From IMG/VR virus record IMGVR_UViG_2541047801_000004, positions 1-41,611 of that record: 41,611 bases of DNA, one strand, 5' to 3'. This document shows positions 1 through 41,611 of this stretch, in pieces. This DNA is from a virus (taxonomy: Duplodnaviria; Heunggongvirae; Uroviricota; Caudoviricetes). The position numbers and the translations under genes are program-made. A model generated the notes under the pieces. The model ran no database searches, had not been told where the DNA came from, and was given only the letters and a program-made list of their open reading frames with translations. How positions within the stretch are numbered: position 1 is the first letter of the stretch; each line of letters starts with the position of its first letter.

Positions 1-207
1 TCAGCTATCAATGAGAAAATAAAATATAAATAAATCAATGCATTGAAACAAACCACTTAGCAGATACCACGAAAAATACCATGTCTCAATAATAGAGCTG
101 TCTACAGGCTGTTCAGACGAACAATATGGCCGCTCTACTCCTAATAGAGTCCTTAGCTCGGTCACATCACTAATTTCAACATAGATGTGAACAAAATGAG
201 GCATCAA
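1..207 (-). CDS. hypothetical small protein (68 aa), AT-rich, divergent from the ATPase gene
   Basis: Complete ORF from ATG at 207 to the stop at 1-3; no recognisable motif; may be spurious. Confidence 0.25.
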   Translation of the reverse strand: MMPHFVHIYVEISDVTELRTLLGVERPYCSSEQPVDSSIIETWYFSWYLLSGLFQCIDLFIFYFLIDS

Positions 208-223
208 CGCACCTATTCAGTTA

Positions 224-1738
224 GTGTATTTGATATCGTATGTGGCAACAAAAAATGGAGTTACAATCTTGAAAGTAAGCGAGTTATCTAGCCAAATTGG
301 CCGACTTTACGGCTTAAACAACATCAACATAATTATGGGCCGAAACGGTGCGGGAAAAAGTCGTTTCCTTCGTGATATCGAACAAACAATCAGCCAGAAC
401 AAGCAGCAATTTTATGTCCGGTATGTAAGTCCAGAGCGAGCAGGATCGTTCAAGCGTGATGGCACCGTCCTCACAAATATGAGCGACAACCCCGAATGGC
501 TGAGGCACACTCGGGCAGTTAATCAGGCAAGCAACTTCAAAGCTGCATCGGCTATGCTATTTCGCGAGGCCGAGACGCTTTACTTACGTCGACTTGCCAA
601 TACTCCGGAAATTCGAACTGATCTAACGCGAAACTTTCAGACAGACCGATTAAGTAAAATTAATCAGCTTCTCACTAACATTTCGCTCGAGATGGGTAAT
701 GTCGATTATGAGTTTCGATCACTTGTAGATGGTCAGATTATTGATCCGGCCCAAATCAGTAGCGGTGAATCGGAAGCGGTTGCATTAGCCGCGGAAATCA
801 TCTATTTCTTCGACACAATAGATCCGGAGAAATTCAACGTACTCCTCCTCGATGAGCCTGATGTACATCTGCACCCCGACCTCCAAGCTAGACTGGGCAA
901 GCTGATAATCAGTATGCTCGACGAATTTAGAACACACGCGAACAGTATTGCCATATGCTTATCCACCCATAGTTCCCCGCTCGTCTGTTCTCTTGCCGCC
1001 TCCCCATATGTATCAATCGGCACGAAGAGCTTTGCAGTGAATGAAATCTCATTGATACCGGCCAGCGATGAACTTCGAAAGATTGCACCATTCTTCGGGC
1101 ACCCCCTATCGCTTTCTCTTAGCGAAGACGCTGCATTAATTTTGGAAGGAGAGGACGACGAACGAGTCTGGCAACAAGCGGCCAGAACATCACAGGGTCG
1201 AATAAAAATCTTTCCCGTACTAGCAGGTAGCGTAGATCAACAGAGTCAACTTGAGGATTTTTGCGTAGACCTCCTTAGTACACTCTATGACAATCCAATC
1301 GCCTTTTCCCTTCGTGATGGCGATGGTGTAATCAACGAGTCGCTTGAACATCGCCTACCTCTTAAACGCTATCGCTTACGATGCTACGCTATCGAAAATG
1401 TTCTTTTGACTGATTCATGCCTTGCAGTAATGAATGTTACATGGGTGGAATTTGTAGACGCAGCCAAAAAATGGGTTGAGGATAATCAAACACACTCCGA
1501 CATAGCGTTGATTGCAAAACTAATGGAATCGAACGACCGATTGCGTCACAAGAAGATCAAGAAAATCCGCCAACTCGTCTGTGCTATTGTTGAGTGTAAA
1601 AAACCTTGGGAGGTAGTAGTTGGACAAGCAATCGGGGCATTGACCAGAGAAGACCTTGAAAACTCGAATATGTTGATCGATTTTCTTGGAGGAGAGATGG
1701 TCAGCGACGTCATCTTCAGGGACGCAATAAACCCATGA
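224..1738 (+). CDS. ABC-type ATPase fused to a Toprim/DUF4435-like nuclease domain (OLD-family / PARIS / AbiL-like), candidate anti-phage defence protein
   Basis: Walker A GRNGAGKS, ABC-signature-like SSGESE, Walker B LLLDEPDVHLHP, H-loop STHS; C-terminal acidic motifs ILEGEDDE and LRDGDG resembling the Toprim E and DxD; low GC. Start uncertain: GTG 224, or TTG 269 preceded by GGAG. Confidence 0.6.
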   Translation: MYLISYVATKNGVTILKVSELSSQIGRLYGLNNINIIMGRNGAGKSRFLRDIEQTISQNKQQFYVRYVSPERAGSFKRDGTVLTNMSDNPEWLRHTRAVNQASNFKAASAMLFREAETLYLRRLANTPEIRTDLTRNFQTDRLSKINQLLTNISLEMGNVDYEFRSLVDGQIIDPAQISSGESEAVALAAEIIYFFDTIDPEKFNVLLLDEPDVHLHPDLQARLGKLIISMLDEFRTHANSIAICLSTHSSPLVCSLAASPYVSIGTKSFAVNEISLIPASDELRKIAPFFGHPLSLSLSEDAALILEGEDDERVWQQAARTSQGRIKIFPVLAGSVDQQSQLEDFCVDLLSTLYDNPIAFSLRDGDGVINESLEHRLPLKRYRLRCYAIENVLLTDSCLAVMNVTWVEFVDAAKKWVEDNQTHSDIALIAKLMESNDRLRHKKIKKIRQLVCAIVECKKPWEVVVGQAIGALTREDLENSNMLIDFLGGEMVSDVIFRDAINP

Positions 1739-1753
1739 GAATGACCTGATACT

Positions 1754-2149
1754 ATGACCACGATTGATCCGCCCTCATGGTATCAGTATTTATTTTATAA
1801 CCCGCCTCTCAATACACCAAGAGATTGCGGTAAAGTGGAGCAGCATGATTACCAGCTTTATCTGGCGATAAATGATATTGAGCATACGAAAACGAAAGCA
1901 ATGTCATCTAAGACCAATAGTATCTGCGAGCAGTTCCATAAAACGATACTGAACGAGTTTTATCAGGTGACGTTCCGCAAAAAGTTATATGATGATCTTG
2001 AAGCATTACAATCGGTTCTTGATGAATGGCGGGTTCACTATAATAATGAGCGAACCCATCAGGGAAAAATGTGCAGTGGCCGAACGCCGATGGAAACGTT
2101 ACTTGATGGAAAGCACATCTGGGATGAGAAAAACTTAAGCCAGATGTAA
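1754..2149 (+). pseudogene. IS transposase C-terminal remnant (IS481/IS3-like integrase core tail)
   Basis: Only the C-terminal roughly 110 aa of a DDE transposase is present (CEQFHKTILNEF...YNNERTHQG...GRTPMET); the N-terminal catalytic part is absent. Confidence 0.55.
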
Positions 2150-2236
2150 TCTGACAGATACCTTTATAAATAGCCGGTAATTGTCAGATCAGGTCTGATC
2201 TAATACAACTTAACTGTGTTATGAGCAATACTGAGG

Positions 2237-3013
2237 ATGGATATGGAACCAGAGAAATTTGCTGAAACTGCAATAGGATTTACCAAAAGCCCTCTTGGTA
2301 TCATTGCACTCTTTATTGTTCTCGTTTATGGATTTGCCTCTTTCGTCGTTGGCTTTGGTAATGGCTTATCAGAGCATATAGCTCCCCTTATTTATTTCAT
2401 GGTTTTCTTTCCTGTCATTGTGTTTCTTGGCTTTCTCTGGCTTGTTGCGAAACATCATAATAAGCTTTACGGGCCGTCAGATTTCAAAGATGAAAATAAT
2501 TTTTTAAGAGCGCAAATAGCTACAGCAGCATCATTGACCGCCGCCACAGCAAAACAGCCTGAAAATAGTGCAGGGGTCACTGAAAGCCAACTGCGAAAAA
2601 TCGTCAACGTTGTATCCAATGCAAAACGGCAGAGTAAGCATGAAAAATGGCGAAATCGTATTTTATGGGTGGATGATCGACCAGAAAATAATGTTTACGA
2701 AAGACAGGCATTTGAGGCACAGGGAATAGAGTTCGCTTTAGCTCTTTCAACTGACGAAGCCTTAGAATTGTTAAAAACAAATAAGTTTGCAGCTATTATT
2801 TCGGATATGGATCGCAAAGAAGGGGCGCAAGAAGGTTATGTCTTACTAGAAAGATTACGCGCAATGGGAGACAAAACTCCTTTTATGATCTATGCGTCCT
2901 CAGATCTACCAGAGCACAAGAGAATGGCGAGAGAAAGAGGTGCAATTGGCTCCACTAATCGAGCAGAAGAACTCTTTCAAATTGTCATGGGTGCGATTAC
3001 CAATGGCTCATAA
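2237..3013 (+). CDS. membrane-anchored protein with C-terminal receiver (CheY-like REC) domain
   Basis: Two N-terminal hydrophobic helices; C-terminal domain with REC-like signature positions (WVDDRPENN, IISDMDR, MIYASSD, EHKR); low GC. Confidence 0.55.
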   Translation: MDMEPEKFAETAIGFTKSPLGIIALFIVLVYGFASFVVGFGNGLSEHIAPLIYFMVFFPVIVFLGFLWLVAKHHNKLYGPSDFKDENNFLRAQIATAASLTAATAKQPENSAGVTESQLRKIVNVVSNAKRQSKHEKWRNRILWVDDRPENNVYERQAFEAQGIEFALALSTDEALELLKTNKFAAIISDMDRKEGAQEGYVLLERLRAMGDKTPFMIYASSDLPEHKRMARERGAIGSTNRAEELFQIVMGAITNGS

Positions 3014-3230
3014 CAAAGCCATTAAATTCGCCCCCTACGGCTACGGTTGCCGGGCGCTCACAACGGCCAGTATCTCATTTGTCGATTTGATCGATCTCAT
3101 TGTAAGCACTTCCGGCTAGACTGTTTTGGAATACCGCCATTTTGTTGGTAATGGCTTTTATCTTTAGGCCATAGCCGATGTTATAGAGTTACGGCCTTAA
3201 AAATAGAAGTCATACACTCAATGAAAAACC

Positions 3231-3263
3231 AATAAAAAATGCCAGTCAGCAAACTGACTGGCA
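3231..3263 (-). terminator. rho-independent terminator ending the late/lysis transcript
   Basis: 10-bp perfect stem TGCCAGTCAG/CTGACTGGCA with loop CAAA, followed on the minus strand by TTTTTTATT. Confidence 0.6.
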
Positions 3264-3409
3264 TTAAAGTTAGTTGGAAAGGCTTAATTTACTATTTATA
3301 GCCAGTCCTACTCCCACTCAATTATTTACGGCATGCATAACCAATTGACTGGTAACAACTTTCTGTAACCTTATTTTCACCGTACCGTTTTATATACCGT
3401 CACCGGAAA

Positions 3410-3907
3410 TCAGTGCCACGATTTTTGCTTCTTCAGTGAATCGTATTGCTGCTCGCAGAATTCCCCTGCGATACGATACTTTTCAGCCTCAGCTGCTGTT
3501 GCGTTGTAAACTCGGTTGCTTTCTTCAAGCATGTCGGCGAGCACACCGATGACCTTGCTGGCTGGCGTGCCAGGGGGGAAAGATCCGGTATAGTGTTCGG
3601 CGAGCCGCCTGGTTTTGTCAAGCTCGGCGCGCATGCTGTCAGCAGCGGAATTAGCATACTCAGCATCAGCACGCGCCGCATCGATACGGGATTGTGCTTC
3701 ACGTTCAATTTGTGTTTTCTCCTGCTCACGCTGTGACCTTAACTTATCATCAGCCTGTTTCTGATCTTCCTTCGCCTGAGCATACCCGGCATCGTACTGG
3801 CGGCTGCCATGCACATTCCAGGCAACAACGCAGCTGGCCACCAGAGCAGCAAGCATCGACACGATAAGCAACTGTTTCCAGTATGCTTTCACGAATGCCT
3901 TGATCAT
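3410..3907 (-). CDS. i-spanin (Rz-like)
   Basis: N-terminal TM helix followed by a charged coiled-coil-like region; last gene of the lysis cassette; an embedded lipoprotein ORF lies in another frame. Confidence 0.7.
   Translation of the reverse strand: MIKAFVKAYWKQLLIVSMLAALVASCVVAWNVHGSRQYDAGYAQAKEDQKQADDKLRSQREQEKTQIEREAQSRIDAARADAEYANSAADSMRAELDKTRRLAEHYTGSFPPGTPASKVIGVLADMLEESNRVYNATAAEAEKYRIAGEFCEQQYDSLKKQKSWH
3433..3681 (-). CDS. o-spanin (Rz1-like lipoprotein) embedded in Rz
   Basis: Signal peptide with lipobox LLTAC, then a proline-rich mature region; entirely inside the Rz gene in a different frame. Confidence 0.55.
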   Translation of the reverse strand: MRRVLMLSMLIPLLTACAPSLTKPGGSPNTIPDLSPLARQPARSSVCSPTCLKKATEFTTQQQLRLKSIVSQGNSASSNTIH

Positions 3908-4128
3908 ATACTTACCTTCGGCTGAAATCGGCGAACGTTAATTGGCTCACCATATGGCCATGACCAATTCAGCCAGGTAAATGTTTTCAGCTCGCACATC
4001 GCATCGAAAAATTCACCAGGATCGATGTCGGAATAGCTGCAAACTATTTCCAGACCACGTTCTGTTTCTTGCAAAGCAACTGTATCTGTTTCCCAGCGGG
4101 GAATGAGCAAAGAAAATAGTTTATTCAT
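3904..4128 (-). CDS. hypothetical 74-aa protein between endolysin and Rz
   Basis: ATG at 4128 overlaps the endolysin stop (ATGA); no recognisable motif. Confidence 0.4.
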
Positions 4129-4751
4129 AAAAGCACCTTCTTGGCCGAAAGATACCGTACACGGCGATCGTCGATGCCGTTCCGGCCACCATTGATAATC
4201 AGAGTTACACGTGCAATATCGCCGGTATACTTCATGCATCCTTTGCTGGCGAAGAACCACGCCGCGCTACGAGCCGCGTATTCGTCCTGCACCAACAGTT
4301 CAGGATTCTCCAGCAGGTCCACTTTCAGGCCGTTTCCGCAATCACGATAGTTATTCAAACCGGTAATCTGGATAAGTCCGCGGCCACGGTAATTCCAGCC
4401 ATCACCAGAGGCATTGTTCCCCATGCGTTTGCTGTACACCAGATTGGCAATCGCACGCTGGCGCTCAGGTGGCAATGGTGGCTCGCCTGCACGACGACCC
4501 AATGCGTTAGCCTGTCCCTGAGTAAGACGACCGGCACGAACGAAGTTAGCCAGTCCGGTGACGCTGTAATTGAAATTCTCCTGCAACCTGGTGAAGCCAC
4601 CAGACTCATGCCCGACCTGAGCAATAAACATTGCCTGATCTTCGGGTTTTCTGATACCAAACTCTTTCATCGCAGAAGTTATATGCGAGAACCAGCGTGC
4701 GGCCAGAGCCTCGCTAATACCAGCAGCTCGCTGGAATTGTTTAATCTCCAT
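4125..4751 (-). CDS. endolysin, glycoside hydrolase family 19 (chitinase-like lysozyme)
   Basis: 208 aa from ATG 4751; GH19-like motifs ([27 protein letters not shown]); follows two membrane proteins. Confidence 0.75.
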
Positions 4752-5049
4752 GTTTAGACCTCGATGTTTTGAAAATCTGAACAACGTTACCGCGTGTTTT
4801 AATAACCGCGGCAAGCATGACAGCGTTGATAATGACCTCAGATAAATCCACAGCCATTGGCGTACGTAACCAGATTGCATAGGCGACACGAACAGGAATA
4901 CTGGCCGCAGCAACAATAAGGAAATAAGCAAGCCACCCTCCCCATCTTCGATGTTGAGAGCCGTTACGCCGGAATGTGACAACGCGAATTGCTATGCCAG
5001 TACAAATAATTGCATTGGTGATAAGCAAAACAAGCTCATTAGTTACCAT
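4741..5049 (-). CDS. holin/antiholin-like membrane protein
   Basis: 102 aa, about three predicted TM segments, immediately upstream of the endolysin, overlapping neighbours. Confidence 0.5.
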
Positions 5050-5440
5050 CGCCTTTTCTCCCAGGAATTAACTGGCGTGGATTATCAGAACGGTGATAGA
5101 GCCATATACCAATTCGCACTGCGACAATTGCTGACACGAATGCGCCAGCAGAGAAAACAATCCCTTTCTCGAAAGAGTCCTGCGTGATGGTAGGTATCAT
5201 GCTGGCTATTCCGATAAGAATTGATGTTGTTGGTTTGTAAAAGAGAAGACCACAAAGAAAGCTGAGTATCGACAAGAGTACACGACGACGAACAGGATAC
5301 TCTACAGCAGAGGTAACAAATATTACCGCACCAGCCAGAGCACCGAGAGCCACCTCTGGCGGAACGCCGTAGACGACAGAGGCCAGCGCACCCAAGCTTA
5401 ACCCTTGATTCAGTGAATCCGCCGTAACCGTGCCATTCAT
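5039..5440 (-). CDS. membrane protein, putative holin
   Basis: About 133 aa with four hydrophobic segments; ATG 5440 with GGTGG RBS (alternative GTG 5449); first gene of the lysis cassette. Confidence 0.5.
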   Translation of the reverse strand: MNGTVTADSLNQGLSLGALASVVYGVPPEVALGALAGAVIFVTSAVEYPVRRRVLLSILSFLCGLLFYKPTTSILIGIASMIPTITQDSFEKGIVFSAGAFVSAIVAVRIGIWLYHRSDNPRQLIPGRKGDGN

Positions 5441-5537
5441 GGTAACCACCGTTTATTGTGCATAAAAACCCCCTTAGAAGATGAGGTCCATCATACACAA
5501 TAAACCATTTACGGATAATAATTACCTAAACTTGGTC

Positions 5538-8173
5538 TTATTTTGATTCCAATAGTTCGAGTCGCTCTTCAATACGATCGCATCGGCGGCGCTGATATGC
5601 AGCCTCAAGCCAAGCGCACTGGTCAGGCCGTATGCCCCATGAACTACCCGCTTTTTTAACCAGCCTCTGTTCTCCGGTGTCATATTCGACGGTGACCAAC
5701 TCACCAGACGCATCGGTAATCTCTTTAGTCGCGATTACCGGCTCAAAAATATCGTCCCACTCGTCATAGCAAAGAAGGCCAAATCTGGTTCCATCAATTC
5801 CGTGCGCCAGGAATACATCTCTTACCTGCTGAGCCATGACGCCAAAATGCCATCTGGCACCATCGCCCTTCATGGATATAGCGTCGAGCCATCGATACGC
5901 CACAACAGAAATATCGCCCCAGGCATCAAGAATGCTGTCTCTATCAGAAGAAAGCATTTCACTTAAATCTGATATTGCCTCGGGATTGGTTTTCAGCGTG
6001 GCATCTGATGAAACGGTTGGGGCATTTGCAAAGTAGGCGTCTTTAATACGAAACGATGCCTGACCAAAATTATAGGTATTGTCAGCAAACGGGCGAAGAC
6101 CTGTATTATAAAACCGCCAGCGTATGGTTCCTCCCAATGCTGTCGGGTCGCTGTTGCATGCAATATCCACCGTGGTGGCAGACCTAAACACAGAAGAACT
6201 ACCGCCCAATACCAAGCTATTTGCGCTAGCTGTAGCCTGCTGGTCAAGGACCAATATTTTCTGAGAGTTTGTAGTTGCACCGGCATATGATGATGCAGTG
6301 ATGCGGTTTAATTGGTTTGTATCAGGATCTGCGTTTTGCTGAATGGTTAAGTTAGATGCCCACTGTGCCGGTCGCTGGCGCACAAATACAAAGTCACCAG
6401 AAGGATTAGTTGCAACCAAATAACTAATGCCACTATCAGATGAATAATAGTTGACTATAAAAGTCTGATTATTCGCATTCAGTATTTCAACATATGTGCT
6501 GGAAGGGATTGCCACGCCAGATATATCAGCAATGCTGACAGTCCCTGTGTAAAAATTAAATGCCTTCTGACTCATCTCCTGCATATAGCGAAGAATTTCA
6601 GTCATGTTAGTGAACAACGTACCATCTACAGGGTTAACAATCCCCTTCGCACTACGGGGATATACCCCAATGCTCGCGTGATCGATATCAAATCCGCGGT
6701 AAAGCCTGGATGCAGGTGTAAAATCGATAGCATCTTTATCAGTGGAGAAATCTTCGAAAATAACCAAACCTGAATTGTAAGGTTCAGAGCCAGTTCTTTC
6801 CTGATGAATGTAAAGTGAATAAATGGATTTTCCATCCTGAGAAACACAAACGCCTTCATTTTCTATGCGAGTGACGTTCAATCCTGCGGCTTTCATTAAA
6901 TCCATCATGGCCTGAGGATGAAGCATTGATTCAGTTCGCTTTGTACCGTCAGGGTTAAAAACTTTGCTGCCCTGATATTCGTTATATCCTGCGCTTCCTG
7001 CCCCATCAGCTATGAAGCCGCCATAGCCGCAGACAAAGTAGTTATCACCTACCGCAATACCCTGACGCTTGTTGAAATAAGGCGCATAAGGTGAGGTGCT
7101 TTTAGTTACATACCCAACATCATGTAACGGCAGCGTTATAGTTGACAGGCGATTGAAACCACTGTCGAACACTGCAAGTACAGTTCTTGTGATTTTCTGT
7201 CCTACTTCTGGCGCATTCTGCTCAACGAGCCATATACCTCTTCTGTAGCTGAACTGGTTGAATAATCCAACATCATGGTTTTGTACAAGAGGCAGATTGC
7301 TTCCGTATAATGCCCCCTCCATATTAAATTCACGCAGTATTCCGTTTGTGTGACCAACAAACATTTTTTTTGGGCCATAGTCTGACGTAACCACGATTCC
7401 TTCAGCAGCGAAGCCTGGGCCGCCAGCCTGAACATAGAAATAACCTTGATAAATACCAGATATGTTAAATACTGCGACGACATTATTCGTCTGTTTAGGC
7501 TCAAATGGATAAGTGATGTATATCAAATCTTCGCTAACGCAGAATCCTTGAGGATACATATAAGTTGCTGACGGGTTAGCAGCCATAATCGCATCATATT
7601 CAGGAAAAAGAAGCGGCATCGTAGCTACAATCTTTCTTTGGTGATTTGTAAAAATATCGTTTTTAGCGCTGTTAGGTGTAGGCGTTACACCTCCAGTAAA
7701 AAGATCATCAACATAACCTTTATTGACAGCATCGTTTCTGTCAGTGGCATTTGCTAGATTTGATATCTTATTATTTTTTGCATCATAATAGTTAGCCAGA
7801 ATGCTTGGTTTTATAAGTGCTAACCTCATCCATGAAAAACACTTTTGAATAAGCATTGTCAGTTTATCGAACGCGTCTTCATGTACCTCAGCGAAGAACT
7901 TACCCTGATTACGCAAATCAGTATCCTGCGTAACCGGGAGCTCTCGTGATATAGAAATATGATAACCGTTAGCCAACGCCTTCGACAGAATTACATTACC
8001 GCCATTATATCCTCCAGCATTGGTTACTGTGTAGTCAGTATCCAGAACCAATTCTGTTACGTTCCCGTTCAGGTCAGACACCTGAACAACCAGGTCCGGA
8101 AGGTATACGGAAATGATGTCGTAGCTCCGTTACCAGTGTATTCGTTGTGGTCAACTTCGGTTGAGACCGTCAT
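5538..8173 (-). CDS. tailspike/tail fibre protein with C-terminal intramolecular-chaperone (peptidase S74-like) domain; 5' end frameshifted (possible pseudogene or assembly error)
   Basis: ATG 8173 with GGAG RBS encodes MTVSTEVDHNEYTGNGATTSFPYTF, then hits TGA at 8069-8071; the 847-aa body (DLVVQVSDLNGNVTEL...) is in another frame open from 8129; the frames meet at 8097-8099. Confidence 0.7.
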
Positions 8174-8244
8174 GTTAAATCTCCAGATAGTCGCAGCACC
8201 CGTTGCGCCGCATATCTGGTTATTCTATTACCTGAAAAACCACA

Positions 8245-8263
8245 TATGGATAGATAATCCATA
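8245..8263. promoter_or_regulatory. 19-bp perfect dyad TATGGAT-N5-ATCCATA in the tailspike/antirepressor divergent control region
   Basis: Perfect 7-5-7 inverted repeat, 72-90 bp upstream of the tailspike ATG. Confidence 0.35.
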
Positions 8264-8276
8264 AATACGAAAAGAT

Positions 8277-8293
8277 ATTACCTTTCAGGTGAT
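8277..8293. promoter_or_regulatory. operator-like 17-bp dyad (ATTACC TTTCA GGTGAT)
   Basis: Member of the recurrent ATTACC-N5-GGTAAT family. Confidence 0.45.
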
Positions 8294-8329
8294 TTGCAAA
8301 ACGTGCTGGATAGCAAACAAATTATTTGC

Positions 8330-8349
8330 TACTGTATAAATATACAGTT
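8330..8349. promoter_or_regulatory. LexA (SOS) box TACTGTATAAATATACAGTT
   Basis: CTGT-N8-ACAG with AT-rich centre, near-perfect match to the enterobacterial SOS box; 20 bp upstream of the RBS of the 8369 gene and overlapping a TATAAAT -10-like element. Confidence 0.65.
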
Positions 8350-8368
8350 ATTGCATGGAGAAGATAAG

Positions 8369-8626
8369 ATGCAGCAGTATCACTATCCACTGGAAGACGG
8401 ATTTACCGAAAGGATTCACACGCCGGGAGGCGTCAGGTCACTGGTGGAGGGATCGCACTTGATGAAATTACTCCGGGATCTCGATAAGGATGGATTTAAT
8501 GTCGATGGCCCACTTGCCGAACTGACTGCACTGATTAACTACGTCACCAGCTCACAGATGTCTATGCGGGATCTGCAAACACATCTCGACTATTGTGCCG
8601 AACAATTACGAAAACAAACCCGGTAA
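8369..8626 (+). CDS. small antirepressor-like protein (paralogue of the Ant C-terminal domain), putatively SOS-inducible
   Basis: 85 aa; GGAG RBS; clear similarity to the C-terminus of the Ant at 9772-10458 (H-P-GV...L-E-S-LM-LL...DG...AELT...RD-QTH); LexA box immediately upstream. Confidence 0.6.
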   Translation: MQQYHYPLEDGFTERIHTPGGVRSLVEGSHLMKLLRDLDKDGFNVDGPLAELTALINYVTSSQMSMRDLQTHLDYCAEQLRKQTR

Positions 8627-8632
8627 ATTTAA

Positions 8633-8650
8633 AGGCCGCAAGAGCGGCCT
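8633..8650. terminator. hairpin AGGCCGC-AAGA-GCGGCCT between convergent genes
   Basis: 7-bp GC-rich stem; same stem sequence as the hairpin at 10483-10500; flanking T/A runs are weak. Confidence 0.4.
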
Positions 8651-9377
8651 ATCGTTTCGCTTTGTGCTCATCCCAGCACGTTTTGCACCATGCCATTAAG
8701 CCGTCCGCATTTTGATTATTAGGGTAAAAGCTGGTTCGTTTTCTGCGGACATTACAAATTGGGCACCACTTCATATGGCGTGTATTCTTTGGGCCATCGA
8801 GACACCTTGCACACCATTTAGTCAATCCATCTGGATTTTTTGACGATTTCCTGAATTTTTCATATGGAAGGTTTATTCTGCATCGCAAGCACTGCTTGCT
8901 ACCACTTGAAACTCTGTTAGCTGATTCTTCTTTTGGCGGCGATACAGAAGGTATTCTTGCTGGCTCTGATATTGCCTGAGGTGCTTTTTTAGATGACTGA
9001 GACGATATGTCATCACCAGGGAATCTTCCATGATATGCCGGACGCGTTGACACTCCAGGTGGAATCTCAGCTGTAAACGGCTTTGGCTGAATCAGTTGCC
9101 TCTCTTTTGCTAACTCCTGCTGTTTATAATATGTCTGGATTACCGCACTATCATAAGCAGGAGGTGCGGAAATATTAGGCGCATTACCTCCAGTTTTTTG
9201 AAACTGAGTAGAGGTGTGTTCTATCACCTGTGTACGATTAATCGTTATCTCCCCATCTTCGGTCTTTATCGTTTTGTTATGATTAACGACCGTACGATCA
9301 GAGATCTTAGTCTTGTTCTGGTTGATAACGTAAATAATCACCGCAACCACACCAACAACTATCCAGAAAACTTCCAT
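8649..9377 (-). CDS. membrane-anchored Cys-rich (zinc-ribbon-like) protein, possible lysogenic-conversion or exclusion function
   Basis: N-terminal TM helix; C-terminal repeated CxxC motifs (CLRC...NPDGLTKWCARC...KWCPIC...NADGLMAWCKTC); GAGGAAAA RBS; operator-like dyad directly upstream. Confidence 0.55.
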   Translation of the reverse strand: MEVFWIVVGVVAVIIYVINQNKTKISDRTVVNHNKTIKTEDGEITINRTQVIEHTSTQFQKTGGNAPNISAPPAYDSAVIQTYYKQQELAKERQLIQPKPFTAEIPPGVSTRPAYHGRFPGDDISSQSSKKAPQAISEPARIPSVSPPKEESANRVSSGSKQCLRCRINLPYEKFRKSSKNPDGLTKWCARCLDGPKNTRHMKWCPICNVRRKRTSFYPNNQNADGLMAWCKTCWDEHKAKR

Positions 9378-9396
9378 TGCTTTTCCTCACAATAAC

Positions 9397-9413
9397 ATTA
9401 CCTTAAAGGTAAT
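9397..9413. promoter_or_regulatory. operator-like 17-bp dyad (ATTACC TTAAA GGTAAT, perfect half-sites)
   Basis: Best copy of the family; lies between the divergent 9377 gene and the ant leader. Confidence 0.5.
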
Positions 9414-9489
9414 ATCTTGCTTTCAGGTGATCAAGCGTTAAACGCAATCAACCAAATACGGTTGATTTCAATGTTTCTTCGCGCTTATC

Positions 9490-9506
9490 ATTACCTTTAC
9501 GGTAAA
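9490..9506. promoter_or_regulatory. operator-like 17-bp dyad (ATTACC TTTAC GGTAAA) in the ant leader
   Basis: Family member about 90 bp downstream of the 9397 site. Confidence 0.4.
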
Positions 9507-9771
9507 TTTACATCGCACTCCTCTTGTGCCATAGTAATCGGGCACTGGCAAAATCCAGTGCCGGGATTGGCGTCCCGGATTACTACAGAGGCACATATGC
9601 CGCATAAGCGGTTTTTTTATGTGTAAAGCGCACCTATTCTATGGTGGGCTGTGTGGGGGCACCGAAAGGTGCGCCGGGTCCTTTGTAGCCGGTTACGCCA
9701 ACCCTGCACAGTTCACCACCAACCGATTGGCGTCGGTAGTGGTGATTAACCTAACTACAAAGGTGATCACT

Positions 9772-10458
9772 ATGACTGCTAACGTAACCCCATCTGTTTT
9801 TCATTTTGAATCAGAAGCAACCATTCGAGCCATTGTTATTGATGGAAATCCTTGGTTTGTTGCCAAAGACGTTATTAAAGCTCTTCAACTGACAAACCCC
9901 ACTATGTCAATAAAATCTCTTGATGATGATGAAAGGGCTAAATTTAACTTAGGCCGTCAAGGCGAAACCAATATTATCAACGAGTCAGGCCTCTACACAC
10001 TGATCCTCCGCTGCCGCGATGCGGTGACACCAGGCACTATCCCATACCGCTTTCGTAAATGGGTTACAGGTGAGGTTCTTCCTCAGATCCGCCGCACCGG
10101 AAGTTACATTAAAAACTCGCTCCCGCAAGAAGAACGCATAAAGATGGTTGCCGACCAGGTAGCCAACGCCACAGCATCAGCAGTGATGCAGGCAATGAAG
10201 ATAGAGAACAAAACCTACAGCGCCCCACTAAAGCCCGGCTACCGCAGTCTGATTCACTCGCCGTCTGGTGTTCTCGGCCTGACGGAGAACTCACTGCTGA
10301 TGAATCTGCTGAACCAGTTACAGGAAGACGGGCACGACGTATCGGGCGCGGCGGCGGAGTTGACCACCATGTTCTGCTACATCGTCGGTGTGAACAAATG
10401 CCTGCGTGATATCCAGACGCACGCGGAGTACATCAACGACAAAGCAGGGTTCTTCTGA
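9772..10458 (+). CDS. ant: antirepressor (Bro-N domain, Ant-like)
   Basis: ATG 9772 with AAAGGTGA RBS; Bro-N-like N-terminal domain (IRAIVIDGNPWFVAKDV...INESGLYTLILRCR...FRKWVTGEVLPQIRRTGSY); long structured 5' leader. Confidence 0.75.
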   Translation: MTANVTPSVFHFESEATIRAIVIDGNPWFVAKDVIKALQLTNPTMSIKSLDDDERAKFNLGRQGETNIINESGLYTLILRCRDAVTPGTIPYRFRKWVTGEVLPQIRRTGSYIKNSLPQEERIKMVADQVANATASAVMQAMKIENKTYSAPLKPGYRSLIHSPSGVLGLTENSLLMNLLNQLQEDGHDVSGAAAELTTMFCYIVGVNKCLRDIQTHAEYINDKAGFF

Positions 10459-10475
10459 CGGGCGGTGGCATTCGT

Positions 10476-10500
10476 TAAAACAAGGCCGCTTTTGCGGCCT
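10476..10500 (-). terminator. rho-independent terminator after the lipoprotein gene (end of the upstream late transcript)
   Basis: Stem AGGCCGC/GCGGCCT with 4-nt loop, followed on the minus strand by TGTTTTAA. Confidence 0.5.
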
Positions 10501-10512
10501 GTGACATGTCAC
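10501..10512. repeat. 12-bp perfect palindrome GTGACATGTCAC (copy 1 of 3)
   Basis: Exact palindrome abutting the terminator hairpin between convergent ant and lipoprotein genes. Confidence 0.8.
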
Positions 10513-10515
10513 GAC

Positions 10516-10929
10516 TTATAAAGATGACTGATATTTTACAACTCTGTTCATGGCATCTTTTTTCACCGAGCTGATATCAGTTCTTATTTTGGCTTCGTCA
10601 TTACTGTTTATCATGCTATTAACTTTTTGCACTGACATGCCGTTTCTTTCAGCCATTGCACATACAGCAGCATCGTATGAAGAACTCGCTGCGATGGATA
10701 TCACCTTGTTACACTCAAACACAGCACCTTCAGCAATATCAGATGCCGATGATGCTGGCTTGGTATAAGTCTTGACGTAGTGATCAATACAACTATCCTT
10801 CGCCGTCTTGGCAAGAGAAAAATCCATTTTAACTTTGTCGCAATATGCCTTATCAACACCGTCATAAACATCATAGGATGTCGAGCAAGCGGATATCAAA
10901 AATACCGATAACAGCAATAATTCCTTCAT
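10516..10929 (-). CDS. prophage lipoprotein (possible exclusion/moron function)
   Basis: Signal peptide with lipobox LISAC; 137 aa; sits between ejection-protein genes and the ant module. Confidence 0.6.
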   Translation of the reverse strand: MKELLLLSVFLISACSTSYDVYDGVDKAYCDKVKMDFSLAKTAKDSCIDHYVKTYTKPASSASDIAEGAVFECNKVISIAASSSYDAAVCAMAERNGMSVQKVNSMINSNDEAKIRTDISSVKKDAMNRVVKYQSSL

Positions 10930-10938
10930 TGTTGTTCC

Positions 10939-13413
10939 TTATTGCGGAGTGACATCCTGAGGTCGCCACCAGTATGTCTGGTTAAACTCTTTCTTCGAAC
11001 GTTGCTCCATTTTACGCAAATAGCCTGGTGAAAAATACTCCTGCATCTGGTTAAAGATCATATGATCGAGAGCCGCCTTCAAGTACCAGAGATTCGCACC
11101 TGGCATCAGCCCCTTCCCCAGCTTAACCAGATCACCACCAGTCTGCTCACTCTTCCCTTCCACAGCATTTAGCGGTATGCCCTGAGCTATCTTCACTACG
11201 TCATCAACCAGACCAGCTACCGGGCCAAGCATCGACGCCAGCGCGCCGCTCCCGTACCTAGTGTGGTCAGAGAAAAGAAAATCACCGTACAACCCAGCCC
11301 CGCCACCTTTTAAAAATGCATTTATCCAGAATTTAACCATGTGGTCACCGGTCATTTCCTTTGGATTTCTCCCATTAATAAGATCAGTAATCTGCATGGA
11401 AAGAGCACCAAGCATGGTTGTGCTTGCTAAAAACGTTGCTATATATGCTGCACGCCCACCAGCAGACGGCATACCCATAGCGCGTGACCAGTGACGCATA
11501 ACAACCGAGATAGGGAACGATTTAAACAGGAAAACACTTCTCGTTAATTCACCTTTCCATGTTCCACGCTGAAGACCAGACCCTACGAACATCTGCTCAC
11601 GTGCGCCCGGTGTAATAACAGCCATATCAACTTCTTCAGTTACGGCACCGAGCAGTTTACGCATTGCCTCAAATTTCACGCGTTCAGGCTCACCAAGATG
11701 TTTAACTGCTGAATCAGGGATACGCATAATGCTTTCCGGTGTCAGCATCGTATTATTACCGTTCCCCCAGTCCTCCTGTTGCGCCAGCTTCCATACGCTC
11801 CAGTCTGTGTCAGTAATCCCTTTACTTTTCAGGATACGAAAATCAGAGTCATCGAGGCTACGAAGGTCTGGTGTCCGTGACACTACTTCTCCCAGGCTTC
11901 CCATCATGGTTACGCCATAGGCGCGCTTGTGCGCATCTGACCATGCTGTAAGCCCACTGGCACGCATTACCGCCGTTGCCGCCCAACGAGACACTGACGG
12001 CCCCATATTATCCATCGCCCAGCGGTTAACGCTGCCAAGTAGAGATTCCATCGCCAGACCAGCGCGGCGCGCCCGCGCAAGTTCTGTACGGTTCGTTGGG
12101 TCCATAGCTTCAAGCTGGTTGCGGAATAACTGGTTCATTGGAAGGTTGGTAACCTTCGCAGACAGATACATGGTTCCAAGATCAGAGAACGATGACAGCA
12201 ACGCGGATCCGAGTCTGCTGGCAACCAGCCAGTTGCGGATATTGTCAGACCATCGCGCGATGTGCGGATTCGCTACAGGCTGTGTCTTTCCGGAAATAAA
12301 GTTGTACAGATTCTCTGTGTTGTTCGCCAGCCGCTCGACTTTACCGGTTTTACTCGGGTTAGCTGTTGCCGTTTCTGCCTTCACCTGATCAAGAAGAGAG
12401 CGGAAAACATGATCGGGGTTTGGGCCATATGTTTCCACCAGTGCAATATCTTTACTGATACCTTCCAGGTGACCGACCATGATTTCCCATAGAGAGCGAT
12501 CGCCATAAAGTTGCTGATATTGCAGATAGGAATCTGCATCTTTGAAATGTATCTGTCGTGATGCATTACCACGGTTAGCACGTGCGCCGGAAATTCGCAT
12601 TCCGGTATCAGTAAGCTTATTCAGCCCACCAGTAGCGATCGTGTTATAAGCCTCTCCAAGAAATGCAGACAACTCGGCATCGTTCATCAGTTGTCCATCG
12701 GCTCGGATATAATATTTGCGATCCAGCTTACCTATAACATCGCTAACCCACTTATCCTTTGATACCGCCCCAACCTTTTCCATAGAATGATGTTGAGGGA
12801 TCCCCCAGTTTTCGAGATAGCCAATGTCCCCACCAGCATCATTAAACCGGCGGCGCAGTAGATCTGTCACTTCTCTCCACGCCTTAGCACCTTTTCTTGC
12901 TTTAGCATTGCCAGTATTTTGCCCTCGCATTTCATATACCAGGTCACGCACGCCAGCTTCATCTTCAAACAGGCCAAAAAAGCGAGGATCAACTGCTTCA
13001 AATGCCTCTTGCAATTGACTCAATGCATAATCACGAGTGGCTTTTGTTCTGGACTCAACAGAGAGGAAATTCGATTTACCGTCTGCATTAAAAGCAATAG
13101 TACGGTTAAGAGCGCCAAGTTTCCCATCAGCCCCTTGATAGCTATTGATAAATTTATCCAATCTCTGACGTGCGGCTATAGTGAGGGCCACACGACGTTT
13201 CTTTAATGCCGCTTCTCGCTGTAATTCTTCAGATGCCAATTGTGCTGCACGATATAGCCGCTCTGATTCGGAAAGTTGTCTCCACGACATCGGGTCATCA
13301 CGAGCAATGGAGCGCATATTTCGATAAATGCGGTCTTCAATGTTCTGTATTTCTCGCGCCGTTAACGTGCGCTGCGCCGCCTGCTGGACCGCTTGTATAC
13401 ATTCCTGTCTCAT
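10939..13413 (-). CDS. internal virion/ejection protein (large)
   Basis: 824-aa ORF within a run of large structural ORFs following tail tubular genes; no catalytic motif recognised. Confidence 0.55.
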   Translation of the reverse strand: MRQECIQAVQQAAQRTLTAREIQNIEDRIYRNMRSIARDDPMSWRQLSESERLYRAAQLASEELQREAALKKRRVALTIAARQRLDKFINSYQGADGKLGALNRTIAFNADGKSNFLSVESRTKATRDYALSQLQEAFEAVDPRFFGLFEDEAGVRDLVYEMRGQNTGNAKARKGAKAWREVTDLLRRRFNDAGGDIGYLENWGIPQHHSMEKVGAVSKDKWVSDVIGKLDRKYYIRADGQLMNDAELSAFLGEAYNTIATGGLNKLTDTGMRISGARANRGNASRQIHFKDADSYLQYQQLYGDRSLWEIMVGHLEGISKDIALVETYGPNPDHVFRSLLDQVKAETATANPSKTGKVERLANNTENLYNFISGKTQPVANPHIARWSDNIRNWLVASRLGSALLSSFSDLGTMYLSAKVTNLPMNQLFRNQLEAMDPTNRTELARARRAGLAMESLLGSVNRWAMDNMGPSVSRWAATAVMRASGLTAWSDAHKRAYGVTMMGSLGEVVSRTPDLRSLDDSDFRILKSKGITDTDWSVWKLAQQEDWGNGNNTMLTPESIMRIPDSAVKHLGEPERVKFEAMRKLLGAVTEEVDMAVITPGAREQMFVGSGLQRGTWKGELTRSVFLFKSFPISVVMRHWSRAMGMPSAGGRAAYIATFLASTTMLGALSMQITDLINGRNPKEMTGDHMVKFWINAFLKGGGAGLYGDFLFSDHTRYGSGALASMLGPVAGLVDDVVKIAQGIPLNAVEGKSEQTGGDLVKLGKGLMPGANLWYLKAALDHMIFNQMQEYFSPGYLRKMEQRSKKEFNQTYWWRPQDVTPQ

Positions 13414-13418
13414 TTAAT

Positions 13419-15221
13419 TTAACCTCTCAAGAAACACGCCACAGCGACATCAAACAGGCTGGAATCCTGTATTGCCTGCTCACTTTCCCTGTTCGCTTCA
13501 TCCAGTACTTCACGCGCTCTGCGCGATTGTGGATTACCATCATCATCCAGCACGGTGATTATCATGTCAGGTGATTCAAGCAGCGAGTCTTCAGCTATAC
13601 GCAGATCAATATCTCCTGCCGGATCTGCCATCATTTTTTGTTCTGCCTGTTGCAATATATTACCGGGCTCAAAAGGAGCTACTTCGTCTGGCGTCCTGAC
13701 CTCTGCTGTTTTATAGAATGAAACAGCCTGAGCATTAAGTTCACTTTCTGCCTGCTTTCTCCGAGCCAGTTCTGCTCGAGCTTCAAAAAACTGACCGCCA
13801 GGCTCGTGCGGTGCCAACGCGTTACGGGAAAATTCCAGGCGTTCTTGTGCCTGCCGGATTCGTTGATCAATATCGCGAAGTCTGGCCTGTTTATCTGATC
13901 GAGCACGAGACAAAGCTTTACCGCTACCGGTTGGCTCTTCTGCAAGAATTTGTGCACGCTGTTCAGTGAGATTTTCAATAATTCGTTGGCTATTAGCGAT
14001 TTCAGACTGGTAAACCTGTCTATCTCCACGCGGCAAAAGCTGCGCGGCCTGTTCTTCAAGCAACCGATTTTCTATAGCGCGCGCCGTTACTCCATCATCT
14101 ACAGATGACAGAGCCTCATTAACTGCCTGAGACAGCAGACTCTTGCGCCCAGGAATTTCACTGAAAGATGCAGACTCAACAATGCTGGCAACGTCTACAG
14201 GTCTCCCCTGGCTAACATCAGACATAGCTTTTCTCAGAGCCTGAATGTGAGAATTGCGCGAAAGCACGTTGATCGGCACGCCGGGCGCAATATCAATTTC
14301 AGCATGATGAGCGGCATTCGCCGCCAGTGCAGCATCGATATCAACTGGTGAAAAATTTGGTGCGCTTGTAGACTCGCCGCGAGAGTTAATAAATCTGCCG
14401 ACACCACCAAACGCCACCCCAAGAACAGCATCAATAGCAATTGCCTGTCGATCCAACACATCATACTGGTTAGCCATTTCGCTATAGCCACCATCACGAA
14501 GCGTTTTTGCAGTAAGCCCACGCTGTGCCATACCGAACGCAATATTTGTACCTGCGGCATAGGCAATATCTGGCGTTGCACGTACTGCTGTTGCTGCTGC
14601 GCGTCGCACTGAACTTTCACCCGTCCGCGCAAGCTGAGCCGCCACACCTTCCGCCAGCGCACCACCAGCACGTAACCCGAGGCTCATAGGGATCAGTGTT
14701 CCGGCACCAGCAGTAATACCCTGCACTAATCCCGCTTCCTGCGCTGCCCTGAAATCAACCCCCTGTGCTGTCAGCCGTTCAAACTCAGAAAAACCCTGTA
14801 GCGAAGTTACCGCCGCTGCACCTCCGACCGGACCACCGAGCGTTGTACCGACAACAGCCTGCCCGCCCATATCGAACAACCCATAAAGAACCTGCCCGGC
14901 GGTTCCGGTTGTCGCCGCATCAGGCGTCAGCCGCTTAACCTGCTGCTCTGCTAGTTTTCTCTGCTCGGCAATGTATGAAACTGAAGTGTCATTGAGCGAG
15001 GTGTTTTCGTTAACAAACTGAGCAATCGGGGATACGATTTTATCCATCCCTGCCCATAGCAACTGATCTGGCTTTGCCACCAGCCCGGAGTACAAACCAG
15101 ACAATGCCGCTCCTACAGCATTGTCGAAAAAACCAACATCACTGTTAAAGCCCGCTGGATTTGATGCTGCTTCGTCAAGTTGCTGATTCTGGTTTACTGG
15201 ATTAAGGCCAAAGTAACTCAT
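13419..15221 (-). CDS. internal virion/ejection protein
   Basis: 600-aa ORF, Ala/Gly-rich, in the structural operon. Confidence 0.55.
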   Translation of the reverse strand: MSYFGLNPVNQNQQLDEAASNPAGFNSDVGFFDNAVGAALSGLYSGLVAKPDQLLWAGMDKIVSPIAQFVNENTSLNDTSVSYIAEQRKLAEQQVKRLTPDAATTGTAGQVLYGLFDMGGQAVVGTTLGGPVGGAAAVTSLQGFSEFERLTAQGVDFRAAQEAGLVQGITAGAGTLIPMSLGLRAGGALAEGVAAQLARTGESSVRRAAATAVRATPDIAYAAGTNIAFGMAQRGLTAKTLRDGGYSEMANQYDVLDRQAIAIDAVLGVAFGGVGRFINSRGESTSAPNFSPVDIDAALAANAAHHAEIDIAPGVPINVLSRNSHIQALRKAMSDVSQGRPVDVASIVESASFSEIPGRKSLLSQAVNEALSSVDDGVTARAIENRLLEEQAAQLLPRGDRQVYQSEIANSQRIIENLTEQRAQILAEEPTGSGKALSRARSDKQARLRDIDQRIRQAQERLEFSRNALAPHEPGGQFFEARAELARRKQAESELNAQAVSFYKTAEVRTPDEVAPFEPGNILQQAEQKMMADPAGDIDLRIAEDSLLESPDMIITVLDDDGNPQSRRAREVLDEANRESEQAIQDSSLFDVAVACFLRG

Positions 15222-17731
15222 TGCGGAATATCTCCGGAGAATCTCTGACGCTTCTGTGTCAGATCAAGAACAACAGGAGAACCATCATCCTTCAGCAGAT
15301 ATCCAGTCCCAAGTTTTACCAAGTACTGACTATCGCCGTAACTTTGCAAACCATACTGACCAAGCGGTGTTTTTATCCCTGTGCCGACAACTTGTTCATT
15401 CCAAGCCTGATTAACCTGCTTATCGAATTGCTCTGCAGACATTCCCCACGGCAAAAGAACATTCCCCATTCCGTTATAGTCATGCACGCCACCTGTAGCT
15501 ACGTTAACAGCCTGTTTCCAGATATCATTGTCAATTTCGCCTGATACCACGCCTTTTTTCGCCATCACACCAGCGTAATAGTCCTTTGCGATCTCGTATG
15601 CCATTGATGCCCCCTGAGCATCACCAGCAAATGCATCCTTCACCATGTCAGAAAACTCAAGGCGAAGATCAGCATCTTTAGGCATCGGAATACCTTTCGC
15701 ATCATCAGTACCTTTACGAGCCGCCGCGCCAGCAAGAATTGTCTGCGCAGCGGTTTCAGGAGACACGGAAACATCCGGATTAAACCAGTTTTTTTCTGCC
15801 AAAATACCACCTGGCTTATCCATCAGTATCCCGGCAACGGCAGCAGATGGAGCGTTGGCACTGATCTGCTGTAGTGCTGACATATACACCTGCCCACCAC
15901 CAGTGCTTTGCCTGATGGTATCGAGATATGCTGCCTGTTGGGAAACGGGCGCATCACGAAAGAAAACACCGATCTGATTGGCCTCGTCTTTGGAAAAGAA
16001 CGTCAGTGGAGTGCCATATGACTTGGCAAGATCACTAACCTGAGCGGCACGCAAGGCAACGCTCTGTCCAAAGTTATCCTTATTGCTCATGTCGATAGGC
16101 TTTGCCTGTCCGGCGGCAAGAGAGAACTGCACAGGATCCGATTGCCGCTGCTTTATCACCTGATTTGCAGCCGAAACAACGTTGTCATAAAGAGCTGCGC
16201 GTGCCGCATACCCCTCCCCTGTCTCACCAGTATCCTGGCGTAATTGCTCAACATATGCTGTAATGCTGCTTGTCGGCATGTTGCGGAAAGAGCCTATATA
16301 CTGTCCGGCGATCTGCGTATTCTTAAACTCGGTATATCGCAGGTTTCCTTCTCTGACTCCATAAGCTGCAATAAAATCAGCCTCACCAGGTGGGTTAGGA
16401 AATTCAACTCCACGCATATACGCAGCTGTCGCATCTCGAACCCGGCTGTCAATCATCGTTTTATATTCAGCCTGCTGCTGCCGACGCAGTTGATCCGCCT
16501 GTCGCATAAAACTTGCCTGCGCCTCAGAAGATGCCGCATCGAATGCTGCATTACCGGTATAGCGTTTGGTGTTGGTTGGAATTGTTGATAAACCAAGTGC
16601 TGCACTGACACCAGCAGTTAACTGCTGATCACTGTATGGCTGGCTACCGTTCTCATGATGAATAATGGCTGCACAAAGCGCCTTCAGGGTATCAGGATTT
16701 GATGCATCGAGAGGCTCATCAGCAGAAACGCCAAGTTGTTCGCACACTGCTTTGATATACGACATAGTGTCATTTTTATCAGTGGGCGGTGCCCAACGAT
16801 TAATTATCTCGCTGACGGTATCGATACCCTGCCGCTGATACGACATCAGGTTCCGCCCTAATGCACGAATCCCGTGTTCAGGTGTTTCGAATTTAGCAAA
16901 TCGACCATCATCACCGGTCTGGCCTACCCACGGATTAGTTTTGCTGTATTCGAGATTTCCTGGGTTATTGTTGCGTATGCCACGGGCACGATCGGAATAG
17001 CTACTATCTGCTACAGCACGGCGAGCTCCAGCAGCAGTATCACTTAACTCGCCATTACTTTGGATGAATGCGGTCGCATTGTTTGCCGACCACTGGGACA
17101 ATGCGGCATCAGCAACCTTCTCTTTAAACTCGATTTTCTTGGCCTGTATTTGCTCGTCGCTCCAGCCATGCGCAATGCCGTAATCCTCAATTTGCTGGAA
17201 AGTTTGCTTATTAGCCAATACGTATGCGGCGTTGTCGCCATACAATGCTGCGGCATTTTTACCATTGTTCAGCAGCGTCGCCTGAAACTGGCCTTCTTCG
17301 TAGGCATTTATTTGCCCTATCTCGTGCCGCCCGGCCTGCGTAGTGAACTGAATACGCTGCTGCTGCGCCTGCTGCATGAAAGCATTACGAGCCTGTTCAT
17401 CCGGCAGCGACATAGCCAGTTGTTCGATCTGAGCATCAAACTGCTGCGTATACTCCTGACCTTTTCCAATAGCATTTTTCCCTTTCAGGTTAAGCAAACC
17501 TGTTTCAGGGTTATTCAGCAGATCGCTGCTTATCTGGCTTAAGCTAAGAGAATCATCCTGAGCCATAGCAACATTCGCACGCTGTTTTGCCTGCGCAATA
17601 ATACCTGCATATTGCTCTGCAACATCGCCAAGTACATCACCGACATTTGGTGTCTGAAACGATGAGAATCCCTGCGTCGAAATCCCTCTGCTCTGAACCT
17701 GACGGCCCGATGTTGTTGGTACAACTGGCAT
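15218..17731 (-). CDS. internal virion core protein (T7 gp15/16-like position)
   Basis: 837-aa ORF; position after gp13/14-like small proteins. Confidence 0.55.
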   Translation of the reverse strand: MPVVPTTSGRQVQSRGISTQGFSSFQTPNVGDVLGDVAEQYAGIIAQAKQRANVAMAQDDSLSLSQISSDLLNNPETGLLNLKGKNAIGKGQEYTQQFDAQIEQLAMSLPDEQARNAFMQQAQQQRIQFTTQAGRHEIGQINAYEEGQFQATLLNNGKNAAALYGDNAAYVLANKQTFQQIEDYGIAHGWSDEQIQAKKIEFKEKVADAALSQWSANNATAFIQSNGELSDTAAGARRAVADSSYSDRARGIRNNNPGNLEYSKTNPWVGQTGDDGRFAKFETPEHGIRALGRNLMSYQRQGIDTVSEIINRWAPPTDKNDTMSYIKAVCEQLGVSADEPLDASNPDTLKALCAAIIHHENGSQPYSDQQLTAGVSAALGLSTIPTNTKRYTGNAAFDAASSEAQASFMRQADQLRRQQQAEYKTMIDSRVRDATAAYMRGVEFPNPPGEADFIAAYGVREGNLRYTEFKNTQIAGQYIGSFRNMPTSSITAYVEQLRQDTGETGEGYAARAALYDNVVSAANQVIKQRQSDPVQFSLAAGQAKPIDMSNKDNFGQSVALRAAQVSDLAKSYGTPLTFFSKDEANQIGVFFRDAPVSQQAAYLDTIRQSTGGGQVYMSALQQISANAPSAAVAGILMDKPGGILAEKNWFNPDVSVSPETAAQTILAGAAARKGTDDAKGIPMPKDADLRLEFSDMVKDAFAGDAQGASMAYEIAKDYYAGVMAKKGVVSGEIDNDIWKQAVNVATGGVHDYNGMGNVLLPWGMSAEQFDKQVNQAWNEQVVGTGIKTPLGQYGLQSYGDSQYLVKLGTGYLLKDDGSPVVLDLTQKRQRFSGDIPQ

Positions 17732-17743
17732 CTTATTATCCCC

Positions 17744-18283
17744 TTATCGACCGGTTGGAGTGCCAACAGCAGCAGAAATCGGCGCAGCCTTCTGAGAGAA
17801 CGGGCTCCACGTTCCGCCGCCCATCTGGTATGCACCGTATGCTTTTAGTGGTGCCGTTAATAAAGTGCTGGTCATCGATGATTTAGCAGCCGACTGAGCA
17901 GCAGCCCCCTGTGCCTGAGCATTCATTCCCTGAACCTGATACCCATATGCCTCACGCTGAGCATTATTCACTGTCGTTAACGCATCAAGAGTGCCGAACT
18001 GAGCATTATCCGCAAAAACGTCAAGAGCTGTTCCGCTACTTAATTCCGCACCGGTAGCCCCCATAGTAGCCGCCGCAGTGCCTGAGCGTTGACGCATTTC
18101 ACGACGACGCTGATCCGCTTCAATATTCCCACGATTGATTGAATCCTGTGCCTGAGCTTCAGCAATTTCAGTATTCCGATCTGCTATGGCTGACTGGTAT
18201 TTTGCCTGCTTGCTCTGGCTGTACATTGACGCTGCTGTGGATGCCACTGTGACGGCAACCAAAGCGATGGCTGGGTTACACAT
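17744..18283 (-). CDS. internal virion protein (T7 gp14-like position)
   Basis: 179 aa, Ala/Gln-rich; position in the structural module. Confidence 0.5.
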   Translation of the reverse strand: MCNPAIALVAVTVASTAASMYSQSKQAKYQSAIADRNTEIAEAQAQDSINRGNIEADQRRREMRQRSGTAAATMGATGAELSSGTALDVFADNAQFGTLDALTTVNNAQREAYGYQVQGMNAQAQGAAAQSAAKSSMTSTLLTAPLKAYGAYQMGGGTWSPFSQKAAPISAAVGTPTGR

Positions 18284-18747
18284 TATTTTCTCTCCATGTG
18301 AAATCTGTGGAAATTAAGACCAAGAGCACCATAAGGCGCGGCTTCTTCAAGCCTGAATCCAAGCCAGTGCAGCCATGCTTTGGCAACATGGTTTCGCTCG
18401 TCGACGTAGTTTTCCAGGCGCGGATAAACTGCCAGCATCTGCTGCAATACAGGGCGGCAGTGGCGAAGAAATGTCTTCTGATATTTTTCAATACGGCTGG
18501 TTCCTACCAGCCAGGGCGTACCATTGCCACCGATCATTGACGCCGGAGATACGCCAAACATGGTTACCAGTTCTCCGTTCGCAAATCCTGACCAGGCCAT
18601 AGTCGCAGTGCGAAGACCAACACGCAGCGCATCTTCGGTAGTCATCAGCGATACCGCATACAGTTCGTCAATATCAGCCTGACGAACATCCGGCAAAATC
18701 ATCTGAAGATGCTCTTCGGTAGCGGGAACAATTCGAATATCGATCAT
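18283..18747 (-). CDS. hypothetical virion-associated protein
   Basis: 154-aa ORF, start overlapping the stop of the tubular B-like gene. Confidence 0.45.
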   Translation of the reverse strand: MIDIRIVPATEEHLQMILPDVRQADIDELYAVSLMTTEDALRVGLRTATMAWSGFANGELVTMFGVSPASMIGGNGTPWLVGTSRIEKYQKTFLRHCRPVLQQMLAVYPRLENYVDERNHVAKAWLHWLGFRLEEAAPYGALGLNFHRFHMERK

Positions 18748-21218
18748 CAGAATCCCCCAACAGTAAGGCGAGGAATAACGGCAAGAACAGACAGCGGCAA
18801 CGGGTCAAGCTGACGGATTCTTACACGTCCGTTTTTGCCCCAGTTACTGTCCAGTTTCACTTCTACTTTTCCGGTAGCGTCATCAACAGGATCATCGTAG
18901 AACTCGAATTCACGCTGTGGATATTCGTACCATTTACCGCCGGGCGTAGTCGCCCAGATGCCGCGGCTGGCATTCACAACCAGAGTAACGGATGGGATCA
19001 CCTGTTTTTTGTCCAGCAGCGTTTCCTGTCCGTTAATGTTGATATCCAGTGTTTCGAATTCAGCAGTTATTGGCAGGCCGATGTGCACTACAGCCCCCGG
19101 TGATTCCAGCGTGACGGCACCTCCGGAAACTACTTTCTGTGGTTCCACGTTCGCATCAGAGAGGATGTTTACGGTCTGACCTTCAAGATGAGACAAGCCG
19201 CCAAATGCCCGGCGCGCCATCTGCCAGTTCGTGGTGGCCACATTCCTGAGGGATGGCGGGACGTTCCTGTTAGCACGAACCACTACAGCGGTGTTGCTGG
19301 TTACAGAAATAATGTCGCAACGTAATTCTTTTGACACTTCATCGCCAGTATCAGGATCAGTTCCGGTATAAGGGAACTGTAGTTGCGCACCGACATCACT
19401 ACTGGTGAAGTACGCACCACCAGAAATACTGATTGTATATTCCGCGCGGTAATCCCATTCGCCAGAACCACCAGTGATGGTCATCGTTCTGTCAGACGTA
19501 TTTCTTCCATCATAGCTAAGGCCAGAATCAACAAAGAAAGCATCTTCATCGCTGGTAAATAAACGGCTGGACAGTCGCTCGATGTATCTCACTGTTTGCC
19601 CGTTAACGGTTCGGTTAACGACGAAATACACTGCATCTTCATTTCCTTCGCTGATACTGCATGTGCTTTCATATTTTCCGGTACTGGATTGTGGTGCCCA
19701 TGCAAAAACCTGCTGATCACGCAAATAGGTCATCACCAGTAATTTACCGTCATCACGAATGCAGAAGGCGCTGGAGTAAGGGACAATAGAGAAGCACCAG
19801 TCAACAATGCTGTGCTTCTGAAAAAGATGATTGGCAAGGATGGTCAGGTCGTTCCCCTGATAGCCGTCAACATCGAATGAGTAGGCCAGATCACGGACAA
19901 CACTGCCTTTCTCCTGGACGAACAGAGCAATATTCGCCACGGCAATTGGTGGGACATTGCTAGAGCCATTTGATCCCTGAGAGCTGAATGCAAATGATGA
20001 TGGGGTTAACACTTTGTTCTGGTCGCCGGTGATGACGTACTCACCTCCAGAAGTCAGTGCCACCAGCGAACCGACATCAATCAGGTGGCGGATCTCATTA
20101 ACCTGACGCCCGGCATAGGTGTAGATAATTCTGTCGTCATCCTGCGTAGGATTGCTTTTGCCAAAATCCTTATAATCCCCGGTACGGCTGGCCCAGATAG
20201 TCTGAGGGAACGCAGTCGATGCGGCGAAGTAAAGACGTTGTTGATAATAAACAACAGTGCCAGGATAACCATTAACACTGTTCCAGGCATATTTAGCCCA
20301 TTTATAGCTGGCATTATCCTCGCCAACTACCTGCGAAGGGATATAGGAAATCACCTCGGCAGTTGCAGTAGTTCCATTTGCAGCAGTGATACGGGCAATG
20401 CCAAAACCACTGTGCAGATATTCCCACTCAATGCCAGTATCATCATCACCGGATCCGCCCCAGCCATCCCATGATGTGCCTTCTGTATGCGAAGGGCGCA
20501 AAGTACCTGTTTTGCCTGCTGTAACGGCGCGATAGTAGTTACTGTCTGCACGGCGAATATCGCCAATCGACGTACTCTTACTGGTTTCCCATACCGGCAC
20601 TGAATCCACTGCAGGCTGTTCCAGATAGAACAATTTGCCTACCTGCTCCGCGCCAAAAATAGAGGCGCTTGCCGTTAACGTAATTGTCCCGGTGCTGGCG
20701 CTGGCATAAACCGTCACTGACTCGTCAATATTGATATCTTCAAATGGCCCGTTCTTCGTTACCACATCAACCAGTTGCCAGTTGTCATGAGCATATCGGC
20801 GCAACTCTTTCGGCGGGTATGCCGGGTGAACCAGCGTAAGCACGTCGGCGCTTTGCGTGAATTTAATTCGGAACAGATCGGCTTCAGTATATGGCGTGGC
20901 AATTTCATAAATAACATTGCTGCTGTTCAGCACCAACGCACCATCTTTGATAACGCGCATGTACTGGTGTCCGAACTCCAGAGCATAGGTCTGAACCGTC
21001 GAGAACTGGAACGGAATCAGGCGGCATTTCCGATTTGGGTATTTGGCGGCACCGACAAAACGCGTACCAGGTCGATTCTCAACGCCGCCATACTGCCGCA
21101 CGATAAAGTTATCGCACTTGCGCAATGCCACCTGGTACTTCGCCATGTCGATACGACCGTACAACGACGGTCCAATCTCACCACCGGCAAAGCTGGGCTG
21201 GATCCAACTGATAGCCAT
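18747..21218 (-). CDS. tail tubular protein B-like (T7 gp12-like)
   Basis: 823 aa, directly after the tubular A-like gene with overlapping stop/start. Confidence 0.55.
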   Translation of the reverse strand: MAISWIQPSFAGGEIGPSLYGRIDMAKYQVALRKCDNFIVRQYGGVENRPGTRFVGAAKYPNRKCRLIPFQFSTVQTYALEFGHQYMRVIKDGALVLNSSNVIYEIATPYTEADLFRIKFTQSADVLTLVHPAYPPKELRRYAHDNWQLVDVVTKNGPFEDINIDESVTVYASASTGTITLTASASIFGAEQVGKLFYLEQPAVDSVPVWETSKSTSIGDIRRADSNYYRAVTAGKTGTLRPSHTEGTSWDGWGGSGDDDTGIEWEYLHSGFGIARITAANGTTATAEVISYIPSQVVGEDNASYKWAKYAWNSVNGYPGTVVYYQQRLYFAASTAFPQTIWASRTGDYKDFGKSNPTQDDDRIIYTYAGRQVNEIRHLIDVGSLVALTSGGEYVITGDQNKVLTPSSFAFSSQGSNGSSNVPPIAVANIALFVQEKGSVVRDLAYSFDVDGYQGNDLTILANHLFQKHSIVDWCFSIVPYSSAFCIRDDGKLLVMTYLRDQQVFAWAPQSSTGKYESTCSISEGNEDAVYFVVNRTVNGQTVRYIERLSSRLFTSDEDAFFVDSGLSYDGRNTSDRTMTITGGSGEWDYRAEYTISISGGAYFTSSDVGAQLQFPYTGTDPDTGDEVSKELRCDIISVTSNTAVVVRANRNVPPSLRNVATTNWQMARRAFGGLSHLEGQTVNILSDANVEPQKVVSGGAVTLESPGAVVHIGLPITAEFETLDININGQETLLDKKQVIPSVTLVVNASRGIWATTPGGKWYEYPQREFEFYDDPVDDATGKVEVKLDSNWGKNGRVRIRQLDPLPLSVLAVIPRLTVGGF

Positions 21219-21826
21219 CAGGACAACCTCGCAATGGTAAACTCGTCAACCGGTGGCTGTGGTTCCTGTGATTCATTCTGGCTATGCGAGCCAGCACTAA
21301 GAATCACGCGATTGTACATATTGAGGGCAAACGTACCGAGGTCTGCATTCCCAGTCAGCGCCATGTTAATAGCTGCCGCAAGACGCCAGGCCAACGCCTC
21401 CATAAAAATGGCATCAAACATGTTCACATCTGTAACGCGAGAGACATACTTGAGCCATGCCTGAGGCTGGTCTGTGTAGATCAACTTTCCTGTTCCGTTG
21501 GTGTCTGCACCAACTTCGTACTGAACGCGCATTGATGCTGTTGGATTGCGTACACCAGGAAGCATAATTTCAGTAATGCGCAGACAATCTGACGGGTACT
21601 GGTACGCATATTCCCAGTCAGGCGGTGGATTGCTCGTATCTGCAAGCGCCACGCGTTTGGTAGCAAAGTTCCAGTCAAAATCAGAAAGCACAGCATCACG
21701 GCAGGCCTCAAAGTGCAGCGAACATTCCCCCGCTTCCTTGCTGGCTTCCGTCAGGCTGTTAATGCTGCGGCTGTTGCCAATATTGGACAGCGCACGATTA
21801 CAGATCTCTACTACAGAGGCCATCAC
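21218..21826 (-). CDS. tail tubular protein A-like / adaptor (T7 gp11-like)
   Basis: 202 aa; N-terminal pattern resembling gp11-type proteins; gene order. Confidence 0.5.
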   Translation of the reverse strand: MMASVVEICNRALSNIGNSRSINSLTEASKEAGECSLHFEACRDAVLSDFDWNFATKRVALADTSNPPPDWEYAYQYPSDCLRITEIMLPGVRNPTASMRVQYEVGADTNGTGKLIYTDQPQAWLKYVSRVTDVNMFDAIFMEALAWRLAAAINMALTGNADLGTFALNMYNRVILSAGSHSQNESQEPQPPVDEFTIARLS

Positions 21827-22146
21827 TCACCTCCGTTACCGTACAGAGTTTCAGCCGCTGATTTTTCTACATCCCCGGAAACAGGAGCGATCGCCATATC
21901 AGTGATCTGCAGATCGGCGCTGCGATTAACGCCATCGTCAGTTTCTCTGGCAGACAGGCCTCGAATAACAGCCTTTGCAGTTATCATCACTTCCGTTCCG
22001 ACGCCCTGAGGTTGCGCCTTCAGCTTATTCAATGTGTCGTTATTAAGAGTGATGCACAGCCCCCACGGGTATTCATCGCGAGTTCTGGTTTCTCCGCTCT
22101 CATCCTGGTAGCTGTCAGTGCCGGTTTTGAGGTTTACGAGTTCCAT
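21823..22146 (-). CDS. hypothetical structural protein
   Basis: ATG 22146 with AGGAG RBS; about 107 aa. Confidence 0.5.
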   Translation of the reverse strand: MELVNLKTGTDSYQDESGETRTRDEYPWGLCITLNNDTLNKLKAQPQGVGTEVMITAKAVIRGLSARETDDGVNRSADLQITDMAIAPVSGDVEKSAAETLYGNGGE

Positions 22147-22158
22147 ATACACTCCTGC

Positions 22159-22178
22159 AATAAAGGGGCCGAAGCCCC
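22159..22178 (-). terminator. intra-operon hairpin (GGGGC-CGAA-GCCCC) followed by TTTATT, possible partial terminator
   Basis: 5-bp GC stem plus T-rich tract on the minus strand just before the RBS of the 22146 gene. Confidence 0.35.
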
Positions 22179-22196
22179 TTGTCTGATTCGCGAGGC

Positions 22197-22541
22197 TTAC
22201 ACGCCCAGTTCTTTACGCTTATCTGCGATCTTCTCGCGGAGCGTTTCGGCTTTGGCGTTATGGTGTGGCTTCTCGTTAAAGAGCAATTCGTACTCTTCAC
22301 GGAGCTTATCCAGTTCACCATCATCTGACACATCGTTGATGATTTTGGTGCTGGTTGCTGCCATTGACACCTTTCCTGCAACTTTTGCTTTTGCCTGTCT
22401 GGCTGCATCGTTAACAGGTTCCAGTGCGCTACCAGGCTCACCTTCGTATTCGATTTCTGCCCCCTCCGGCCACAGAGTGTTATGGATATGAGAGAGGCGC
22501 AGAACGCGGTATCTTGGTTTCTCACCTGACATCGATATCAC
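22197..22541 (-). CDS. hypothetical protein
   Basis: 114-aa ORF in the capsid-proximal gene block. Confidence 0.5.
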   Translation of the reverse strand: MISMSGEKPRYRVLRLSHIHNTLWPEGAEIEYEGEPGSALEPVNDAARQAKAKVAGKVSMAATSTKIINDVSDDGELDKLREEYELLFNEKPHHNAKAETLREKIADKRKELGV

Positions 22542-22542
22542 C

Positions 22543-22980
22543 TTAACCAGTTACTTTTGAGCGGATCGGATACGGCGTATTGGCATCAACATCAAGACTG
22601 ATACCAGCAGTGAATTCGCCAGCCGTTAGTGGACCAGTTGCGACGGAGTAGTTAACACGCAGATATCGCTGAACACCGGCAGGCACCTTTGCAGAAACAA
22701 CTCGTTTACCTGCTGTCAGGGCGGTCTTTGCCAGTGCGCCACTATCATAAATAGTGGTCCATGAGCTGTTATTCTCACTCGTCTGCAACTGGATGTTTAC
22801 AGTTGCATCACCGCTTGCCGCGGCGGCTGTGTTAACCAGCGCCCAAAACTCAAGCGGGTAACCAACGCCGATATCACGACGTTTTCCGTCAATTGGACCG
22901 AGATCGATTACGTCAGTAGAAGCCGCGGTATTCGTAACCGCCTGAGCTTCGGAGAACATCAACAGTTTGTCGGTGATCAT
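22543..22980 (-). CDS. putative capsid decoration/accessory protein
   Basis: 145-aa ORF immediately downstream of the major capsid gene. Confidence 0.45.
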   Translation of the reverse strand: MITDKLLMFSEAQAVTNTAASTDVIDLGPIDGKRRDIGVGYPLEFWALVNTAAAASGDATVNIQLQTSENNSSWTTIYDSGALAKTALTAGKRVVSAKVPAGVQRYLRVNYSVATGPLTAGEFTAGISLDVDANTPYPIRSKVTG

Positions 22981-23031
22981 CTTCTTTCTCCATTAGTGGG
23001 TCTGTTACGACCCACAGGTTAATAACAGGCG

Positions 23032-24024
23032 TTACACCACGCGGGCTTCTGTTTCCAGAAGCGCATCAGTTTCACGGATTGGTACACCACGGAATGAAGT
23101 CCACCACTCGCCTTCTGTCTCTTTTACGCTGATCGCCAGAGATGTTTTCTCCAGAGATTGCAGATCAAGAGCCTGGCCTACAGTGCGGTTCATGTAGAAC
23201 ACCGGGCGACCCATGCCACGATTTGGAATGCGATGCAGTGCTTTAACCATCAACTTCGCAATATTTGCGGCAGAGGAAGGTTCTGAAAGATTGCTGACAT
23301 CGATGTTTGCAATGCGAACAACATAACGCCAGTCACGCAGAGCAAGTCCGTTGTCCCATTTGTAATGGGTACGGTAGCCTTCGTACTTGCCGCCATTCGC
23401 ATCTTCCAGTGTCACCTGGCCTTTATCTTCCATCTGGATACCAGCCTTCTGCCCTTTCGGGAAGATGCCATGCACGGTGTTTTCGCCCCACACCACTAAC
23501 CAGATTGAGGTGTTATCTGTACCCGTGCCACCAGCATCAATGATGTTCTGAGCATTACCCGCAGACAGGCTGGAATAGCGGGAGGACAGTCCCATAAACT
23601 GCTGAGGGTTAACGCTGGAATCACCATAAAACAGTGTCTGCGCCATCTGCTGATTCATCGCTTCAATAAATGCGCGGTCTTCAGACAGGCGGAATTCGGC
23701 GGTATTACCGTTCAGATCAGCCAGTGACTTATCGACTTCAGCATAGGTTTCCAGCATGCCAACGGAATCGGTTACCTGCACTGTGGTTGATTTGCTTGGC
23801 TGTACGCCATAGTTCAGCAAACGCCAGGTAGCTGAAGGTAAACCAGAACGAATGGTGGTTCGGTGTCCGGTAGGAAGGTTCCCTTCGACAAAAGGCATAT
23901 CCTGAAGGATCGGGTTTGTTTGACCGAGAAGCTCGATAATCTTATCGACTTTCCCGTTTGGATCGACGCGCTTACCCCAGTCAGCCAGCGTTAGCGCAGT
24001 TAAGCCTTTAACAGCCATTGTCAT
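23032..24024 (-). CDS. major capsid protein
   Basis: 330-aa ORF after the scaffold-like gene. Confidence 0.7.
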   Translation of the reverse strand: MTMAVKGLTALTLADWGKRVDPNGKVDKIIELLGQTNPILQDMPFVEGNLPTGHRTTIRSGLPSATWRLLNYGVQPSKSTTVQVTDSVGMLETYAEVDKSLADLNGNTAEFRLSEDRAFIEAMNQQMAQTLFYGDSSVNPQQFMGLSSRYSSLSAGNAQNIIDAGGTGTDNTSIWLVVWGENTVHGIFPKGQKAGIQMEDKGQVTLEDANGGKYEGYRTHYKWDNGLALRDWRYVVRIANIDVSNLSEPSSAANIAKLMVKALHRIPNRGMGRPVFYMNRTVGQALDLQSLEKTSLAISVKETEGEWWTSFRGVPIRETDALLETEARVV

Positions 24025-24032
24025 TTCCTCTC

Positions 24033-24734
24033 TTATTTGCCATAGAGCACTTCGGCCGCACTACGCTGGCCTTCATTACCACCGGTGACCATGCCATCTT
24101 CAGACATCGCCTTTCCGATTTTCACGAACGTTTTGACCAGATCAGGGTGATTACCCAGCCCGGTGGTGTTCAGATATTCTTTGAGTTCAGGTGTCCCGAA
24201 CTGGTCAAGCGCACGCTGTGCGACGCTAAGGTTAGAAATCAACTTGTCGCCACCGATTTCTTTGTCAGCTTTTACATCCGCAGCCCACTGCTCGGTTGTT
24301 TTCTGCCAGGCTTCTGCCTGGCGCTGCTGAACACCTGCCAGAATCTTCGGATAAGCATCAACCAGCTTTTGCGCTTGCTCGTTGGTCAGGTTAAGTTCTC
24401 GCGCCACCGGCTCGAATTCCTTCAACGCTTCTGTATCCAGCTCTACGCCTTCGGCAGCCTGAAACTCGTACTTCTCAGGCGCCCCCTCTGGTTTATCGCC
24501 GCCCTTTTTTTCATCCTGCTTATCGTTTTCAGGCTTTTTGTCATCAGCAGGTTTATCGCCATCAGCAACAGGTTGTGGCTTATCGCCTTCCTGTTGTGAT
24601 GGATCACCAACTGGAGCAGGGGTATCACCTGCAGGCGCTGACGGTTCTGACGCAGCCGGAGCTGCTCCACCATCGACTGGTTGCTCATTGCAAAGACGGC
24701 GATACAGCAAACGCTCAAATAAATTCATGATCAC
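24033..24734 (-). CDS. putative scaffolding protein
   Basis: Acidic/proline-rich low-complexity N-terminal half and helical C-terminal half; between portal and capsid genes. Confidence 0.5.
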   Translation of the reverse strand: MIMNLFERLLYRRLCNEQPVDGGAAPAASEPSAPAGDTPAPVGDPSQQEGDKPQPVADGDKPADDKKPENDKQDEKKGGDKPEGAPEKYEFQAAEGVELDTEALKEFEPVARELNLTNEQAQKLVDAYPKILAGVQQRQAEAWQKTTEQWAADVKADKEIGGDKLISNLSVAQRALDQFGTPELKEYLNTTGLGNHPDLVKTFVKIGKAMSEDGMVTGGNEGQRSAAEVLYGK

Positions 24735-25027
24735 TCCTGTTCACTGGCCTCTTTGGCCATCTTCAAATACTGTTCAGGGCAATGCGCCATAACGCGCTGA
24801 AACAGTTCCAACGCCAGATTGCGTTGCCCCTCATTAAATGCCATTGCCATAGCGTCCATCGGTGAGATAGCGGAAAACACACGGCCTTTCTCCAGCACCG
24901 ACCAGACAACGCGACGCCCCTGTTCACTGCTCATGACAAAGCGAATGTCATCAATTTCACGCTGCGCCATGTCACGTTGCTTACGGGCGTTTTCTTCTTT
25001 CAGTTGATCGTCTTCGTAATCTGTCAT
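24731..25027 (-). CDS. hypothetical protein between portal and scaffold
   Basis: 98-aa ORF with overlapping start/stop to neighbours. Confidence 0.45.
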   Translation of the reverse strand: MTDYEDDQLKEENARKQRDMAQREIDDIRFVMSSEQGRRVVWSVLEKGRVFSAISPMDAMAMAFNEGQRNLALELFQRVMAHCPEQYLKMAKEASEQE

Positions 25028-26703
25028 TGTGATTGCCCACCCTGACCACTAACTGCATTCGCCATAGCTGACAAAACACTCGGATCCGAAGTTTTAGCTT
25101 CGCTTAGCGTCTTGGCACCCTGTGCCGCCGCCATCCCCATCGCCATCATTTGTTGCTGCTGTTGCTGCTGTGCCCGTTGCTGGCGAGCCTGCTCAACCTG
25201 TTCCTGCGGAACAATGACGGTTGGAGACACTCCGGACATATCAGCGAATGCATCGATCGCCTGATCAACGTTGAGTTTGTCGAGAGCTTCTGGTTTCGCT
25301 TGCGCAAGTTGACCAATGAAGTTAACCGTGGACGCCAGACTGGACAGGCCGATAGACTTCTGCGCCTGAGCCATGACGGAAATGTATTCGACCTTCAGGG
25401 GCATGCCTTCCATCGCGTCAGGCGGTGGCGGCAGCATGTTTTTACGCACCATCATCGAGAAAGCGCGGTCAATGAGAGGATTAAGACATTCGTCGTTCAG
25501 ACGCTCCAGAACCGGCCCCAACATCAGAAGTTTTTCTTCTTTCATTTCGATCACCGCTTCAACAGGCATCGAGCGGGTATTGATGTTCTGCAACATCATG
25601 AACAGATCGACAAAGTAGGCGCTGTTAATGATTTGACGAGTGTCCTGAATGTCTGCCACCAAATCTGCTGTACTGGGGTTAACCAGATAAGCAGGCCTGA
25701 AGCCATCCTGACCAGTAATCTGATCGATATACGTGATGTCGCCAGGAAGAAGGGAGGCGCGCTGATTCTTGAGGGAATTCGGAGCAACCATCGGCGGATT
25801 GGTGGCTTTATCAATCAACTGCGACTTGCGCTTCTGGAGAAGCTGCAATGCCTTAACAGGTCCAAGCGCCAGCATACCCGGGCATGATGATCCATAAACA
25901 TCTTCGCCGTTAACTTCCCAGCGCGGAGCCATAATTGGAAACTCATCGAATCCGGACTCACGCAACAACTTGTCGTTATCGCCACCAATCTCGTAATAAA
26001 CCGATTTGAATGGCTTGTTCTTGCTATCCAGCTTCGATGTATCACGGTCAATGTTCGGGTAAACCGAATGCATCACTTCAATCCACTTCTCGTAGGTGCC
26101 GCTTTCCCACATGCTTTTTACGGATTCGCTGACGTTATTTAGCCCGAACTCCTGAACAAGCTGACGAACAGTCATAGAGAACTTGCGAAAACAGGTGTCC
26201 ACACTGCCACGAGGTGAGTTAGCCAGGTAGTAACTGCCTATCGGGAATGGCATTGTGCGAATGATGTCCTCGTCATCCTCCAGCACTGCCATTGCACCAG
26301 TGCTGTATGTGCCGAGGCTTCCGTATAACTGCGGCAGCGACTGATAGAGATTCGACTTATTGAACATATCGTTCATGCGGTTCTGCACCGCCTCAAGCCA
26401 CAACTTAACAGGGCCATAATCCATCATTTCAGGATCTGGCGTAGCCAGGCGAAACCACGGACGCGCGGGGCTTGTGATGCCTGACATCATGCCGCTGGCG
26501 AGAGTGCGCGCCGCCATAGTCCCGGTCGAATCAATAATGCGTGTATTGCGTCGATCGTTACGGTTGACCTCAGAAGTCAGAAAGCGGGAACCACGCGGAT
26601 TGATGTAATCACTCAACTCGCGCCAGTGCGGCTCGAACGACTGACGCTCGCTTTCAAGTTGTGCGAACTGTTTGTTCAATCGCTCTTTAGTTGTTTCCGC
26701 CAT
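25024..26703 (-). CDS. portal (head-to-tail connector) protein, T7-like
   Basis: 559 aa; Gln-rich C-terminal tail (QQRAQQQQQQQMMAMGMAAAQ); follows terL. Confidence 0.7.
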   Translation of the reverse strand: MAETTKERLNKQFAQLESERQSFEPHWRELSDYINPRGSRFLTSEVNRNDRRNTRIIDSTGTMAARTLASGMMSGITSPARPWFRLATPDPEMMDYGPVKLWLEAVQNRMNDMFNKSNLYQSLPQLYGSLGTYSTGAMAVLEDDEDIIRTMPFPIGSYYLANSPRGSVDTCFRKFSMTVRQLVQEFGLNNVSESVKSMWESGTYEKWIEVMHSVYPNIDRDTSKLDSKNKPFKSVYYEIGGDNDKLLRESGFDEFPIMAPRWEVNGEDVYGSSCPGMLALGPVKALQLLQKRKSQLIDKATNPPMVAPNSLKNQRASLLPGDITYIDQITGQDGFRPAYLVNPSTADLVADIQDTRQIINSAYFVDLFMMLQNINTRSMPVEAVIEMKEEKLLMLGPVLERLNDECLNPLIDRAFSMMVRKNMLPPPPDAMEGMPLKVEYISVMAQAQKSIGLSSLASTVNFIGQLAQAKPEALDKLNVDQAIDAFADMSGVSPTVIVPQEQVEQARQQRAQQQQQQQMMAMGMAAAQGAKTLSEAKTSDPSVLSAMANAVSGQGGQSQ

Positions 26704-26717
26704 TTCAATGACTCCGG

Positions 26718-26924
26718 TTACTGACCAAGTAGCGTTTTACCGCTGGTATTAGCGGTTGATGTGTCGCCCTGAGAACCGGTAAGCAGCGTAGAACTACGAC
26801 CAGCAGCAGCGCGACGGCGACGTGTTTCTTCGTCGCGGGCATCAACAACGGCGGCATCCTGCTCCTGTGGTGCTGCCTGAACTTCTGGTGTTGCAGGCAC
26901 TGATGGTGAGCTACCCATGCACAT
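26718..26924 (-). CDS. small low-complexity protein upstream of portal
   Basis: ATG 26924 with GGAG RBS 8 nt upstream; 68 aa rich in Ala/Ser/Thr/Arg. Confidence 0.4.
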   Translation of the reverse strand: MCMGSSPSVPATPEVQAAPQEQDAAVVDARDEETRRRRAAAGRSSTLLTGSQGDTSTANTSGKTLLGQ

Positions 26925-27013
26925 ATCAATGACTCCGTACGCAATTAAATTATTACCAATTTAACCACATATGATTTATCTATCGTAGATAGTTGACATT
27001 TAACGCACGAATT

Positions 27014-27030
27014 ATTACCTTTCAGGTAAG
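27014..27030. promoter_or_regulatory. operator-like 17-bp dyad (ATTACC TTTCA GGTAAG) overlapping a TTGACA -35-like element at 26992-26997
   Basis: Family member upstream of the tRNA/moron unit. Confidence 0.4.
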
Positions 27031-27351
27031 CAAAGAGTTCATTCCGGTTATTAACCTGACTGGCTTGTCGTTAAATTAAACAGGTGGGGTGAGCTTTTAT
27101 TTTGAGCAGTACGGCGTATGGCACATGCGCCGATAGCGGTCTGGATACGTTTAAGGGGCACCCTCCCTTGCTCGGGCAAACGAACCAGGTAGCCGGAATG
27201 TGCAAGTCGAGCGGTTTTATTCCGCGCACGGGGATTCACCATCCCGGCGATTCGGTGTGACGCCTCGGAAGAGACGAGGGTACAACGATGAGAGCATTTA
27301 TGGAGCCGCGACAAAGTGTGGCGCCTTAACAGGCTAAGTGCTCTCAGCGTT

Positions 27352-27428
27352 GTGGCATTAGCTCAGTTGGACAGAGCAACCGCCTTCTAAGCGGTTGGTC
27401 GCAGGTTCGAATCCTGCATGCCACGCCA
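27352..27428 (+). tRNA. tRNA-Arg (anticodon TCT, reads AGA)
   Basis: 77 nt; acceptor stem GTGGCAT/ATGCCAC, D-stem GCTC/GAGC, anticodon stem ACCGC/GCGGT with loop CTTCTAA, T-arm GCAGG-TTCGAAT-CCTGC, discriminator G, encoded CCA. Confidence 0.9.
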
Positions 27429-27471
27429 GAATCACGCCTAAGGACCGTGATGCCAGAAGTTCCAGGTGCTT

Positions 27472-27513
27472 GGCGGTGATAGTTTCCCTTGAAGGACTAT
27501 CACCGCCCTTTTT
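27472..27513 (+). terminator. hairpin terminator after the tRNA
   Basis: 12-bp perfect stem GGCGGTGATAGT/ACTATCACCGCC followed by CTTTTTA. Confidence 0.55.
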
Positions 27514-27591
27514 ACAGCAGGACGCCATTGCGATGACTTCATGCTGTAAACCAGTACAGCCACGGAAGGCATAACTCATTGCTTCCAGTTC

Positions 27592-27615
27592 GCCCGGTTC
27601 GCCGGGCATTTTTTT
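27592..27615 (+). terminator. rho-independent terminator immediately upstream of the moron RBS
   Basis: Stem GCCCGG/CCGGGC with TTCG tetraloop, then ATTTTTTT; RBS AAGGTGAG and ATG at 27627 follow directly. Confidence 0.6.
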
Positions 27616-27626
27616 AAGGTGAGATC

Positions 27627-28046
27627 ATGAAGACAATTGATATGTTGGCTAAGTATCTAAATGAATGGCCATTAAAATATTCTCGTATCGTTCAGGCTGA
27701 AGACTGCATTTTTTATGGCGTTCTTGCTGGTAATGAAATGCATTACGAAGTAATTCAGAGTGAGGGACTGGCTGGGTTAACTCTTAGCGAAGACCATGGT
27801 ACTAGCGTTACGTTCCATGACTGGATAACAGCACAACGTTCTGAAATGGAAAAAGGCGATGTTTTTGATATTTCTCGCGCTGTTTACGCTAAAGCAAAAA
27901 GTGATAATGATTACATGAGCGAACACTTATACAACATGAAGTTGCAATGCCTGCATGCGGCGCTTATTCAGAATGGGCACTTCGATAAAACAAGTGCCAT
28001 CAATATTGCGGAAGCCATCAACGCTGGATTTAATGCCATTAAGTAA
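27627..28046 (+). CDS. hypothetical moron protein (139 aa), low GC
   Basis: Strong RBS; opposite strand to the late operon; own terminator downstream; no recognisable motif. Confidence 0.6.
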   Translation: MKTIDMLAKYLNEWPLKYSRIVQAEDCIFYGVLAGNEMHYEVIQSEGLAGLTLSEDHGTSVTFHDWITAQRSEMEKGDVFDISRAVYAKAKSDNDYMSEHLYNMKLQCLHAALIQNGHFDKTSAINIAEAINAGFNAIK

Positions 28047-28050
28047 CACC

Positions 28051-28062
28051 GTGACATGTCAC
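28051..28062. repeat. 12-bp perfect palindrome GTGACATGTCAC (copy 2 of 3)
   Basis: Exact palindrome 5 bp after the moron stop codon. Confidence 0.8.
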
Positions 28063-28066
28063 AAAC

Positions 28067-28093
28067 AGCCAGCCGATGAGCTGGCTTTGTTTT
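28067..28093 (+). terminator. rho-independent terminator of the moron gene
   Basis: Stem AGCCAGC/GCTGGCT with loop CGATGA, followed by TTGTTTT. Confidence 0.55.
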
Positions 28094-28136
28094 ATCCTCA
28101 TCAGAGGATATCAACGACATTATCCCCACCAGCAGA

Positions 28137-29612
28137 TTAAGCATATGGATCGTAATCTGTGATGGCCTTGCCTTGCTGGTTCTGCTGCCCGGGAATTCGC
28201 AGACGCTTCGACACAGGGAACGCAAACGTCAGCAGTAGCGCATCGCCTTTACCAGGAGAACGCCCAAGCCGCTCCTTGATATCTTCCTTCGGTTCGATAA
28301 CGATTTTACCGTCCACTCGAACTTTGTACTCTGCCGCCGACAGGTCGTCCGCTGTTTCCTGGTCATCCAGCATGCCGCCCAGCCTCAGCCATGTCTTACA
28401 TGAGTTGAACATCTCCCCGCGCTTGTTGAGCATCTGAGGGTCAGTTGACGCACCACCGAACGGAACAAGTTGCCATGTACGACCCCAGCCATCACCGATT
28501 GACTTCAGACCGGTTCCGTAACCGAAGTCGATGAACACCGCGTCAGCATTGTACTGGTCTTCAAAGTCAGCGATACGCTTCGCCATAATCAGATCGTCGG
28601 TGGTCTTGTTACCAGTCCATAGCACCTTACTGTGCAGCCCCTGCCGCAGGTATATCACCGCGTCATCAACGCCTGAGTATGCCGGGTCAACGCCGATTAT
28701 CACCGGAGCATGTGCAACCTGCGCAGCGGTGACCACCCGTTTCATTGCCTCGTCAGTAAGTCCGGTAGGGATAAACTGCAATTCAGATGCATCCGGGAAT
28801 ATGCCGCGCACACGGATTTTAACGAAGTCGCTGTCTTCCCCGTAGTCATCAACCCATTTCTGCAACTGCTGTTTGTTAGTGCCTTCCACCGTCCGGCTGT
28901 CAATCTGCGCAGTTTTCCAGCGGTGTTTGTATTTGCGGAAACATTCGCGAAAACGCCCGGTATTACGTGTAGGGTTTCCGAACGCCACCCAGATAATCTC
29001 AGTGTCTTCGTCCGTAAGCGCACCCTCAGCAACTTCCCACACCAGATCCGCAATGTTCGACGCTTCATCGAATACCACGATGATGCGTTTTCGCTCGTTG
29101 TGTAGTCCGGCGAATGCCTCAGTGTTGTGCTCAGACCAGGGGATTGCGTCAGCTCGCCACCGCTTGTCGTGCCCAGGATCATTGCTGTACATCGCGGTAG
29201 CGGTACAGGTAAACCAGTCTTTCGTGATAGCAAGGTTCGACCACTTGATAATTTCCGGCCAGGTCTTCGTTCGTAGCTGGTTGTCGGTGTTGGCGGTCAC
29301 CACGACCTTACAATCCTCGCAAGTGGACATGCCCCAGTTGATCAACATTGAGATGTATGCTGATTTACCAATACCGTGACCCGAAGCACGTGCCAGCATA
29401 AGCGGCTGATAGCGCGTCTCGGGATTCTGCAGGTGATCACGTATCTCTCGGAACGCATCGGCCTGCCACTGACGTGGGCCGGTAGCATGTGCCAGTTCAG
29501 TCCCCTCTTCCCCCCACGGGAACGCATAGAGGGCATAGCCAAGCGGATCGTGAGTGAACCCTGCAATATCCTCGATCAACTGCTCTTCAGGAGATAACGC
29601 TGCATCTGTCAC
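28137..29612 (-). CDS. terminase large subunit
   Basis: 491 aa; ATPase-like N-terminal region (GHGIGKSAYIS) and nuclease-like C-terminal region; start overlaps the terS stop. Confidence 0.8.
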   Translation of the reverse strand: MTDAALSPEEQLIEDIAGFTHDPLGYALYAFPWGEEGTELAHATGPRQWQADAFREIRDHLQNPETRYQPLMLARASGHGIGKSAYISMLINWGMSTCEDCKVVVTANTDNQLRTKTWPEIIKWSNLAITKDWFTCTATAMYSNDPGHDKRWRADAIPWSEHNTEAFAGLHNERKRIIVVFDEASNIADLVWEVAEGALTDEDTEIIWVAFGNPTRNTGRFRECFRKYKHRWKTAQIDSRTVEGTNKQQLQKWVDDYGEDSDFVKIRVRGIFPDASELQFIPTGLTDEAMKRVVTAAQVAHAPVIIGVDPAYSGVDDAVIYLRQGLHSKVLWTGNKTTDDLIMAKRIADFEDQYNADAVFIDFGYGTGLKSIGDGWGRTWQLVPFGGASTDPQMLNKRGEMFNSCKTWLRLGGMLDDQETADDLSAAEYKVRVDGKIVIEPKEDIKERLGRSPGKGDALLLTFAFPVSKRLRIPGQQNQQGKAITDYDPYA

Positions 29613-30205
29613 TGATTGCCATCCTGACGTTCTTTGAGTCGCTTCCTGGCTGCTGCTATGCGATCAGCAATTGTCACATTCACATTAACATCCAGGCGTT
29701 CTTTGAATGCGTTGACGTCGACGTGCTTACCAATCAGTTCGAGGTTCTTCACCTTGTCAGGCCATTTAATTTTTTTGAGGATTGTCTCTATCGAATCCTC
29801 GTTCATGTTCATGATGGTCGATGACAGATCAAAGCCACTAAGCGTAGTGCGCCAGATTTTCGGCCACTCGCGGATTGGCTTAAGGCTCCCATCGTCGTTG
29901 AGGATATCGATCACGTCCATCTGGTCGATCTCCACCAGGCGCATGAGAACGTAATCAGCACTGACGCGCATTCGTTTGTTGCGCTCCTCCATCAACTCGG
30001 CAATCCGTTTTTGAATGCGTTCATCGCGCATCATGACACTGGCTTTAACTGCCGCTGTATTTGGGGAGAATCCTGCGTTAATCGCTGCCTGAGTCTGGTT
30101 TTCAGGCGTTTTGATGTATGACTGGCAATAAGCCTCCTGCATTGCGGTTAGTGGCTTAAATTGCGTTGATTTGCGTTTATAGGTTTTAGGTTCAGCAGGC
30201 ATCAT
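29609..30205 (-). CDS. terminase small subunit
   Basis: ATG-ATG at 30205/30202 with GGGTGG RBS; about 198 aa; directly upstream of terL. Confidence 0.65.
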   Translation of the reverse strand: MMPAEPKTYKRKSTQFKPLTAMQEAYCQSYIKTPENQTQAAINAGFSPNTAAVKASVMMRDERIQKRIAELMEERNKRMRVSADYVLMRLVEIDQMDVIDILNDDGSLKPIREWPKIWRTTLSGFDLSSTIMNMNEDSIETILKKIKWPDKVKNLELIGKHVDVNAFKERLDVNVNVTIADRIAAARKRLKERQDGNQ

Positions 30206-30221
30206 AACCACCCTGGTAATT

Positions 30222-30238
30222 GTTACCGTTGTGGTAAT
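30222..30238. promoter_or_regulatory. operator-like 17-bp dyad (GTTACC GTTGT GGTAAT) upstream of terS
   Basis: Family member 17-33 bp upstream of the terS start. Confidence 0.4.
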
Positions 30239-30249
30239 AGTACCATGCA

Positions 30250-30275
30250 AAATAAAGCCGCCATAGTTGGCGGCA
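30250..30275 (-). terminator. rho-independent terminator separating early-right genes from the late operon
   Basis: On the minus strand, stem GCCGCC/GGCGGC with loop AACTAT, followed by TTTATTTT. Confidence 0.5.
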
Positions 30276-30315
30276 GTATTCAAAACCCATCAAATTCATC
30301 ATGCATAATCTACTC

Positions 30316-30327
30316 GTGACATGTCAC
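30316..30327. repeat. 12-bp perfect palindrome GTGACATGTCAC (copy 3 of 3)
   Basis: Exact palindrome overlapping the stop codon of the 30324-30671 gene. Confidence 0.8.
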
Positions 30328-30671
30328 ACTATTAATTTAGTTTCATGCCAGCCTTTAGTCACCCAGCATTGCGAGTCACCATTACACGGGCATGAATTAA
30401 CGGGAACTTTCTCGCCGCACTTACCGCAACGTTTTCTGCTAATCGATTTTATACGCCCGCGCACGCGTGCATCATCCTGGCGGATCAGTAACGCTATATA
30501 CTCCCCAAATTCGTAAGGCGCACGCCCGGGGCGACGCGTGGCACAGTTACGCTCCAGCATTTCCTGCTCCTGCTTATCCAGCACCAGTTCAATTTTGCGC
30601 TCACCGGCGGCGGACTGCCGAGCGCGCTGCGCGGCTTTGCGTTCTGCGGGGGATTTAGCCACGAATCGCAC
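30324..30671 (-). CDS. hypothetical Cys-rich protein (possible regulator)
   Basis: GTG start; C-terminal CGKCG...CPCNG cysteine cluster; last gene before the late operon. Confidence 0.45.
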   Translation of the reverse strand: MRFVAKSPAERKAAQRARQSAAGERKIELVLDKQEQEMLERNCATRRPGRAPYEFGEYIALLIRQDDARVRGRIKSISRKRCGKCGEKVPVNSCPCNGDSQCWVTKGWHETKLIV

Positions 30672-30777
30672 TCCACGCCAGATTGATTAATGACTCCCAG
30701 GTAATATAAACCCGGATACCAGCAGCCAGGCCGAAACCAATCACCATGGCATAAAGCAGAGCGTTGCACTTGTTCAT
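30655..30777 (-). CDS. small hydrophobic peptide (40 aa)
   Basis: ATG 30777 overlaps the upstream stop (TGATG) with GGAGGTGA RBS; sequence MNKCNALLYAMVIGFGLAAGIRVYITWESLINLAWSAIRG; below the ORF-track size cutoff. Confidence 0.4.
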   Translation of the reverse strand: MNKCNALLYAMVIGFGLAAGIRVYITWESLINLAWSAIRG

Positions 30778-31424
30778 CACTTCACCTCCTGCGGCGGTTC
30801 TGGTAGAGGCATCCAGTGGGTTACACCGTCAATTGGTTCATCGTCGTCGTACTCCAATGCGGCTATATAGAACCCGTCACGACGAGAATAAGAAATCCCG
30901 GACGTTACAATGCCATCCGAAACAACAATAATGTCACCCGTTTCTTCCGGCATTCGCTCACTACAGCTTATCCAACCATCCGGAATTACCGGAGAGTTGG
31001 TTGACGTTTCCGAGATTTTCCGAAAATTATTGGTTGACGAATCCTTGTTTTCCCGAAAGCTTCCTGACTGAAGCATAGCTTCGCGGCAATCGTTCCATCC
31101 TTCAGCATAATCACTATACGCAAGAGGCCAACCTCTTATGTATTCACGCGGCAACTTATCAGGCACTACCAGCGCTGGCGGCGCTGCGTAAAGTGGTTTG
31201 GGTGATATTTCCGCGCGTTTTGCGTATGCTTCAACTGTGTCAGGATTAAACAGGATTATGTTTTCGCCGCATTCCCACGCTATCGGTTCCGCTTCCAGCG
31301 ATGCCAGCGCAATTCGTGCCAGTTCTTCCGCTTCTTCTGCTGGCAGTACAACGTTGCTACCAGGTCCGTATGTTTCGCGCCACTGCTTGATTGTCAGCAG
31401 TCGCTCTTTGGTAATAGTGGTCAT
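30777..31424 (-). CDS. phage protein with C-terminal DUF551-like domain
   Basis: 215 aa; C-terminal motif WISCSERMPEE...VTHWMPLPEPP. Confidence 0.55.
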   Translation of the reverse strand: MTTITKERLLTIKQWRETYGPGSNVVLPAEEAEELARIALASLEAEPIAWECGENIILFNPDTVEAYAKRAEISPKPLYAAPPALVVPDKLPREYIRGWPLAYSDYAEGWNDCREAMLQSGSFRENKDSSTNNFRKISETSTNSPVIPDGWISCSERMPEETGDIIVVSDGIVTSGISYSRRDGFYIAALEYDDDEPIDGVTHWMPLPEPPQEVK

Positions 31425-31936
31425 GCCGCGTTTCCTTCTTTCTTATTAACAATTACACCGTCATATATTTCATTAAGGTGCCCTCTCAACTCCATTCGCC
31501 TTAATGCAGATAACATGTAATCGCATTCAACCTGCTTATTTCCAGTAAATGGCTTATCGTCAGGATTACCCCAACAGCAATTACCCTTGGGCCACCCATG
31601 TACTTTCCGTACTCTTCCGTTAACAACGTGAAGTAATCCCCAGCCAGGTGGTAAATCCTCAATTGAAATAATTCCCGGCTCACTAATAAAGAATCGCCAG
31701 TCGCCCATTCCAAGAGACGGATTTTTACGAAAACGCTTTTTTCTATCTGCTAACAAGTCAGCACGAGAACACTTCGCCTCTATCAGGCATGATGCTGAAT
31801 TTCTGAATCCCATAGCATCTGGCTGTTCTCCGGTACTGGTTACAGCTATAAAGCGGTCATGAAAACAAACCTTGAACCCGTTGCGCTTAAGGAACTTGTA
31901 CGCAATCTGACAGAGTTCGCGGTGTGTTAACGCCAT
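31421..31936 (-). CDS. hypothetical protein, possible PD-(D/E)xK nuclease fold
   Basis: ATG 31936 one nt after the upstream stop; CLIEAKCSRADL resembles an E-x-K motif; weak. Confidence 0.4.
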   Translation of the reverse strand: MALTHRELCQIAYKFLKRNGFKVCFHDRFIAVTSTGEQPDAMGFRNSASCLIEAKCSRADLLADRKKRFRKNPSLGMGDWRFFISEPGIISIEDLPPGWGLLHVVNGRVRKVHGWPKGNCCWGNPDDKPFTGNKQVECDYMLSALRRMELRGHLNEIYDGVIVNKKEGNAA

Positions 31937-31937
31937 A

Positions 31938-32474
31938 TCACTCTCCTTTGATGCGAATGCCATCGACGCGTGGCACATTAACTTCCACGATGCGCACAGT
32001 TGGTTTGTACATCTCAATCGCAGTCAGCCAGTCAGCTCCTGTCATGCGCTTTTCCGCATCGCCATTAGTCCACTGAACCGGTACACCAATAGCCTTCATC
32101 GCAATTTCTATTTCCCCGGCAATGGCGCTTTTTCCGCAACCAGTAAAACCAGATACAACGACAAGAACTTCACCTTTGGCTGGTTTTATTTCCCGCGCTT
32201 CCAGCTCCTTAACGCGTTCCTCCAGTTCGTAGACTCTGCATTGCTCTTTATCATCAATCAGATATAACCCAAGACATTCGCTTTCTACCCAACCGCCGAA
32301 ATCATGATCGTAACGCTCACATGAAAACTCACTGTCACCGTCCTTTGTTGGAATGGTGTAACTGTCTAATGGGCCACCGTACGTCGGTACATTTCCCAAT
32401 TCCGGATGCTCAATCCACATGAAAAATGCACGTCCGGTTATAGGGCAAATATCTGGTCGCCATTGGTTACTCAC
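31938..32474 (-). CDS. hypothetical protein with Walker A-like motif
   Basis: 178 aa; SGFTGCGKS matches GxxxxGKS. Confidence 0.45.
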   Translation of the reverse strand: MSNQWRPDICPITGRAFFMWIEHPELGNVPTYGGPLDSYTIPTKDGDSEFSCERYDHDFGGWVESECLGLYLIDDKEQCRVYELEERVKELEAREIKPAKGEVLVVVSGFTGCGKSAIAGEIEIAMKAIGVPVQWTNGDAEKRMTGADWLTAIEMYKPTVRIVEVNVPRVDGIRIKGE

Positions 32475-33010
32475 TGATTGCCTCCTTTGCGAAGCTGGGC
32501 GGCGAACTCGTCACATATGTGCGTCAAAGAGCAAAGTTTGATTGATGGATGTTCGCGCATCATCTCTACCCCCTGCGCCCGTACTTCAGCCAGAAAAGCA
32601 TCGGTGGCTGGGGTGTCTGATTGCAGAGACTTTGCGCGATAGTCATTCCACCCTCTTGCATACATGGGATTAACTTGCACTCCATCTTTTACGCAATATG
32701 CCTGACCTCCACGGTTGATAACCTTGATTTCGTCCATAGCGCCATACTTCAGCCCCGCATTCTCCGCCGCCAACGCCGAAAACTTCTCGTGTGCCAACTT
32801 AACAGCCGCATCAGCCTGCTTAATTGACTCAATCGCTTTCTGCTGGTCTTCGGCCAGCGCATTAGCACGCACCAGTTGCACTTCCAGTTGCGTTGCCAAA
32901 TCGCTGATCAGCTTTGCCACACTGCGCATATCAACGGCACCACATTCTGCTTTCAGTTCCGAAGCCATCTCATGCCCGGCGGCAACTAACCCTTTGATAT
33001 TACTTTCCAT
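32471..33010 (-). CDS. hypothetical protein
   Basis: 179-aa ORF in the nin-like region. Confidence 0.5.
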   Translation of the reverse strand: MESNIKGLVAAGHEMASELKAECGAVDMRSVAKLISDLATQLEVQLVRANALAEDQQKAIESIKQADAAVKLAHEKFSALAAENAGLKYGAMDEIKVINRGGQAYCVKDGVQVNPMYARGWNDYRAKSLQSDTPATDAFLAEVRAQGVEMMREHPSIKLCSLTHICDEFAAQLRKGGNQ

Positions 33011-33071
33011 CTTTACCCTCGCTTATCCACATAACTTATTGATTACATTGATAACTAAAAAGATCGTCGAT

Positions 33072-33419
33072 TCAGAACTCTTCGATGTTCCAGCCGCCAC
33101 CTGCTTTCTTTGGTTTAACCGTTACCCCGATGATTCGGAACGGATACTGATCTGCGGCTACTTTGGTTTTCACCCTGGCGTCGTCGGTCCAGAATCCCCC
33201 TTTCACTTCGTGCAGTTCCATCTCTCCGGTGGCGAGCATCACTGCGAAATCTGGCGTATAGAACGTGTTGTCAGCTAACCGCAGCTTGATACCCTCGAAT
33301 CGATACCAGGCGATTTCCCCTGCACGTTTACGCTGCTCAAGGTGCTGGCAATACGCAGATTCTGTTTTGTTCATCTGGCCTGTTTTGAGTCGACCAAGAG
33401 CCTGTATCTGTTTTCTCAT
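33072..33419 (-). CDS. DUF1064-like phage protein
   Basis: 115 aa; pattern GEI...E...L...YTPDF.V...E.KG typical of this family (from memory). Confidence 0.45.
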   Translation of the reverse strand: MRKQIQALGRLKTGQMNKTESAYCQHLEQRKRAGEIAWYRFEGIKLRLADNTFYTPDFAVMLATGEMELHEVKGGFWTDDARVKTKVAADQYPFRIIGVTVKPKKAGGGWNIEEF

Positions 33420-33421
33420 GA

Positions 33422-33438
33422 TTTACCCATAAGGTAAT
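33422..33438. promoter_or_regulatory. operator-like 17-bp dyad (TTTACC CATAA GGTAAT)
   Basis: Family member between P and the DUF1064-like gene. Confidence 0.4.
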
Positions 33439-33483
33439 TAAAAACCACATAAGACACAAAATCAATAGAGTTAAGAATATTTT

Positions 33484-33500
33484 GTTACCTATAAGGTAAT
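33484..33500. promoter_or_regulatory. operator-like 17-bp dyad (GTTACC TATAA GGTAAT)
   Basis: Family member 45 bp from the previous site. Confidence 0.4.
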
Positions 33501-33536
33501 TATTGAGGCGTAAAAAAATGCGCTATCGCGCTGGTA

Positions 33537-34337
33537 TTACTTGATAAATCCTGCCGACTTTCCTCGCCTGTATTCCTCCATCAGCCACTGCGCCGGTGTT
33601 ATTCCCCCCAGGGTGGCGGCGTTAGGCATGCACCCGAAACTTCGCCCTGGTGGATGGTAAACGTCTCTCCCTGTGTCCGGAGGCGTACTCATGGGTTCTG
33701 GCTTTGCCTGTATGCTGATCACCGGATCCGGTATCTGCTGTCCGGAAGCCACCTTTTTCGCCCAATCATCGAGCAGCCTGCGCGCGTGTTTCTCAACCTC
33801 AATCTCGCTAAGCTGGCGCTGATACATTGCACGGCGGGTATCACATACGACCCAGTACATAACCGGATGTCGCCACGGGAATCTTTCGGGACCACCAGGA
33901 TATAAACTTTTTTCCTTGCTGTACCGGTGAAACTCCGCCATCACATCGTCAATGGTGACGCCAAGAACCATCTTACTGTCTTTACACCACTTGATGAATT
34001 GCCCTGGCGACGGCCAGAACGGAGATTCACTGGCGCGGGCGTGGCGCATACCAGCAGAAACCTGTTCACGGGTTCGGATCCCCCCTTCGGCAAACGCAGC
34101 AATCCACTGCTGTTTTGCAGCGACTTCCTGCTCTGGCGTCTTCAGGTTGGTTACCACTGCCGCCGGAAACAGTTGTTTCAGCTGTTTGAAAAGGGCATCA
34201 ACAAGCCTCTCTGCTGACATGTTCACCACATTGTCATTGTTGACGTACTGATGCTCATAACCTGACATGCGAGAAAGGGCTTCTCCGTCACGGTTTTGTA
34301 TTGCGGTAAAAACGTTGTTCACAAGAAATCCTCCCAT
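33537..34337 (-). CDS. replication protein P-like (DnaB helicase loader)
   Basis: Clear similarity to lambda P as recalled (QWIAAFAEGGIRTREQVSAGMRHARASESPFWPSPGQFIKWC; FPWRHPVMYWVV); start may be 34337 or 34268. Confidence 0.75.
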   Translation of the reverse strand: MGGFLVNNVFTAIQNRDGEALSRMSGYEHQYVNNDNVVNMSAERLVDALFKQLKQLFPAAVVTNLKTPEQEVAAKQQWIAAFAEGGIRTREQVSAGMRHARASESPFWPSPGQFIKWCKDSKMVLGVTIDDVMAEFHRYSKEKSLYPGGPERFPWRHPVMYWVVCDTRRAMYQRQLSEIEVEKHARRLLDDWAKKVASGQQIPDPVISIQAKPEPMSTPPDTGRDVYHPPGRSFGCMPNAATLGGITPAQWLMEEYRRGKSAGFIK

Positions 34338-35116
34338 GCTTCAGGGCTGTTCCAGTGCGGAACGTTGTTATCAGGTAATGTTGATTGCTTCTGTCTGCTA
34401 ATCTGCAGCCGCCTTGCCAGCTTTTGCTCCCACTGTGCCTGATGGTATGCCTTACCCTCAGCCATCCAGTAAATTCTGAACTCTGCAAGTTCCTGTGCCG
34501 TTGGCAGACTGTCCAGGTAGATCCCCTGCAATGAGCTTTTCCGAAGAAAGTCATCTGATGGCTGCCATTGTTCATGCATGACAAATTTGCCTAATTGCCC
34601 TGGCCCACCAGGAGGAACAAAGTTATTCATCACGGCGTTGTTTGCGCCGGGGTCATGAGGCACAGAATCCCCGGTTTTTGTCCTGCTCTCCCTCTCTTGG
34701 TTAAATGACTGGTTATATGACTGGTTCTGGATCCCGTTTTTGGGATCATTCAACATCCCGTTTTTGGGATCATTCAACATCCCGTTTTTGGGTATATTCC
34801 CGTTTTCGGGTTCATTACACCCTTCTAGGTTGCCTTTAATGTTCCCTTTTTTGGTTATATTAAGAGAGAAAACCCGCACTCTTTTCGTCGCTCCCTTTCT
34901 CTCTCCGGTATCTGAAATAAGCCCCATTTTCATGAGCGATATAAGCCCGGCCTGTACGGTTTTTTTATTCAGGCAAGTGTCTTTAACGAGGCGTTCTATG
35001 CTTGGGTAGCAGAGGTTATATTCATCGGCTCTGTCAGCCATCGAGAGCAGTATGAGCTTTAATGACGAGCTACCTGGATCTGTCTCCCAGGCCCAATCTG
35101 TTGCATGTCTGCTCAT
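34319..35116 (-). CDS. replication initiator O-like protein
   Basis: N-terminal HTH-like DNA-binding region; internal repeats NGMLNDPKNGMLNDPKNG coded by the iteron DNA; upstream of P. Confidence 0.65.
   Translation of the reverse strand: MSRHATDWAWETDPGSSSLKLILLSMADRADEYNLCYPSIERLVKDTCLNKKTVQAGLISLMKMGLISDTGERKGATKRVRVFSLNITKKGNIKGNLEGCNEPENGNIPKNGMLNDPKNGMLNDPKNGIQNQSYNQSFNQERESRTKTGDSVPHDPGANNAVMNNFVPPGGPGQLGKFVMHEQWQPSDDFLRKSSLQGIYLDSLPTAQELAEFRIYWMAEGKAYHQAQWEQKLARRLQISRQKQSTLPDNNVPHWNSPEAWEDFL
34731..34820. repeat. replication-origin iterons (about four copies of a 24-bp unit) inside the O gene
   Basis: ATCCCGTTTTTGGGATCATTCAAC is repeated twice exactly and then as degenerate copies; each unit carries an internal dyad (ATCCC...GGGAT); an AT-rich stretch lies nearby. 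Confidence 0.65.
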
Positions 35117-35131
35117 GATTAATCTCCGCTA

Positions 35132-35332
35132 TCAGCTTGAATGTTGTGGGGAGGAATTAATCATGATCTGCTTAATCTCTGCCCTGATGCGACGGTTTGA
35201 TTCCATGGTGCACTCAACACAGTGTCCGTTGTAAACCCAGCGTTCACTGTCATGTCCGTGCTTACATGGTTTTCCGGTGTAGTAGCGTTTAAGTCCGCGC
35301 TTTGCGGCATCAATACGTGTAATGATTTCCAT
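35132..35332 (-). CDS. small zinc-ribbon protein in the cII position
   Basis: ATG 35332; 66 aa with CKHGH...CVEC; lies between cro-like and O. Confidence 0.45.
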   Translation of the reverse strand: MEIITRIDAAKRGLKRYYTGKPCKHGHDSERWVYNGHCVECTMESNRRIRAEIKQIMINSSPQHSS

Positions 35333-35411
35333 GGTAAGCCCTGTTATTAGTATTGGGATTACGGTTATTTTGTGCTGACACAAAAAAAAGATCAACCAGA
35401 TTTGGTTTTTT

Positions 35412-35428
35412 ATTACCTTTTAGGTGCG
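35412..35428. promoter_or_regulatory. operator-like 17-bp dyad (ATTACC TTTTA GGTGCG), weak right half
   Basis: Family member between the cro-like and zinc-ribbon genes. Confidence 0.3.
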
Positions 35429-35482
35429 AATAGATATGAAAAGACCGCCGGATGGCGGTCTACAGAGGGTTGTGGCTGGATA

Positions 35483-35713
35483 TCATGAGTAGAAGAAGTA
35501 TGCCAGTTCTGCTTTTGAGCGCAGCCATTGTCTTGTTTTACAGGCTTTAAAAAGCCCATTCATCAATACCTTACCTGGCATTTTGCGCTTACCTGTTAAG
35601 TGAGTCTGGATATAGTGACTCGTCGTTCCGGCTTCCTGTGCGAAGGCTTCACGCTCATCCGGAGTAAGTGCAAGCCAGTGCTTTTTGAAATCGAAATGTC
35701 CGTTATCGCTCAT
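35483..35713 (-). CDS. Cro/CII-like HTH regulator
   Basis: 76 aa; HTH-like segment LTPDEREAFAQEAGTTSHYIQTHLTG; divergent from the repressor across the operator cluster. Confidence 0.55.
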   Translation of the reverse strand: MSDNGHFDFKKHWLALTPDEREAFAQEAGTTSHYIQTHLTGKRKMPGKVLMNGLFKACKTRQWLRSKAELAYFFYS

Positions 35714-35748
35714 AGCTATTGCCTGATATTTATTTCAGATAATAAATA

Positions 35749-35765
35749 TTCACCCATAAGGTAAC
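35749..35765. promoter_or_regulatory. operator-like 17-bp dyad (TTCACC CATAA GGTAAC), immunity region site A
   Basis: One of three sites between the divergent cro-like and repressor genes. Confidence 0.45.
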
Positions 35766-35779
35766 AAAAATCAAGGATA

Positions 35780-35796
35780 GTTACCTATGGGGTGCA
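35780..35796. promoter_or_regulatory. operator-like 17-bp dyad (GTTACC TATGG GGTGCA), immunity region site B
   Basis: Directly abuts site C. Confidence 0.4.
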
Positions 35797-35813
35797 TTTA
35801 CCTGTTGGGTAAT
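35797..35813. promoter_or_regulatory. operator-like 17-bp dyad (TTTACC TGTTG GGTAAT), immunity region site C
   Basis: Closest of the three to the repressor start. Confidence 0.45.
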
Positions 35814-35867
35814 ATTGCTTTAAATTGAATCATCTACTGATTCATATATGAGGCGATTTTCCAGAAA

Positions 35868-36452
35868 ATGAAAAGTATCCAGGACGTCCGCAGGCAAAAT
35901 CTCAACGACTTGATCGACCGTGAATTCAATGGTGTTCAGACGCGGATGGCAGAAAAACTTGGAACTCAGGCAAATCTGGTAAACCGCTGGGCTCTTGGCA
36001 AGAAGGTTATCGGCGACCAGGTTGCGCGAAAAATTGAAGCTGCCGCCAATAAACCCCGTAACTGGCTTGATATCGATCGCTCGCTTTCTCAGGAAGGTTT
36101 TCAGCCTGTCGGCCCAAGCGACATTGGTCAGCTGGCAGCTCACAACCTGGAACGCTGGATGAGTGAAAGCCGCGACCTTTCAACTCAGGGAAAACTTCAC
36201 CGCGCATCCGGCGTCGCCCAGGTGACAATAAGCCGCCTGTTAAACAATGAGGTCAGCGTTTCCATTTCCACCCTGGAGAATGTTGCATCTGCATTCGGGC
36301 GTCACGGATATGAACTACTGATTCATCCACATGACCCTGCAACTATCAACTATGACCGCTCGCGCTACGCATTGTTACCTGAAACAGAGAAGGCAAAGAT
36401 CGAAAGTTACATTGAATTTGTCATCAACCAGAACGAAAAAAACAAACAATAA
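35868..36452 (+). CDS. prophage repressor, dual HTH (XRE-like), no peptidase S24 autocleavage domain
   Basis: 194 aa; two HTH-like segments (GVQTRMAEKLGTQANLVNRWALG and ASGVAQVTISRLLNNEVSVSISTL); divergent from cro-like gene; weak RBS; no Ala-Gly/Ser-Lys LexA-like cleavage module. Confidence 0.6.
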   Translation: MKSIQDVRRQNLNDLIDREFNGVQTRMAEKLGTQANLVNRWALGKKVIGDQVARKIEAAANKPRNWLDIDRSLSQEGFQPVGPSDIGQLAAHNLERWMSESRDLSTQGKLHRASGVAQVTISRLLNNEVSVSISTLENVASAFGRHGYELLIHPHDPATINYDRSRYALLPETEKAKIESYIEFVINQNEKNKQ

Positions 36453-36474
36453 AATCATATTTTTCAGTAAGTAA

Positions 36475-36496
36475 GCCGCCTTATGGCGGCTTTTTT
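36475..36496 (+). terminator. rho-independent terminator of the repressor gene
   Basis: Stem GCCGCC/GGCGGC with loop TTAT, followed by TTTTTT. Confidence 0.6.
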
Positions 36497-36508
36497 ATTG
36501 CCTGTTCG

Positions 36509-36525
36509 ATTACCTAACGGGTAAT
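36509..36525. promoter_or_regulatory. operator-like 17-bp dyad (ATTACC TAACG GGTAAT)
   Basis: Upstream flank of the PL-like promoter. Confidence 0.45.
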
Positions 36526-36543
36526 TTTTTTAACTCATATCTA

Positions 36544-36570
36544 TTGACATCAAACCAGATACGCATAATT
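36544..36570 (+). promoter_or_regulatory. PL-like early-left promoter (-35 TTGACA, -10 ATAATT) bracketed by operator dyads
   Basis: TTGACA at 36544-36549 and ATAATT at 36565-36570 (15-bp spacer, suboptimal); operator sites at 36509 and 36571. Confidence 0.4.
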
Positions 36571-36587
36571 ATTACCTCAACGGTAAC
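36571..36587. promoter_or_regulatory. operator-like 17-bp dyad (ATTACC TCAAC GGTAAC)
   Basis: Overlaps the predicted transcription start of the PL-like promoter. Confidence 0.45.
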
Positions 36588-36605
36588 AGACCGAGGTAAC
36601 AAGTT

Positions 36606-36761
36606 ATGCAGTGGAAAATCATCAACGGTTGGTACTGCGTTACTGCATGCGGATTCATGAGCTGGAAGTTCCGCACCTTACAGGAAGGCATTAAGTGGGC
36701 TTTCGTCAGCAAAGAAGCTCTCGATGTAGCCAACGATAACGAGATATGGGAGGGCTGATAA
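36606..36761 (+). CDS. small ORF (51 aa), first gene of the early-left operon
   Basis: GAGGT RBS; stop overlaps the next start; below the ORF-track size cutoff. Confidence 0.3.
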
Positions 36762-37060
36762 TGAACGTTAATCAGCAGAAAAATCTTCAAAAAATCATGC
36801 TGGCATTCGACAAGGACTACCGCCTGTCAGAACAGCTATATGACCGACAAGTTGAACTGATTGAGAGCATCCGACTTCATCAACTGTCCTCAACTTTCGA
36901 CGTTGTAACAGGCAAAGGCGTTCGTCAAGAAGTACTGGAGGCTGCTAAAGACAGCCCTGAGTTCGAAGAACTGATGGATGCCTATCGGCGAGAGGCAATG
37001 GCAATTATCGCCCGCTGGGATCTGGCGGATCAGCTTGATGGACAGAGGGACGCGGCATGA
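36761..37060 (+). CDS. hypothetical protein
   Basis: ATG 36761 (MNVNQQKN...); 99 aa; upstream of the exonuclease with ATGA overlap. Confidence 0.45.
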   Translation: MNVNQQKNLQKIMLAFDKDYRLSEQLYDRQVELIESIRLHQLSSTFDVVTGKGVRQEVLEAAKDSPEFEELMDAYRREAMAIIARWDLADQLDGQRDAA

Positions 37061-37878
37061 AACCGGGAATTTATTTCGACATCAGCAACGAAGACTACCA
37101 CGCCGGTGACGGCGTGAGTAAGTCGCAACTGGACATGGTTGCCAAGAATCCGGCGCTTCTTAAATGGGTTCAGGCAGCACCAGAAGACGAAGAGAAAAAG
37201 TCTGCACTGGATATGGGAACCGCATTGCACTGTCTGCTTCTGGAGCCTGGAGAGTTCGACAAACGCTTCATTGTTTCACCGAAATTCGATCGTCGGACGA
37301 AACAAGGTAAAGCTGACGAAGAGGCATTTCTTCGTGATGTGGCGGATATGGTGATTACGGTACTTGATGCCGAGCAGTGGCGGAAACTGGAGCTGATGCG
37401 TGATAGCGCAATGGCTCATCCGGCGGCACGCTGGATGTTGGAAGCACCTGGTTACTGCGAAGCATCAATGTACTGGAACGATGAAGAGACGGGTGAGTTG
37501 TGCCGAATTCGTCCAGACAAATGGCTGAACGAGCACAACGTGATCGTCGACGTGAAAAAGGTTGCAGATATGGACCGTTTTGCACGCCACATCGAGGAAT
37601 TCCGCTACCACGTGCAGGACGCAATGTACCGCGAAGGCGCAATGAGGGTTACTGGTCAGCCGCATGGTTTTTTCTTTCTTGCCGTGAGCGAAAGCATTGA
37701 TTGTGGTCGGTATCCGGTACGCGTGTTCGAGCTGGATGCGCAGGATGTCGATGCCGGGCGCGCTCTGTTCCGCCGGGATCTGAATACCTATCACGAATGC
37801 CGCATCAATGATGAATGGGGCGGTGTGGAAATCATTAAACGCCCTGAGTGGGCACGCAAACAGGATATGTACATATGA
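37057..37878 (+). CDS. PD-(D/E)xK recombination exonuclease (RecE/YqaJ-like)
   Basis: IVDVKK (D-x-K) and YHVQDAMY (QxxxY) motifs; immediately upstream of RecT with overlapping stop/start. Confidence 0.65.
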   Translation: MKPGIYFDISNEDYHAGDGVSKSQLDMVAKNPALLKWVQAAPEDEEKKSALDMGTALHCLLLEPGEFDKRFIVSPKFDRRTKQGKADEEAFLRDVADMVITVLDAEQWRKLELMRDSAMAHPAARWMLEAPGYCEASMYWNDEETGELCRIRPDKWLNEHNVIVDVKKVADMDRFARHIEEFRYHVQDAMYREGAMRVTGQPHGFFFLAVSESIDCGRYPVRVFELDAQDVDAGRALFRRDLNTYHECRINDEWGGVEIIKRPEWARKQDMYI

Positions 37879-38816
37879 GCAACGACATCGCAAACATCAA
37901 CACACCAGTAGACACAGCAATCGCTGGAACTGCTGCAACTATTTTCAGCCCAGACGGCTTGAACCAACTGATGAAATTCGCCGAGGTAATGGCGCAAAGC
38001 CGCGTAACGGTACCGGCGCACCTCGCCGGGAAACCAGCTGATTGCATGGCCGTGGCAATGCAGGCTGCGCAGTGGGGAATGAACCCGTTTGCCGTGGCTC
38101 AGAAAACCCATGTTGTGAACGGCACGCTAGGTTATGAAGCCCAATTAGTAAACGCAGTTATCTCAACAATGTCGCCAACAAAAGATCGCATCAACTACGA
38201 GTGGTTCGGGCCGTGGGAACGCGTGATCGGTAAGTTTGTTGAGAAAACATCCAAAAACGGCAATCCGTATATCGCACCAGGCTGGACTCTAAAAGACGAA
38301 GAAGGTTGCGGTGTTCGCGTATGGGCAACCATGAAGGGCGAGGATCAACCTCGAGTGCTTGAGTTAATGCTGTCTCAAGCACAGGTAAGAAACTCCACAC
38401 TTTGGGCCAGTGATCCGAAACAACAACTCGCATACCTTGCAACAAAACGCTGGTCTCGCTTGCACTGTCCTGACGTAATCATGGGCGTCTACACACCAGA
38501 CGAATTACAGGAAACGGCACCGCGCGTTGAGCGAGACATTACTCCGCAAACGACCACTGCTGCGGGAATGAACAGTCTGATCAACGCTAAACAAGTGAAA
38601 AAGCCTGATGAGCAAACGCGTAAAGCGGATAGCCGTGATCCAGAAGAAATGCTAATGGCCTTTACCAGCGCAGCGATGAATTACAGCACTGTCTCCGAAC
38701 TGGATAAAGCTTACAAATACATTGCACAAAAACTTTCAGATGATGACGAACTGCTGGCAAAAGCCACCGACGTTTACAGCGTTCGTCGGGAAGAATTAAA
38801 CGAAACATCTATGTAA
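37875..38816 (+). CDS. recT: RecT-family single-strand annealing recombinase
   Basis: ATG 37875 (MSNDIANINTP...); RecT-like core as recalled; paired with the exonuclease. Confidence 0.7.
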   Translation: MSNDIANINTPVDTAIAGTAATIFSPDGLNQLMKFAEVMAQSRVTVPAHLAGKPADCMAVAMQAAQWGMNPFAVAQKTHVVNGTLGYEAQLVNAVISTMSPTKDRINYEWFGPWERVIGKFVEKTSKNGNPYIAPGWTLKDEEGCGVRVWATMKGEDQPRVLELMLSQAQVRNSTLWASDPKQQLAYLATKRWSRLHCPDVIMGVYTPDELQETAPRVERDITPQTTTAAGMNSLINAKQVKKPDEQTRKADSRDPEEMLMAFTSAAMNYSTVSELDKAYKYIAQKLSDDDELLAKATDVYSVRREELNETSM

Positions 38817-38865
38817 CCACCACCGCGGCGCCACGCGCGCCGCACTGCAACCAAGAGAGGTATTT

Positions 38866-39114
38866 ATGAAAGGTGCATTAGGTAAGAAGGAACTCCTGGC
38901 GGTGGTGCCACTGTCATGGAGCACTATCGACCGTATGGAGCGCGCAGGGGAATTTCCTAAACGCTGGTATATCACCGATAAACGCTGCGCATGGAACCGT
39001 GATGAAGTTGAGCGTTGGCTTGATGAACGTCAGGCAGCAAGTCCAGCAGAGTTCCAGGGTAAAAAGCCTCCTGTTCAGCAACGTGTATATCGTCCTGTGA
39101 GCAACGCTGCATGA
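38866..39114 (+). CDS. AlpA-family excisionase/regulator
   Basis: 82 aa; motif LLAVVPLSWSTIDRMERAGEFPK...WNRDEVERWL typical of AlpA-type HTH proteins. Confidence 0.65.
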   Translation: MKGALGKKELLAVVPLSWSTIDRMERAGEFPKRWYITDKRCAWNRDEVERWLDERQAASPAEFQGKKPPVQQRVYRPVSNAA

Positions 39115-39223
39115 GTGTGCTGCTAAGGCACTGGAGCAAATGGTCAGGATGGTACTTATTCCTGGCCTCTGTTTCAGCATGGCTTTATCTGCTGGCATTA
39201 ATTTTCAGAGAGGGTTGGATTAA

Positions 39224-39523
39224 GTGAGAAAGTTAAGCCGACTTGAAAAATATCACATGAATAAGGTTTCAATGCGCAGTCCGTCAAAGATTGTCGCCGT
39301 TACTCCTGCGGCGATAGAGATCGAAAAACGCGCGATTGAAAGAGAGAAAAAAGGGCAGTTCCTCATTGCCGCTCACCTTTGGCTTCAGTGTATGGATGTT
39401 GCTTCTGGTGATGTTGAGCGTGCAAGGATCGCGGTTCGCAGGGACCAATGTATCACAAAAGGTAACGGCCTTCGCCGTGGCGACTATAGCGGCATAGGAT
39501 GTTGTGGTGTGGTTTATGACTAA
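39224..39523 (+). CDS. hypothetical protein
   Basis: GTG 39224 with GAGGG RBS, or ATG 39257; stop overlaps the methyltransferase start. Confidence 0.35.
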   Translation: MRKLSRLEKYHMNKVSMRSPSKIVAVTPAAIEIEKRAIEREKKGQFLIAAHLWLQCMDVASGDVERARIAVRRDQCITKGNGLRRGDYSGIGCCGVVYD

Positions 39524-40166
39524 GAAATACACACTAATCTATGCAGATCCACCCTGGGTATACCGGGACAAAGCCGCAGATGGTAATCGCGGTGCCGGTT
39601 TTAAATATCCGGTTATGAGTGTGCTGGATATCTGCCGCCTTCCTGTGTGGGATTTGGCCGATGAAAACTGTCTGTTGGCCATGTGGTGGGTGCCAACACA
39701 ACCACTCGAAGCACTAAAAGTTGTTGAAGCCTGGGGATTTCGTCTGATGACGATGAAGGGCTTCACGTGGATAAAATGTGGTAGTCGACAACCAGATAAA
39801 CTGGTTATGGGTATGGGACACATGACTCGCGCCAATAGTGAAGATTGCCTGTTTGCAGTAAAGGGAAAACTACCTCCACGCATTAATGCAGGGATCGTTC
39901 AGTCATTTACCGCACCGCGGCTTGAGCATTCAAGAAAACCAGATGTCGTTCGTGAAAAACTTGTGCAATTGTTAGGCGATGTTTCTCGCATTGAACTGTT
40001 CGCCCGCCAGTCGTCTCATGGCTTCGATGTTTGGGGTAATCAGTGCGAAGACCCGGCAGTGCAACTACACCCTGGATACGTGTTGGATATTGCCAGATTA
40101 ACAAATGCATTCAGCAATGCTCCGCTGTCACCAACAGACAACCAGGGACGGGAGCGTGCAGCATGA
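39516..40166 (+). CDS. MT-A70-family DNA N6-adenine methyltransferase (orphan)
   Basis: IYADPPW motif near the N-terminus; about 216 aa; no adjacent restriction gene. Confidence 0.7.
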   Translation: MTKKYTLIYADPPWVYRDKAADGNRGAGFKYPVMSVLDICRLPVWDLADENCLLAMWWVPTQPLEALKVVEAWGFRLMTMKGFTWIKCGSRQPDKLVMGMGHMTRANSEDCLFAVKGKLPPRINAGIVQSFTAPRLEHSRKPDVVREKLVQLLGDVSRIELFARQSSHGFDVWGNQCEDPAVQLHPGYVLDIARLTNAFSNAPLSPTDNQGRERAA

Positions 40167-40357
40167 ACAGGGCATCACCAGCAGATTTAAGGAAATGCCT
40201 TGAAACTGCATACATGCTTGCACACAGCGGGATCAGGTTTGTTCCAATTCCCGCTGTCACTGATGCTGAATTTGCAACACTGTCAGCAATATTCACAGGT
40301 AAAATTGAATCACTGGCAGCAGAAGCCGAGATGGAAGAAAATCAGCAGAATAATTAA
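40163..40357 (+). CDS. hypothetical small protein (64 aa)
   Basis: ATG 40163 overlaps the methyltransferase stop; convergent with the integrase. Confidence 0.4.
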   Translation: MNRASPADLRKCLETAYMLAHSGIRFVPIPAVTDAEFATLSAIFTGKIESLAAEAEMEENQQNN

Positions 40358-40360
40358 ACG

Positions 40361-41611
40361 TTATTCCCCCGCCATCCACTTCTCAAACTTCGACGGGGAG
40401 AACGGAATCAGATCCGTATGCTCCCCGTTAATCCAGGAATCAATCATATCGGCCCACTGCTGCAACATGTAGGCGCGCTGTCTGGCGTATTCCGCTTTGT
40501 TATATACGGCGCGCACACCTTTCTGCTCATGTGCCAGAGCCTTTTCAATCCAGTCTGAAGGATAACCAGCCTCATGCAACAACGTACTGGCTGTACGGCG
40601 CATATCATGTACAGTGAAGTCCTGAATATGCTCACCATCTTCATTTATTATTTTCACCGTTCTGTCGATCAGAGAGTTCAGCGCGGCATTAGATAATGGC
40701 TTCCGGAAATTGTAACGACCAGGAACCAGATATTCACTTCCACCAGCGCACATCTGCAACCCGACCAATATATCCTGTGCCTGTTTAGGCAGGTAAATAA
40801 CGTGCGCCCGGCTTCCCTTCATGCGGTCTGAAGGAATTGTCCATGTCCATTTTTTAAAATCTATTTCGTCCCACGTTGCATTGGTGAATTCGCCTTTACG
40901 AACCATAGTGATAAGCACCAGCTTTAAAGCCATTTTCATAGTGCCCATAGCACCAATGGCATCCAGCGTGCGGAAGAACAGGCCAATTTCTTCTGGTGTC
41001 AGTGTTCGCTCTCGTGGTTTAAATATGGCGATAGCCGAAGGTTTAATGTCAGCCGCAGGATTAAACAAACCATGACCACGGTCATTGGCGTGACGGTATA
41101 CGCTGCTGATGATCTCCCTGGCCTGTACTGCTGTTGCCCGACCACCGCGTTCGACAATCCGGTCACACAAATCACGAACCATCGATGTGGTAATTTCAGC
41201 CATCATTTTGTTGCCAAGAACCGGAAGTATGTCACGGTCGATCACCGCCTGCTTCATTGCGCGGGTACTGTCAGCCAGGATGACGTGTTTCATATAACTG
41301 TCGGTATGTACCGCAAACGTCTCGGCACCACGAATCTTTTTGATACCGTCACGTTTAGCTGCAGCCGGCGACTGGCCTGCTTTAAGCAGCTTCTTTGCAG
41401 CAATCAGTTCTTCTCGCGCTTCTGCCAGGCTGATACCGTCACGCCCATACTGCCCGATTACCAGTGTTTCGCGGCGACCGTTGATACGGTAGTCATAGCG
41501 AAACGAGACCGTACCTGACGTAAGCACAGCTACATACAGCCCGTCACGATCGGAAACTTTGTACAGTTTGTCCTGTGGCTTGAGGTTCTTTAATTTTGTA
41601 TCGGTAAGCAC
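40361..41611 (-). CDS. int: tyrosine site-specific integrase (P4-like), start at the window edge
   Basis: 416 aa; N-terminal DUF4102-like arm-binding region (KLKNLKPQDKLYKVSDRDGLYVAV); C-terminal catalytic region with R...H..R...Y context (VHDMRRTASTLL...ALAHEQKGVRAVYNKAEY); GTG start at 41611. Confidence 0.85.
   Translation of the reverse strand: MLTDTKLKNLKPQDKLYKVSDRDGLYVAVLTSGTVSFRYDYRINGRRETLVIGQYGRDGISLAEAREELIAAKKLLKAGQSPAAAKRDGIKKIRGAETFAVHTDSYMKHVILADSTRAMKQAVIDRDILPVLGNKMMAEITTSMVRDLCDRIVERGGRATAVQAREIISSVYRHANDRGHGLFNPAADIKPSAIAIFKPRERTLTPEEIGLFFRTLDAIGAMGTMKMALKLVLITMVRKGEFTNATWDEIDFKKWTWTIPSDRMKGSRAHVIYLPKQAQDILVGLQMCAGGSEYLVPGRYNFRKPLSNAALNSLIDRTVKIINEDGEHIQDFTVHDMRRTASTLLHEAGYPSDWIEKALAHEQKGVRAVYNKAEYARQRAYMLQQWADMIDSWINGEHTDLIPFSPSKFEKWMAGE

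Follow-up and report, generated by a model that had tools for sequence, protein, structure and literature searches.

An intact member of the IS481 family of insertion sequences (IS) is carried by plasmid pJNE25-005_1 (NZ_AP045058.1, 56427–57570; L004 2233–3376). This copy is 1,144 bp long, is bounded by 26-bp left and right terminal inverted repeats (IRL, L004 2233–2258; IRR, L004 3351–3376) and a 7-bp target-site duplication (TSD), TATCAGT, and encodes a 327-aa transposase with the catalytic residues D151, D215 and E255. The characterised IS481 promoters, Pin and Pout, sit at the left end of the element, and neighbouring genes can be driven by IS481-type elements (PMC6161684). The same IS lineage has also left relics, of which the ylbG pseudogene of Escherichia coli K-12 (NZ_CP025268.1, 528694–529168; H70) is the commonest among the matches listed; in ylbG the left 473 bp survive and match IS positions 1–473 at 93.7%. 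Fragments of this IS are found in 3,610 of 5,426 complete E. coli genomes, with at least 80% of the element in only 77, and its relics are therefore commonplace in E. coli. A second group of precedents concerns integration at the 3′ end of guaA: GAGTGGGA is the published att core of GIsul2 (PMC9376610), and the same guaA core has been published for phage vB_EcoP_ZX5 (PMC9782041).

Here, we describe a relic of this IS in a 41,611-nt stretch of DNA recorded as a Caudoviricetes virus (IMG/VR record IMGVR_UViG_2541047801_000004), referred to below as the window. It lies between a gene for an ABC-type ATPase and a gene for a membrane-anchored protein with a receiver (REC) domain, and it is very probably the non-functional right-hand third of an IS481-family IS. 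Like the intact plasmid copy, to which it is 86–88% identical over the last ~382 bp, the remnant has the same 26-bp IRR and the transposase C terminus including the E of the DDE triad. Unlike that copy, it amounts to one third of the element and is without the IRL, the HTH region, D151, D215 and a TSD. It also differs from ylbG, which retains the left (HTH) end of the IS at a different chromosomal site, whereas the remnant in the window retains the right end and occurs in 28 of the 5,426 genomes.

The original prediction placed the remnant at positions 1754–2149. These coordinates correctly delimit an open reading frame (ORF) of 131 aa on the plus strand, which matches a Pfam family and, in part, an NCBIfam model, but they do not give the extent of the IS-derived DNA, which begins at 1824–1826 rather than at 1754 and runs past the stop codon to the IRR tip at 2207 (plus strand). 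Descent from the IS481 family is indicated by 86–88% nucleotide identity over ~382–394 bp to three larger IS copies, one frameshifted (L002), one interrupted (L003) and one intact (L004, the plasmid copy); the alignments run from window position 1824–1826 to 2207–2217, that is, to the IRR tip or at most ~10 bp past it. At the protein level, the ORF matches the Pfam integrase core family rve_3 over residues 41–104 (E = 5.5e-10). Against the NCBIfam IS481-family model NF033577, it scores 81.1 bits over model positions 206–283 of 284, below the curated cut-off of 224 bits, whereas the intact 327-aa relative scores 285.8 bits over positions 2–283 and exceeds the cut-off. When this relative was used as a tblastn query, its residues 221–327 aligned to the window with 86% identity. 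The transposase pseudogene fragment itself (1826–2149, plus strand) consists of residues 221–327 of 327 and the stop codon, which is the C-terminal 33% of the transposase and corresponds to ~33% of the element likewise. It begins six codons past the second aspartate and lacks the N-terminal HTH region. The DDE triad of the rve domain is therefore incomplete, as the remnant starts at residue 221: E255 alone is kept, as ORF residue 59, and D151 and D215 are gone. The fragment is thus, as had been proposed, the C-terminal third of a transposase with no intact catalytic core, and not a full-length functional gene of another family.

A search for residual inverted repeats and TSDs gave an asymmetric result. 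The 26-bp IRR (TGTCAGATCAGGTCTGATCTAATACA; 2182–2207, plus strand), located by alignment to the IRL and IRR of the intact copy, is itself intact, whereas the IRL is absent from the window, where IS homology opens at the internal position 1824–1826. No TSD was found: ACTTAAC, which follows the IRR, does not recur at the left junction, where CACCAAGAG is followed directly by ATTGCGG. With the IRL, the HTH region, D151 and D215 all gone, the remnant is non-autonomous and incompetent for transposition. An Rfam scan of positions 1600–2400 (E ≤ 1) returned no RNA family, and PADLOC gave no match to the remnant. In E. coli strain D8, RefSeq/PGAP annotates the equivalent of window positions 1826–2149 as a pseudogene (‘integrase core domain-containing protein; incomplete; missing N-terminus’), and the remnant is accordingly an ordinary IS481-family relic already flagged by standard annotation. 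Megablast against the complete E. coli genomes identified the DNA as E. coli chromosome and showed that the stretch 1600–2300 is essentially identical in the 28 genomes that contain it (identical in 23 of the 25 genomes among the matches listed, and 99.9% in the other two).

The first 24 codons of the 131-aa ORF (1754–1825, plus strand) are not IS DNA. Alignments with IS-free loci assign them to the ATPase gene’s own 3′ flank (1739–1824): homology to the window extends to exactly 1824 in Serratia (92%) and to 1812 in Pseudomonas aeruginosa (74%). The ORF is therefore a chance in-frame fusion of 24 codons of ATPase 3′ flank to the IS fragment. Its ATG (1754) falls inside the 5′ arm of a conserved hairpin that is followed by a T-rich run (1746–1800, plus strand), and the sequence upstream contains no convincing Shine–Dalgarno motif. 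The 12-bp stem of the hairpin pairs 1746–1757 with 1775–1786, and the fold has a predicted energy of −18.9 kcal/mol (z = −4.08), which 0 of 200 shuffled sequences equalled. Just 3′ of the ATPase stop codon, a perfect 10-bp inverted repeat, GATACCATGA…TCATGGTATC, is followed by AGTATTTATTTTAT. Serratia, P. aeruginosa, Vreelandella and Carnimonas all retain the stem GATACCATGA/TCATGGTATC, with divergent loops; across genera (the window; L006, L008, L019 and L029) the stem is invariant and the 15–19-nt loop varies. The hairpin and T-run are probably the ATPase gene’s own terminator. They could alternatively be a protein-binding or recombination site, and the conserved stem showed no covariation that would tell a terminator from either. 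A simple terminator scan missed the hairpin because its loop is longer than 8 nt.

Orthologous remnants carry different lesions. In Klebsiella aerogenes (L005), two codons have become stops (GAG to TAG and TGG to TAG), a 1-nt deletion causes a −1 frameshift and 5 bp are deleted at the IRR tip. The Kluyvera sichuanensis remnant (L010) has lost 12 bp just downstream of the catalytic E and carries a TAT to TAG change, and two metagenome remnants carry a 45-bp deletion (L064) and a 1-nt insertion with a +1 frameshift (L067). An uninterrupted frame survives only in E. coli, Kluyvera sp. 142359 and the metagenome contig L068. Between E. coli and K. aerogenes, the remnant has a dN/dS of 0.86 (Nei–Gojobori), compared with 0.10 for REC and 0.13 for the ATPase in the same genome pair; the values against K. 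sichuanensis (0.33) and Kluyvera sp. (0.35, from only five differences) fall below 1 and count against neutral decay, although both come from few sites. Against intact IS copies, dN/dS is 0.06–0.15, which reflects divergence from the time when the element still worked. Because the stops, frameshifts and deletions in the orthologues are independent, we conclude that the fragment decays neutrally and that no selection acts on its reading frame.

The gene on the left (269–1738, plus strand; ORF open from 224) is not IS-derived and encodes a 489-aa ABC-type ATPase with Pfam matches to AAA_15 (5.5e-14) and AAA_21 (1.3e-11). Its homologues in Gamma- and Alphaproteobacteria are 484–491 aa long and 66–94% identical at 99–100% coverage, and the C terminus is judged intact since these homologues span the full length. 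Conservation across classes is unusually high, with ~80% amino acid identity between E. coli, P. aeruginosa and Rhizobiales (window 269–1738; L006–L009 and L018–L060), and the ATPase appears as a module of about 1.9 kb with a single gene. Neither a REC gene nor the IS was found downstream of the ATPase in 47 other loci with up to 3–4 kb of downstream DNA, shortened by contig ends in a few of them; this set comprises 42 of 43 species loci, the Serratia and P. aeruginosa loci and one with a nearly empty downstream flank. An ATPase followed by both the IS fragment and REC was found only in E. coli, K. aerogenes (L005), Kluyvera sp. (L018) and seven metagenome contigs. In Serratia and Vreelandella, the ATPase module stands alone beside guaA. 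In these two genera and in E. coli, the ATPase lies at the guaA 3′ end with att-core-like copies on both sides and no integrase.

The gene on the right (2243–3013, plus strand) encodes the 256-aa membrane-anchored receiver protein (Pfam Response_reg, 1.8e-07), which combines a transmembrane (TM) segment and a receiver domain without an output domain, and which is usually encoded by a solitary gene in unrelated contexts. We found 2,177 homologues; among the matches listed, most are 255–258 aa long, and the best 120 of the 2,177 are 67–92% identical across Proteobacteria. Loci with REC and no ATPase are found in K. sichuanensis, Dickeya and metagenomes (L010–L017). PADLOC had no match for REC and only partial ATPase-domain matches for its neighbour (PDC-M01A, AriA and AriAB), which do not allow assignment to a named defence system. 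The IS ends 35 bp before the REC start codon (2243), leaving a native spacer (2208–2242, plus strand) that holds a GAGG Shine–Dalgarno motif at 2233–2236, and the IS-free REC loci L015–L017 align from window position 2220. The IS therefore replaced what preceded REC and displaced its former upstream region.

Together, the ATPase, the IS remnant and REC make up a 3.3-kb island that is integrated in the guaA 3′ end with duplication of the core TCCCACTCA, as seen by comparing K-12 with D8. At the empty site in K-12, the yfgI terminator is followed by TCATTCCCACTCAAT, the complement of the guaA 3′ end; in D8 and in the window, the island has TCCCACTCA on its left and TCCCACTCAAT on its right. The latter copy (3312–3322), again the complement of the guaA 3′ end, is both the right end of the island and the integration point of the prophage. 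The core, GAGTGGGA with the complement TCCCACTC(A), is the one that bounds GIsul2, its att-flanked CR2–sul2 unit and vB_EcoP_ZX5. Unlike other elements that integrate at the guaA 3′ end, the island encodes no integrase: a cognate tyrosine integrase was sought among its contents and none was found. The island may either be mobilised in trans, as the CR2–sul2 unit is, or be the leftover of a larger element. Positions 1–3322 of the window match strain D8 at 99.97% and diverge beyond that point. In D8, the island lies between yfgI and guaA without a prophage there, and we therefore reject the proposal that the genes flanking the remnant are prophage cargo.

The prophage occupies 3312–41611: from the att core TCCCACTCAAT onward all of the DNA is phage, and guaA and the other prophage end lie outside the window. 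It carries a lysis cassette at about 3410–5449 and an 847-aa tail-fibre-like gene at 5538–8081, both on the minus strand. Other loci show further layers at this hotspot. In a Kluyvera-like contig (L011), another element, with a KAP NTPase and a relaxase, sits at the same guaA core after REC; over its first ~95 bp (L011 1552–1645), this element shares 73% identity with the left end of the ATPase module (L001 6396–6490, window −5 to 89), which suggests an att-arm common to guaA-targeting elements. In the metagenome contig L068 (8288–10642), ~2.3 kb of extra DNA lies between REC and guaA.

The left edge of the remnant, at the breakpoint 1824–1826, is where ATPase-module homology ends and IS homology begins. 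Matches to ATPase-only loci end at exactly 1824, and the match to the IS remnant and REC of K. sichuanensis starts at exactly 1824. At this joint, the ATPase module breaks off within its 3′ flank and abuts the IS at transposase codon 221; relative to Serratia and Pseudomonas, the module has lost its last ~95 bp, including a guaA-like copy of the att core. Microhomology at the joint is imperfect, ~9 bp at best (CACCAAGAG versus CACGAAATA). Because the normal end of the module is missing, the joint is more readily explained by a deletion than by simple insertion, and the left boundary would be a deletion or illegitimate-recombination junction. The earlier account of a decayed IS is thus right, but insertion and decay alone give an incomplete picture.

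The arrangement in K. sichuanensis, which has the IS remnant and REC and lacks the ATPase, indicates that the remnant belongs historically with REC. There, the remnant starts at residue 214 (L010 3571–3594, compared with window 1824), with seven extra codons that place its left end 21–23 bp further left, and abuts a yfgI-type terminator directly. No more than about 23 bp separate the two IS truncation points, at residues 214 and 221. No parsimonious single-step scheme derives the K. sichuanensis and E. coli arrangements from one another. When metagenome contigs were scanned for exact matches to the junction of the IS flank and REC, all seven contigs recovered had the three-part island with an identical breakpoint, and no ancestor with a full-length IS or without an IS was found. 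We infer a tentative order of events and a mechanism for the junction. The IS would have inserted 35 bp upstream of the TM–REC gene. Its left two thirds, with the promoter, the HTH domain and both aspartates, would then have been lost to a deletion or illegitimate recombination that brought the interior of the IS up against the shortened 3′ flank of a separate ATPase module. This would have produced the composite 3.3-kb island of ATPase, IS scar and REC between copies of the guaA 3′-end att core.

According to the original prediction, the insertion may have disrupted co-transcription of the flanking genes; on this account, an IS hit the spacer of a two-gene operon of ATPase/Toprim and TM–REC, decayed in place and broke its co-transcription. 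The two genes do share a strand, with 504 bp between them, and they occur as a pair in E. coli, K. aerogenes, Kluyvera sp. and the seven metagenome contigs. Comparison with IS-free loci speaks against a former operon: the ATPase and REC were never found adjacent without the IS scar, and each is solitary elsewhere (the 47 ATPase loci; REC in L010–L017), so their co-occurrence is not conserved across taxa. The conserved hairpin and T-run belonging to the ATPase lie upstream of the remnant, the deletion joint lacks the normal end of the ATPase module and K. sichuanensis has the remnant and REC without the ATPase. An operon split by the IS is therefore very unlikely, since the co-occurrence data already go most of the way to refuting it; the two flanking genes are instead independent acquisitions. 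If the remnant did not interrupt an operon, it might still have been kept for the use of REC, its 3′ part providing a promoter or 5′ leader. The displacement of the native upstream region to within 35 bp of the REC start, the retention of the remnant in all known copies of this REC lineage and the precedent of genes driven by IS481-type elements (PMC6161684) are consistent with such exaptation. So are two weak promoter-like sites, one at 2019–2047 and one a hybrid, with a −35 TTGTCA in the IRR (2181–2186), a 17-bp spacer and a −10 TACAAC (2204–2209) that straddles the IS end. However, Pin and Pout belong to the left end (PMC6161684), the part deleted here, and a consensus promoter scan found sites no more numerous than in shuffled sequence (three, versus a mean of 4.3); a lenient manual scan yielded weak, poorly conserved candidates only. 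The hybrid site is altered in K. aerogenes by the loss of 5 bp from the IRR tip and in K. sichuanensis by a change from TTGTCA to TTATCA, and the remnant may persist simply because it arose once, recently, and nothing selects for the loss of its 380 bp. A promoter-donor role for the remnant thus has little support, and we consider exaptation for REC unlikely.

The idea that the 131-aa ORF is itself a functional, domesticated small protein, such as an inhibitor of transposition or a regulator that arose from the transposase C terminus, draws on the open frame in E. coli, Kluyvera sp. 142359 and L068. Against this, the ORF is independently broken in four of seven orthologous lineages, its start codon is buried in the hairpin stem without an evident Shine–Dalgarno motif, its N-terminal 24 residues are translated intergenic sequence, the residues around the catalytic E have changed from TNGICERF to TNSICEQF and PGAP labels the fragment a pseudogene. 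A domesticated protein is accordingly the least credible of these readings, at a very low probability, although a small protein could still be expressed from the frames that remain open. A broader scenario would assign the scar a part in the spread of the island: an IS-associated deletion would have removed the att copy between two guaA-targeted cassettes and created one att-flanked, integrase-less unit that is now spreading among enterobacteria as a single piece; integrases specific for guaA would mobilise it in trans, and the scar might act as the REC leader or promoter. We regard this scenario as unlikely. The preferred reading remains that of a neutrally decaying IS fragment at a deletion or recombination joint.

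The remnant is of small importance in itself: transposase relics are numerous in E. coli, and automatic annotation already labels this one a pseudogene. The island with the identical breakpoint is present in E. coli, K. aerogenes, Kluyvera and gut and environmental metagenomes, and the shared breakpoint at codon 221 serves as a marker of a single origin of the ATPase–scar–REC island in E. coli, K. aerogenes and Kluyvera. As the ATPase and REC were separately acquired, they are not to be treated as a two-gene defence operon. The boundaries at 1824 and 2207 help to delimit the modules in the guaA 3′-end integration hotspot, to which the present analysis makes a modest addition: the scar marks the single-origin fusion of two independent modules at this site.

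Follow-up and report, generated by a model that had tools for sequence, protein, structure and literature searches.

The window analysed here is a 41,611-nucleotide stretch of DNA recorded as a virus of the Caudoviricetes. On its minus strand an ATG with an upstream GGAG motif opens a frame that stops after 34 codons, and the body of what looks like a tailspike gene continues in another frame. This raises the question of whether the gene is really broken, how it came to be so, and what the break would mean for the phage. An earlier note made from the DNA letters had proposed that the tailspike gene is frameshifted near its 5' end, and comparison with otherwise identical intact alleles, from which the gene differs by a 16-nt gap, agrees with this. 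We put at roughly 85% the probability that a real, recent and lineage-specific 16-bp deletion has made the single tailspike gene of an otherwise intact prophage a pseudogene.

The prophage and its tailspike

The window is a prophage of E. coli HVH 171 (GCA_000458575.1), located at the 3' end of guaA. Its structural half matches phiV10 at 96.6% nucleotide identity across 80% of 25 kb, and the element is therefore a Uetakevirus (phiV10/epsilon15-like) prophage. The closest complete genome is that of the canine isolate P4 (NZ_CP072688.1), in which the element sits between guaA and yfgI. In P4 the element is bounded by a 15-nt direct repeat (TGAGTGGGAATGATT) that corresponds to the 3' end of guaA (31-45 and 42296-42310 of the extracted P4 locus). 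The right-hand copy in HVH 171 is at 18079-18093 of its sequence and overlaps window positions 1-3. The window spans the attR core to the start codon of the integrase (41611), so the prophage is essentially complete.

The P4 element contains genes for an integrase, RecT, nucleases, a repressor, replication proteins, terminase, portal, protease and major capsid protein. It also includes those for a Bbp16 cement protein, a gp10 staple protein, a core protein like gp14 of T7 and large virion proteins, as well as a tail fibre gene and a lysis cassette. Between positions 1 and 30300 the window differs from P4 by 15 substitutions and the 16-nt gap, and none of these substitutions falls in the tailspike gene. 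The other coding sequences of the P4 prophage are present at full length in the window in 44 of 51 cases, at 97-100% identity; the remaining seven are small genes of the early region, in a segment that differs between the strains. The tailspike gene is the only broken gene among those shared with P4.

The early region is mosaic in comparison with P4. About 2.5 kb is replaced at 30300-32853, a segment with differing ead/Ea22, DUF551, DUF4752 and ASCH genes. In addition, the DUF1064 gene has a 3-nt indel (33195-33197) and a DnaT-like gene an 18-nt in-frame deletion (34800). Unlike the tailspike deletion, these early-region differences are all in-frame. An MT-A70 family DNA methyltransferase (39516-40163, plus strand; PADLOC MTase_II, E=8e-77) is encoded beside a PerC-family regulator. 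The window encodes no restriction partner for it, and it appears to be an orphan methylase. A tRNA-Arg gene (anticodon TCT) is present at 27352-27428 on the plus strand, and is annotated too in the P4 prophage and in O157 typing phages. Four large virion genes (10942-21218, minus strand; 824, 600, 837 and 823 amino acids) gave no Pfam match with an E-value of 1e-3 or below, and their products are presumably epsilon15-type tail-hub and ejection proteins.

Three cargo genes lie between the lysis cassette and attR, inside the att boundaries, at 269-1735, 1754-2149 and 2243-3010, all on the plus strand. The first encodes a 489-aa ABC-type ATPase (AAA_15/AAA_21) that weakly matches AriA, PtuA, GajA and PDC-M01A in PADLOC (E between about 1e-17 and 1e-9). 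The second is an rve_3 fragment of the IS3 family, and the third encodes a protein of 256 amino acids that has a receiver domain at its C-terminus. The three together may be a moron of the defence type, in which a partner nuclease was not recognised.

The earlier note had already taken the gene for a tailspike gene. Several lines of sequence comparison, namely PHROG matches, the phiV10 backbone and an N-terminus like those of epsilon15 and phiV10, support it as encoding the tailspike, or receptor-binding protein, of a podovirus prophage of the epsilon15/phiV10 type. PHROG tail-protein families that differ from one another downstream match residues 1-163, with E-values down to 4e-102. The reconstructed N-terminus has 76% identity over 161-163 amino acids to epsilon15 gp20 and the phiV10 receptor-binding protein. 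Residues 1-163 are 73-80% identical to the spike N-termini of epsilon15, phiV10, PAS61, SPN1S, Tyrion and others, which always align from residue 1 and in one frame. The canonical N-terminus that the note had given matches epsilon15 gp20, phiV10, PAS61, Tyrion and a Klebsiella prophage when aligned.

This N-terminal region has a well-described role in related phages. Epsilon15 gp20 is bound to the phage through its N-terminal domain (10.64898/2026.07.31.742079). In phiV10-type receptor-binding proteins the N-terminal domain is a genus-conserved anchor, joined in modular fashion to a variable receptor-binding domain (PMC10408124). The solved spike Dpo31, whose domain D1 (PDB 28lx/8ck1) is matched by residues 1-130, attaches to the tail via D1 (PMC13317679). 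Residues 1-36 are the best-conserved part of the anchor, with 90.7% pairwise identity and 28 of 36 positions invariant among six intact spikes; this is an argument from conservation and not from structure, since AlphaFold2, run on the single sequence of the intact N-terminus (167 residues), gave a mean pLDDT of 36.7.

The C-terminus contains a Peptidase_S74 domain (PF13884), which scores 47.1 bits against a Pfam gathering cut-off of 22, and an endosialidase chaperone (3gw6) matches residues 665-883 with E=3e-39. The central region between them (residues ~165-665; 6090-7592, minus strand) has no match in Pfam, NCBIfam or PDB sequences. It matches PHROG families only, which include one called 'tail spike protein' and one labelled glycerophosphoryl diester phosphodiesterase, and it is presumably the receptor-binding or enzymatic part.

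The interrupted reading frame

The features of the locus are collected in Table 1. When all coordinates were re-read, the start codon, its ribosome-binding site and the stop after 34 codons proved to be where the earlier note had placed them, and the 847-aa body was found in the -1 frame relative to the first open reading frame (ORF1).

Table 1. Positions in the window of the tailspike gene, its parts and the neighbouring lysis genes
Feature	Position	Strand	Remarks
GGAG Shine-Dalgarno of tailspike gene	8181..8184	-	7-nt spacing to ATG; read from sequence
Native start ATG of tailspike gene	8173-8171	-	
ORF1, 5' remnant of tailspike gene	8069..8173	-	34 codons, stop TGA 8071-8069; alignments
Deletion junction, sole remaining TCCG copy	8097..8100	-	alignments, base-by-base difference list
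Remainder of tailspike gene, -1 frame relative to ORF1	5538..8096	-	D32-K883 and stop
GTG, first conventional start (ATG/GTG/TTG) in body frame	8079..8081	-	847-aa product
Surviving part of N-terminal virion anchor, residues 32-163	7701..8096	-	PHROG, epsilon15/phiV10 identity, PDB Dpo31 D1
C-terminal intramolecular chaperone region	5541..6197	-	Peptidase_S74 core ~6008-5799
Lysis cassette downstream of tailspike gene	3413..5440	-	two holins, GH19 endolysin, 74-aa ORF, DUF2514 protein; intact

The native GGAG forms a duplex of -6.4 kcal/mol with the anti-Shine-Dalgarno sequence, and the intact alleles carry an identical site. ORF1 encodes MTVSTEVDHNEYTGNGATTSFPYTFRTWLFRCLT, which is made up of 26 native codons (M1-R26) and eight out-of-frame codons (TWLFRCLT) before the TGA. 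The body consists of 852 codons at 8096-5541, with its stop codon at 5540-5538. Its frame is closed upstream by a TAA at 8132-8130, is open from 8129 and reads through PDLVVQVSDLNGNVTELVLDTDYTV, so that it overlaps ORF1 by 58 nt (8129-8072). The GTG at 8081 precedes the ORF1 stop by 10 nt and lacks a good Shine-Dalgarno sequence, the anti-Shine-Dalgarno pairing being weak and bulged (-4.4 kcal/mol). The product that begins there is present in GenBank as EQT01004.1, and gene callers use the same start.

Two other genes lie close to the start of the tailspike gene. Just upstream, at 8652-9377 on the minus strand, is a gene for a 242-aa protein with a hydrophobic N-terminal segment and two C-terminal cysteine-rich CxxC...WCxxC repeats, for which a Stc1 match is below threshold. 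It is directly followed, upstream of the tailspike gene, by a G+C-rich terminator-like hairpin (8650-8633, minus strand). Divergent from the tailspike gene is an 85-aa ORF (8369-8623, plus strand) with about 40% identity to the C-terminal third of a BRO-N antirepressor-like protein (9772-10455, plus strand); by sequence it looks like a partial paralogue of this neighbour.

Alignment to intact alleles reveals that 16 nt (TATTTTCAAAAAATCC) are missing between window positions 8097 and 8096. The intact alleles read ...ACCTTCCG TATTTTCAAAAAATCC GACCTGG..., and the gap is flanked by a 4-nt direct repeat, TCCG, whose two copies are 16 nt apart in these alleles, which makes the exact placement of the gap ambiguous across the repeat (8100-8097). 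In a base-by-base comparison the gap is the sole nucleotide difference from P4 in the whole tailspike gene, and residues 32-883 of the P4 protein match 8096-5541 at 100% identity (tblastn). The loss affects codons 26-31, which encode RIFKKS in the intact protein. R26 is kept, its codon changing from CGT to CGG, and residues 27-31 are lost. Its length is not a multiple of three, and a premature stop follows at codon 35. The replacement of 18 nt (the RIFKKS codons) by 2 nt, as the note had described it, is equal to this 16-nt deletion.

Since the deletion puts a stop after 34 codons, we regard the locus, on its sequence, as a probable frameshift pseudogene derivative of a tailspike family of the Uetakevirus type. 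The 16 bp would have been lost through slippage in replication, or by microhomology-mediated deletion, between the two TCCG repeats, and slippage between these 4-nt repeats is the most likely mechanism. The event is judged to be recent because the tailspike gene has no further mutations.

Occurrence of the junction and rival readings

The intact allele encodes a protein of 883 amino acids (WP_097564300.1) and is present in E. coli SCU-101, C25, P4 and FP4. Its DNA is 100% identical to that of the window across the gene and the upstream region, but it contains the 16 nt and so forms one ORF. One of these strains, P4, also shares the prophage and the guaA insertion site with HVH 171. Among 5,426 complete E. 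coli genomes, 533 contain a match to a 501-nt query around the site. The best-matching ones (SCU-101, C25, P4 and FP4) have 96.9% identity over 517 record bases, which is a perfect match apart from the 16 extra bases. A 60-nt query centred on the junction matches the same 5,426 genomes in two pieces that span 76 nt and never in one, and the deletion is present in none of them. It is also absent from 50,697 phage records, in which the matches are in a single frame from residue 1. Exact-junction scans of the GTDB representatives, IMG/VR and JGI metagenomes gave no match, the GTDB collection being a weak negative as it holds one genome per species.

The truncated product has one NCBI protein accession, EQT01004.1, described as 'hypothetical protein G826_02585' of E. 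coli HVH 171 (4-3191958). It comes from scaffold KE700518.1 of assembly GCA_000458575.1, and this scaffold is 100% identical to window positions 1-18081. In a contig collection whose sources include Logan, the exact truncated product is encoded on five contigs, four of them of 10-50 kb, and the otherwise identical intact protein on 146. Contig 121 of the Logan assembly of run SRR21973086 has the identical junction and is identical to HVH 171 over 14,181 nt; this run may derive from the HVH 171 isolate itself or from a clonal relative, and the three other non-NCBI contigs too may be the same isolate re-sequenced and not independent isolates. The literature, when searched, had nothing on HVH 171, on SRR21973086 or on the locus tag.

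It could be supposed that the genome itself has the 16 nt and that the published assembly alone lost them. Of the NCBI assemblies just one carries the deletion, the gene is otherwise perfect, and the deleted block includes runs of T4 and A6, as an artefact would have it. However, the same junction is found in the independent Logan contig and five contigs encode the exact truncated product. Logan makes a separate assembly of each run, therefore the deletion was not made by the GenBank assembler. A clean loss of 16 nt bounded by a 4-nt direct repeat would also be more typical of a biological deletion than of a homopolymer miscall. An error in the assembly, which the earlier note had offered as an alternative, is thus very unlikely. 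The culture may be heterogeneous for the deletion, or the mutation may have been acquired in laboratory passage. Even less credence can be given to a programmed -1 ribosomal frameshift in the overlap (8129-8072), which would fuse the two frames into a near-full-length functional spike. The two frames do overlap, and a -1 shift would indeed lead from ORF1 into the body, but ORF1 contains neither a slippery heptamer (X XXY YYZ) nor any homopolymer of at least four bases, and a fusion product would still be without residues 27-31. Moreover, all homologues examined, both those in phage records and those in 533 E. coli genomes, are single ORFs with the extra 16 nt. None has the two-frame layout, which in the window arose when an otherwise 100% identical allele lost these bases.

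A further reading is compatible with a real deletion. Termination at the ORF1 stop followed by reinitiation at the GTG could yield the 847-aa body as a free, trimeric and active depolymerase that is off the virion. The GTG is close to the ORF1 stop, the C-terminal S74 chaperone, on which trimer folding depends, is intact, and the homologous Dpo31 is soluble, trimeric and active without D1 (PMC13317679). Against this, the start codon is a GTG with a poor Shine-Dalgarno sequence, and only residues 1-36 of an anchor of about 163 residues are removed, which might cause misfolding instead of the clean loss of a domain. Low-level termination-reinitiation is possible, whereas an active free enzyme as its outcome seems unlikely. 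It is more doubtful still that a reinitiated spike with a truncated N-terminus would be folded by the S74 chaperone and freed on induction as a depolymerase not bound to the virion. If true, such a free depolymerase would bring a phage enzyme closer to being domesticated by the host. The preferred reading is a genuine deletion that inactivates the tailspike gene.

Consequences for the phage and comparison with known systems

With the deletion in place, ribosomes starting at the native ATG would make a 34-residue peptide and then stop, and no full-length spike would be produced. The remaining 852 codons in the -1 frame would have no efficient route to translation. The earlier note had held that the tailspike lacks its particle-binding N-terminus unless translation reinitiates. 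The start of the anchor is lost, as it said, but reinitiation at the GTG would not restore the anchor, because the product would be without residues 1-36 of the tail-docking domain. By analogy with Dpo31-deltaD1 this product might be a soluble enzyme, but it could not dock on the tail.

The lysis cassette genes downstream are full-length matches to P4 at 100% identity (annotation from P4, with Pfam labels). An induced prophage could still excise, replicate, package its DNA and lyse the cell. There is no second gene with the same anchor in the window, therefore the particles should be spikeless and fail to adsorb; without host-binding spikes they should be non-infectious. A compatible spike could be provided in trans by another prophage of HVH 171, outside the window and its flanks, which are the part of the genome examined here. 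More speculatively, Rho-dependent polarity could cut the expression of the lysis genes, since some 2.5 kb of mRNA ahead of them would go untranslated. A scan for the sigma-70 consensus upstream of the tailspike gene on the minus strand found no promoter-like site.

The HVH 171 prophage is probably unable to spread, though automated tools would call it intact. EQT01004.1 (847 aa) represents an N-terminally truncated pseudogene product and is unsuitable as a tailspike reference. The loss of the tailspike is ordinary prophage decay, another instance of a well-known kind; its practical value is limited and it has no bearing on any open question. It does provide a clean natural case in which a microhomology-mediated deletion inactivates the sole receptor-binding protein and all the other genes shared with P4 are untouched.

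The spikes of epsilon15 (gp20) and phiV10 (PhiV10p25) have the same anchor, backbone and modular layout as that of HVH 171. In contrast to these, the HVH 171 ORF is interrupted at codon 26. Its central region is unrelated to the beta-helix and petal of epsilon15, and its C-terminus is a Peptidase_S74 chaperone.

Particles that assemble without tailspikes are familiar from gene 9 mutants of P22, which are non-infectious. Dpo31-deltaD1, which is without the N-terminal domain, stays soluble, trimeric and active and cannot dock (PMC13317679). Both of these are engineered or conditional and have been studied experimentally, whereas the phenotype of the HVH 171 prophage is predicted from its sequence.

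The closest analogue in kind is the frameshift in stf of lambda PaPa, which reportedly (the work is that of Hendrix & Duda in 1992) splits the side tail fibre gene into orf401 and orf314. There too a small frameshifting deletion affects the gene for a receptor-binding fibre in a temperate phage, and the gene is split in one lineage and a single ORF in its relatives. The two cases are expected to differ in outcome. Lambda is still infectious, stf being accessory, whereas the infectivity of the HVH 171 phage should be lost, because its spike is the sole receptor-binding protein found in the element.

What the first reader, a model, noticed from the sequence alone, without database searches (positions are those of the whole stretch)
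8277..8626. Near-consensus LexA box drives a small paralogue of the Ant C-terminal domain: candidate SOS-controlled antirepressor
TACTGTATAAATATACAGTT (8330-8349) is an almost ideal CTGT-N8-ACAG SOS box overlapping a -10-like TATAAAT, 20 bp before the RBS of an 85-aa ORF. That ORF aligns with the C-terminal roughly 70 aa of the full-length Bro-N antirepressor at 9772-10458. The putative prophage repressor (35868-36452) has no LexA-like autocleavage domain, so induction by RecA-stimulated self-cleavage is unlikely. This fits the known LexA-controlled antirepressor logic (phage 186 Tum, Gifsy/Fels-type phages), but here the SOS-regulated factor appears to be a stand-alone copy of the Ant C-terminal domain, a split arrangement I do not recognise as described. 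An operator-like dyad (8277-8293) sits just upstream, suggesting dual control.
Basis: partly seen in the sequence, partly recalled or inferred. Interest (0 to 1): 0.78.

Follow-up and report, generated by a model that had tools for sequence, protein, structure and literature searches.

The report
Known SOS-controlled small phage antirepressor
The LexA box and the 85-aa gene are real, but they are the E. coli copy of a phage induction switch already solved in Salmonella phage SPC32H: DNA damage removes LexA, a small antirepressor is made, and it pulls the uncleavable phage repressor off the DNA.

Summary
TACTGTATAAATATACAGTT (8330-8349) is the only LexA box in the 41.6-kb window. It scores above every E. 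coli SOS box in my recalled training set and sits 19 nt before the ATG of an 85-aa ORF (8369-8626). That ORF is 41% identical to the C-terminus of the Bro-N protein at 9772-10458.

It is not new. The window is an epsilon15-like (Uetakevirus) E. coli prophage. The 85-aa protein is 87% identical to Ant of Salmonella phage SPC32H (PDB 5D50 chain E). The repressor at 35868-36452 is the orthologue of SPC32H Rep (PDB 5D50 chain A): two HTH domains and no S24 peptidase. Gene order and the LexA box are conserved. The SPC32N variant carries its base change in the same box.

The stand-alone protein is the conserved core gene of the genus. The Bro-N fusion belongs to a variably present cassette with its own control: isrK and C4 antisense RNAs plus Rep-type operators.

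The dyad at 8277-8293 is one of about 11 Rep-operator sites (ATTACC-N5-GGTAAT). Whether it regulates ant or the divergent tailspike gene is unresolved.

Only two points may be undescribed: two antirepressors sharing one domain with different wiring, and the missing annotation of the small one in E. coli.

The parts
8277..8293 (.). Rep-operator-type dyad ATTACCTttcAGGTGAT between the divergent tailspike and ant genes
   Evidence: It is a member of the ATTACC-N5-GGTAAT family: 13 sites in the window against 1.07 expected and 18 against 0.97 in SPC32H. It is conserved in all 9 aligned phages. The aligned site in epsilon15 is annotated 'protein_bind: repressor, lysogeny'.
8307..8312 (+). Candidate -35 (TGGATA) of the ant promoter (inferred)
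   Evidence: T, G, G, A and the final A are invariant in all 9 phages. It lies 17 nt upstream of TACTGT. The layout matches the annotated p95 promoter of phage 186 tum, whose -10 is the TACTGT arm of its LexA box. A strict sigma-70 scan found no promoter here.
8330..8349 (.). LexA (SOS) box TACTGTATAAATATACAGTT, overlapping the candidate -10 (TACTGT 8330-8335 or TATAAA 8335-8340)
   Evidence: Searches show it is unique in the window and scores 26.9 bits. It is conserved in position across Uetakeviruses. SPC32N differs from SPC32H by C to A in the right-arm CAG of the aligned box.
8357..8363 (+). Ribosome-binding site GGAGAAG
   Evidence: Read from the sequence. It is conserved in 7 of the 9 aligned phages; the two Klebsiella phages diverge here.
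8369..8626 (+). ant: 85-aa small antirepressor, orthologue of SPC32H Ant
   Evidence: 86.7% identical to the SPC32H and SPC32N 'ant: anti-repressor protein'. PDB 5D50_E matches at E = 1.4e-46 over residues 2-84. phrog_450 matches at E = 7e-48. Gene order tailspike(-)/ant(+) is the same.
8633..8650 (.). G+C-rich hairpin (GGCCGC-aaga-GCGGCC) after ant, shared with the convergent 242-aa gene; terminator-like
   Evidence: MFE of the 46-nt stretch 8620-8665 -14.8 kcal/mol, z = -1.9. The equivalent position in epsilon15 is annotated as a rho-independent terminator.
35868..36452 (+). rep: prophage repressor with two HTH domains and no S24 domain, orthologue of SPC32H Rep; the presumed target of Ant
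   Evidence: Pfam finds HTH families only. PDB 5D50_A matches at E = 4e-42 over the full length. It is 42% identical to SPC32H Rep and 100% identical to the phage ZX5 ORF21 repressor.
35797..35813 (.). Rep operator in the rep/cro-like intergenic region
36509..36587 (.). Pair of Rep operators (36509-36525 perfect, 36571-36587 with 1 mismatch) downstream of rep at the early-left operon
   Evidence: Equivalent sites exist in SPC32H and epsilon15.
9397..9506 (.). Two Rep-type operators (9397-9413 perfect, 9490-9506 with 1 mismatch) upstream of the isrK/C4/Bro-N ant cassette and of the divergent 242-aa gene
   Evidence: Promoter-like sites at 9462-9491 and 9507-9535 flank the second operator.
9529..9723 (+). 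isrK-like RNA (9542-9618), c4-a1b1 targets (9529-9581) and C4 antisense RNA (9637-9723): P1 immI / Gifsy-1 isrK-type translational control of the large Ant
   Evidence: Rfam scores: isrK 76.8 bits (gathering 50), C4 79.5 bits (gathering 45), and c4-a1b1 45.1 bits, which is just below its gathering score of 46.7. Reading the sequence by eye, the C4 loops are complementary to a1 9567-9573, b1 9583-9591, a2 9727-9733 and b2 9755-9763. The last overlaps the SD AAGGTG.
9772..10458 (+). Second antirepressor: Bro-N domain plus a C-terminal Ant-type domain (residues ~145-228). An in-frame 51-codon leader starts at 9619.
   Evidence: Bro-N matches at E = 5e-20. The C-terminus matches 5D50_E at E = 1e-13 and phrog_450 at E = 5e-36. 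It is 82% identical to ZX5 ORF4, with the C-terminal ~145 aa nearly identical. The leader is shown.

Best explanation
The locus is the SOS-sensing arm of the lysis-lysogeny switch of an epsilon15-like (Uetakevirus) E. coli prophage. It is orthologous to the Ant/Rep system of Salmonella phage SPC32H.

In the lysogen, host LexA sits on the box at 8330-8349. This box overlaps the -10/+1 region of the ant promoter and keeps ant silent. DNA damage leads to RecA-stimulated LexA self-cleavage, and ant (8369-8626) is transcribed. The 85-aa Ant, a tetramer in SPC32H, binds the C-terminal domains of Rep (35868-36452). This breaks the DNA-binding Rep tetramer into dimers and releases it from the ATTACC-N5-GGTAAT operators that guard the lytic operons. 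Rep itself is not cleaved.

Shown here: orthology of both proteins, conserved gene order, the conserved and unique LexA box, absence of an S24 domain, and the operator family.

Taken from the SPC32H literature and not tested here: LexA binding, SOS induction and Ant-Rep binding.

The Bro-N protein at 9772-10458 is a second antirepressor with a differently wired control. It carries the same C-terminal domain.
For: - The ORF is 86.7% identical to the annotated SPC32H/SPC32N 'ant: anti-repressor protein' (H39/H40) and matches PDB 5D50_E 'Anti-repressor protein' at E = 1.4e-46.
- Rep matches PDB 5D50_A 'Repressor' at E = 4e-42 over its full length and is 42% identical to SPC32H Rep. It has HTH domains only.
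- Gene order is the same: tailspike(-), ant(+), then the large virion-protein gene(-).
- The LexA box is aligned and conserved in the seven Escherichia, Salmonella and Enterobacter phages. The two Klebsiella phages keep only the right arm (left arm ATGT instead of CTGT). SPC32N has the C to A change in the CAG arm.
- The box is the only SOS box in the window, at 26.9 bits.
- Secondary literature states that SPC32H Ant is made after LexA cleavage and inhibits the repressor by protein-protein contact (PMC7380047). It also states that tetrameric Ant binds two Rep dimers and breaks the Rep tetramer (PMC9638917).
- The operator motif is shared with SPC32H.
- The same ant-Bro-N stretch (window 8170-10520) is present at >=80% coverage in 113 of 5,426 complete E. 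coli genomes.
Against: - No experiment exists for this E. coli orthologue.
- Rep here is only 42% identical to SPC32H Rep while Ant is 87% identical, so Ant-Rep binding in this pair is inferred and not shown.
- The primary papers (Kim & Ryu 2013; Kim et al. 2016) were not available to read. Their details rest on secondary citations, on GenBank and PDB annotation, and on my own recollection of the abstracts.
- No promoter passes a strict sigma-70 consensus scan. The -35/-10 assignment is by conservation and by analogy with phage 186 p95.
- The two Klebsiella relatives have ATGT instead of CTGT in the left arm of the box.
Confidence: 0.9

Rival explanations
1. One reading: the 85-aa gene is a recently split-off, stand-alone copy of the C-terminal domain of the full-length Bro-N Ant. 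This would be a previously undescribed 'split antirepressor' arrangement.
For: The two proteins share a domain: 41% identity, E = 2e-16. Invariant residues run across the stand-alone and fused forms. In the representative library the domain also occurs fused to other N-terminal modules that I judged by eye to be AntA-like and Rha-like.
Against: The stand-alone form is the conserved one. It is present at the same position in all Uetakeviruses examined, including SPC32H, epsilon15, phiV10 and BUCT554, which have only one copy of the domain ('places_in_record'). The Bro-N cassette is variably present and brings its own RNAs. At 41% identity the two copies are old paralogues and not a recent split. 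The stand-alone protein is already published and crystallised.
Confidence: 0.05
2. Dual control: Rep bound at the 8277-8293 dyad represses, or activates, the ant promoter in addition to LexA.
For: The dyad is a genuine member of the Rep-operator family. It is conserved at fixed spacing from the LexA box in 7 of the 9 phages; the two Klebsiella phages carry small indels between them. It is annotated as a repressor site in epsilon15.
Against: Its centre (8285) lies about 57 bp upstream of the inferred ant transcription start and 14 bp upstream of the candidate -35, so it does not occlude the core promoter. It lies equally between ant and the divergent tailspike gene. The candidate tailspike promoter TCCATA-17-TAGAAT (8250-8222, minus strand) has a Rep half-site abutting its -10. 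SPC32N keeps the dyad intact yet differs from SPC32H here only in the LexA box. By my recollection of the Kim & Ryu abstract, SPC32N makes Ant constitutively. That argues Rep alone cannot silence ant, although it is not conclusive, because Ant inactivates Rep.
Confidence: 0.3
3. The LexA-like palindrome is a chance AT-rich dyad, or the operator of a phage protein, and ant is not SOS-regulated.
For: LexA binding was not tested here. The two Klebsiella relatives have a degenerate left arm.
Against: The box scores 26.9 bits, above every site of my recalled E. coli training set, and no shuffle came near it. It is conserved while the flanks diverge. The natural SPC32N mutation maps to the CAG arm. 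The phage 186 tum promoter has a nearly identical box, TACTGTATGTTTATACAGTA, annotated as a LexA site.
Confidence: 0.02

Closest known systems
Ant/Rep antirepression system of Salmonella phage SPC32H (Kim & Ryu 2013, J Virol 87:11775; Kim et al. 2016, PNAS 113:E2480; PDB 5D50, 5D4Z)
   Same: Same phage genus (Uetakevirus) and same gene position, divergent from the tailspike gene. Ant is 87% identical. Rep is homologous over its full length, with two HTH domains and no S24 domain. The LexA box is at the aligned position. The ATTACC-N5-GGTAAT operator motif is the same.
   Different: The host is E. coli. Rep is only 42% identical (100% identical to the phiV10/ZX5-type Rep). The central spacer of the LexA box differs (ATAAATAT against ATGTTTAT). 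Three extra genes, including a second, Bro-N-fused antirepressor with isrK/C4 RNAs, are inserted next to ant; SPC32H has none of them.
Phage 186 Tum, Gifsy GfoA/GftA/GfhA and N15 AntC (LexA-controlled antirepressors)
   Same: The logic is the same: an uncleavable repressor and a small antirepressor gene outside the immunity region, under a LexA box that overlaps the promoter (PMC3121763; 186 annotation). The 186 box is nearly identical in sequence.
   Different: There is no detectable sequence relationship to Tum (BLASTP E = 0.056). tblastn of Ant against 50,697 phage records hit only Uetakevirus-like phages and prophages. The Gifsy repressor-antirepressor complex is reported as an A2B2 heterotetramer, whereas in SPC32H a tetrameric Ant binds two Rep dimers.
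P1/P7 immI (c4-icd-ant) and Gifsy-1 isrK-orf45-anrP (applies to the neighbouring Bro-N Ant only)
   Same: isrK and C4 RNA matches lie above the Rfam gathering scores, directly upstream of a Bro-N antirepressor gene. Complementary a1/b1 and a2/b2 targets are present, and b2 covers the ribosome-binding site. There is a short upstream reading frame like orf45.
   Different: The C-terminal effector domain is the SPC32H Ant-type domain. No icd gene is present. The upstream frame is fused in frame to ant. Rep-type operators sit upstream.
Lambda CI, P22 C2 and LexA-type autocleaving repressors
   Same: An HTH repressor maintains lysogeny, and induction is by the SOS response.
   Different: There is no Peptidase_S24 domain. 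The repressor is inactivated by binding and not by cleavage, by orthology to SPC32H Rep.

Membership tests
SPC32H-type Ant/Rep antirepression system | Small (~86 aa) Ant protein homologous to SPC32H Ant | tested here: met
   86.7% identity over 83 aa. PDB 5D50_E matches at E = 1.4e-46.
SPC32H-type Ant/Rep antirepression system | LexA box overlapping the ant promoter | tested here: met
   The box at 8330-8349 aligns with the SPC32H box. The SPC32N mutation falls inside it. It is unique in the window and near consensus. Overlap with the promoter is inferred from conserved TGGATA-17-TACTGT and from phage 186 p95.
SPC32H-type Ant/Rep antirepression system | Rep homologous to SPC32H Rep: N- and C-terminal HTH-type domains and no autocleavage domain | tested here: met
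   5D50_A matches at E = 4e-42 over residues 1-190. Identity is 42%. Pfam finds HTH only and no S24.
SPC32H-type Ant/Rep antirepression system | ant located outside the immunity region, divergent from the tailspike gene | tested here: met
SPC32H-type Ant/Rep antirepression system | LexA binds the box and ant is SOS-induced | not testable with these tools
   Needs EMSA and reporter assays.
SPC32H-type Ant/Rep antirepression system | Ant binds Rep and dissociates the Rep tetramer from DNA | not testable with these tools
   Known for SPC32H. Here Rep is only 42% identical, so cognate binding is inferred.
Phage 186 Tum / DinI-fusion antirepressors | Sequence homology to Tum | tested here: not met
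   BLASTP E = 0.056, with no meaningful alignment.
Gifsy GfoA/GftA-type antirepressors | Sequence homology to GfoA, GftA or FsoA | not tested
   These sequences were not fetched. tblastn of Ant against the phage collection hit only Uetakevirus-like records. I did not verify that Gifsy records are in that collection.
Lambda CI / LexA S24 autocleaving repressors (for 35868-36452) | C-terminal Peptidase_S24 domain with Ser/Lys dyad | tested here: not met
   No S24 hit at E <= 0.1. The whole length aligns to the non-cleavable SPC32H Rep.
P1 immI / isrK-anrP cassette (for 9529-10458) | C4-family antisense RNA and isrK/a1b1 element upstream of a Bro-N antirepressor gene, with targets at its ribosome-binding site | tested here: met
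   Rfam C4 79.5 bits and isrK 76.8 bits, both above gathering scores. Complementarity was read from the sequence. Bro-N matches at E = 5e-20. The same cassette is present in TL-2011b, Tyrion and Kp4865-1.

The most novel reading that the evidence does not exclude
The prophage, with its ZX5, TL-2011b, Tyrion and Kp4865-1 relatives, carries two antirepressors built on one Rep-binding domain but wired to different inputs. The core small Ant answers to LexA and the SOS response. An accessory Bro-N::Ant fusion sits behind Rep-type operators and an isrK/C4 antisense-RNA gate. If both act on the same Rep, this would be a two-input induction switch with a Rep-controlled positive-feedback arm.

In the literature I could read, this combination is not described. 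The ZX5 study treats the Bro-N protein as 'the' antirepressor and never mentions the small gene or LexA.
Probability: 0.3. Interest if true: 0.4.

Novelty: already known. Interest (0 to 1): 0.15.

Why it matters
As posed, the finding rediscovers a published and crystallised system, so it adds no new biology. It has three modest practical values.

- **Annotation gap.** The small ant is labelled 'hypothetical protein' in every E. coli phage and RefSeq record I looked at. Neither Pfam nor NCBIfam has a model for the domain. Induction logic is therefore easily misassigned to the Bro-N protein, as in the ZX5 paper.
- **One Ant type, two Rep types.** Ant proteins that are 83-87% identical are paired with Rep proteins only 42% identical. 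This bears on antirepressor cross-talk between heteroimmune prophages.
- **A testable circuit.** A LexA-wired Ant and a C4/isrK-wired Ant with the same effector domain coexist in one prophage. This small circuit-design question can be tested directly.

Tried and rejected
- **Primary papers not held.** I could not read Kim & Ryu 2013 (DOI and PMC3807360), Kim et al. 2016 (PMC4983836) or Kropinski 2007 (PMC2698709). I relied on secondary citations, on GenBank and PDB annotation, and on memory of the abstracts.
- **Promoter scans.** A strict sigma-70 scan of 8100-9800 found no ant or tailspike promoter. A relaxed scan gave only weak candidates. The promoter assignment is therefore by conservation and by analogy with phage 186.
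- **Conserved block TGCTGGATAG (8304-8313).** I tested it as a possible dispersed motif. It gave 6 hits against 2.4 expected, which is not significant. I read it as the -35 region of the ant promoter.
- **Other CTGT-N8-ACAG matches.** The sites at 23002 and 27544 were rejected as SOS boxes. Their best PWM score is 10.5 bits, below the shuffle mean maximum.
- **Family libraries.** Pfam and NCBIfam give nothing significant for the small Ant; DUF724 scores far below its cutoff.
- **Tum homology.** Rejected.
- **110-aa TTG-started ORF (8294-8626).** Rejected in favour of the ATG at 8369, by orthology.
- **A second, S24-type repressor elsewhere.** I considered it. None is annotated in the near-identical E. 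coli P4 prophage. By eye, the translations from the window-specific segment 30300-32853 do not resemble one; no profile search was run on them.

Full report
**What the window is.** The region 8200-8700 is 95-98% identical at the DNA level to epsilon15-like podophages of E. coli, including TL-2011b, phiV10, ZX5 and phiv142-3. The stretch 8170-10520 is 100% identical to a chromosomal prophage of E. coli strains P4 and FP4. It is present at 80% coverage or more in 113 of 5,426 complete E. coli genomes. Over the whole window the P4 prophage matches at 99.9% (1-30300) and 99.3% (32853-41246), with a mosaic difference in between. The window is therefore a Uetakevirus prophage.

**The observation.**
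- TACTGTATAAATATACAGTT occupies 8330-8349, followed by GGAGAAG at 8357-8363, an ATG at 8369 and a stop codon ending at 8626.
- The box has 2 mismatches to the 20-bp LexA consensus. It is the only site in the window within 3 mismatches, and no shuffle produced any.
- A position weight matrix built from 19 E. coli SOS boxes that I recalled from memory gives it 26.9 bits. That is above every training site (maximum 26.5). The next best site in the window scores 10.5, and the mean maximum of shuffled windows is 12.2.
- Two other CTGT-N8-ACAG matches, at 23002 and 27544, are not SOS-like by that score.
- The 85-aa product aligns with residues 147-224 of the Bro-N protein at 9772-10458: 41% identity, E = 2e-16.
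- The repressor at 35868-36452 shows only HTH domains in Pfam and no Peptidase_S24.

**What it is.**
- A translated search of 50,697 phage records finds the 85-aa protein in 35 records, all Uetakevirus-like. In Salmonella phages SPC32H and SPC32N the match is 86.7% identical and the gene is annotated 'ant: anti-repressor protein'.
- The protein matches PDB 5D50 chain E, 'Anti-repressor protein', at E = 1.4e-46.
- The window's repressor matches 5D50 chain A, 'Repressor', at E = 4e-42 over its full length. It is 42% identical to SPC32H Rep.
- Gene order is the same in SPC32H, SPC32N, epsilon15, TL-2011b, Tyrion, BUCT554 and BUCT711. The tailspike gene lies on one strand and ant diverges from it; in SPC32H/N, epsilon15, Tyrion and BUCT554 the large internal-virion-protein gene follows.
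- In a nine-phage alignment of the tailspike-ant intergenic region, the LexA box is conserved in register. SPC32N differs from SPC32H by a C to A change in the right-arm CAG. From my recollection of the Kim & Ryu 2013 abstract, that single-base LexA-box mutation makes Ant constitutive and the phage unable to lysogenise.
- I could not open the primary papers. Two papers I could read summarise them. After LexA self-cleavage, an antirepressor is made that inhibits the repressor by protein-protein interaction, citing Kim and Ryu 2013 (PMC7380047). SPC32H Rep binds DNA as a tetramer, and the tetrameric Ant binds two Rep dimers and breaks the tetramer (PMC9638917).

**How it most likely works.**
- LexA occupies 8330-8349 in the lysogen.
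- The most conserved promoter-like elements are TGGATA (8307-8312; five of six positions invariant in all nine phages) and, 17 nt downstream, TACTGT (8330-8335), the left arm of the box.
- This is the layout annotated for the SOS promoter p95 of phage 186 tum. There the -10 is the TACTGT arm of an almost identical box, TACTGTATGTTTATACAGTA.
Either way the box covers the -10/+1 region. A strict consensus scan finds no promoter here, so this assignment is an inference.
- SOS induction would remove LexA. Ant would then be made, bind the Rep C-terminal domains and strip Rep from its operators.
- The steps from LexA binding onward are taken from the SPC32H system and are untested for this E. coli pair. 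The main caveat is that Rep has diverged to 42% identity while Ant is 87% identical.

**The dyad at 8277-8293.**
- ATTACCTttcAGGTGAT is one mismatch from ATTACC-N5-GGTAAT.
- That motif occurs 13 times in the window at up to 2 mismatches, against 1.07 expected. It occurs 18 times in SPC32H against 0.97 expected.
- About 11 of the window's sites lie in intergenic positions ahead of operons. These include sites on both sides of rep (35797, 36509, 36571), ahead of the replication-distal early genes (33422, 33484), at the terminase gene (30204, 30222), before the portal operon (27014), and at 9397 and 9490.
- The epsilon15 GenBank record annotates the same sites as 'protein_bind: repressor, lysogeny', including the one aligned with 8277-8293.
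- Its target is unclear. It is centred about 57 bp upstream of the inferred ant start, outside the core promoter. It lies equally close to the divergent tailspike gene.
- The best conserved candidate for the tailspike promoter is TCCATA-17-TAGAAT on the minus strand (8250-8222), with a Rep half-site abutting its -10.
- I give 0.3 to real Rep control of ant.

**The 'split arrangement'.**
- The stand-alone protein is the conserved core gene. SPC32H, epsilon15, phiV10, BUCT554 and BUCT711 have a single copy of the domain and no Bro-N fusion ('places_in_record').
- In this window, three extra genes sit between ant and the virion-protein gene: a 242-aa gene (8649-9377, minus strand), the Bro-N gene, and a 137-aa putative lipoprotein gene (10516-10929, minus strand).
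- A scan of 1.84 billion representative proteins finds the domain as ~82-95-aa stand-alone proteins at several divergence levels. It also finds it fused to Bro-N and, judging by eye, to AntA-like and Rha-like N-terminal modules.
- Eight residues are invariant across all these forms. The Bro-N protein's C-terminus also hits 5D50_E at E = 1e-13.
- The paralogy is therefore real. It reflects a mobile repressor-binding module and not a novel split.

**The Bro-N antirepressor has its own circuit.**
- Rfam finds an isrK-like RNA (9542-9618, 76.8 bits against a gathering score of 50). It also finds a C4 antisense RNA (9637-9723, 79.5 bits against 45) immediately upstream of the gene, and the c4-a1b1 target element at 45.1 bits, just below its gathering score of 46.7.
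- Reading the sequence, the C4 loop CCUUUGUAG is complementary to CUACAAAGG at 9755-9763, which overlaps the Shine-Dalgarno AAGGTG. The segment ACGCCAA is complementary to UUGGCGU at 9727-9733. A second target pair lies in the isrK element (9567-9573 and 9583-9591).
- This is the design of P1 immI and of the Gifsy-1 isrK-orf45-anrP locus (PMC4825925). Like the Shigella case noted in that paper, the upstream short frame is fused in frame to the antirepressor (9619-9771).
- Two Rep-type operators (9397-9413 perfect, 9490-9506) precede the cassette.
- The same isrK/C4/Bro-N cassette is present in TL-2011b, Tyrion and Kp4865-1 and absent from SPC32H.
- The window's Rep is 100% identical to the ORF21 repressor of phage ZX5. 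The Bro-N protein is 82% identical to ZX5 ORF4, with only one substitution in the C-terminal ~145 residues.
- Overexpressing ZX5 ORF4 lowered lysogen counts from 10^9 to 10^6 (PMC9782041). That paper never mentions LexA, SPC32H or the small gene, which is annotated 'hypothetical protein' in its record.

**Comparison with known systems.**
- In both function and membership this is the SPC32H Ant/Rep system. Every sequence-level defining feature I could test is met.
- It works like phage 186 Tum, Gifsy GfoA/GftA and N15 AntC (PMC3121763). It is not related to Tum in sequence.
- Rep is not a lambda CI or LexA-type protein.

**Verdict.** The novelty claim is not supported. Two things remain of mild interest. 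The first is the missing annotation: neither Pfam nor NCBIfam has a model for the domain, and the gene is 'hypothetical protein' in E. coli records. The second is the apparently undescribed coexistence of a LexA-wired and an RNA/Rep-wired antirepressor sharing one effector domain.

Noticed in passing
window 9529-9723 (+): An isrK-like sRNA, the c4-a1b1 target element (just below its Rfam gathering score) and a C4 antisense RNA lie directly upstream of the Bro-N antirepressor gene. The C4 loops are complementary to its ribosome-binding site (b2 9755-9763) and to a2 9727-9733. This is a P1 immI / Gifsy-1 isrK-anrP-type cassette. It is also present in TL-2011b, Tyrion and Kp4865-1 and absent in SPC32H.
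   Followed up: yes
window 8277, 9397, 9490, 27014, 30204, 30222, 33422, 33484, 35797, 36509, 36571 (17-bp sites): A dispersed family of ATTACC-N5-GGTAAT dyads lies ahead of nearly every operon: 13 hits against 1.07 expected. The motif is shared with SPC32H (18 hits) although the two Rep proteins are only 42% identical. The sites are annotated as putative repressor sites in epsilon15. This implies that Rep directly represses many promoters and not just one early pair.
   Followed up: partly
window 8096/8097, within the tailspike gene (minus strand, ATG at 8173; main ORF 5538-8081): A 16-nt deletion relative to the otherwise 99.9% identical E. coli P4 prophage frameshifts the tailspike after codon 26 (TFR|IFKKSD... 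becomes TFRTWLFRCLT*). Either the prophage is defective for virion assembly or the source assembly has an error.
   Followed up: yes
window 9619-9771 (+): A 51-codon reading frame starts right after the isrK terminator and runs through the C4 RNA region, in frame with the Bro-N ant gene (279-aa ORF 9619-10458). It resembles the orf45 leader of Gifsy-1 anrP, which the IsrK paper notes is fused in Shigella. The true start codon of the large Ant is therefore ambiguous.
   Followed up: partly
window 8649-9377 (-): A 242-aa gene lies convergent with ant. By eye it has an N-terminal hydrophobic segment and C-terminal repeated CxxC motifs. It gives weak hits to endonuclease VII, HNH and Lar-like PHROGs and a full-length hit to phrog_6762 (unknown function). 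A perfect Rep operator lies 20 bp upstream of its start codon. It is absent from SPC32H.
   Followed up: no
window 10516-10929 (-): A 137-aa ORF whose N-terminus looks, by eye, like a lipoprotein signal (LLSVFLISAC). It is inserted between the Bro-N ant gene and the 824-aa virion-protein gene and has no family assignment. It is possibly a moron or superinfection-exclusion gene.
   Followed up: no
window 30300-32853: This segment of early/nin-like accessory genes differs from the E. coli P4 prophage, which is otherwise more than 99% identical on both sides. It looks like mosaic exchange.
   Followed up: no
window 8369-8626 and homologues: The Ant-type domain has no Pfam or NCBIfam model. PGAP and GenBank label it 'hypothetical protein' in E. 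coli genomes and phages. The published study of the close relative ZX5 overlooked it and treated only the Bro-N protein as the antirepressor.
   Followed up: yes
window 8222-8250 (minus strand): An invariant block across nine phages contains TAGAAT preceded at 17 nt by TCCATA (TTCATA in SPC32H), with a Rep half-site GGTAAT abutting the -10. It is a candidate tailspike/lysis-operon promoter.
   Followed up: partly

What the first reader, a model, noticed from the sequence alone, without database searches (positions are those of the whole stretch)
8277..36587. A 17-bp dyad ATTACC-N5-GGTAAT recurs at 14 intergenic sites across the prophage
Sites at 8277, 9397, 9490, 27014, 30222, 33422, 33484, 35412, 35749, 35780, 35797, 36509, 36571 (each 17 bp), plus the variant motif at 8277 described above. 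Three sit between the divergent repressor and cro-like genes (OR-like) and two bracket a PL-like promoter, as expected for operators. The others lie upstream of terS, the tRNA/moron unit, the ant module, the membrane zinc-ribbon gene and mid-operon between P and the DUF1064-like gene. Either one repressor directly silences many transcription units, far more than the OL/OR arrangement of lambda or P22, or the motif is the site of another regulator or a host factor. None of the sites falls inside a coding region, which argues against chance.
Basis: seen in the sequence. Interest (0 to 1): 0.7.

Follow-up and report, generated by a model that had tools for sequence, protein, structure and literature searches.

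The report
Repressor operators of an epsilon15-like prophage
The repeated 17-bp palindrome is real and non-random, but it is the predicted repressor-binding site already annotated in the related Salmonella phage epsilon15, found here at the same places in an E. coli prophage of that family, so it is a rediscovery.

Summary
The window is an epsilon15/phiV10-type (Uetakevirus) prophage at guaA. ATTACC-N5-GGTAAT occurs twice exactly and 11 times with at most one mismatch. Chance predicts about one site even at two mismatches or fewer. All 11 lie in the 7.4% of the prophage that is non-coding. In 200 kb of E. coli chromosome there are no exact copies and only two one-mismatch copies, both inside genes.

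The same dyad sits at about ten homologous positions in phiV10, epsilon15, SPC32H, Tyrion and a Klebsiella phage. The epsilon15 GenBank record already labels seven of them as repressor binding sites. The window's repressor is a homologue of SPC32H Rep (PDB 5D50), a tetramer inactivated by a small LexA-controlled antirepressor, which is also present here. Its recognition helix is invariant across the genus.

Sites overlap or abut promoters. Two conserved cassettes (terminator, operator, promoter, operator) have operators exactly 62 bp apart. Best reading: Rep, and probably the Cro-like protein, bind these operators and directly silence most transcription units. Binding outside the immunity region remains untested in the sources I could read. 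Interest is low to moderate.

The parts
35868..36452 (+). Rep, the lysogeny repressor (194 aa): N-terminal HTH DNA-binding domain, middle HTH_3-like dimerisation domain, C-terminal tetramerisation and Ant-binding domain
   Evidence: Homologous to SPC32H Rep, PDB 5D50/5D4Z, E=4e-42. 100% identical to the phiV10, ZX5 and phiv142-3 repressors. Overexpressing the identical ZX5 protein cut holin and endolysin transcripts by 99.97-99.99% (PMC9782041). Recognition helix ANLVNRW is invariant across the genus. Pfam finds HTH_3 and no S24 peptidase domain.
35483..35713 (-). Cro-like gene (gp39 homologue, 76 aa), divergent from rep; likely second ligand of the same operators
   Evidence: Positional analogue of cro. 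The segment AGTTSHYIQTHLT, which I read as a probable HTH, is conserved in five genomes. No Pfam hit.
35749..35813 (.). OR-like region with three sites: 35749-35765 (TTCACCCATAAGGTAAC), 35780-35796 (GTTACCTATGGGGTGCA, weak) and 35797-35813 (TTTACCTGTTGGGTAAT)
   Evidence: The PR-like promoter TTGTTA-17-TATTAT (35767->35739, minus strand) has site 35749 across its spacer. The three-site layout is conserved in 41 distinct rep-cro spacers of 152-155 bp.
36509..36587 (+). PL cassette: rep terminator, operator 36509-36525, 18 nt, -35 TTGACA (36544), 17 nt, -10 AATTAT (ends 36572), operator 36571-36587, then gp37 ATG at 36606. Operator centres are 62 bp apart
   Evidence: Footprint over 60 distinct cassettes: half-sites and CTATTGAC are near invariant, while the N5 spacers vary.
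33422..33500 (-). Second cassette after the P-gene terminator: operator 33484-33500, 18 nt, -35 TTGATT, 17 nt, -10 TTTAAT overlapping operator 33422-33438, then the DUF1064 ATG at 33419. 62-bp spacing
   Evidence: 63 distinct cassettes have the same geometry. The 62-bp pair is also present in phiV10, epsilon15, SPC32H, Tyrion, BUCT711 and phiv142-3.
35412..35428 (.). Weak site (ATTACCTTTTAGGTGCG) just after the cro-like gene's terminator and before gp40/replication genes
   Evidence: Homologous sites: phiV10 33111, epsilon15 33728/33800, SPC32H 34777/34850, Tyrion 35364, BUCT711 6031.
30204..30238 (-). Tandem sites 30222-30238 and 30204-30220 between a terminator (30274->30257) and the terS ATG (30201). 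A candidate extended -10, TGgTACTAT, abuts site 30222
   Evidence: The same tandem pair lies before terS in phiV10 (86/104), epsilon15 (11/29; the first is annotated as a repressor site), Tyrion (66/84) and phiv142-3.
27014..27030 (.). Site in the divergent spacer between gp3/portal/head genes (minus strand) and the tRNA-Arg/Sf6-gp66-like unit (plus strand)
   Evidence: Candidate plus-strand promoters overlap it. Homologous sites lie before the gp3 homologues in all six relatives; epsilon15 2931-2947 is annotated as a repressor site. tRNA confirmed.
8277..8293 (.). Site (ATTACCTTTCAGGTGAT) in the tail-fibre/ant divergent spacer
   Evidence: Conserved in the six-genome alignment together with the LexA box. 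Epsilon15 19895-19911 is annotated as a repressor site.
8330..8626 (+). LexA box (TACTGTATAAATATACAGTT, 8330-8349) and the small antirepressor gene ant (8369-8626, 85 aa), which is the induction arm of the switch
   Evidence: It is the only LexA-box match in the window. Ant is 87% identical to SPC32H Ant. SPC32H and SPC32N differ at two bases, one of them in the homologous LexA box.
9397..9506 (.). Two sites in the spacer between gene 8649-9377 (minus strand) and the isrK/C4/BRO-N unit (plus strand). 9397-9413 is exact and lies 19 nt from the ATG at 9377. 9490-9506 overlaps the -10 of TTGATT-18-TATCAT and abuts the -35 (TTTACA, 9507) of the promoter predicted to start isrK

Best explanation
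The dyads are the operators of the prophage's own immunity system. Rep (35868-36452) recognises (A)TTACC-N5-GGTAA(T) through its N-terminal helix-turn-helix. The Cro-like protein probably binds the same sites during lytic growth. In the lysogen Rep occupies three sites in the rep/cro spacer, which blocks PR and sets its own synthesis. It also occupies operator pairs 62 bp apart (about six helical turns) that enclose the -35 and -10 of PL and of a second early promoter after gene P. One Rep tetramer, which carries two DNA-binding dimers, could bridge each pair. Further single or tandem sites overlap or abut the start regions of the terS, head, tail-fibre/ant and isrK-C4-BRO-N units, so most transcription units are shut off directly rather than only through a cascade. 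Induction does not go through repressor cleavage. DNA damage removes LexA from the box in front of the small ant gene, and Ant then pulls Rep tetramers off the DNA.

Shown here: motif enrichment, non-coding placement, positional conservation across the genus, promoter overlap, homology of Rep and Ant to the characterised SPC32H proteins, and the LexA box. Inferred: actual binding of Rep or Cro to each site, looping, and the direction of the effect at each promoter.
For: - Enrichment and placement.
- Host control: 0 exact and 2 one-mismatch copies in 200 kb, both inside genes.
- Same motif at about ten homologous positions in six related phages from E. coli, Salmonella, Enterobacter and Klebsiella.
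- Epsilon15 record annotates seven as protein_bind 'repressor'.
- Rep is homologous to SPC32H Rep 5D50. Its recognition helix is invariant although overall identity is only about 43%.
- The identical repressor silences lysis genes when overexpressed (PMC9782041).
- Promoter overlap.
- Two terminator-operator-promoter-operator cassettes with invariant half-sites, an invariant -35 and variable N5 spacers in 60 and 63 distinct sequences.
- Three-site OR layout in 41 distinct spacers.
- SPC32H Rep binds palindromic DNA as a tetramer (PMC9638917) and has a loop-type tetramerisation domain (PMC9986798).
- Ant is 87% identical to SPC32H Ant and has a LexA box.
Against: - No binding data for these sites were accessible. 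The SPC32H primary papers and the epsilon15 genome paper are not in the held library. The epsilon15 features are predictions.
- Every genome that has the motif has both Rep and the Cro-like protein, so co-occurrence cannot say which protein binds, or exclude another genus-specific protein.
- Several sites (27014, 8277, 9397) do not sit on a convincing sigma-70 promoter.
- At 9490 and in OR the geometry could mean activation rather than repression.
- The two MDD (middle dimerisation domain) pairs in the Rep tetramer are about 100 A apart, whereas 62 bp of straight DNA is about 210 A, so bridging would need sharp bending.
Confidence: 0.8

Rival explanations
1. The sites are bound mainly by the Cro-like protein (35483-35713) or another genus-specific regulator as part of lytic timing, and Rep acts only at the immunity region.
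For: The Cro-like protein's probable HTH segment is as conserved as Rep's, and it co-occurs with the motif in the loci examined. The OR sites are the weakest matches in the E. coli lineage, whereas the best matches are elsewhere.
Against: The same dyad forms the OR and PL sites, where a repressor must act. The epsilon15 annotators assigned the sites to the repressor. The Rep tetramer fits the conserved 62-bp pairs. In lambda-type switches the repressor and Cro share operators, so this rival mostly overlaps with the main explanation.
Confidence: 0.1
2. The dyad is the site of a host DNA-binding protein (a global regulator or nucleoid protein) that the phage recruits.
For: The motif is conserved in phages of four enterobacterial genera although Rep diverges to about 43% identity.
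Against: 200 kb of E. coli chromosome holds no exact copy and only two one-mismatch copies, both inside genes, against 11 in 38 kb of prophage. Rep's recognition helix is invariant, which explains the conservation.
Confidence: 0.03
3. The dyads act as RNA hairpins (processing, attenuation or ribosome-binding-site masking) rather than as DNA sites. Two of them end 2 nt before start codons.
For: Sites 30204 and 33422 lie 2 nt from the terS and DUF1064 ATGs and must contain the Shine-Dalgarno sequence. Each dyad can form a 5-7 bp stem.
Against: Predicted stems are weak (-1 to -5 kcal/mol). The base sequence is conserved, not just the pairing: among 441 distinct sites, 359 changes are one-sided and break the pair, against 32 two-sided. 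Several sites lie in divergent spacers or upstream of the promoters. No Rfam family matches them.
Confidence: 0.03
4. Chance recurrence of an A+T-rich palindrome in A+T-rich intergenic DNA.
For: Intergenic DNA is A+T-rich, and weak (3-mismatch) matches are common (35 observed against 13.5 expected).
Against: No shuffle out of 100 reaches the observed counts at 0 or at 2 mismatches or fewer. Positions and the 62-bp spacing are conserved across divergent genomes while the surrounding bases and N5 spacers vary.
Confidence: 0.01

Closest known systems
Predicted repressor binding sites of Salmonella phage epsilon15 (GenBank AY150271.2; Kropinski et al. 2007, Virology 369:234, not readable here)
   Same: Identical dyad, ATTACC-N5-GGTAAT. 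The annotated sites lie before terS, before gp3, in the ant/tailspike spacer, left of the repressor gene (three sites) and at the replication-gene junction, which are the same position classes as in the window. Same gene order, with a homologous repressor, Cro-like protein and Ant.
   Different: The window is an E. coli prophage of the phiV10 lineage. Its repressor is only 42% identical overall, most of its sites carry one mismatch, and it has an extra isrK/C4/BRO-N module with two sites. The phiV10-lineage records I read (phiV10, phiv142-3, RefSeq strain P4) annotate no operators.
Rep/Ant switch of Salmonella phage SPC32H (PDB 5D50, 5D4Z; Kim & Ryu 2013 J Virol; Kim et al. 2016 PNAS)
   Same: Homologous Rep (E=4e-42) and Ant (87% identity). 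LexA box before ant. SPC32H carries the same dyads at the same places. Rep binds palindromic sites as a tetramer and Ant dismantles it (PMC9638917).
   Different: I could not read which operators were tested in those papers. PMC9986798 states that the structural mechanism of repression is not extensively characterised. Rep's C-terminal two thirds are diverged here.
Lambda/P22-type OL/OR switch
   Same: Divergent repressor and cro-like genes with three operators between them, a 17-bp dyad, and operators overlapping PR and PL.
   Different: No S24 autocleavage domain; induction is through an antirepressor. The repressor is a tetramer. Operators also occur at eight or more places outside the immunity region. 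PL has two operators 62 bp apart that enclose the promoter, rather than three adjacent ones.
Phage P1 C1 repressor with dispersed operators and the immI (c4 RNA/ant) module
   Same: One repressor with many operators spread over the genome (22 in P1, PMC8546580). An antirepressor unit preceded by a C4-type antisense RNA is also present here and carries an operator at its promoter.
   Different: P1 operators are asymmetric (ATTGCTCTAATAAATTT). Here the sites are symmetric dyads and the repressor gives only XRE-type HTH Pfam hits. I did not compare it directly with C1.
Stoperators of cluster A mycobacteriophages (L5, Bxb1)
   Same: Numerous repressor sites in short intergenic gaps across the genome that keep the prophage silent (PMC9283540).
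   Different: Stoperators are asymmetric sequences bound by a monomeric repressor and block elongating polymerase (PMC9283540). The sites here are symmetric, mostly sit at promoters just after terminators, and the repressor is a tetramer.

Membership tests
Uetakevirus (epsilon15/SPC32H-type) Rep-operator immunity system | Rep homologue with an N-terminal HTH domain plus C-terminal dimerisation and tetramerisation domains | tested here: met
   E=4e-42 over residues 1-190 against PDB 5D50. Alignment with four genus members has 70 invariant columns, including the recognition helix.
Uetakevirus (epsilon15/SPC32H-type) Rep-operator immunity system | 17-bp dyad ATTACC-N5-GGTAAT at the positions annotated as repressor sites in epsilon15 | tested here: met
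   The position classes match in six relatives.
Uetakevirus (epsilon15/SPC32H-type) Rep-operator immunity system | Small Ant antirepressor under a LexA box | tested here: met
   87% identity to SPC32H Ant. LexA box at 8330-8349, conserved in six genomes. One of the two SPC32H/SPC32N differences lies in the homologous box.
Uetakevirus (epsilon15/SPC32H-type) Rep-operator immunity system | Physical binding of Rep to the dyads, including those outside the immunity region | not testable with these tools
   Needs EMSA, footprinting or ChIP. The primary papers are not in the held library.
Lambda-type CI/Cro switch | Three operators between divergent repressor and cro genes that overlap PR and PRM | tested here: met
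   Overlap with PR is clear; PRM is not confidently located.
Lambda-type CI/Cro switch | Repressor with a LexA-like S24 autocleavage domain | tested here: not met
   Pfam finds only HTH families. The homologous structure is the non-cleavable SPC32H Rep.
Lambda-type CI/Cro switch | Operators confined to OL and OR | tested here: not met
   At least eight good sites lie outside the immunity region.
P1 C1-type dispersed operators | Many operators dispersed over the genome in front of separate transcription units | tested here: met
   The P1 figure is from PMC8546580.
P1 C1-type dispersed operators | Asymmetric 17-bp operator | tested here: not met
   The sites are symmetric dyads.
Mycobacteriophage stoperators | Asymmetric sites recognised by a monomeric repressor | tested here: not met
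   The sites are palindromic, so they have no orientation. The homologous Rep is a tetramer.
Intrinsic terminator / RNA hairpin element | Stable G+C-rich stem followed by a T run, or pairing kept by compensatory changes | tested here: not met
   Stems are -1 to -5 kcal/mol. 359 one-sided changes against 32 two-sided. The true terminators lie next to the dyads and are separate from them.

The most novel reading that the evidence does not exclude
Rep tetramers silence almost the whole 39-kb genome directly, including the terS, head and tail-fibre units. They would do so through a portable terminator-operator-promoter-operator cassette whose two operators, exactly 62 bp apart, are bridged by one tetramer in a very small DNA loop. 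Because the recognition helix and the operator are invariant across Reps that are only about 43% identical, phages of E. coli, Salmonella, Enterobacter and Klebsiella in this genus would form one cross-immune group. At the isrK/C4 promoter (operator centred near -44) Rep might activate rather than repress.
Probability: 0.3. Interest if true: 0.45.

Novelty: already known. Interest (0 to 1): 0.25.

Why it matters
It would matter mainly for annotation and for people working on this phage group. The phiV10-lineage records read here (phiV10, phiv142-3, RefSeq strain P4) carry no operator annotation, and the long terS start used by PGAP and the phiV10 record swallows two operators and a terminator. 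If Rep really binds all these sites, epsilon15-like phages would be an enterobacterial example of whole-genome direct repression by one antirepressor-controlled tetramer. The conserved 62-bp operator pairs would then be a convenient system for studying very short repression loops. The shared operator across host genera predicts cross-immunity, which is relevant to phiV10-based detection tools and to prophage interactions. None of this is a new kind of system.

Tried and rejected
- I tried to read the primary literature and none of it is held: the epsilon15 genome paper (PMID 17825342, PMC2698709), Kim & Ryu 2013 (PMC3807360 and DOI), and Kim et al. 2016 (PMC4983836 and DOI).
- Full-text searches for the operator sequences and for 'repressor binding site' with epsilon15 found nothing.
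- I looked for a phage where the motif and Rep separate. The only distant hit, Pseudomonas phage PseuP_224 CI, has a different recognition helix and an S24 domain. It has no significant motif match: one 1-mismatch core, consistent with chance. That is a weak negative control only.
Co-occurrence therefore cannot separate Rep from Cro-like or other genus proteins.
- The exact source genome is not among the complete E. coli genomes. The closest is strain P4, which differs in the 30.3-32.9 kb region.
- A whole-genome motif count in the host was not possible, because the pattern has only 12 specified bases. I sampled 200 kb instead.
- The fixed '-10 abuts operator' geometry fits five sites but not 8277, 9397 or the minus strand at 27014.
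- The RNA-hairpin and chance explanations were considered and rejected.

Full report
**What the window is.** Most of the window (about 3312 to the right end) is a prophage of the epsilon15/phiV10 type, genus Uetakevirus. Its closest relatives are phiv142-3, PAS61, TL-2011b and phiV10, at 95-98% identity. It is nearly identical to a prophage next to guaA in E. coli strain P4, except for a variable block at 30.3-32.9 kb. The window ends exactly at the integrase start codon, so the attachment site on that side is not included. I transferred the RefSeq gene calls of strain P4 onto the window by BLAST and added open reading frames for the variable block.

**Check of the observation.** The exact pattern ATTACC-N5-GGTAAT occurs twice, at 9397 and 36509, against none in 100 shuffles. 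With at most one mismatch there are 11 sites: 8277, 9397, 9490, 27014, 30204, 30222, 33422, 33484, 35797, 36509 and 36571. With at most two mismatches there are 13, against 1.07 expected.

- All 11 good sites lie in the 7.4% of the prophage that is non-coding. The probability of that under random placement is about 4e-13.
- The two 2-mismatch sites lie inside genes and look like chance.
They are credible only because relatives have sites at the same places.
- The statement that no site is coding depends on the terS start. The long start used by PGAP and the phiV10 record (30283) would include two sites and a terminator hairpin (30274->30257). The ATG at 30201, as annotated in epsilon15, SPC32H, Tyrion and phiv142-3, is more plausible.

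**Host control.** Four 50-kb stretches of the strain P4 chromosome contain no exact copy and two one-mismatch copies, both inside genes or a pseudogene. That is about 1 per 100 kb, against about 29 per 100 kb in the prophage.

**The motif was already annotated.** The GenBank record of epsilon15 (AY150271.2) carries seven protein_bind features labelled 'repressor / lysogeny'. Each is an exact copy of this dyad. They lie:

- before terS (11-27);
- before gp3 (2931-2947);
- in the gp19/tailspike spacer (19895-19911);
- to the left of the repressor gene (32478, 32554, 32616);
- between the replication gene and the next gene (35906-35922).

The same dyad occurs 14-18 times (at two mismatches or fewer) in phiV10, SPC32H, phiv142-3, Enterobacter phage Tyrion and Klebsiella phage BUCT711, always against about one expected. 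The sites fall into about ten shared position classes:

1. A tandem pair before terS.
2. Before the gp3/portal genes.
3. The ant/tailspike spacer.
4. Downstream of ant, before the BRO-N-type module.
5. Before the lysis genes (absent from the window, which lacks that spacer).
6. Before int (outside the window).
7. PL.
8. OR.
9. After the cro terminator.
10. A pair at the junction after the replication genes.

**The proteins.** The 194-aa product of 35868-36452 is 100% identical to the repressors of phiV10, ZX5 and phiv142-3. It is homologous over its whole length to Rep of Salmonella phage SPC32H (PDB 5D50, E=4e-42).

- Overexpressing the identical ZX5 protein abolished free phage and cut holin and endolysin transcripts by 99.97-99.99% (PMC9782041).
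- Secondary sources describe SPC32H Rep as a tetramer that binds palindromic sites. The two DNA-binding domains that form each pair come from different dimers. It is released by a tetrameric antirepressor, Ant (PMC9638917).
- Its domain order is DNA-binding domain, middle dimerisation domain (MDD), then a loop-type tetramerisation domain. The same source notes that its repression mechanism 'has not been extensively characterized' (PMC9986798).
- Across the window, Tyrion, BUCT711, epsilon15 and SPC32H, Rep identity falls to 43%. The N-terminal helix-turn-helix stays conserved, and the segment ANLVNRW, which I take to be the recognition helix, is invariant. That explains why the operator is the same in phages of four host genera.
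- The Cro-like protein (35483-35713) is equally conserved in its probable HTH segment, so it probably shares the sites.

**The induction arm.** The small gene 8369-8626 is 87% identical to SPC32H Ant. It is preceded by the only LexA-box match in the window, TACTGTATAAATATACAGTT at 8330-8349. The Rep-type dyad and the LexA box are both conserved in the six-genome alignment of this spacer. SPC32H and its clear-plaque sibling SPC32N differ at two bases, and one is in the homologous LexA box. This agrees with my recollection of Kim & Ryu 2013, which I could not re-read.

**Site-by-site anatomy.**

- **PL.** After the rep terminator come operator 36509, 18 nt, TTGACA, 17 nt, AATTAT and operator 36571. 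The last two bases of the -10 are the first two of that operator.
- **Second cassette.** The same layout recurs on the minus strand after the P-gene terminator: operator 33484, 18 nt, TTGATT, 17 nt, TTTAAT and operator 33422, which ends 2 nt before the DUF1064 ATG.
- **Conserved spacing.** In both cassettes the operator centres are 62 bp apart. That spacing holds in all six relatives (63 bp at the BUCT711 PL pair). Of these, 91 carry rep within the stretch held, and all but three short fragments of the rest carry other genes of this phage type. About half a match would be expected by chance even in the far larger 596-Gb genome collection (my calculation).
- **Footprint.** In 60 distinct PL cassettes and 63 distinct junction cassettes the half-sites and the -35 block CTATTGA are nearly invariant, while the N5 spacers and flanks vary.
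- **PR.** The PR-like promoter (TTGTTA-17-TATTAT, minus strand) has site 35749 across its spacer. The three-site OR layout is kept in 41 distinct rep-cro spacers.
- **terS.** Before terS, a candidate extended -10 (TGgTACTAT) abuts site 30222, and site 30204 covers the ribosome-binding region.
- **9490.** Site 9490 overlaps the -10 of one candidate promoter and abuts the -35 (TTTACA, 9507) of another. The second promoter's predicted start coincides with the 5' end of an isrK-like RNA.
- **Unclear sites.** For 8277, 9397 and the gp3 side of 27014 I found no convincing promoter overlap.

**Mechanism.** The best-supported reading is classical operator control extended to most transcription units. 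Rep bound at these dyads occludes or encloses promoters. A tetramer with two DNA-binding pairs fits the conserved 62-bp pairs, which span about six helical turns and so lie on the same face of the DNA. However, the two MDD pairs in the crystal are about 100 A apart, while 62 bp of straight DNA is about 210 A, so bridging would need sharp bending. That step is inference. LexA, Ant and Rep provide induction. I give this explanation 0.8.

**Rivals.**

- **Cro-like protein or another genus-specific protein as the main ligand.** Co-occurrence cannot separate them (0.1).
- **A host factor.** Disfavoured by the host control and by the restriction of the paired form to this phage type (0.03).
- **RNA hairpins.** Predicted stems are only -1 to -5 kcal/mol. 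Among 441 distinct sites, 359 changes are one-sided and 32 two-sided. No Rfam family matches the sites (0.03).
- **Chance.** Already refuted by the conservation data (0.01).

**Comparison with known systems.** By every feature I could test, this is a member of the epsilon15/SPC32H Rep-operator system. Physical binding could not be tested.

- It works like a lambda switch at OR and PL. It fails two lambda features: the repressor has no S24 autocleavage domain, and the operators are not confined to OL and OR.
- The genome-wide spread resembles P1, which has 22 dispersed C1 operators of an asymmetric 17-bp consensus (PMC8546580).
- It also resembles mycobacteriophage stoperators, numerous asymmetric sites bound by a monomeric repressor that stop elongation (PMC9283540).
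- The sites here are symmetric and mostly promoter-proximal, so the resemblance to P1 and stoperators is functional only.

**Verdict.** However, the same dyads at the same places are already annotated as repressor sites in epsilon15, and the repressor family is structurally characterised. What my accessible sources leave open is whether Rep actually binds the sites outside the immunity region, whether the 62-bp pairs are looped, and whether the shared operator makes the genus cross-immune. Novelty: already known. Interest: 0.25.

Noticed in passing
window 9542-9618 (+), 9637-9723 (+), 9772-10458 (+): Rfam finds an isrK-like Hfq-binding sRNA (76.8 bits) and a C4 antisense RNA (79.5 bits) directly upstream of a BRO-N domain gene. 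This looks like a second, P1-immI-like antirepressor module beside the small SPC32H-type Ant. The Rep-type site 9490-9506 abuts the -35 of the promoter predicted to start isrK, with its centre near -44, so it could repress or activate.
   Followed up: partly
window 8330-8349: A single strong LexA box (TACTGTATAAATATACAGTT) lies 20 nt before the small ant gene (8369-8626) and is conserved in six related genomes. SPC32H and SPC32N differ at only two bases, one of them in the homologous box.
   Followed up: yes
window about 8096 (tail-fibre gene 5538-8173, minus strand): Compared with the otherwise 99.4% identical gene in the E. coli P4 prophage, the tail-fibre gene has a 16-nt deletion after nucleotide 77 (codon 26). 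This shifts the frame, so the prophage may be defective or the assembly may contain an error. The remaining ORF restarts at a GTG at 8081.
   Followed up: partly
window 34698-34792: A perfect 24-bp tandem repeat (2.6 copies, 34731-34792) and a 12-bp repeat (2.4 copies, 34698-34726) lie inside the DnaT-like replication gene. They are candidate origin iterons, by analogy with lambda ori inside gene O.
   Followed up: no
window 29609-30283: The terS start is annotated inconsistently. PGAP and the phiV10 record use a TTG at 30283 (224 aa), which places a terminator hairpin and two operator dyads inside the gene. Epsilon15, SPC32H, Tyrion and phiv142-3 use the equivalent of the ATG at 30201 (197 aa).
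   Followed up: partly
window 8221-8261: In the tail-fibre/ant spacer a lone half-site ATTACC (8227-8232), with flanks TTCTATTACC...AACC..ATATG, is invariant in six genomes and abuts a candidate minus-strand -10 (TAGAAT). Next to it is a different 17-bp dyad, ATGGAT-N5-ATCCAT (8245-8261), intact only in this window; phiV10 has a degenerate right arm.
   Followed up: no
L001 26869, L002 26881, L003 26959, L006 28567, L004 39128, L005 12619 (outside the window, just beyond 41611): All relatives keep a two-mismatch variant of the dyad (ATTACCYTAAAGGTATA or its reverse complement) upstream of the integrase gene, near attP. This suggests Rep may also touch int expression or the attachment region.
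   Followed up: no
alignments A1 and A2 (window, L002, L003, L005, L006): The repressors of phages from E. coli, Salmonella, Enterobacter and Klebsiella are only 43-78% identical, yet they share an invariant recognition helix and the same operator. Ant is 87% identical between the E. coli and Salmonella phages. The whole genus may be one immunity group, unlike the many immunity types of lambdoid phages.
   Followed up: partly
window 1-3300: The left flank is not core chromosome. It holds an AAA-ATPase gene (269-1738), a fragment of an integrase-core (transposase-like) gene (1826-2149) and a response-regulator gene (2243-3013), lying between the prophage lysis genes and yfgI in strain P4. Related sequence occurs on many plasmids (489 of 825 matching places).
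   Followed up: no

Follow-up and report, generated by a model that had tools for sequence, protein, structure and literature searches.

A palindrome found at the ends of three transcription units in a phiV10/epsilon15-like phage (Uetakevirus), YGTGAC-N2-GTCACR, is probably the DNA target of the phrog_536 protein encoded at 30324-30662. We put the probability of this reading at roughly 0.8, given the co-occurrence of site and protein, the protein's fold, and one or two covariations at the level of lineages; duplex DNA that carries YGTGACATGTCACR would be a predicted target. The points that we count for an operator are the selection acting on the motif itself, its linkage to one protein family, a fixed spacer, the covariation, a bias towards gene ends, and DNA-like behavior. 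As a whole, an operator of this protein with an added role at unit boundaries is the explanation we favor and consider reasonably probable; a roadblock or boundary mechanism in the specific sense is a tentative and somewhat doubtful proposal. The pairing would give a precise DNA target to a widespread phage protein known only as 'hypothetical'.

Three copies at transcription-unit ends

In the window, by which we mean the whole 41,611-nucleotide stretch of viral DNA analyzed, the 12-mer GTGACATGTCAC occurs exactly at 10501-10512, 28051-28062 and 30316-30327, with no further exact copy. Only 0.01 copies are expected, three or more were reached in 0 of 100 dinucleotide shuffles, and allowing up to two mismatches adds one site, which is chance level. 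An earlier note on this DNA had held three exact copies to be beyond chance; these counts, together with the larger sample described below (91 sites where 1.2 are expected), bear it out and rule out a chance origin. The half-sites and their spacing are GTGAC-NN-GTCAC, and the conserved unit extends to 14 bp (Y-GTGACATGTCAC-R), with a pyrimidine flanking 186 of 192 half-sites. The copies and their neighbors are as follows.

9619-10458, plus strand: Bro-N antirepressor gene (ant), convergent with copy 1 and preceded by isrK and C4-type RNAs
10473-10500, minus strand: terminator of late unit 2, hairpin AGGCCGCAAAAGCGGCCT at 10483-10500 followed by TGTTTT, abutting copy 1
10501-10512, unstranded: copy 1 of the palindrome, past the stop codon of the gene that closes late unit 2
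10516-10929, minus strand: variable last gene of the late unit, lipoprotein-like, phrog_8691 (lipobox LISAC)
27627-28046, plus strand: variable accessory ('moron') gene, phrog_4846, replaced by other genes in relatives
28051-28062, unstranded: copy 2 of the palindrome, within the accessory gene's 3' UTR
28067-28096, plus strand: intrinsic terminator, AGCCAGCCGATGAGCTGGCT (hairpin 28067-28086) followed by TTGTTTT, past copy 2
28137-29612, minus strand: terminase large subunit (terL), last gene of late unit 1, convergent with copy 2
29609-30205, minus strand: terminase small subunit (terS), ORF open to 30283, likely start ATG 30205/30202 as placed by the epsilon15 gene model
30204-30238, unstranded: two operator-like palindromes ATTACC-N5-GGTAAT, repressor operators of the epsilon15 type where the terS unit starts (NC_004775 annotation)
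30247-30274, minus strand: intrinsic terminator between the early-right operon and terS, hairpin GCCGCCAACTATGGCGGC at 30257-30274 followed by TTTATTTT
30316-30327 (14-mer 30315-30328), unstranded: copy 3 of the palindrome, containing the TGA stop (30324-30326, minus strand) of the gp55-family gene
30324-30662, minus strand: putative cognate binding protein gene, 112 aa, GTG start, phrog_536 (phiV10 gp55 / epsilon15 gp49 / N15 gp46 family)

Each copy is on a stop codon or 0-4 nt from one, and an intrinsic terminator follows after 0-41 nt. Copy 1 is 3 nt past a stop and abutted by its hairpin, copy 2 is 4 nt past a stop with its hairpin 4 nt further on, and copy 3 spans the TGA with its hairpin 41 nt downstream in the direction of transcription, which agrees with the closeness to stop codons and terminators that the earlier note had described. 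Its account of all copies as intergenic fits the first two and fails for copy 3, which overlaps the last codon and stop of the gene at 30324-30662 and is not purely intergenic.

Conservation of the motif and its linkage to phrog_536

The motif is found at the same three positions in the window, phiV10, phiv142-3, epsilon15 and Tyrion, and is exact save for one phiv142-3 copy with the center AC. Neighboring genes and terminator hairpins vary among these genomes while the motif stays: the slot of 10516-10929 holds different genes in phiV10, phiv142-3, epsilon15 and Tyrion, and the stem of the copy 2 terminator carries compensatory changes in relatives (AGCCCGC...GCGGGCT). A hairpin homologous to that at 30257-30274 is present in epsilon15 and Tyrion. 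Epsilon15, at about 77% nucleotide identity, keeps the motif exactly at three sites as the flanks decay to background, and identity in the 120-nt flanks of the motif goes down to 53-64%. Judged from these alignments, the motif is selected in its own right.

Such selection bears on the idea of a recombination linker, a short conserved homology for swapping accessory genes in a phage that encodes RecE/RecT-type functions. Mosaic joints do fall exactly at the motif, with genes that differ on one flank and a terminator in common on the other, but joints are expected anyway at an island of purifying selection, and a stretch of 12-14 bp offers very little homology for exchange. A linker also fails to explain the fusion to one family's stop codon in N15, P2-like and Mu-like phages, the strict spacer, and the intragenic copies. 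We consider it very unlikely, and the recombination hotspot of the earlier note is, as a primary function, better replaced by an island of selection at which such joints arise.

Beyond the close relatives, GTGAC-NN-GTCAC closes every one of the homologues of the protein at 31-65% identity, those of ZF40, Pantoea AH07, N15 and a P2-like Yersinia phage. An unbiased sample of 67 loci, chosen by protein similarity only (from an 11-sequence alignment) with one locus per species, contains 91 sites in 1.233 Mb against 1.2 expected. A site lies at -12..+80 nt of the homologue's stop in 40 of 67 cases, mostly with the stop inside the site, and in 60 of the 67 loci one or more sites fall within 10 kb on either side; the homologue's own stop is without a site in 27 of 67, and likewise in Vibrio K303. 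Among members at 28-37% identity (a Mu-like prophage and metagenomic contigs), sites are nearby in 6 of 8 loci, and the only recurring 5-N2-5 palindrome in these divergent loci is this motif, save one AATAG palindrome in L209. Lambda, P22 and P2, which serve as the background (124 kb, all without the gene), have 0 sites. These sequence comparisons link the motif genetically to the single family phrog_536, and its co-occurrence with a single predicted ribbon-helix-helix (RHH) family at some 90 independent loci gives strong comparative support to the earlier proposal of a binding site for a phage regulator or nucleoid-like protein.

We also weighed a role in packaging (pac or cos), as a replication origin, or as a methylation or restriction target. 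Some 100 bp separate terS from copy 3 upstream of it, the GenBank record of phiV10 opens mid-palindrome, and replication genes of unrelated high-GC viral contigs contain iteron-like arrays built from this half-site. The start of the phiV10 record is, however, a convention, since it simply begins directly after the gp55 stop, and a genome terminus or pac site was rejected on this ground. The cos of N15 lies elsewhere, far from that phage's three sites, and the sites of ZF40 and AH07 are far from terS. Half-sites alone are not enriched in the 1.233 Mb sample and the CATG center is variable, which also tells against the methylation target that had been suggested. We find this group of explanations scarcely credible.

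Geometry and variation of the site

Sites with a spacer of N2 number 91 in the 1.233 Mb sample, and spacers of 0, 1, 3, 4 and 5 give 1, 0, 2, 1 and 0; everted or direct arrangements of the half-sites occur 0-2 times, and control palindromes 0-7 times. The center corresponds to the protein, with AT, AG or AC accompanying the beta-strand xK[LIV]EL.LD, and GC, in the Yersinia clade, accompanying NEIRARLE; Vibrio K303, which has the centers GC and AC, carries R and K too at those beta-strand positions. The N-terminal helix is invariant across the family, and the half-sites likewise. Protein and site thus appear to vary together, with one or two covariations at the lineage level, and the site, a symmetric 14 bp whose center covaries with the beta-strand, is consistent with an RHH dimer placing its ribbon in the major groove.

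The element looks like DNA rather than RNA, because its half-sites are invariant and do not covary, it stands in either orientation, and it has intragenic copies. These last are always read as the codons xGT GAC ATG TCA CAx, and the neighboring residues vary. Every copy in this phage is transcribed as 3' UTR directly 5' of a terminator hairpin, which is the layout of 3'-UTR sRNAs and might speak for an RNA-level element, be it a piece of the terminator, a signal for RNA processing or stability, or the seed of a 3'-UTR-derived sRNA. We give this hardly any weight. The half-sites show no covariation, and many sites are intragenic, in either orientation, or without a following terminator. Folded as RNA, the palindromes give at most a weak hairpin of 4-5 bp, which is missing from the MFE structure at copy 1, and there is no U tract; the palindrome itself was rejected as an intrinsic terminator for these reasons, the true terminators being separate adjacent hairpins. 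Rfam has no match at the three palindromes, and its matches in the window (isrK, C4 and one tRNA) all lie away from them.

The phrog_536 family

The protein of 30324-30662 begins with a basic helix (RKxxQRxR), continues with a ribbon-helix-helix core and closes with a four-Cys zinc knuckle. AlphaFold with a shallow alignment gave an unusable model (pLDDT 54), and a diverse alignment from a representative search gave a usable one, a monomer with the beta-alpha-alpha fold of RHH proteins at pLDDT 92. Sequence searches of Pfam, NCBIfam and PDB with the window protein returned 0 matches. Across 59 diverse members, Pfam RHH profiles gave matches below the cut-off, RHH_5 in 2 (E 0.013) and RepB-RCR_reg in 1 (E 0.028). 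Foldseek of the model against PDB and BFVD was uninformative, and hhalign of the family against single sequences of CopG, omega and MatP gave no signal.

The 727 to 1022 homologues of the protein are all annotated 'hypothetical', and at 50% identity the family falls into about 190 clusters. It is found in Uetakevirus, N15-like phage-plasmids, and P2-like, Mu-like and lambdoid prophages, almost only in phages of Enterobacterales, Vibrio, Aeromonas and Alteromonadales. Our literature search found no paper with the 12-mer, on the phrog_536 family, or on a phage MatP-like system.

Gene ends, terminators and a possible boundary role

The earlier note had placed the copies at unit boundaries, which is right in this phage and holds statistically over the sample: 61 of 91 sites (67%) lie within -16..+6 of an ORF stop, as do 9.4% of random positions, and a stop plus a terminator within 50 nt accompanies 22 of 91 sites (24%) against 0.5% at random. 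We propose that the 12-mer would be the core of a 14-bp operator, recognized as double-stranded DNA by the phrog_536 protein, and that gene and site would form a linked cassette with one site fused to the gene's own stop and one to three more elsewhere. The invariant N-terminal helix would read the invariant GTGAC half-sites, and the beta-ribbon of the RHH would read the variable central dinucleotide. Bound in the 3' UTR immediately ahead of the intrinsic terminators with which three units close (the early-right operon, the accessory gene facing terL, and late unit 2 facing ant), the protein could act as a boundary element that hinders RNA polymerase from running into the next or convergent unit, and at its own stop codon it might curb the completion of its own message or read-through from it.

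Should the protein enforce or relieve termination, it would offer temperate phages a new means of insulating mosaic modules and accessory genes. The layout itself is unusual, an operator fused to its own gene's stop with more operators in 3' UTRs before terminators, and in prophage annotation the motif may be a handy means of flagging unit ends and of finding this regulator.

Across the family the boundary role fails to hold generally: a terminator follows within 90 nt at only 14 of 39 own-stop sites, and other sites are intragenic or ahead of an ORF start. Some are inside cII-like, repA and phrog_2479 genes, and one context in N15 is a promoter or leader region. At copy 2, polymerase coming from the late operon meets the hairpin first and the site after it. 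In some relatives terS or another ORF begins 8-20 nt past the site, and a roadblock there would shut essential downstream genes.

These cases bear on an alternative modeled on lambda Q, in which an antiterminator recruited through DNA would load at the site, pass to oncoming RNA polymerase and let it read through the terminator ahead of terS and, at a later step, past late unit 2 toward the tail-fiber and lysis genes. We judge this alternative unlikely. The order of regulator gene (last in the early-right operon), site, terminator and terS mirrors that of Q, qut, tR' and late genes, and copies 1 and 3 are upstream of a terminator along the operon direction. Relatives without a terminator have terS 8 nt past the site, which a loader would tolerate and a roadblock would not, and ZF40-type phages have sites inside both early operons at nut-like positions. 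The C-terminal half of the protein has a weak profile match to the RNA-polymerase-binding zinc finger of TraR and YbiI (E about 0.04, over helix and finger), but the match is marginal, the Cys spacing is CxxC-x8-C-x7-C against CxxC-x17-CxxC in the DksA/TraR finger, and there is no Pfam zf-dskA_traR match. GTGACA at copy 3 could serve as a -35 in a weak promoter-like match (GTGACA-18-CATGAT, 9/12 positions), the only one among the copies; it is not above shuffle expectation and not conserved in relatives, and a promoter role appears unlikely. Unlike qut, the site is not within the -35/-10 of a demonstrable promoter, and further sites stand at other unit ends and in unrelated contexts. No Q-family or other antiterminator domain is present (Phage_antitermQ and Antiterm are absent), and phrog_536 members also occur in phages already having a Q protein (AH07, N15, L209). 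At copy 2, antitermination of the accessory gene into terL antisense would be useless. Epsilon15-type repressor operators precede terS, late unit 2 and the tail fiber, which suggests an own promoter for each late unit. Downstream of the own-stop site, AH07, N15 and many prophages have nothing that resembles a terminator.

Comparison with MatP and other DNA-binding systems

Enterobacterales, Vibrio, Aeromonas and Alteromonadales, the hosts of phrog_536 phages, are also the clade with MatP and MukBEF. The matS site, GTGAC[AG]N[TC]GTCAC, has half-sites identical to those of the phage motif (PMC3603311, PMC8669397), with a spacer of 3 where ours is 2, and prophages avoid true matS (PMC3603311). 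The window contains 0 true matS or N3 sites. As with matS, there are few sites per genome and some are intragenic. The invariance of GTGAC over so diverged a family is unusual for a private repressor-operator pair and hints at an external constraint, such as host MatP. It is conceivable on these grounds that the protein is a minimal phage counterpart of MatP, with sites that are 'matS minus one base', serving bridging or condensation and not transcription, in interplay with MukBEF/SMC, the divisome or SMC-type defense; gene 3' ends would then be the least disruptive parking places. We regard this account as quite unlikely. That phrog_536 is a phage-borne minimal MatP analogue whose private sites give the phage genome a MatP-like identity, with possible roles in DNA bridging or condensing, SMC displacement or unloading, or tethering to the division apparatus, is a slender possibility. 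On that reading the altered spacer would insulate phage sites from host MatP, and common descent or a functional link with the host system would account for the family-wide invariance of GTGAC and the MatP-clade hosts.

Pairing of GTGAC half-sites with an RHH-containing protein, a feature of MatP/matS, is predicted here from the structural model. The 13-bp arrangement GTGAC-RNY-GTCAC is not what the sample holds (91 N2 against 2 N3 sites in 1.23 Mb), and hhalign gives a probability of 0.3% against E. coli MatP, with no detectable homology; the comparison sets the family against a single MatP sequence, the search for MatP homologues having given near-identical MatPs. PF06303 (the N-terminal four-helix bundle) and PF17414 (RHH plus coiled coil), both present in true MatP, are absent. 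The protein has one N-terminal helix and lacks the four-helix bundle and the C-terminal coiled coil that serve MatP in bridging and in contacts with ZapB and MukB. Nor does a MatP-like model predict the bias to stops and terminators or the tight 0-5 nt spacing to hairpins. The likeness to MatP/matS lies in the inverted GTGAC/GTCAC, an RHH that would likewise contact the site, the few sites and the host range (PMC3603311, PMC8669397, PMC12756933), and the difference lies in the spacer of 2, the zinc knuckle, the missing MatP domains, and phage genome sites biased to 3' ends. With matS half-sites at a shifted spacer, a link to chromosome-organizing machinery is directly testable.

The operator reading that we prefer has parallels in classical RHH pairs (P22 Arc, Mnt, CopG, omega of pSM19035, ParD and TacA), which likewise combine a small RHH binder, a short palindrome or paired heptads, and a linked gene and site. 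The omega heptads WATCACW recall the two inverted 7-bp units YGTGACA / TGTCACR. In those pairs the operators overlap the binder's own promoter, whereas here the site is fused to the gene's 3' end and others are in 3' UTRs or genes; phrog_536 also adds an N-terminal helix of the recognition type and a C-terminal zinc module, and its half-site is invariant where theirs diversify. A DNA-bound protein at a unit end that slows or stops polymerase near a release signal, as proposed here, would resemble the roadblocks of LacI, CodY and CcpA and terminators of the Reb1/TTF-I type. We know of no phage system with an RHH protein dedicated to marking several unit ends. Finally, the sequence bound by SlmA, a TetR-family protein, is the 12-bp palindrome GTGAGTACTCAC, which has the same length and the same outer four bases as our motif (GTGA....TCAC), with the inner bases CATG here and GTAC there.

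A palindrome at gene stops and unit boundaries

The window derives from a phiV10/epsilon15-like podovirus (Uetakevirus) that is ~77% identical to epsilon15 and, over its late genes, which are on the minus strand, ~97% identical to phiV10 and phiv142-3. It contains three exact copies of GTGACATGTCAC, where 0.01 would be expected and none of 100 shuffles gave three or more, and the earlier note was thus right that this is beyond chance. Allowing two mismatches adds one extra site, which is chance level.

The three copies and their adjoining genes in the window
10501-10512, copy 1: 3 nt past the stop of 10516-10929, adjoining the terminator hairpin of the long late unit
10516-10929: lipoprotein-like accessory gene that ends this unit
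28051-28062, copy 2: 4 nt past the stop of accessory gene 27627-28046 (plus), 4 nt ahead of that gene's terminator
30316-30327, copy 3: holds the TGA stop of 30324-30662 (minus), the last early-right gene; the terminator ahead of terS is 41 nt further

A Bro-N antirepressor gene converges on copy 1, and terL converges on copy 2. All three copies lie at gene stops, near terminators and at unit boundaries, as had been claimed. They had also been described as all intergenic, which holds for copies 1 and 2 but not for copy 3, which overlaps coding sequence.

Two further features of these regions were seen. The Bro-N antirepressor gene (9619-10458) is directly preceded by isrK, an Hfq-binding sRNA found with Rfam (9542-9618, plus), and its start is overlapped by a C4 antisense RNA (9637-9723, plus); the ant module is of the P1/N15 type, RNA-controlled, in a podovirus. 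The accessory island between terL and the remaining late genes carries a tRNA-Arg(TCT) (27352-27428, plus) followed by two plus-strand terminators.

The palindrome is a perfectly conserved island at mosaic joints. The exact 12-mer occurs at the same three places in epsilon15, Tyrion and phiV10, although in phiV10 the third copy is divided between the two termini of the GenBank entry, which begins just past the stop of gp55. In phiv142-3, two copies are exact and the third reads GTGACACGTCAC. Around these islands, many pairs are only 53-64% identical over the 120-nt flanks of copies 1 and 2, the accessory genes beside them are unrelated between relatives, and the relatives' terminator hairpins differ through compensatory changes. 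Scanning IMG/VR with the 14-mer, the palindrome with one flanking base on either side, returned more than 119 loci, mostly in two recurring contexts: the stop of a variable gene followed by the motif and, after 0 to 5 nt, a terminator; and the 3' end of homologues of 30324-30662.

Co-inheritance with the phrog_536 family

The gene at 30324-30662 encodes a 112-aa member of phrog_536, a family whose 'transcriptional regulator' label is by inference only. Its product had no match in Pfam, NCBIfam or PDB sequence searches, and its homologues are all annotated 'hypothetical'. Using tblastn, we found distant homologues in ZF40, Pantoea AH07, N15 (gp46), phiKO2, P2-like Yersinia phages, and Vibrio and Aeromonas phages; homologues also occur in N15-like phage-plasmids. 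In all four distant homologues inspected, the stop abuts or falls within GTGAC-NN-GTCAC, with AT, CT, TG and GC as the central dinucleotides (centres).

The site is co-inherited with this ribbon-helix-helix (RHH) protein gene. In an unbiased sample of 67 loci (1.233 Mb; one genome per species, chosen solely by protein similarity), the motif lies at -12 to +80 of the homologue stop in 40 loci, most commonly at offset -3, which places the TGA within the motif, and 60 of the 67 have at least one site inside +/-10 kb. The same sequence holds 91 sites against 1.2 expected, while spacers of 0, 1, 3, 4 and 5 give 1, 0, 2, 1 and 0 sites, everted or direct half-site arrangements 0-2, and control palindromes 0-7. 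A pyrimidine stands directly 5' of GTGAC in 186/192 half-sites. Complete phages carrying the gene have 1-3 sites apiece (0.04 expected) and no enrichment of single half-sites, and lambda, P22 and P2 lack both the phrog_536 gene and the motif. GTGAC-N2-GTCAC is nearby in 6/8 loci even where the family member, in metagenomic contigs or a Mu-like prophage, has just 28-37% identity. The motif is a genuine site under selection, with a strict geometry.

The AlphaFold model of the window protein, built from an alignment of 59 diverse sequences with identity down to 25%, is confident (pLDDT 91.7). It begins with an N-terminal helix, followed by a short extended segment, a pair of helices, a knuckle with four Cys and, last, another short helix at the C-terminus. 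An N-terminal RKxxQRxR motif is nearly invariant across the family, as are the half-sites, and the putative beta-strand varies by clade together with the centre: AT, AG or AC accompanies xK[LIV]EL.LD, and GC accompanies NEIRARLE. The Vibrio lineage, with centres GC and AC, has basic residues at the same strand positions. This covariation represents one or two independent events and is therefore only suggestive. The C-terminal half matches the TraR/YbiI zinc finger weakly in profile comparison (E 0.04), a match on which we do not rely. We predict, with a probability of roughly 0.8, that the phrog_536 protein binds the motif.

Besides the transcriptional roles considered below, the bound protein could have an architectural one, in the manner of host MatP. 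The bacterial clade that hosts these phages is the clade that has MatP, and the phrog_536 family is restricted to its phages. The half-sites are exactly those of the host MatP site matS, whose consensus is GTGAC-RNY-GTCAC (PMC3603311, PMC8669397); the geometry here is matS minus one base. MatP likewise contacts matS through an RHH (PMC12756933), and prophages avoid true matS (PMC3603311). However, MatP has no detectable sequence homology to the phrog_536 protein, which lacks the MatP-specific domains.

Our literature search found no paper with the motif, on the phrog_536 family or on a phage MatP-like system. RHH proteins with palindromic operators are of an already known kind; new, as far as we know, are a putative operator fused to a stop codon, copies in 3'-UTRs next to terminators, half-site invariance across a whole family, and the matS-minus-one geometry.

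Site context and possible function

Motif sites lie preferentially at the 3' ends of genes. Among the 91 unbiased sites, 61 lie at -16 to +6 of an ORF stop (9.4% of random positions do), and 22 have both an ORF stop and, no more than 50 nt away, a terminator-like hairpin (0.5% of random positions do); near start codons the sites show no enrichment. What follows the site at the homologue's own stop is variable: a terminator within 90 nt in 14/39 cases, and elsewhere an xis-like gene, a LexA-box-like promoter or an ORF start 8-20 nt away. The LexA-box-like element, TACTGT-N8-ACAGTA, stands just 3' of the homologue stop in seven prophage loci (L133, L134, L139, L145, L148, L149 and L154) and suggests an SOS-controlled promoter of the next module.

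The motif is predicted to act as DNA rather than RNA, because its half-sites are invariant and lack covariation, its centres are frequently non-palindromic, sites are found in both orientations and inside genes, RNA folding at the sites is weak, and Rfam gives no match there. The intragenic sites (cII-like genes, phrog_2479, repA) are always coded xGT GAC ATG TCA CAx, with variable adjacent residues.

In the window, GTGAC palindromes mark three unit ends, and operators of the epsilon15 repressor type (ATTACC-N5-GGTAAT; 13 matches with two or fewer mismatches, 1.07 expected) are found at unit starts, which suggests direct repressor control of the late units.

Operator 17-mers in the window
Positions: 8277, 9397, 9490, 27014, 30204, 30222, 33422, 33484, 35797, 36509, 36571
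Locations: starts of the terS unit, of late unit 2, of the ant/isrK region and of the tail-fibre region; also within the immunity region

We infer that, once bound, the protein acts at the boundaries between units of this phage. Our preferred role is a roadblock or insulator, which at the protein's own stop codon would produce self-limitation, since a polymerase halted ~15 nt upstream would leave a message without a stop codon. Even so, we rate this specific mechanism as less likely than not, because several relatives have essential downstream genes directly after the site. Such relatives, and the order gene, site, terminator, terS, would be better fitted by a loading site for Q-like antitermination, but copy 2 fits that explanation worse than it fits a roadblock, and no protein domain supports a Q-like antiterminator.

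Other occurrences of the motif

Conserved intragenic sites occur towards the 3' end of cII-like genes (phrog_163) and within phrog_2479, a small early-left gene, among the retrieved loci L128 (ZF40; 5125 and 7622), L184, L186, L196, L185, L179, L158, L167, L177, L143, L145, L148, L149 and L154. ZF40-type phages have two sites ~2.5 kb apart that flank the immunity region.

The same three sites, with centres all TG/CA, are retained in N15 (L129; 28550, 33237, 39269) and in a Citrobacter phage-plasmid of the N15 type whose structural genes differ (L215; 46891, 3878, 10444). One is within the 5' portion of repA, one falls at the stop of gp46, and one is in the leader or promoter of the icd-antirepressor operon. 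In a phage with a phrog_536 homologue of just 36% identity, a Bro-N antirepressor stop is followed after 10 nt by two tandem copies of GTGACGCGTCAC whose starts are 23 bp apart (L207, 8475 and 8498; also L208, 3550 and 3573), which is another case of the motif at an ant gene end. In a Mu-like prophage, a member at 37% identity (L200, 6001-6390) closes the early region, immediately ahead of gemA and mor; its 3' end contains one site, and a second lies 5.4 kb upstream.

The opening codons (ATG CGT GAC ATG TCA CAG, MRDMSQ) shared by a family of Q-like antiterminator genes in IMG/VR (L009, L014, L019, L070, L111, L120) also contain the 14-mer; this family was assigned to phrog_79 in the single test made and is presumably of the P22/phage-82 type. 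A site lies 24 nt upstream of the Q gene in L209 and within Q zinc-finger codons in AH07; the motif at Q genes may reflect either coincidence or regulation of Q.

Finally, in unrelated viral contigs of high GC content, the coding linker of replication-module ORFs holds arrays of 4-12 GTCACG/CGTGAC half-sites (L021 10625-11038; L068 1743-2156; L040 562-975; L050 2969-3382; L106 10668-11081); one of these ORFs has a YdaU/DUF1376-like N-terminus as judged by eye. The arrays directly follow a basic ERKRRQRER-type motif resembling the phrog_536 N-terminal helix, and possibly represent iterons that a comparable helix recognises.

Follow-up and report, generated by a model that had tools for sequence, protein, structure and literature searches.

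The window, that is, the whole stretch of 41,611 nucleotides analysed here, is an E. coli prophage of the Uetakevirus type (epsilon15/phiV10-like), and the phage is temperate, with both a repressor and an integrase. Its capsid block is 100% identical to prophages of several complete E. coli genomes and 99% identical to phages HEMP4, TL-2011b, and phiV10, and copies related to this block were found in 535 of 5426 complete genomes. The late operon occupies ~16.4 kb of the minus strand, from about 26.9 kb to a stop codon at 10516. On the sense strand it runs through portal, a small ORF, a scaffold/protease-like protein, the major capsid protein, a Bbp16-like cement protein, and a gp9-like ORF up to the hairpin considered in this study, and past the hairpin through a Gp10-like capsid staple, tail tubular proteins A and B, and then internal virion proteins. 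Most junctions in the operon overlap or have short gaps, and the capsid block holds only two gaps of ~50 nt. One follows the major capsid gene; the other separates the gp9-like and gp10-like genes (the gp9-gp10 junction) and contains the hairpin. The features of this junction are as follows in sense-strand order, the short elements having been read from the sequence and the spacer also from alignments.

22197-22532, minus strand: gp9-like gene, function not assigned (ORF list, phrog_590, PGAP CDS)
22199-22197, minus strand: stop codon UAA of the gp9-like gene
22196-22181, minus strand: 16-nt spacer from the gp9-like stop codon to the hairpin
22180-22174, minus strand: 5' arm of the hairpin, AAGGGGC
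22173-22170, minus strand: loop of the hairpin, a UUCG tetraloop
22169-22163, minus strand: 3' arm of the hairpin, GCCCCUU
22164-22157, minus strand: U-rich tail, UUUAUUGC
22156-22152, minus strand: Shine-Dalgarno (SD) sequence AGGAG of the gp10-like gene
21823-22146, minus strand: gene for a Gp10-like capsid staple/decoration protein of 107 aa (Pfam PF21628, E 1.1e-51)

The gp9-like gene starts at 22532 according to PGAP and at 22541 as the longest ORF, and the phiV10 record notes the similarity of its product to epsilon15 gp9. The gene downstream of the hairpin is named 'gp10 capsid staple protein' by PGAP; its product is 43% identical to epsilon15 gp10, and its stop codon and the start of the gene for tail tubular protein A overlap. 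In epsilon15, the copy number of gp10 is presumably about equal to that of the major capsid protein, and gp10 decorates the capsid. It does so as dimers at the 2-fold positions (PMC7602432). The first-pass annotation had placed the site at the border of the capsid genes with the tail genes, which does not hold, since the gene starting at 22146 encodes a Gp10-like capsid staple and the tail tubular A and B genes come after it.

Compared ungapped over the full 41.6 kb with E. coli SCU-101 (NZ_CP048920.1, 1555309-1596919), the window shows 21,763 mismatches despite the 100%-identical capsid block, implying that at least one indel or mosaic segment elsewhere sets the two prophages apart. In addition, the region that separates the terminase genes from the portal operon contains a prophage-borne tRNA-Arg gene (anticodon TCT; 27352-27428, plus strand), oriented antisense to the late genes and followed by two terminator-like hairpins (27472-27507 and 27592-27607, plus strand), one of which has a 14-bp stem.

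Read on the minus strand, which is the sense strand of the late genes, the hairpin of the gp9-gp10 junction is AAGGGGC-UUCG-GCCCCUU (22163-22180), with a 7-bp stem. A hairpin with a tail before the RBS of the 22146 gene, as had been proposed, is present at the expected coordinates once the minus strand is read; the span originally given (22159-22178) comprises the five G-C pairs and the tail, and the stem, which has two A-U pairs in addition, was rightly described as short. Five of the eight tail positions are U, three of them contiguous, and the first two U double as the last two bases of the stem. The AGGAG motif starts 6 nt past the last stem base and is followed by a 5-nt spacer and then the ATG at 22146; in the Tyrion record, an RBS is annotated at the position equivalent to 22152-22156. 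On the opposite strand the hairpin is followed by a poor tail (GUCUGAUU), and it is terminator-like on the minus strand only. The 5' spacer (22181-22196) begins with GCCUCGC at 22196-22190, after which an A-rich run adjoins the stem. This GCCUCGC, located right after the gp9-like stop codon, is non-coding yet kept in nearly all phiV10-type relatives, and alignment folding revealed no conserved pairing partner for it.

Folded in isolation, the 28-nt segment reaches -12.7 kcal/mol versus -6.35 +/- 2.14 for its shuffles (z -2.97), and 2 of 200 shuffles fold as stably. The 86-nt context of the hairpin is not unusually structured (z -0.63), and the minus strand of the window contains 43 hairpins at <= -10 kcal/mol, so that stability alone is not remarkable. 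These figures, together with the occurrence of hairpins of similar energy about once per 1-2 kb in the window, are what would favour a chance hairpin without function. When only hairpins at <= -12 kcal/mol are counted, there are about 22 per 41.6 kb of the minus strand, and from this strand-wide count the chance of such a hairpin in a given 50-nt gap is roughly 0.02. The motif is unique in the window even at 3 mismatches, which rules out a REP-like repeated element. Likewise, a known RNA family was ruled out by an Rfam covariance-model search of 21500-23500 on both strands, which returned 0 matches at E <= 10.

A consensus terminator scan of the window gave no excess of sites and did not list the gp9-gp10 hairpin. 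Sites were also ranked by a combined score d (hairpin energy per nucleotide plus a weighted U-tail term), which follows a d'Aubenton-Carafa-type formula and serves for relative ranking only. On the minus strand, 6 sites had a positive d versus 0.2 +/- 0.5 in 20 dinucleotide shuffles. The gp9-gp10 hairpin (d = +7.4) ranks lowest of these six and is the only one inside the ~16.4-kb late operon, and its value is not far below the 12.4 obtained for the hairpin at the end of the operon, which lies 16 nt past the last late-gene stop codon (10516) and folds at -14.4 kcal/mol (z -4.0).

10484-10499, minus strand: terminal terminator-like hairpin of the late operon, GGCCGC-AAAA-GCGGCC followed by UUGUUUUAACG

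The gp9-gp10 junction was compared in phiV10, Tyrion, Klebsiella phage ST11-OXA245phi3.2, Salmonella 65FD, BUCT554, epsilon15, and SPN1S, plus 11 prophages from a Gp10 profile search (Scandinavium, Kluyvera, Pseudocitrobacter, Buttiauxella, Erwinia, Superficieibacter, Pseudescherichia, Pseudomonas, Pantoea, and Citrobacter). All 16 distinct junctions, from Escherichia to Pseudomonas, show a GC hairpin with a U/C-rich tail ahead of the gp10 RBS, in phages and prophages whose gp10 identity ranges from 43 to 100%. The tails are UUUAUUGC, UUUUUUGC, UUUCUUGC, UUUCUUUUC, or, in epsilon15, GCUUUUCUAUGC. The loops vary (UUCG, GGAU, AUUC, and UUUC) around a nearly invariant GGGGC/GCCCC core with one G-U wobble in Buttiauxella, and outer stem pairs are altered or gained (GGGGGC/GCCCCC, GGGGCC/GGCCCC); epsilon15 and Citrobacter have a long AAAAGC...GCUUUU helix extension, and the Pantoea stem (GGGGCC/GGCCCC) bridges the two stem types. 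Every relative has an A-rich 5' flank, and an (A)GGAG or GGAG SD is kept in all of them at a constant spacing from the tail. RNAalifold analysis of 14 aligned relatives yielded a simple hairpin only as the consensus, with true compensatory covariation limited to the outer pairs, there being little of it because the stem core does not vary. As a population check, 80 near-identical IMG/VR copies were examined: the gap has five variable positions, four of them in the 5' spacer (22181, 22184, 22185, and 22188) and the fifth a loop singleton at 22170, and none in the stem, tail, or SD.

A chance origin is hard to reconcile with these observations, considering that different genera keep the hairpin at one and the same junction even though the identity of the flanking proteins drops to 43-50%, that its loop varies and pairs are added to its stem, and that the 80 close copies show 0 substitutions in stem, tail, or SD; the local z-score points in the same direction. 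As far as sequence comparison can tell, conservation at the gp9-gp10 junction in every relative examined is the decisive evidence here, so that the chance reading, which we hold to be barely credible, is effectively refuted. The hairpin is almost certainly functional.

Several other explanations of the junction were dropped. An outer helix hiding the gp10 start (translational coupling) is seen in the single-sequence MFE structure, in which the gp9 stop region (GCCUCGCGA) pairs with the gp10 SD and AUG, but RNAalifold on the 14 relatives retains the simple hairpin alone. A mosaic or recombination joint at the hairpin was abandoned as well, since binned identity stays at 93-100% from one side of the gap to the other and shows no step there; the ungapped count of 140 variable sites out of 346 in gp9 is high because many low-frequency differences are pooled. 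The third explanation, that the hairpin is tied to the gp10-like gene itself, was dropped on the gaps of distant podoviruses. The Gp10-like gene follows portal directly in BPP-1, BcepC6B, and Limnohabitans DC33, and in an uncultured podovirus (MW202640) one small ORF lies between the portal region and this gene. The gap before it measures 11-17 nt in BPP-1, Limnohabitans DC33, and the uncultured podovirus, and 58 nt in BcepC6B, where an unrelated stem without a U tail was found. On these gaps, the hairpin goes with the Uetakevirus gene order and not with gp10 itself. In all four of these genomes, the Gp10-like gene occupies the gp5 position of epsilon15-type phages, and its location just after portal implies that the staple gene has moved within the head module during evolution. 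Limnohabitans phage DC33 (PQ492659.1), in which the Gp10-like gene comes after a large hypothetical ORF in the portal position, carries Inoviridae in its taxonomy line yet has a 39-kb circular genome, and the taxonomy deposited with it is probably in error.

The other ~50-nt gap of the capsid block (51 nt, 22981-23031), which separates the major capsid gene from the Bbp16-like cement gene, also contains a hairpin, again just before an RBS.

22996-23015, minus strand: post-capsid hairpin, GUGGGUC-GUAACA-GACCCAC, without a U tail (-13.6 kcal/mol, z -3.25)

The partial terminator of T7-like phages, to which the site had initially been compared, lies after the capsid gene, and in the window it is this tail-less hairpin that is truly found there. 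It resembles the gp9-gp10 hairpin in being a conserved GC hairpin in a ~50-nt gap before an RBS, and it is the more widely conserved of the two. It is also present in Tyrion, 65FD, and Klebsiella phage ST11-OXA245phi3.2, with compensatory changes (GUGGGUC/GACCCAC, GUGGGCC/GGCCCAU, and GCGGCCCG/CGGGCUGC), and the GC stems that BPP-1 and BcepC6B have at this position are unrelated to it; epsilon15 is without it and has a gap of 12 nt there. None of the relatives that have the post-capsid hairpin shows a U tail on it, implying that U-richness is specific to the gp9-gp10 site and is not a general property of the region upstream of an RBS. The post-capsid hairpin probably acts as a barrier to 3' decay of the mRNA and not as a terminator.

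A purely post-transcriptional role, as a decay barrier or a processing landmark in the late mRNA with no meaningful termination, may also be considered for the gp9-gp10 hairpin. Either 3'-to-5' exonucleases would be blocked after a downstream endonuclease cut, which would stabilise the capsid-gp9 segment, or RNase E would cut in the A-rich spacer and the hairpin would then cap the 5' end of the processed gp10-tail mRNA; comparable intercistronic hairpins are known from malE-malF (REP), puf, and papBA. Such a role would be in keeping with the high stability of the hairpin for its size, with its C(UUCG)G tetraloop, with the A-rich single-stranded spacer just 5' of the stem, and with the neighbouring post-capsid gap, whose conserved and covarying hairpin without a U tail indicates that these phages do use non-terminator intercistronic hairpins. 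However, a decay barrier needs no U/C-rich tail, and such a tail accompanies the gp9-gp10 hairpin in 16 of 16 relatives and never the post-capsid one, which is the strongest argument for termination over a pure decay barrier; the epsilon15 version, moreover, has a classical terminator shape (A-tract, hairpin, and UUUUCU). We therefore regard a purely post-transcriptional role as possible but rather unlikely. A broader proposal seems very unlikely to us, namely that both hairpins form one post-transcriptional system dividing the mRNA into segments of set stability and translation rate and thereby fixing the capsid : cement : staple ratio, or that the near-invariant GGGGC-UUCG-GCCCC core is the site of a phage or host RNA-binding factor and not a passive terminator.

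A promoter scan gave nothing useful near the gp9-gp10 hairpin, and since the hairpin ends 6 nt before the SD, no promoter fits between them. The gp10 gene and the tail and injection genes, having no room for a promoter of their own, thus depend on read-through, so that the site must be leaky or overridden. Because gp10 and essential tail genes rely on read-through, termination here cannot be efficient, and the high read-through required also fits a non-terminating, post-transcriptional hairpin. In the near-identical E. coli SCU-101 prophage, none of the 60 features annotated across the matching region is an RNA polymerase gene, suggesting that host RNA polymerase would be the enzyme terminated.

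Our favoured reading, to which we give a probability of about 0.55, is that the hairpin may be a leaky, partial intrinsic terminator for host RNA polymerase that would also stabilise the 3' end of the mRNA. It lies in sense orientation, 16 nt past the gp9-like stop codon and within a transcription unit, as expected for an intrinsic terminator, and with its GC hairpin, flanked by an A-rich run on the 5' side and by a U-rich tail on the other, it looks like a weak element of this kind within a long late operon. Transcription would come from upstream of the portal gene along the minus strand, and the nascent GGGGC-UUCG-GCCCC hairpin would form at the time when the polymerase holds the weak rU:dA hybrid of the UUUAUU tract, so that a fraction of the elongation complexes might be released at this tract. 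The predicted product is an abundant portal-scaffold-capsid-gp8-gp9 transcript with a very stable tetraloop hairpin as its 3' cap, and this hairpin would be expected to shield it from 3' exonucleases as well. Polymerases reading through would make the mRNA for gp10 and the tail and injection genes, and the strong AGGAG just past the tail would be expected to compensate in translation for the high-copy need of gp10. The terminator and decay-barrier roles are not mutually exclusive and can coexist. Against a terminator it can be said that the U tract is short and interrupted, that the stem has only five G-C pairs, that the score is borderline, and that the site precedes the high-copy capsid gene gp10. 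Considering that gp10 is a capsid protein gene, a stoichiometric attenuator would fit better one gene downstream.

It has also to be asked whether the element serves gp10 translation, the hairpin insulating the RBS from structure upstream of it and the U-rich tract acting as an S1-binding enhancer, so that staple output would go up and not down. Both ~50-nt gaps precede capsid accessory genes (Bbp16-like cement and Gp10-like staple), and the tail abuts a strong AGGAG at constant spacing in all relatives, as this would predict. On the other hand, the hairpin of the post-capsid gap is not accompanied by a U-rich tract ahead of the RBS, and RNAalifold on 14 relatives gave no conserved pairing of the flanks with the SD or AUG; we consider such a role improbable.

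A further possibility concerns insulation in the lysogen, where a real terminator would stop stray transcription by unmodified polymerase into gp10 and the tail genes, and in lytic growth a phage factor would render polymerase termination-resistant, so that read-through of the site would be almost complete. It takes its appeal from a regulator gene with a strong terminator-like hairpin just before the terminase genes and from a terminator annotated at the equivalent place in epsilon15.

30257-30274, minus strand: terminator-like hairpin GCCGCC-AACUAU-GGCGGC followed by UUUAUUUUGC (d = 21)

This hairpin lies between a regulator-like ORF (30324-30671; phrog_536, 'transcriptional regulator') and the terminase small subunit gene, and epsilon15 has a terminator annotated at the equivalent place (39646..39672). 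The arrangement is reminiscent of the lambdoid Q-tR' region, to which it is likened by layout only (regulator gene, strong terminator, then packaging/late genes). However, the regulator matches only a generic 'transcriptional regulator' PHROG, with no Pfam or NCBIfam match, and nothing marks it as an antiterminator. Moreover, the epsilon15 record puts repressor operators directly before each late transcription unit, which suggests direct promoter control. Insulation in the lysogen is accordingly very unlikely in our judgement.

If confirmed, leaky termination at the gp9-gp10 junction would document the way in which a temperate podovirus relying on host RNA polymerase reduces the transcription of low-copy tail and injection genes relative to head genes, and it would justify annotating the stem-loop feature of epsilon15 in phiV10-type phages as well, and in the hundreds of E. 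coli prophages sharing it. In phiV10-based reporter phages, both ~50-nt hairpin gaps are places where insertions could disturb the late-gene balance; the insert of the phiV10 NanoLuc phage is at recET and not at the gp9-gp10 junction. Anyhow, the gp9-gp10 hairpin is an ordinary intercistronic element, on which very little hinges and which opens no new question.

Leaky terminators balance phage gene expression, a strategy for which T7 is cited, and in LUZ7 more than 60% of the mapped phage termination sites have an efficiency below 50% (PMC9163698). In epsilon15 (RefSeq NC_004775.2), the gp9-gp10 gap bears a stem_loop feature described as 'rho-independent terminator; transcriptional termination' (7664..7686, plus strand, with a minus-strand partner at 7647..7681), which is an in-silico prediction and the only internal terminator annotated in the gp3-gp18 operon; the phiV10-type records do not carry it. 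A literature search on epsilon15, phiV10, and Uetakevirus terminators or transcripts found no mapping of transcript 3' ends. The two phages are of one genus-level type, the flanking genes (gp9-like and Gp10-like) and the place in the operon are the same in epsilon15 and in the window, the gene order is alike (portal-gp5-gp6-capsid-gp8-gp9-hairpin-gp10-gp11-gp12), and both share the G4C/GC4 stem core, a U-rich tail, and then the gp10 RBS. The hairpin of the window is thus the positional counterpart of the epsilon15 terminator, and the matching site of the type phage is already annotated. The epsilon15 hairpin is longer (AAAAGC-CGGGGCC-AUUC-GGCCCCG-GCUUUU, about -20 kcal/mol versus -12.7 kcal/mol in the window), has a better tail (UUUUCU), and is annotated as bidirectional, whereas the version in the window is minimal and terminator-like on one strand only.

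The T7 terminator T-phi acts on the single-subunit RNA polymerase of the phage, directly after the major capsid gene. The site in the window resembles it in combining a hairpin with a U run, here short and interrupted, in a late structural operon, in its predicted leakiness with downstream genes still expressed, and in lying upstream of T7-gp11/gp12-like tail tubular genes (phrog_394 and phrog_376). It differs in lying two genes past the capsid gene, with the Bbp16-like and gp9-like genes between, and in being followed by another capsid gene (gp10). The analogy with T7 drawn in the first-pass annotation therefore stands as a functional likeness, but not as regards the polymerase, since no phage RNA polymerase is annotated in the SCU-101 prophage, nor as regards a position directly after the capsid gene.

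Intercistronic elements of bacteria, such as the rplL-rpoB attenuator, the papB-papA/papA terminator hairpin, the malE-malF REP, and the puf hairpins, split the mRNA so that its upstream part is more abundant than its downstream part, via partial termination and/or differential decay. These attenuators and stabilising hairpins have measured effects on transcript levels, whereas those of the site in the window are predicted, and unlike in the bacterial cases, the downstream part at this site starts with the gene of a high-copy protein, gp10.

Follow-up and report, generated by a model that had tools for sequence, protein, structure and literature searches.

RNA-only processive antitermination is known from phage HK022, in which putL and putR act in cis as elements of approximately 70 nt with two stems, and for which about ten sequences are known (PMC9378689). 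The putL site is located just past a repressor-controlled early promoter and upstream of terminators (PMC9378689). RNA-mediated antitermination in phages rests on this one small family. Both put and nut sites come as L and R pairs. Structured leader RNAs of a repressor-controlled phage operon that are processed from a precursor are known as well, such as c4 of phages P1 and P7 and isrK (immI).

We analyzed a stretch of viral DNA of 41,611 nt (IMG/VR record IMGVR_UViG_2541047801_000004, Caudoviricetes; the whole stretch is referred to as the window), which represents a phiV10/epsilon15-like (Uetakevirus) prophage. The genes for portal (25024–26703) and terL (28137–29612), both on the minus strand, flank a unit on the plus strand, and the coordinates and strands agree with the original prediction of a self-contained insertion at this place. 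Within the unit lies a structured RNA, here called the core, that resembles put in several respects. In the related loci mEp460, mEp390, L018, and L021 the core is also positioned just past a repressor-controlled early promoter, and terminators follow it in 82% of the loci. Both elements are found in a lambdoid phage that apparently lacks N, each folds in a specific, conserved way, and the presence of the core against unrelated phage backgrounds suggests a host partner, as it does for put. In contrast to the small, two-stemmed put, the core measures approximately 180 nt and has five helices and two candidate pseudoknots, supplemented by a long stem (P6), and it is single per genome where put forms an L and R pair. 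The covariance model of the core (R1) gave no match in the 22–30 kb region of HK022, a sparsely annotated record in which the position of putL was not located.

Two other systems invite comparison. In lambdoid relatives the core holds the position of nutL, and the purine-rich GAAGAGA loop of its helix H5 presumably recalls boxB; however, this loop has 7 nt and is not a GNRA-like pentaloop, the core is far larger than a nut site, and canonical boxA is absent from the window and from 125 of 127 loci. In the two remaining loci a boxA core directly follows the core, one of them with a 13-nt match to TGCTCTTTAACAA, which we take to be the rrn boxA consensus. The window lacks the canonical boxA core (GCUCUU[U/A]A), which only 2 of 127 loci contain, and boxA/Nus was dropped as a general feature. 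Like c4 and isrK, the core is a structured RNA that belongs to the leader of a phage operon under repressor control, and the window contains a C4/isrK pair of its own (9542–9723). C4 and isrK have Rfam models, whereas the core has none, and c4 pairs antisense with sites on its own transcript, whereas no such complementarity was found here.

Organization of the Locus

The unit comprises, in this order, the core, P6, a tRNA-Arg, the terminators T1 and T2, a ribosome binding site (RBS), an open reading frame of 139 codons (ORF139) and the terminator T3 (Table 1). Upstream, a TTGACA hexamer is followed after 16 nt by a copy of the motif TTACC-N5-GGTAA, of which the window has 12 occurrences where 0.6 would be expected; equivalent sites in the epsilon15 record are annotated "repressor, lysogeny" (repressor binding sites). 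An identical TTGACA precedes the operator by 16 nt in epsilon15, and a similar layout is present at position 36572 of the window, where TTGACA lies 22 nt upstream of the operator. The promoter itself counts as inferred: TACCTT is a weak -10, and scanning for consensus sigma-70 promoters gave no call in this region. TTGACA had been recognized in the original prediction, together with an overlapping operator dyad; the hexamer stands, but the dyad (ATCTATCGTAGATAG) is not conserved in epsilon15 and was rejected, the real operator being the site at 27015–27029.

Because this site is one of the 12 phage-repressor sites, the unit is, judged from its sequence, an early, repressor-controlled operon that consists mostly of RNA genes. 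The designation of ORF139 as a moron is not supported: a terminator of its own is present, but the phage repressor operator covers the -10 and start of the putative promoter, predicting silence in the lysogen. The Uetakevirus locus would be an early RNA-rich operon with swappable accessory genes in its last slot, rather than a tRNA plus moron.

Table 1. Features of the plus-strand unit, with positions in the window.
Feature	Position	Strand	Basis
TTGACA, -35-like hexamer of the putative early promoter	26993–26998	+	Read from sequence
Phage repressor operator TTACCTTTCAGGTAA (TTACC-N5-GGTAA), over -10 and start of the plus-strand promoter	27015–27029	.	Motif count, epsilon15 annotation
5' leader with motif GUCGUUAAAU (27067–27076)	27030–27108	+	Sequence comparison
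Conserved structured RNA core	27109–27288	+	Covariance model R1, covariation
Core hairpin P1	27112–27132	+	Core model
Core helix P2 base	27136–27143 with 27186–27193	+	Core model
Core invariant 19-mer	27188–27206	+	Core model
Core helix H3	27206–27208 with 27246–27248	+	Core model
Core helix H4	27231–27234 with 27242–27245	+	Core model
Core helix H5	27263–27267 with 27275–27279	+	Core model
Core candidate pseudoknot	27121–27124 with 27200–27203	+	Core model
Core candidate pseudoknot	27237–27240 with 27254–27257	+	Core model
Long stem P6, CAACGAUGAGAGCAUU ... AGUGCUCUCAGCGUUG, around phage-variable distal insert	27283–27352	+	Locus comparison
tRNA-Arg, anticodon UCU (TCT), encoded CCA	27352–27428	+	ARAGORN; Rfam RF00005
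tRNA trailer, sRNA-like: hairpin 27431–27451, single-stranded stretch, T1	27429–27513	+	Terminator scans
Terminator T1: 14-bp stem (27472–27507), T5 (27509–27513)	27472–27513	+	Scans, -22.3 kcal/mol
Terminator T2: GCCCGG-UUCG-CCGGGC (27592–27607), A, T7 (27609–27615)	27592–27615	+	-11.2 kcal/mol
RBS AAGGTGAG (27616–27623) and 139-aa ORF (27627–28046, ATG at 27627)	27616–28046	+	ORF list
Terminator T3, end of the unit, convergent with terL	28067–28086	+	Scan, -9.9 kcal/mol

Conserved Fold of the Core

The region ahead of the tRNA had been described as about 320 nt of non-coding, highly self-complementary sequence, and this description is borne out. The leader folds on the plus strand with an MFE of -122 kcal/mol (z = -3.4, compared with z = -1.7 for the minus strand), and the spacing of invariant anchors lacks 3-periodicity (mod-3 counts of 15/12/11 and 15/14/9). 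Model R1 finds one copy in the window (143.7 bits, E = 3.5e-48). Across 38 diverse cores the structure is conserved, with 97.7% of cells paired, 12 pairs with compensatory changes, and 74 cells changed on both sides versus 19 ± 4 in shuffles; none of 500 shuffles attained the observed values, and all slid controls pair at ≤44%. Many G-U pairs of the core exist only on the plus strand. Approximately 70 positions are invariant across distant phages, and the core contains invariant single-stranded blocks and the apical loops YCCUUG and GAAGAGA. The loop of hairpin P1 (GCACAU) can pair locally or with an invariant AUGUGC some 75 nt away, a possible conformational switch. By these comparisons, the core and the long stem make up a family of structured RNAs that covaries strongly and apparently contains two pseudoknots.

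The 5' leader preceding the core is a degenerate copy of a stem module that is intact in epsilon15 and Tyrion, and positions 27064–27146 of the window are common to epsilon15. On the other side, P6 directly follows H5 in about 101 of 155 loci, with roughly a third of the loci having a core but no P6; in the window its final G is the first base of the tRNA-Arg. The proximal part of P6 is a conserved 16-bp stem with compensatory changes, and the distal inserts are of 22 unrelated types, of approximately 12–100 nt, that all fold at -19 to -55 kcal/mol and some of which contain tRNA T-arm-like hairpins. Antisense matches of the window insert within the phage are at chance level only. Farther downstream in the lambdoid and SopranoGao leaders, H5-like hairpins followed by P6-like stems recur.

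Distribution and Annotation of the Core

The core is carried by 1840 of the 5426 complete E. coli genomes; it was also detected in at least 120 IMG/VR contigs and in a further 22 genome contigs that are assigned to Enterobacterales. Its carriers include P1, P7, D6, and SJ46, lambdoid and Stx phages, and phages of Klebsiella, Salmonella, and Enterobacter. A full core (162 bits) on a 1.7-kb "Bacillota" MAG contig (L035) is suspected to be contamination, and a 19-mer match in Oscillospiraceae (L023), which lacks the other blocks, was set aside as chance.

The core family is essentially never annotated and is absent from Rfam. At the position of the core, 59 of the 60 entries listed have no annotation and one has a hypothetical protein; in mEp460 and mEp390 the core overlaps spurious "hypothetical protein" calls. 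A search of 26700–28300 with 4227 Rfam models gave no match at E ≤ 1 except the tRNA, the whole-window scan gave none over the core, and none was obtained at E ≤ 5 over the core of seven related loci. Literature searches, including ones on antitermination, on ban of phage P1 and on Uetakevirus, yielded no description of the core RNA. Whatever its mechanism, an RNA that covaries strongly, is pseudoknotted, and is carried by phage P1 and by the prophages of one complete E. coli genome in three has thus escaped annotation.

The contexts of the core are diverse. It lies between trnI and ban in phage P1 and ahead of the tRNA and the cargo slot in Uetakeviruses; in lambdoid phages it sits at the very 5' end of the PL transcript, before the leader terminators. 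The order in mEp460 is the cI stop, a terminator, two OL-type operators and the core, approximately 40 nt past the inferred PL start, and in L021 and L018 the core begins some 10–20 nt or less from the -10. A single core is located in the 780-nt ORF-free PL leader of mEp390, where Q is present and no N-like family was found; the early-left genes of mEp390 and mEp460 and the neighbours that were tested gave no match to an N-like Pfam family, N proteins being diverse and possibly missed. Save for one tandem pair (L055), the window, mEp390 and 99 loci contain no second copy, and none of them has a copy behind PR. The genes downstream of the core are unrelated across phages. A tRNA-Arg follows the core in only about 6 of 52 diverse loci, and in phage P1 a tRNA-Ile precedes it; most family copies lack an adjacent tRNA, which does not fit the earlier view of the 320 nt as the leader of the tRNA. 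The comparison of loci shows that the core is an independent, mobile RNA module and not a tRNA leader.

The tRNA-Arg Gene

The predicted tRNA-Arg(TCT) was recovered by both ARAGORN and Rfam (RF00005, 73.3 bits versus a gathering score of 29), and has a standard cloverleaf that reads AGA. Its best match in K-12 MG1655 is the tRNA-Arg at 564732–564802, which we take to be argU, with 85.9% identity over nt 7–77 and with the aligned differences located in stems and compensatory. This identity upholds the distinction from host argU and rules out a copy of the host gene or an integration scar. Copies at ≥95% identity are present in only about 505 of 5515 records. The ORFs of the window use AGA at 7.1 and AGG at 3.4 per 1000 codons, the former presumably an approximately threefold enrichment over E. 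coli values. The same tRNA is already annotated as tRNA-Arg in the O157 typing phages 9 and 10, SPC32H, and others. The tRNA itself is nothing unusual; its sole novelty is the fusion to the P6 stem. The annotated phiV10p04 overlaps the region of the tRNA and trailer, not the core.

Terminators and the sRNA-Like Trailer

The two intrinsic terminators described earlier (T1 and T2) were both recovered, plus a third, T3, which is annotated as a terminator in phiV10. Across 126 distinct loci, 82% have at least one plus-strand intrinsic terminator within 700 nt after the core, compared with 38% in the minus-strand control. In the window, T1 begins 184 nt past the end of the core, with P6 and the tRNA between, and T2 lies 85 nt farther; we saw no overlap or alternative pairing of the core with the stems of T1 or T2. 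Hairpins of the T2 type precede different cargo ORFs in epsilon15 and in L010, L019, L007, and L008, and T2 abuts the RBS of the cargo gene in epsilon15 as it does in the window. As the RBS starts directly after the T-tract of T2, expression of ORF139 requires read-through of T2. The suggestion of conditional read-through, drawn originally from a terminator abutting an RBS, is retained to this extent, but classical attenuation is opposed by the distance and by the lack of alternative pairing.

The trailer of the tRNA has the layout of hairpin, single strand and terminator that characterizes the 3' end of Hfq-type sRNAs (3'ETS-leuZ type, RprA). In relatives, this module aligns end to end with Rfam RprA (RF00034) and has a 19-nt stretch in common with the consensus, although L013, one of these relatives, reaches 50.2 bits where the gathering score is 70. 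The trailer seed TGTGTGTAGTC is found in 28 of 127 loci. The window trailer has a single-stranded seed other than the conserved UGUGUGUAGUC and no match to RprA (RF00034). T1 resembles the terminator that closes a 3' module of the sRNA type.

Possible Function of the Core

Judged by its position, the core may be a cis-acting antitermination element of the put type, which is our preferred though tentative reading. In the mechanism we propose, release of the repressor from the operator would allow the TTGACA promoter to fire rightwards, producing one precursor with a short 5' leader, the core with its two apparent pseudoknots, P6, the tRNA-Arg(UCU) and the sRNA-like trailer up to T1. Cleavage by RNase P at the 5' end of the tRNA would free a leader RNA with its 3' end exactly at the foot of P6. 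Like HK022 put, the folded nascent core would work in cis, by itself or together with host factors, on the host RNA polymerase that is transcribing it. Polymerases acted on in this way would read through downstream terminators, and only those passing T1 and then T2 would express ORF139, with the tRNA-Arg supplying AGA decoding. Since the core is common to phages with otherwise unrelated gene sets, a phage-specific protein partner is disfavoured, and a host partner is likely. If put-like action is correct, the core would be the common solution in enterobacterial temperate phages and would explain the expression of early-left operons in N-less lambdoid phages. It is conceivable but rather unlikely that the core is the founder of a second, far commoner class of processive antiterminators that depend on RNA alone or only on host factors, in which a nascent RNA with two pseudoknots would reprogram E. 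coli RNA polymerase where the early operons of P1-like, lambdoid and epsilon15-like phages begin; this class would occur in about a third of the E. coli genomes sequenced.

Several observations argue against cis antitermination. There is one core per genome and none behind PR, no terminator was detected past the core in phage P1 and SopranoGao, and epsilon15 retains T2 before its ORF despite the loss of two thirds of its core. The core is also approximately 2.5 times the size of put, and canonical boxA is nearly absent (2/127 loci). Furthermore, as T1 resembles the terminator of an sRNA module, the terminators may serve to make RNAs rather than to be overcome. The main rival, which we regard as possible but doubtful, takes the core for an early trans-acting structured RNA (a decoy, sponge or protein-binding RNA), released by RNase P, RNase E or RNase III and acting on a host factor or defence system. 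In favour of such an RNA, there is a single copy per genome, and tRNA processing would free the core both in Uetakevirus (core, then tRNA) and in phage P1 (tRNA, then core). Its operon-mates are small-RNA modules (RprA-like with T1 in relatives, a dicF-like region and tRNAs in the ban operon of P1) and anti-defence cargo (Tad2-like genes); P6 is long and perfectly paired in the manner of an RNase III substrate, a site for this enzyme is annotated in the homologous intergenic region of epsilon15, and the invariant single-stranded blocks and the two apical loops are features of a protein-readable type. Yet the antisense matches of the P6 insert in the phage do not exceed chance, the core of phage P1 and of L098 runs into mRNA without a 3' end of its own, and the strict 5' placement in PL-type operons is not needed for action in trans.

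The core and P6 could be a processing and stability platform, a structured 5' cap with RNase III and RNase P sites that shields the untranslated precursor from RNase E and Rho and delivers variable cargo RNAs (P6 inserts, tRNA, trailer sRNA). Long untranslated operons need protection from Rho, and a conserved proximal stem of 16 bp carrying 22 unrelated inserts, some with T-arm-like hairpins, and the recurrence of H5-like hairpins and P6-like stems in lambdoid and SopranoGao leaders would suit a platform; but some 70 invariant positions in a pseudoknotted core, conserved across distant phages, are a much tighter constraint than a stabiliser would require, and about a third of the loci have no P6, so that we consider this explanation improbable. 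The view of the original prediction, a tRNA leader with terminators forming a classical attenuator or riboswitch-like gate on the ORF, draws on the order of core, tRNA, T1, T2 and RBS as first described and on the alternative partner AUGUGC of the GCACAU loop as a possible switch. It is very unlikely given that most family members lack an adjacent tRNA, that the downstream genes are unrelated across phages, and that T1 (some 180 nt from the core, beyond the tRNA) and T2 (85 nt beyond) show none of the overlap between core and terminator stems that attenuators and transcriptional riboswitches require. Hardly credible, finally, is a protein-coding gene or DNA-level site: an 87-aa minus-strand ORF spans 27051–27314, an open minus-strand frame is kept in many members, and hypothetical-protein annotations overlap the core in mEp460 and mEp390, but anchor distances differ by amounts that are not multiples of three, variation falls mainly in compensatory changes of the stems, and the strand-specific G-U pairs fit RNA and not duplex DNA. 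Coding potential of the ORFs overlapping the core was rejected on the mod-3 anchor spacing.

ORF139 and the Cargo Slot

The 139-aa ORF has a GC content of 40%, compared with 48.6% for the window, and its low GC and the position of its RBS right after the second T-tract are as first reported. The protein belongs to phrog_4846, a family of unknown function, and is an orphan accessory protein. Searches against Pfam, PADLOC, and PDB sequences gave no match, in keeping with the earlier statement that no motif could be recognized. Its 102 homologues are all from Enterobacteriaceae and are all annotated "hypothetical." The AF2 model is poor (pLDDT 64.5), and the sole match below E = 0.001 in a viral fold search is an unnamed 123-aa protein with 62% identity. 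A role in defence or anti-defence had been among the initial suggestions. The lack of a Pfam or PADLOC match speaks against ORF139 being Tad2-like or another known defence or anti-defence protein, but Tad2-like anti-defence genes occupy its slot in the relatives L010 and L122. As the slot holds known anti-Thoeris genes in relatives, ORF139 is a reasonable anti-defence candidate, and from its sequence context we regard it as a variable accessory, possibly anti-defence, gene.

Genomic Context of the Unit and Its tRNA

Along its whole length, the stretch 26900-28140 matches phage HEMP4 at 94% identity; phiV10 and the O157 typing phages 9 and 10 match about two thirds of it at 97-98%. Based on these Uetakevirus matches and the flanking genes (Table), the unit occupies the terL-gp3/portal gap of a phiV10/epsilon15-like prophage. 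The gp3-like protein (68 aa; phrog_831, function unknown), whose gene is divergent from the leader promoter, has a run rich in arginine, ETRRRRAAAGR, that is reminiscent of N-protein RNA-binding motifs and may be a coincidence.

The predicted tRNA-Arg(TCT) was recovered at 27352-27428 on the plus strand (Rfam, 73.3 bits) as the sole tRNA that ARAGORN finds in the window. It is distinct from the host gene, as had been proposed: the top match in K-12 MG1655, a tRNA-Arg at 564732-564802 that we take to be argU, is 85.9% identical over nucleotides 7-77. The phage tRNA recurs at ≥95% identity in approximately 505 of 5515 records. In the window ORFs, AGA and AGG occur at 7.1 and 3.4 per 1000 codons, presumably about threefold enriched relative to E. 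coli usage, and cluster in tail and early genes, with none in head genes. As tRNA-Arg(TCT) lies 3′ of the structured core RNA described below in only about 6 of 52 diverse loci, and phage P1 has a tRNA-Ile that is located 5′ of it, the tRNA is optional cargo and the core RNA is the constant element.

Repressor Operators Upstream of the Leader

The operator dyad originally placed over the TTGACA element is not conserved in epsilon15. A different site, TTACC-N5-GGTAA at 27015-27029, is conserved, and lies 16 nt 3′ of TTGACA in both the window and epsilon15. This motif occurs 12 times in the window (0.6 expected), in pairs on both sides of a 194-aa ORF (35868-36452), taken by its position to be the repressor gene, and also before several operons including terS. 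The same dispersed sites are annotated as repressor binding sites in the epsilon15 record, and the 12 copies form a dispersed operator regulon of the phage repressor. We infer a plus-strand promoter with TTGACA; a consensus scan called no sigma-70 promoter before the leader, and the −10 is weak. Since the operator overlies the putative −10 and start, the unit is expected to be silent in the lysogen and to be switched on early upon infection or induction. Such predicted control by a repressor operator would not fit the usual sense of "moron", the term first applied to the cargo ORF.

A Conserved Structured RNA in Diverse Phages

In a distant blastn search with 27040-27351, the central part (approximately 27111-27273, often reaching 27351) was matched at 70-83% identity in very different phages: the lambdoid phages mEp460, cdtI, 2H10 and Ayreon, Stx2c and Stx2a phages, P1, P7, D6, SJ46 and RCS47, phages of Klebsiella, Salmonella and Enterobacter, and one deposited as a Stenotrophomonas phage. 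The core is present in 1840 of 5426 complete E. coli genomes, where 59 of the 60 rows listed have no annotated feature over it and one has a hypothetical protein. Its invariant 19-mer, GGTAGCCGGAATGTGCAAG (27188-27206), has at least 120 matches in IMG/VR and was found in 24 contigs among one-per-species genomes, 22 of them assigned to Enterobacterales. One candidate carrier (L023) was rejected, its 19-mer match being due to chance. A 1.7-kb contig of a "Bacillota bacterium" MAG (L035) holds a full-scoring core (1156-1318, 162 bits), most likely as a binning contaminant from an enterobacterial phage.

We aligned 38 diverse cores, in which invariant blocks alternate with variable hairpins, and tested the fold listed in the Table. 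In this alignment 97.7% of cells are paired, with slid controls all at ≤44%, and double-sided changes affect 12 pairs and 74 cells (19 ± 4 in shuffles, none of 500 reaching the observed value). Pseudoknot 2 covaries, from C-G to A-U in five sequences, and pseudoknot 1, being invariant, is a candidate only. RNAalifold favors a longer version of the latter (GCACAU with AUGUGC); as this competes with the top of the P1 hairpin, a conformational switch between the two pairings is possible. The RNA is the plus strand, that of the tRNA, because the frequent G-U pairs would be C-A on the other. The highly self-complementary leader of the original prediction has a conserved core with a covarying fold in diverse phages. 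A covariance model built from the alignment scored a single core in the window (27109-27288, 143.7 bits); of 99 further loci, 98 likewise contain just one. The exception (L055) has two cores (3991-4155 and 4798-4960, both on the minus strand), arranged in tandem at a spacing of about 800 nt.

Rfam gave no match to the core, either in the window region or in related loci, and a literature search found no published description of the leader RNA. It lacks annotation in relatives, where the tRNA and the cargo ORF are already annotated, and we class it as a structured leader RNA of a phage early operon, alongside nut, c4 and put, the cis-acting antiterminator RNA of HK022. The minus-strand "hypothetical proteins" that the mEp460 and mEp390 records place over the core are very likely spurious annotations, as anchor-to-anchor distances vary without three-base periodicity; PhiV10p04 is probably an annotation artefact.

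Coordinates of features in the window and in comparison loci (L001, phiV10; L003, mEp460; L014, mEp390)
Feature	Location	Strand	Remark
Portal	25024-26703	-	flank
Small gp3-like gene	26718-26924	-	flank
terL	28137-29612	-	flank
TTACC-N5-GGTAA copies	8278, 9398, 9491, 27015, 30205, 30223, 33423, 33485, 35750, 35798, 36510, 36572		
P1 hairpin	27112-27132	+	fold tested
P2	27136-27143 with 27186-27193	+	variable distal hairpin with YCCUUG motif
H3	27206-27208 with 27246-27248	+	fold tested
H4	27231-27234 with 27242-27245	+	fold tested
H5	27263-27267 with 27275-27279	+	loop GAAGAGA
Pseudoknot 1		+	P1-loop GCAC with GUGC within 19-mer; candidate
Pseudoknot 2		+	H4-loop CACC with GGUG downstream; covaries
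T1	27472-27507	+	terminator; 14 bp, then T5
T2	27592-27607	+	terminator; GCCCGG-UUCG-CCGGGC, then A and T7
T3	28067-28086	+	terminator scan
RprA-like module	L013 2131-2250		just 5′ of long terminator; also L014, L019, L098, L117, others
mEp460_037	L003 2943-3311	-	overlaps core
mEp390_036	L014 2011-2253	-	overlaps core
PhiV10p04	L001 2959-3210		"hypothetical protein"; overlaps tRNA and trailer

P6 and Related Stem Cassettes

Directly 3′ of the core in about 101 of 155 loci is a long stem, P6 (CAACGAUGAGAGCAUU ... AGUGCUCUCAGCGUUG), which in the window spans 27283-27352, its terminal G doubling as base 1 of the tRNA. P6 has a conserved proximal part of 16 bp, with compensatory changes, and a distal part of approximately 12-100 nt that comes in 22 unrelated types, some with tRNA T-arm-like hairpins; the window has the commonest. 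No antisense targets of the window insert beyond chance were found within the phage. Other loci have a different conserved 3′ module in place of P6, or the core runs straight into a gene. In Klebsiella phage SopranoGao, 96-629 nt past the 19-mer, and in the leaders of L013, L014 and L021, arrays of two to three repeats follow the core, each a hairpin CCNGG-GAAAGAC-CNGG, then ACAAC and a P6-like stem with a different insert.

Terminators, Trailer RNA and Cargo

Two intrinsic terminators had been proposed before the cargo ORF, and both T1 and T2 were called on the plus strand, as was a third, T3. The RBS AAGGTGAG indeed abuts T2, starting at 27616 directly after the T-tract, with the ATG at 27627. 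This arrangement is common to the window and epsilon15; in L010, L019, L007 and L008, hairpins of the T2 type stand before various cargo ORFs. As there is no promoter room between T2 and the ATG, the cargo depends on read-through for its expression. Within 700 nt downstream of the core, 82% of 126 distinct loci have at least one plus-strand intrinsic terminator, versus 38% for the minus strand of the same stretches.

RprA is a host sRNA that activates rpoS. In relatives, the stretch 5′ of T1 aligns end to end with the Rfam RprA model (50.2 bits, short of the gathering score of 70), sharing 19 identical bases with its consensus (AAUUGCUGUGUGUAGUCUU), and the seed was found in 28 of 127 distinct loci; this module, which lies within phage early leaders, may be a phage mimic of the host sRNA. 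Its window homologue (27429-27513) consists of a hairpin, a single strand of differing sequence and T1, and looks like a tRNA-trailer sRNA. T1 appears to be more than a site of termination. A deletion gave rise to the epsilon15 arrangement, whose core stops in the P2 loop and continues from the T1 loop; the relative PAT1 has a 13-nt motif, TTCCCTTGATGCT, at both places joined by this deletion. In the window, a shared YCCCUUG(A) motif occurs in the P2 apical loop (27157-27168) and the T1 loop (27484-27494), and in the subfamily of the window, mEp460 and phage P1 an inserted AAGGGG pairs with it. A binding partner common to both loops is possible.

The predicted 139-aa ORF is present, with 102 homologues, all in Enterobacteriaceae and all "hypothetical". 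It belongs to phrog_4846 (function unknown) and has no match in Pfam, PADLOC or PDB sequences. Its AlphaFold model is poor (pLDDT 64.5), and a fold search returned solely an unnamed 123-aa viral protein (62% identity). The equivalent place in other Uetakevirus-type loci holds a gp49/Sf6-gp66 family protein (phiV10p03), Tad2-like Thoeris anti-defence proteins (L010, L122), a DUF551 protein or a membrane coiled-coil protein, a range that points to a swappable early accessory slot. By analogy, an anti-defence role is plausible for the 139-aa protein.

Position of the Core in Early Operons and Possible Function

At least 72 lambdoid phage loci have the core between the gene for the cI-type repressor and the early-left genes, in the same orientation as the repressor gene. 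The order in mEp460 is cI stop, terminator, two operators that resemble the cI-cro intergenic ones, a −35/−10 pair and, about 40 nt on, the core; in L018 and L021 it begins approximately 10-20 nt or less from the −10. The HK022/HK97 relative mEp390 has one core inside a 780-nt ORF-free PL leader, together with a strong terminator; its early-left genes yielded no N-like family, and it encodes a Q protein. L117 has a 13-nt match to TGCTCTTTAACAA, presumably the rrn boxA consensus, behind a small hairpin right after the core (about 95-150 nt past the 19-mer), and L074 has GAGCTCTTTAAAA at the equivalent place; just 2 of 127 loci carry a canonical boxA. In P1, the core is located 15 nt 3′ of trnI and before ban, within the C1-controlled ban operon. 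In a Δhfq host, P1vir at 20 min shows trnI down and ban and dbn up (bioRxiv 10.64898/2025.12.28.696737), which hints weakly at a boundary at the core.

The RNA family shows conservation and strand specificity, and early operons have the core as their first element, with terminators after it. By analogy with put, the folded nascent core may act in cis on RNA polymerase, and T1, T2 and the lambdoid leader terminators would thereby be passed. This is the reading we tentatively favor, as possible but short of probable. It is suggested by the lambdoid early-left genes, whose only repressor-controlled promoter is separated from them by a strong leader terminator, and by the lack of an apparent antiterminator protein in these relatives. 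A second argument is that one core is shared by phages whose proteins are unrelated, suggesting a host partner.

Against cis antitermination stand the single core copy per genome and the terminator scan, which found none after the core in P1 and SopranoGao. Also against cis antitermination, T1 is sRNA-like in nature and epsilon15 retains T2 though its core is lost. That the core is instead a trans-acting RNA, freed by tRNA or RNase III processing, is the main rival reading and somewhat less likely. A core serving as a platform for processing and stability is improbable, and classical attenuation, one reading that the original prediction offered for the terminator abutting an RBS, very much so.

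A Second RNA Module in the Window

Just behind the repressor operators at 9398-9412 and 9491-9505, and overlapping the start of a 279-aa ORF (9619-10458), we identified isrK (76.8 bits) and C4 antisense RNA (79.5 bits) at 9542-9723 on the plus strand. The arrangement resembles a P1 immI-type RNA-controlled antirepressor module. A C4/isrK/c4-a1b1 set is also found in mEp460, upstream of a Rha-type gene (L003 706-907).
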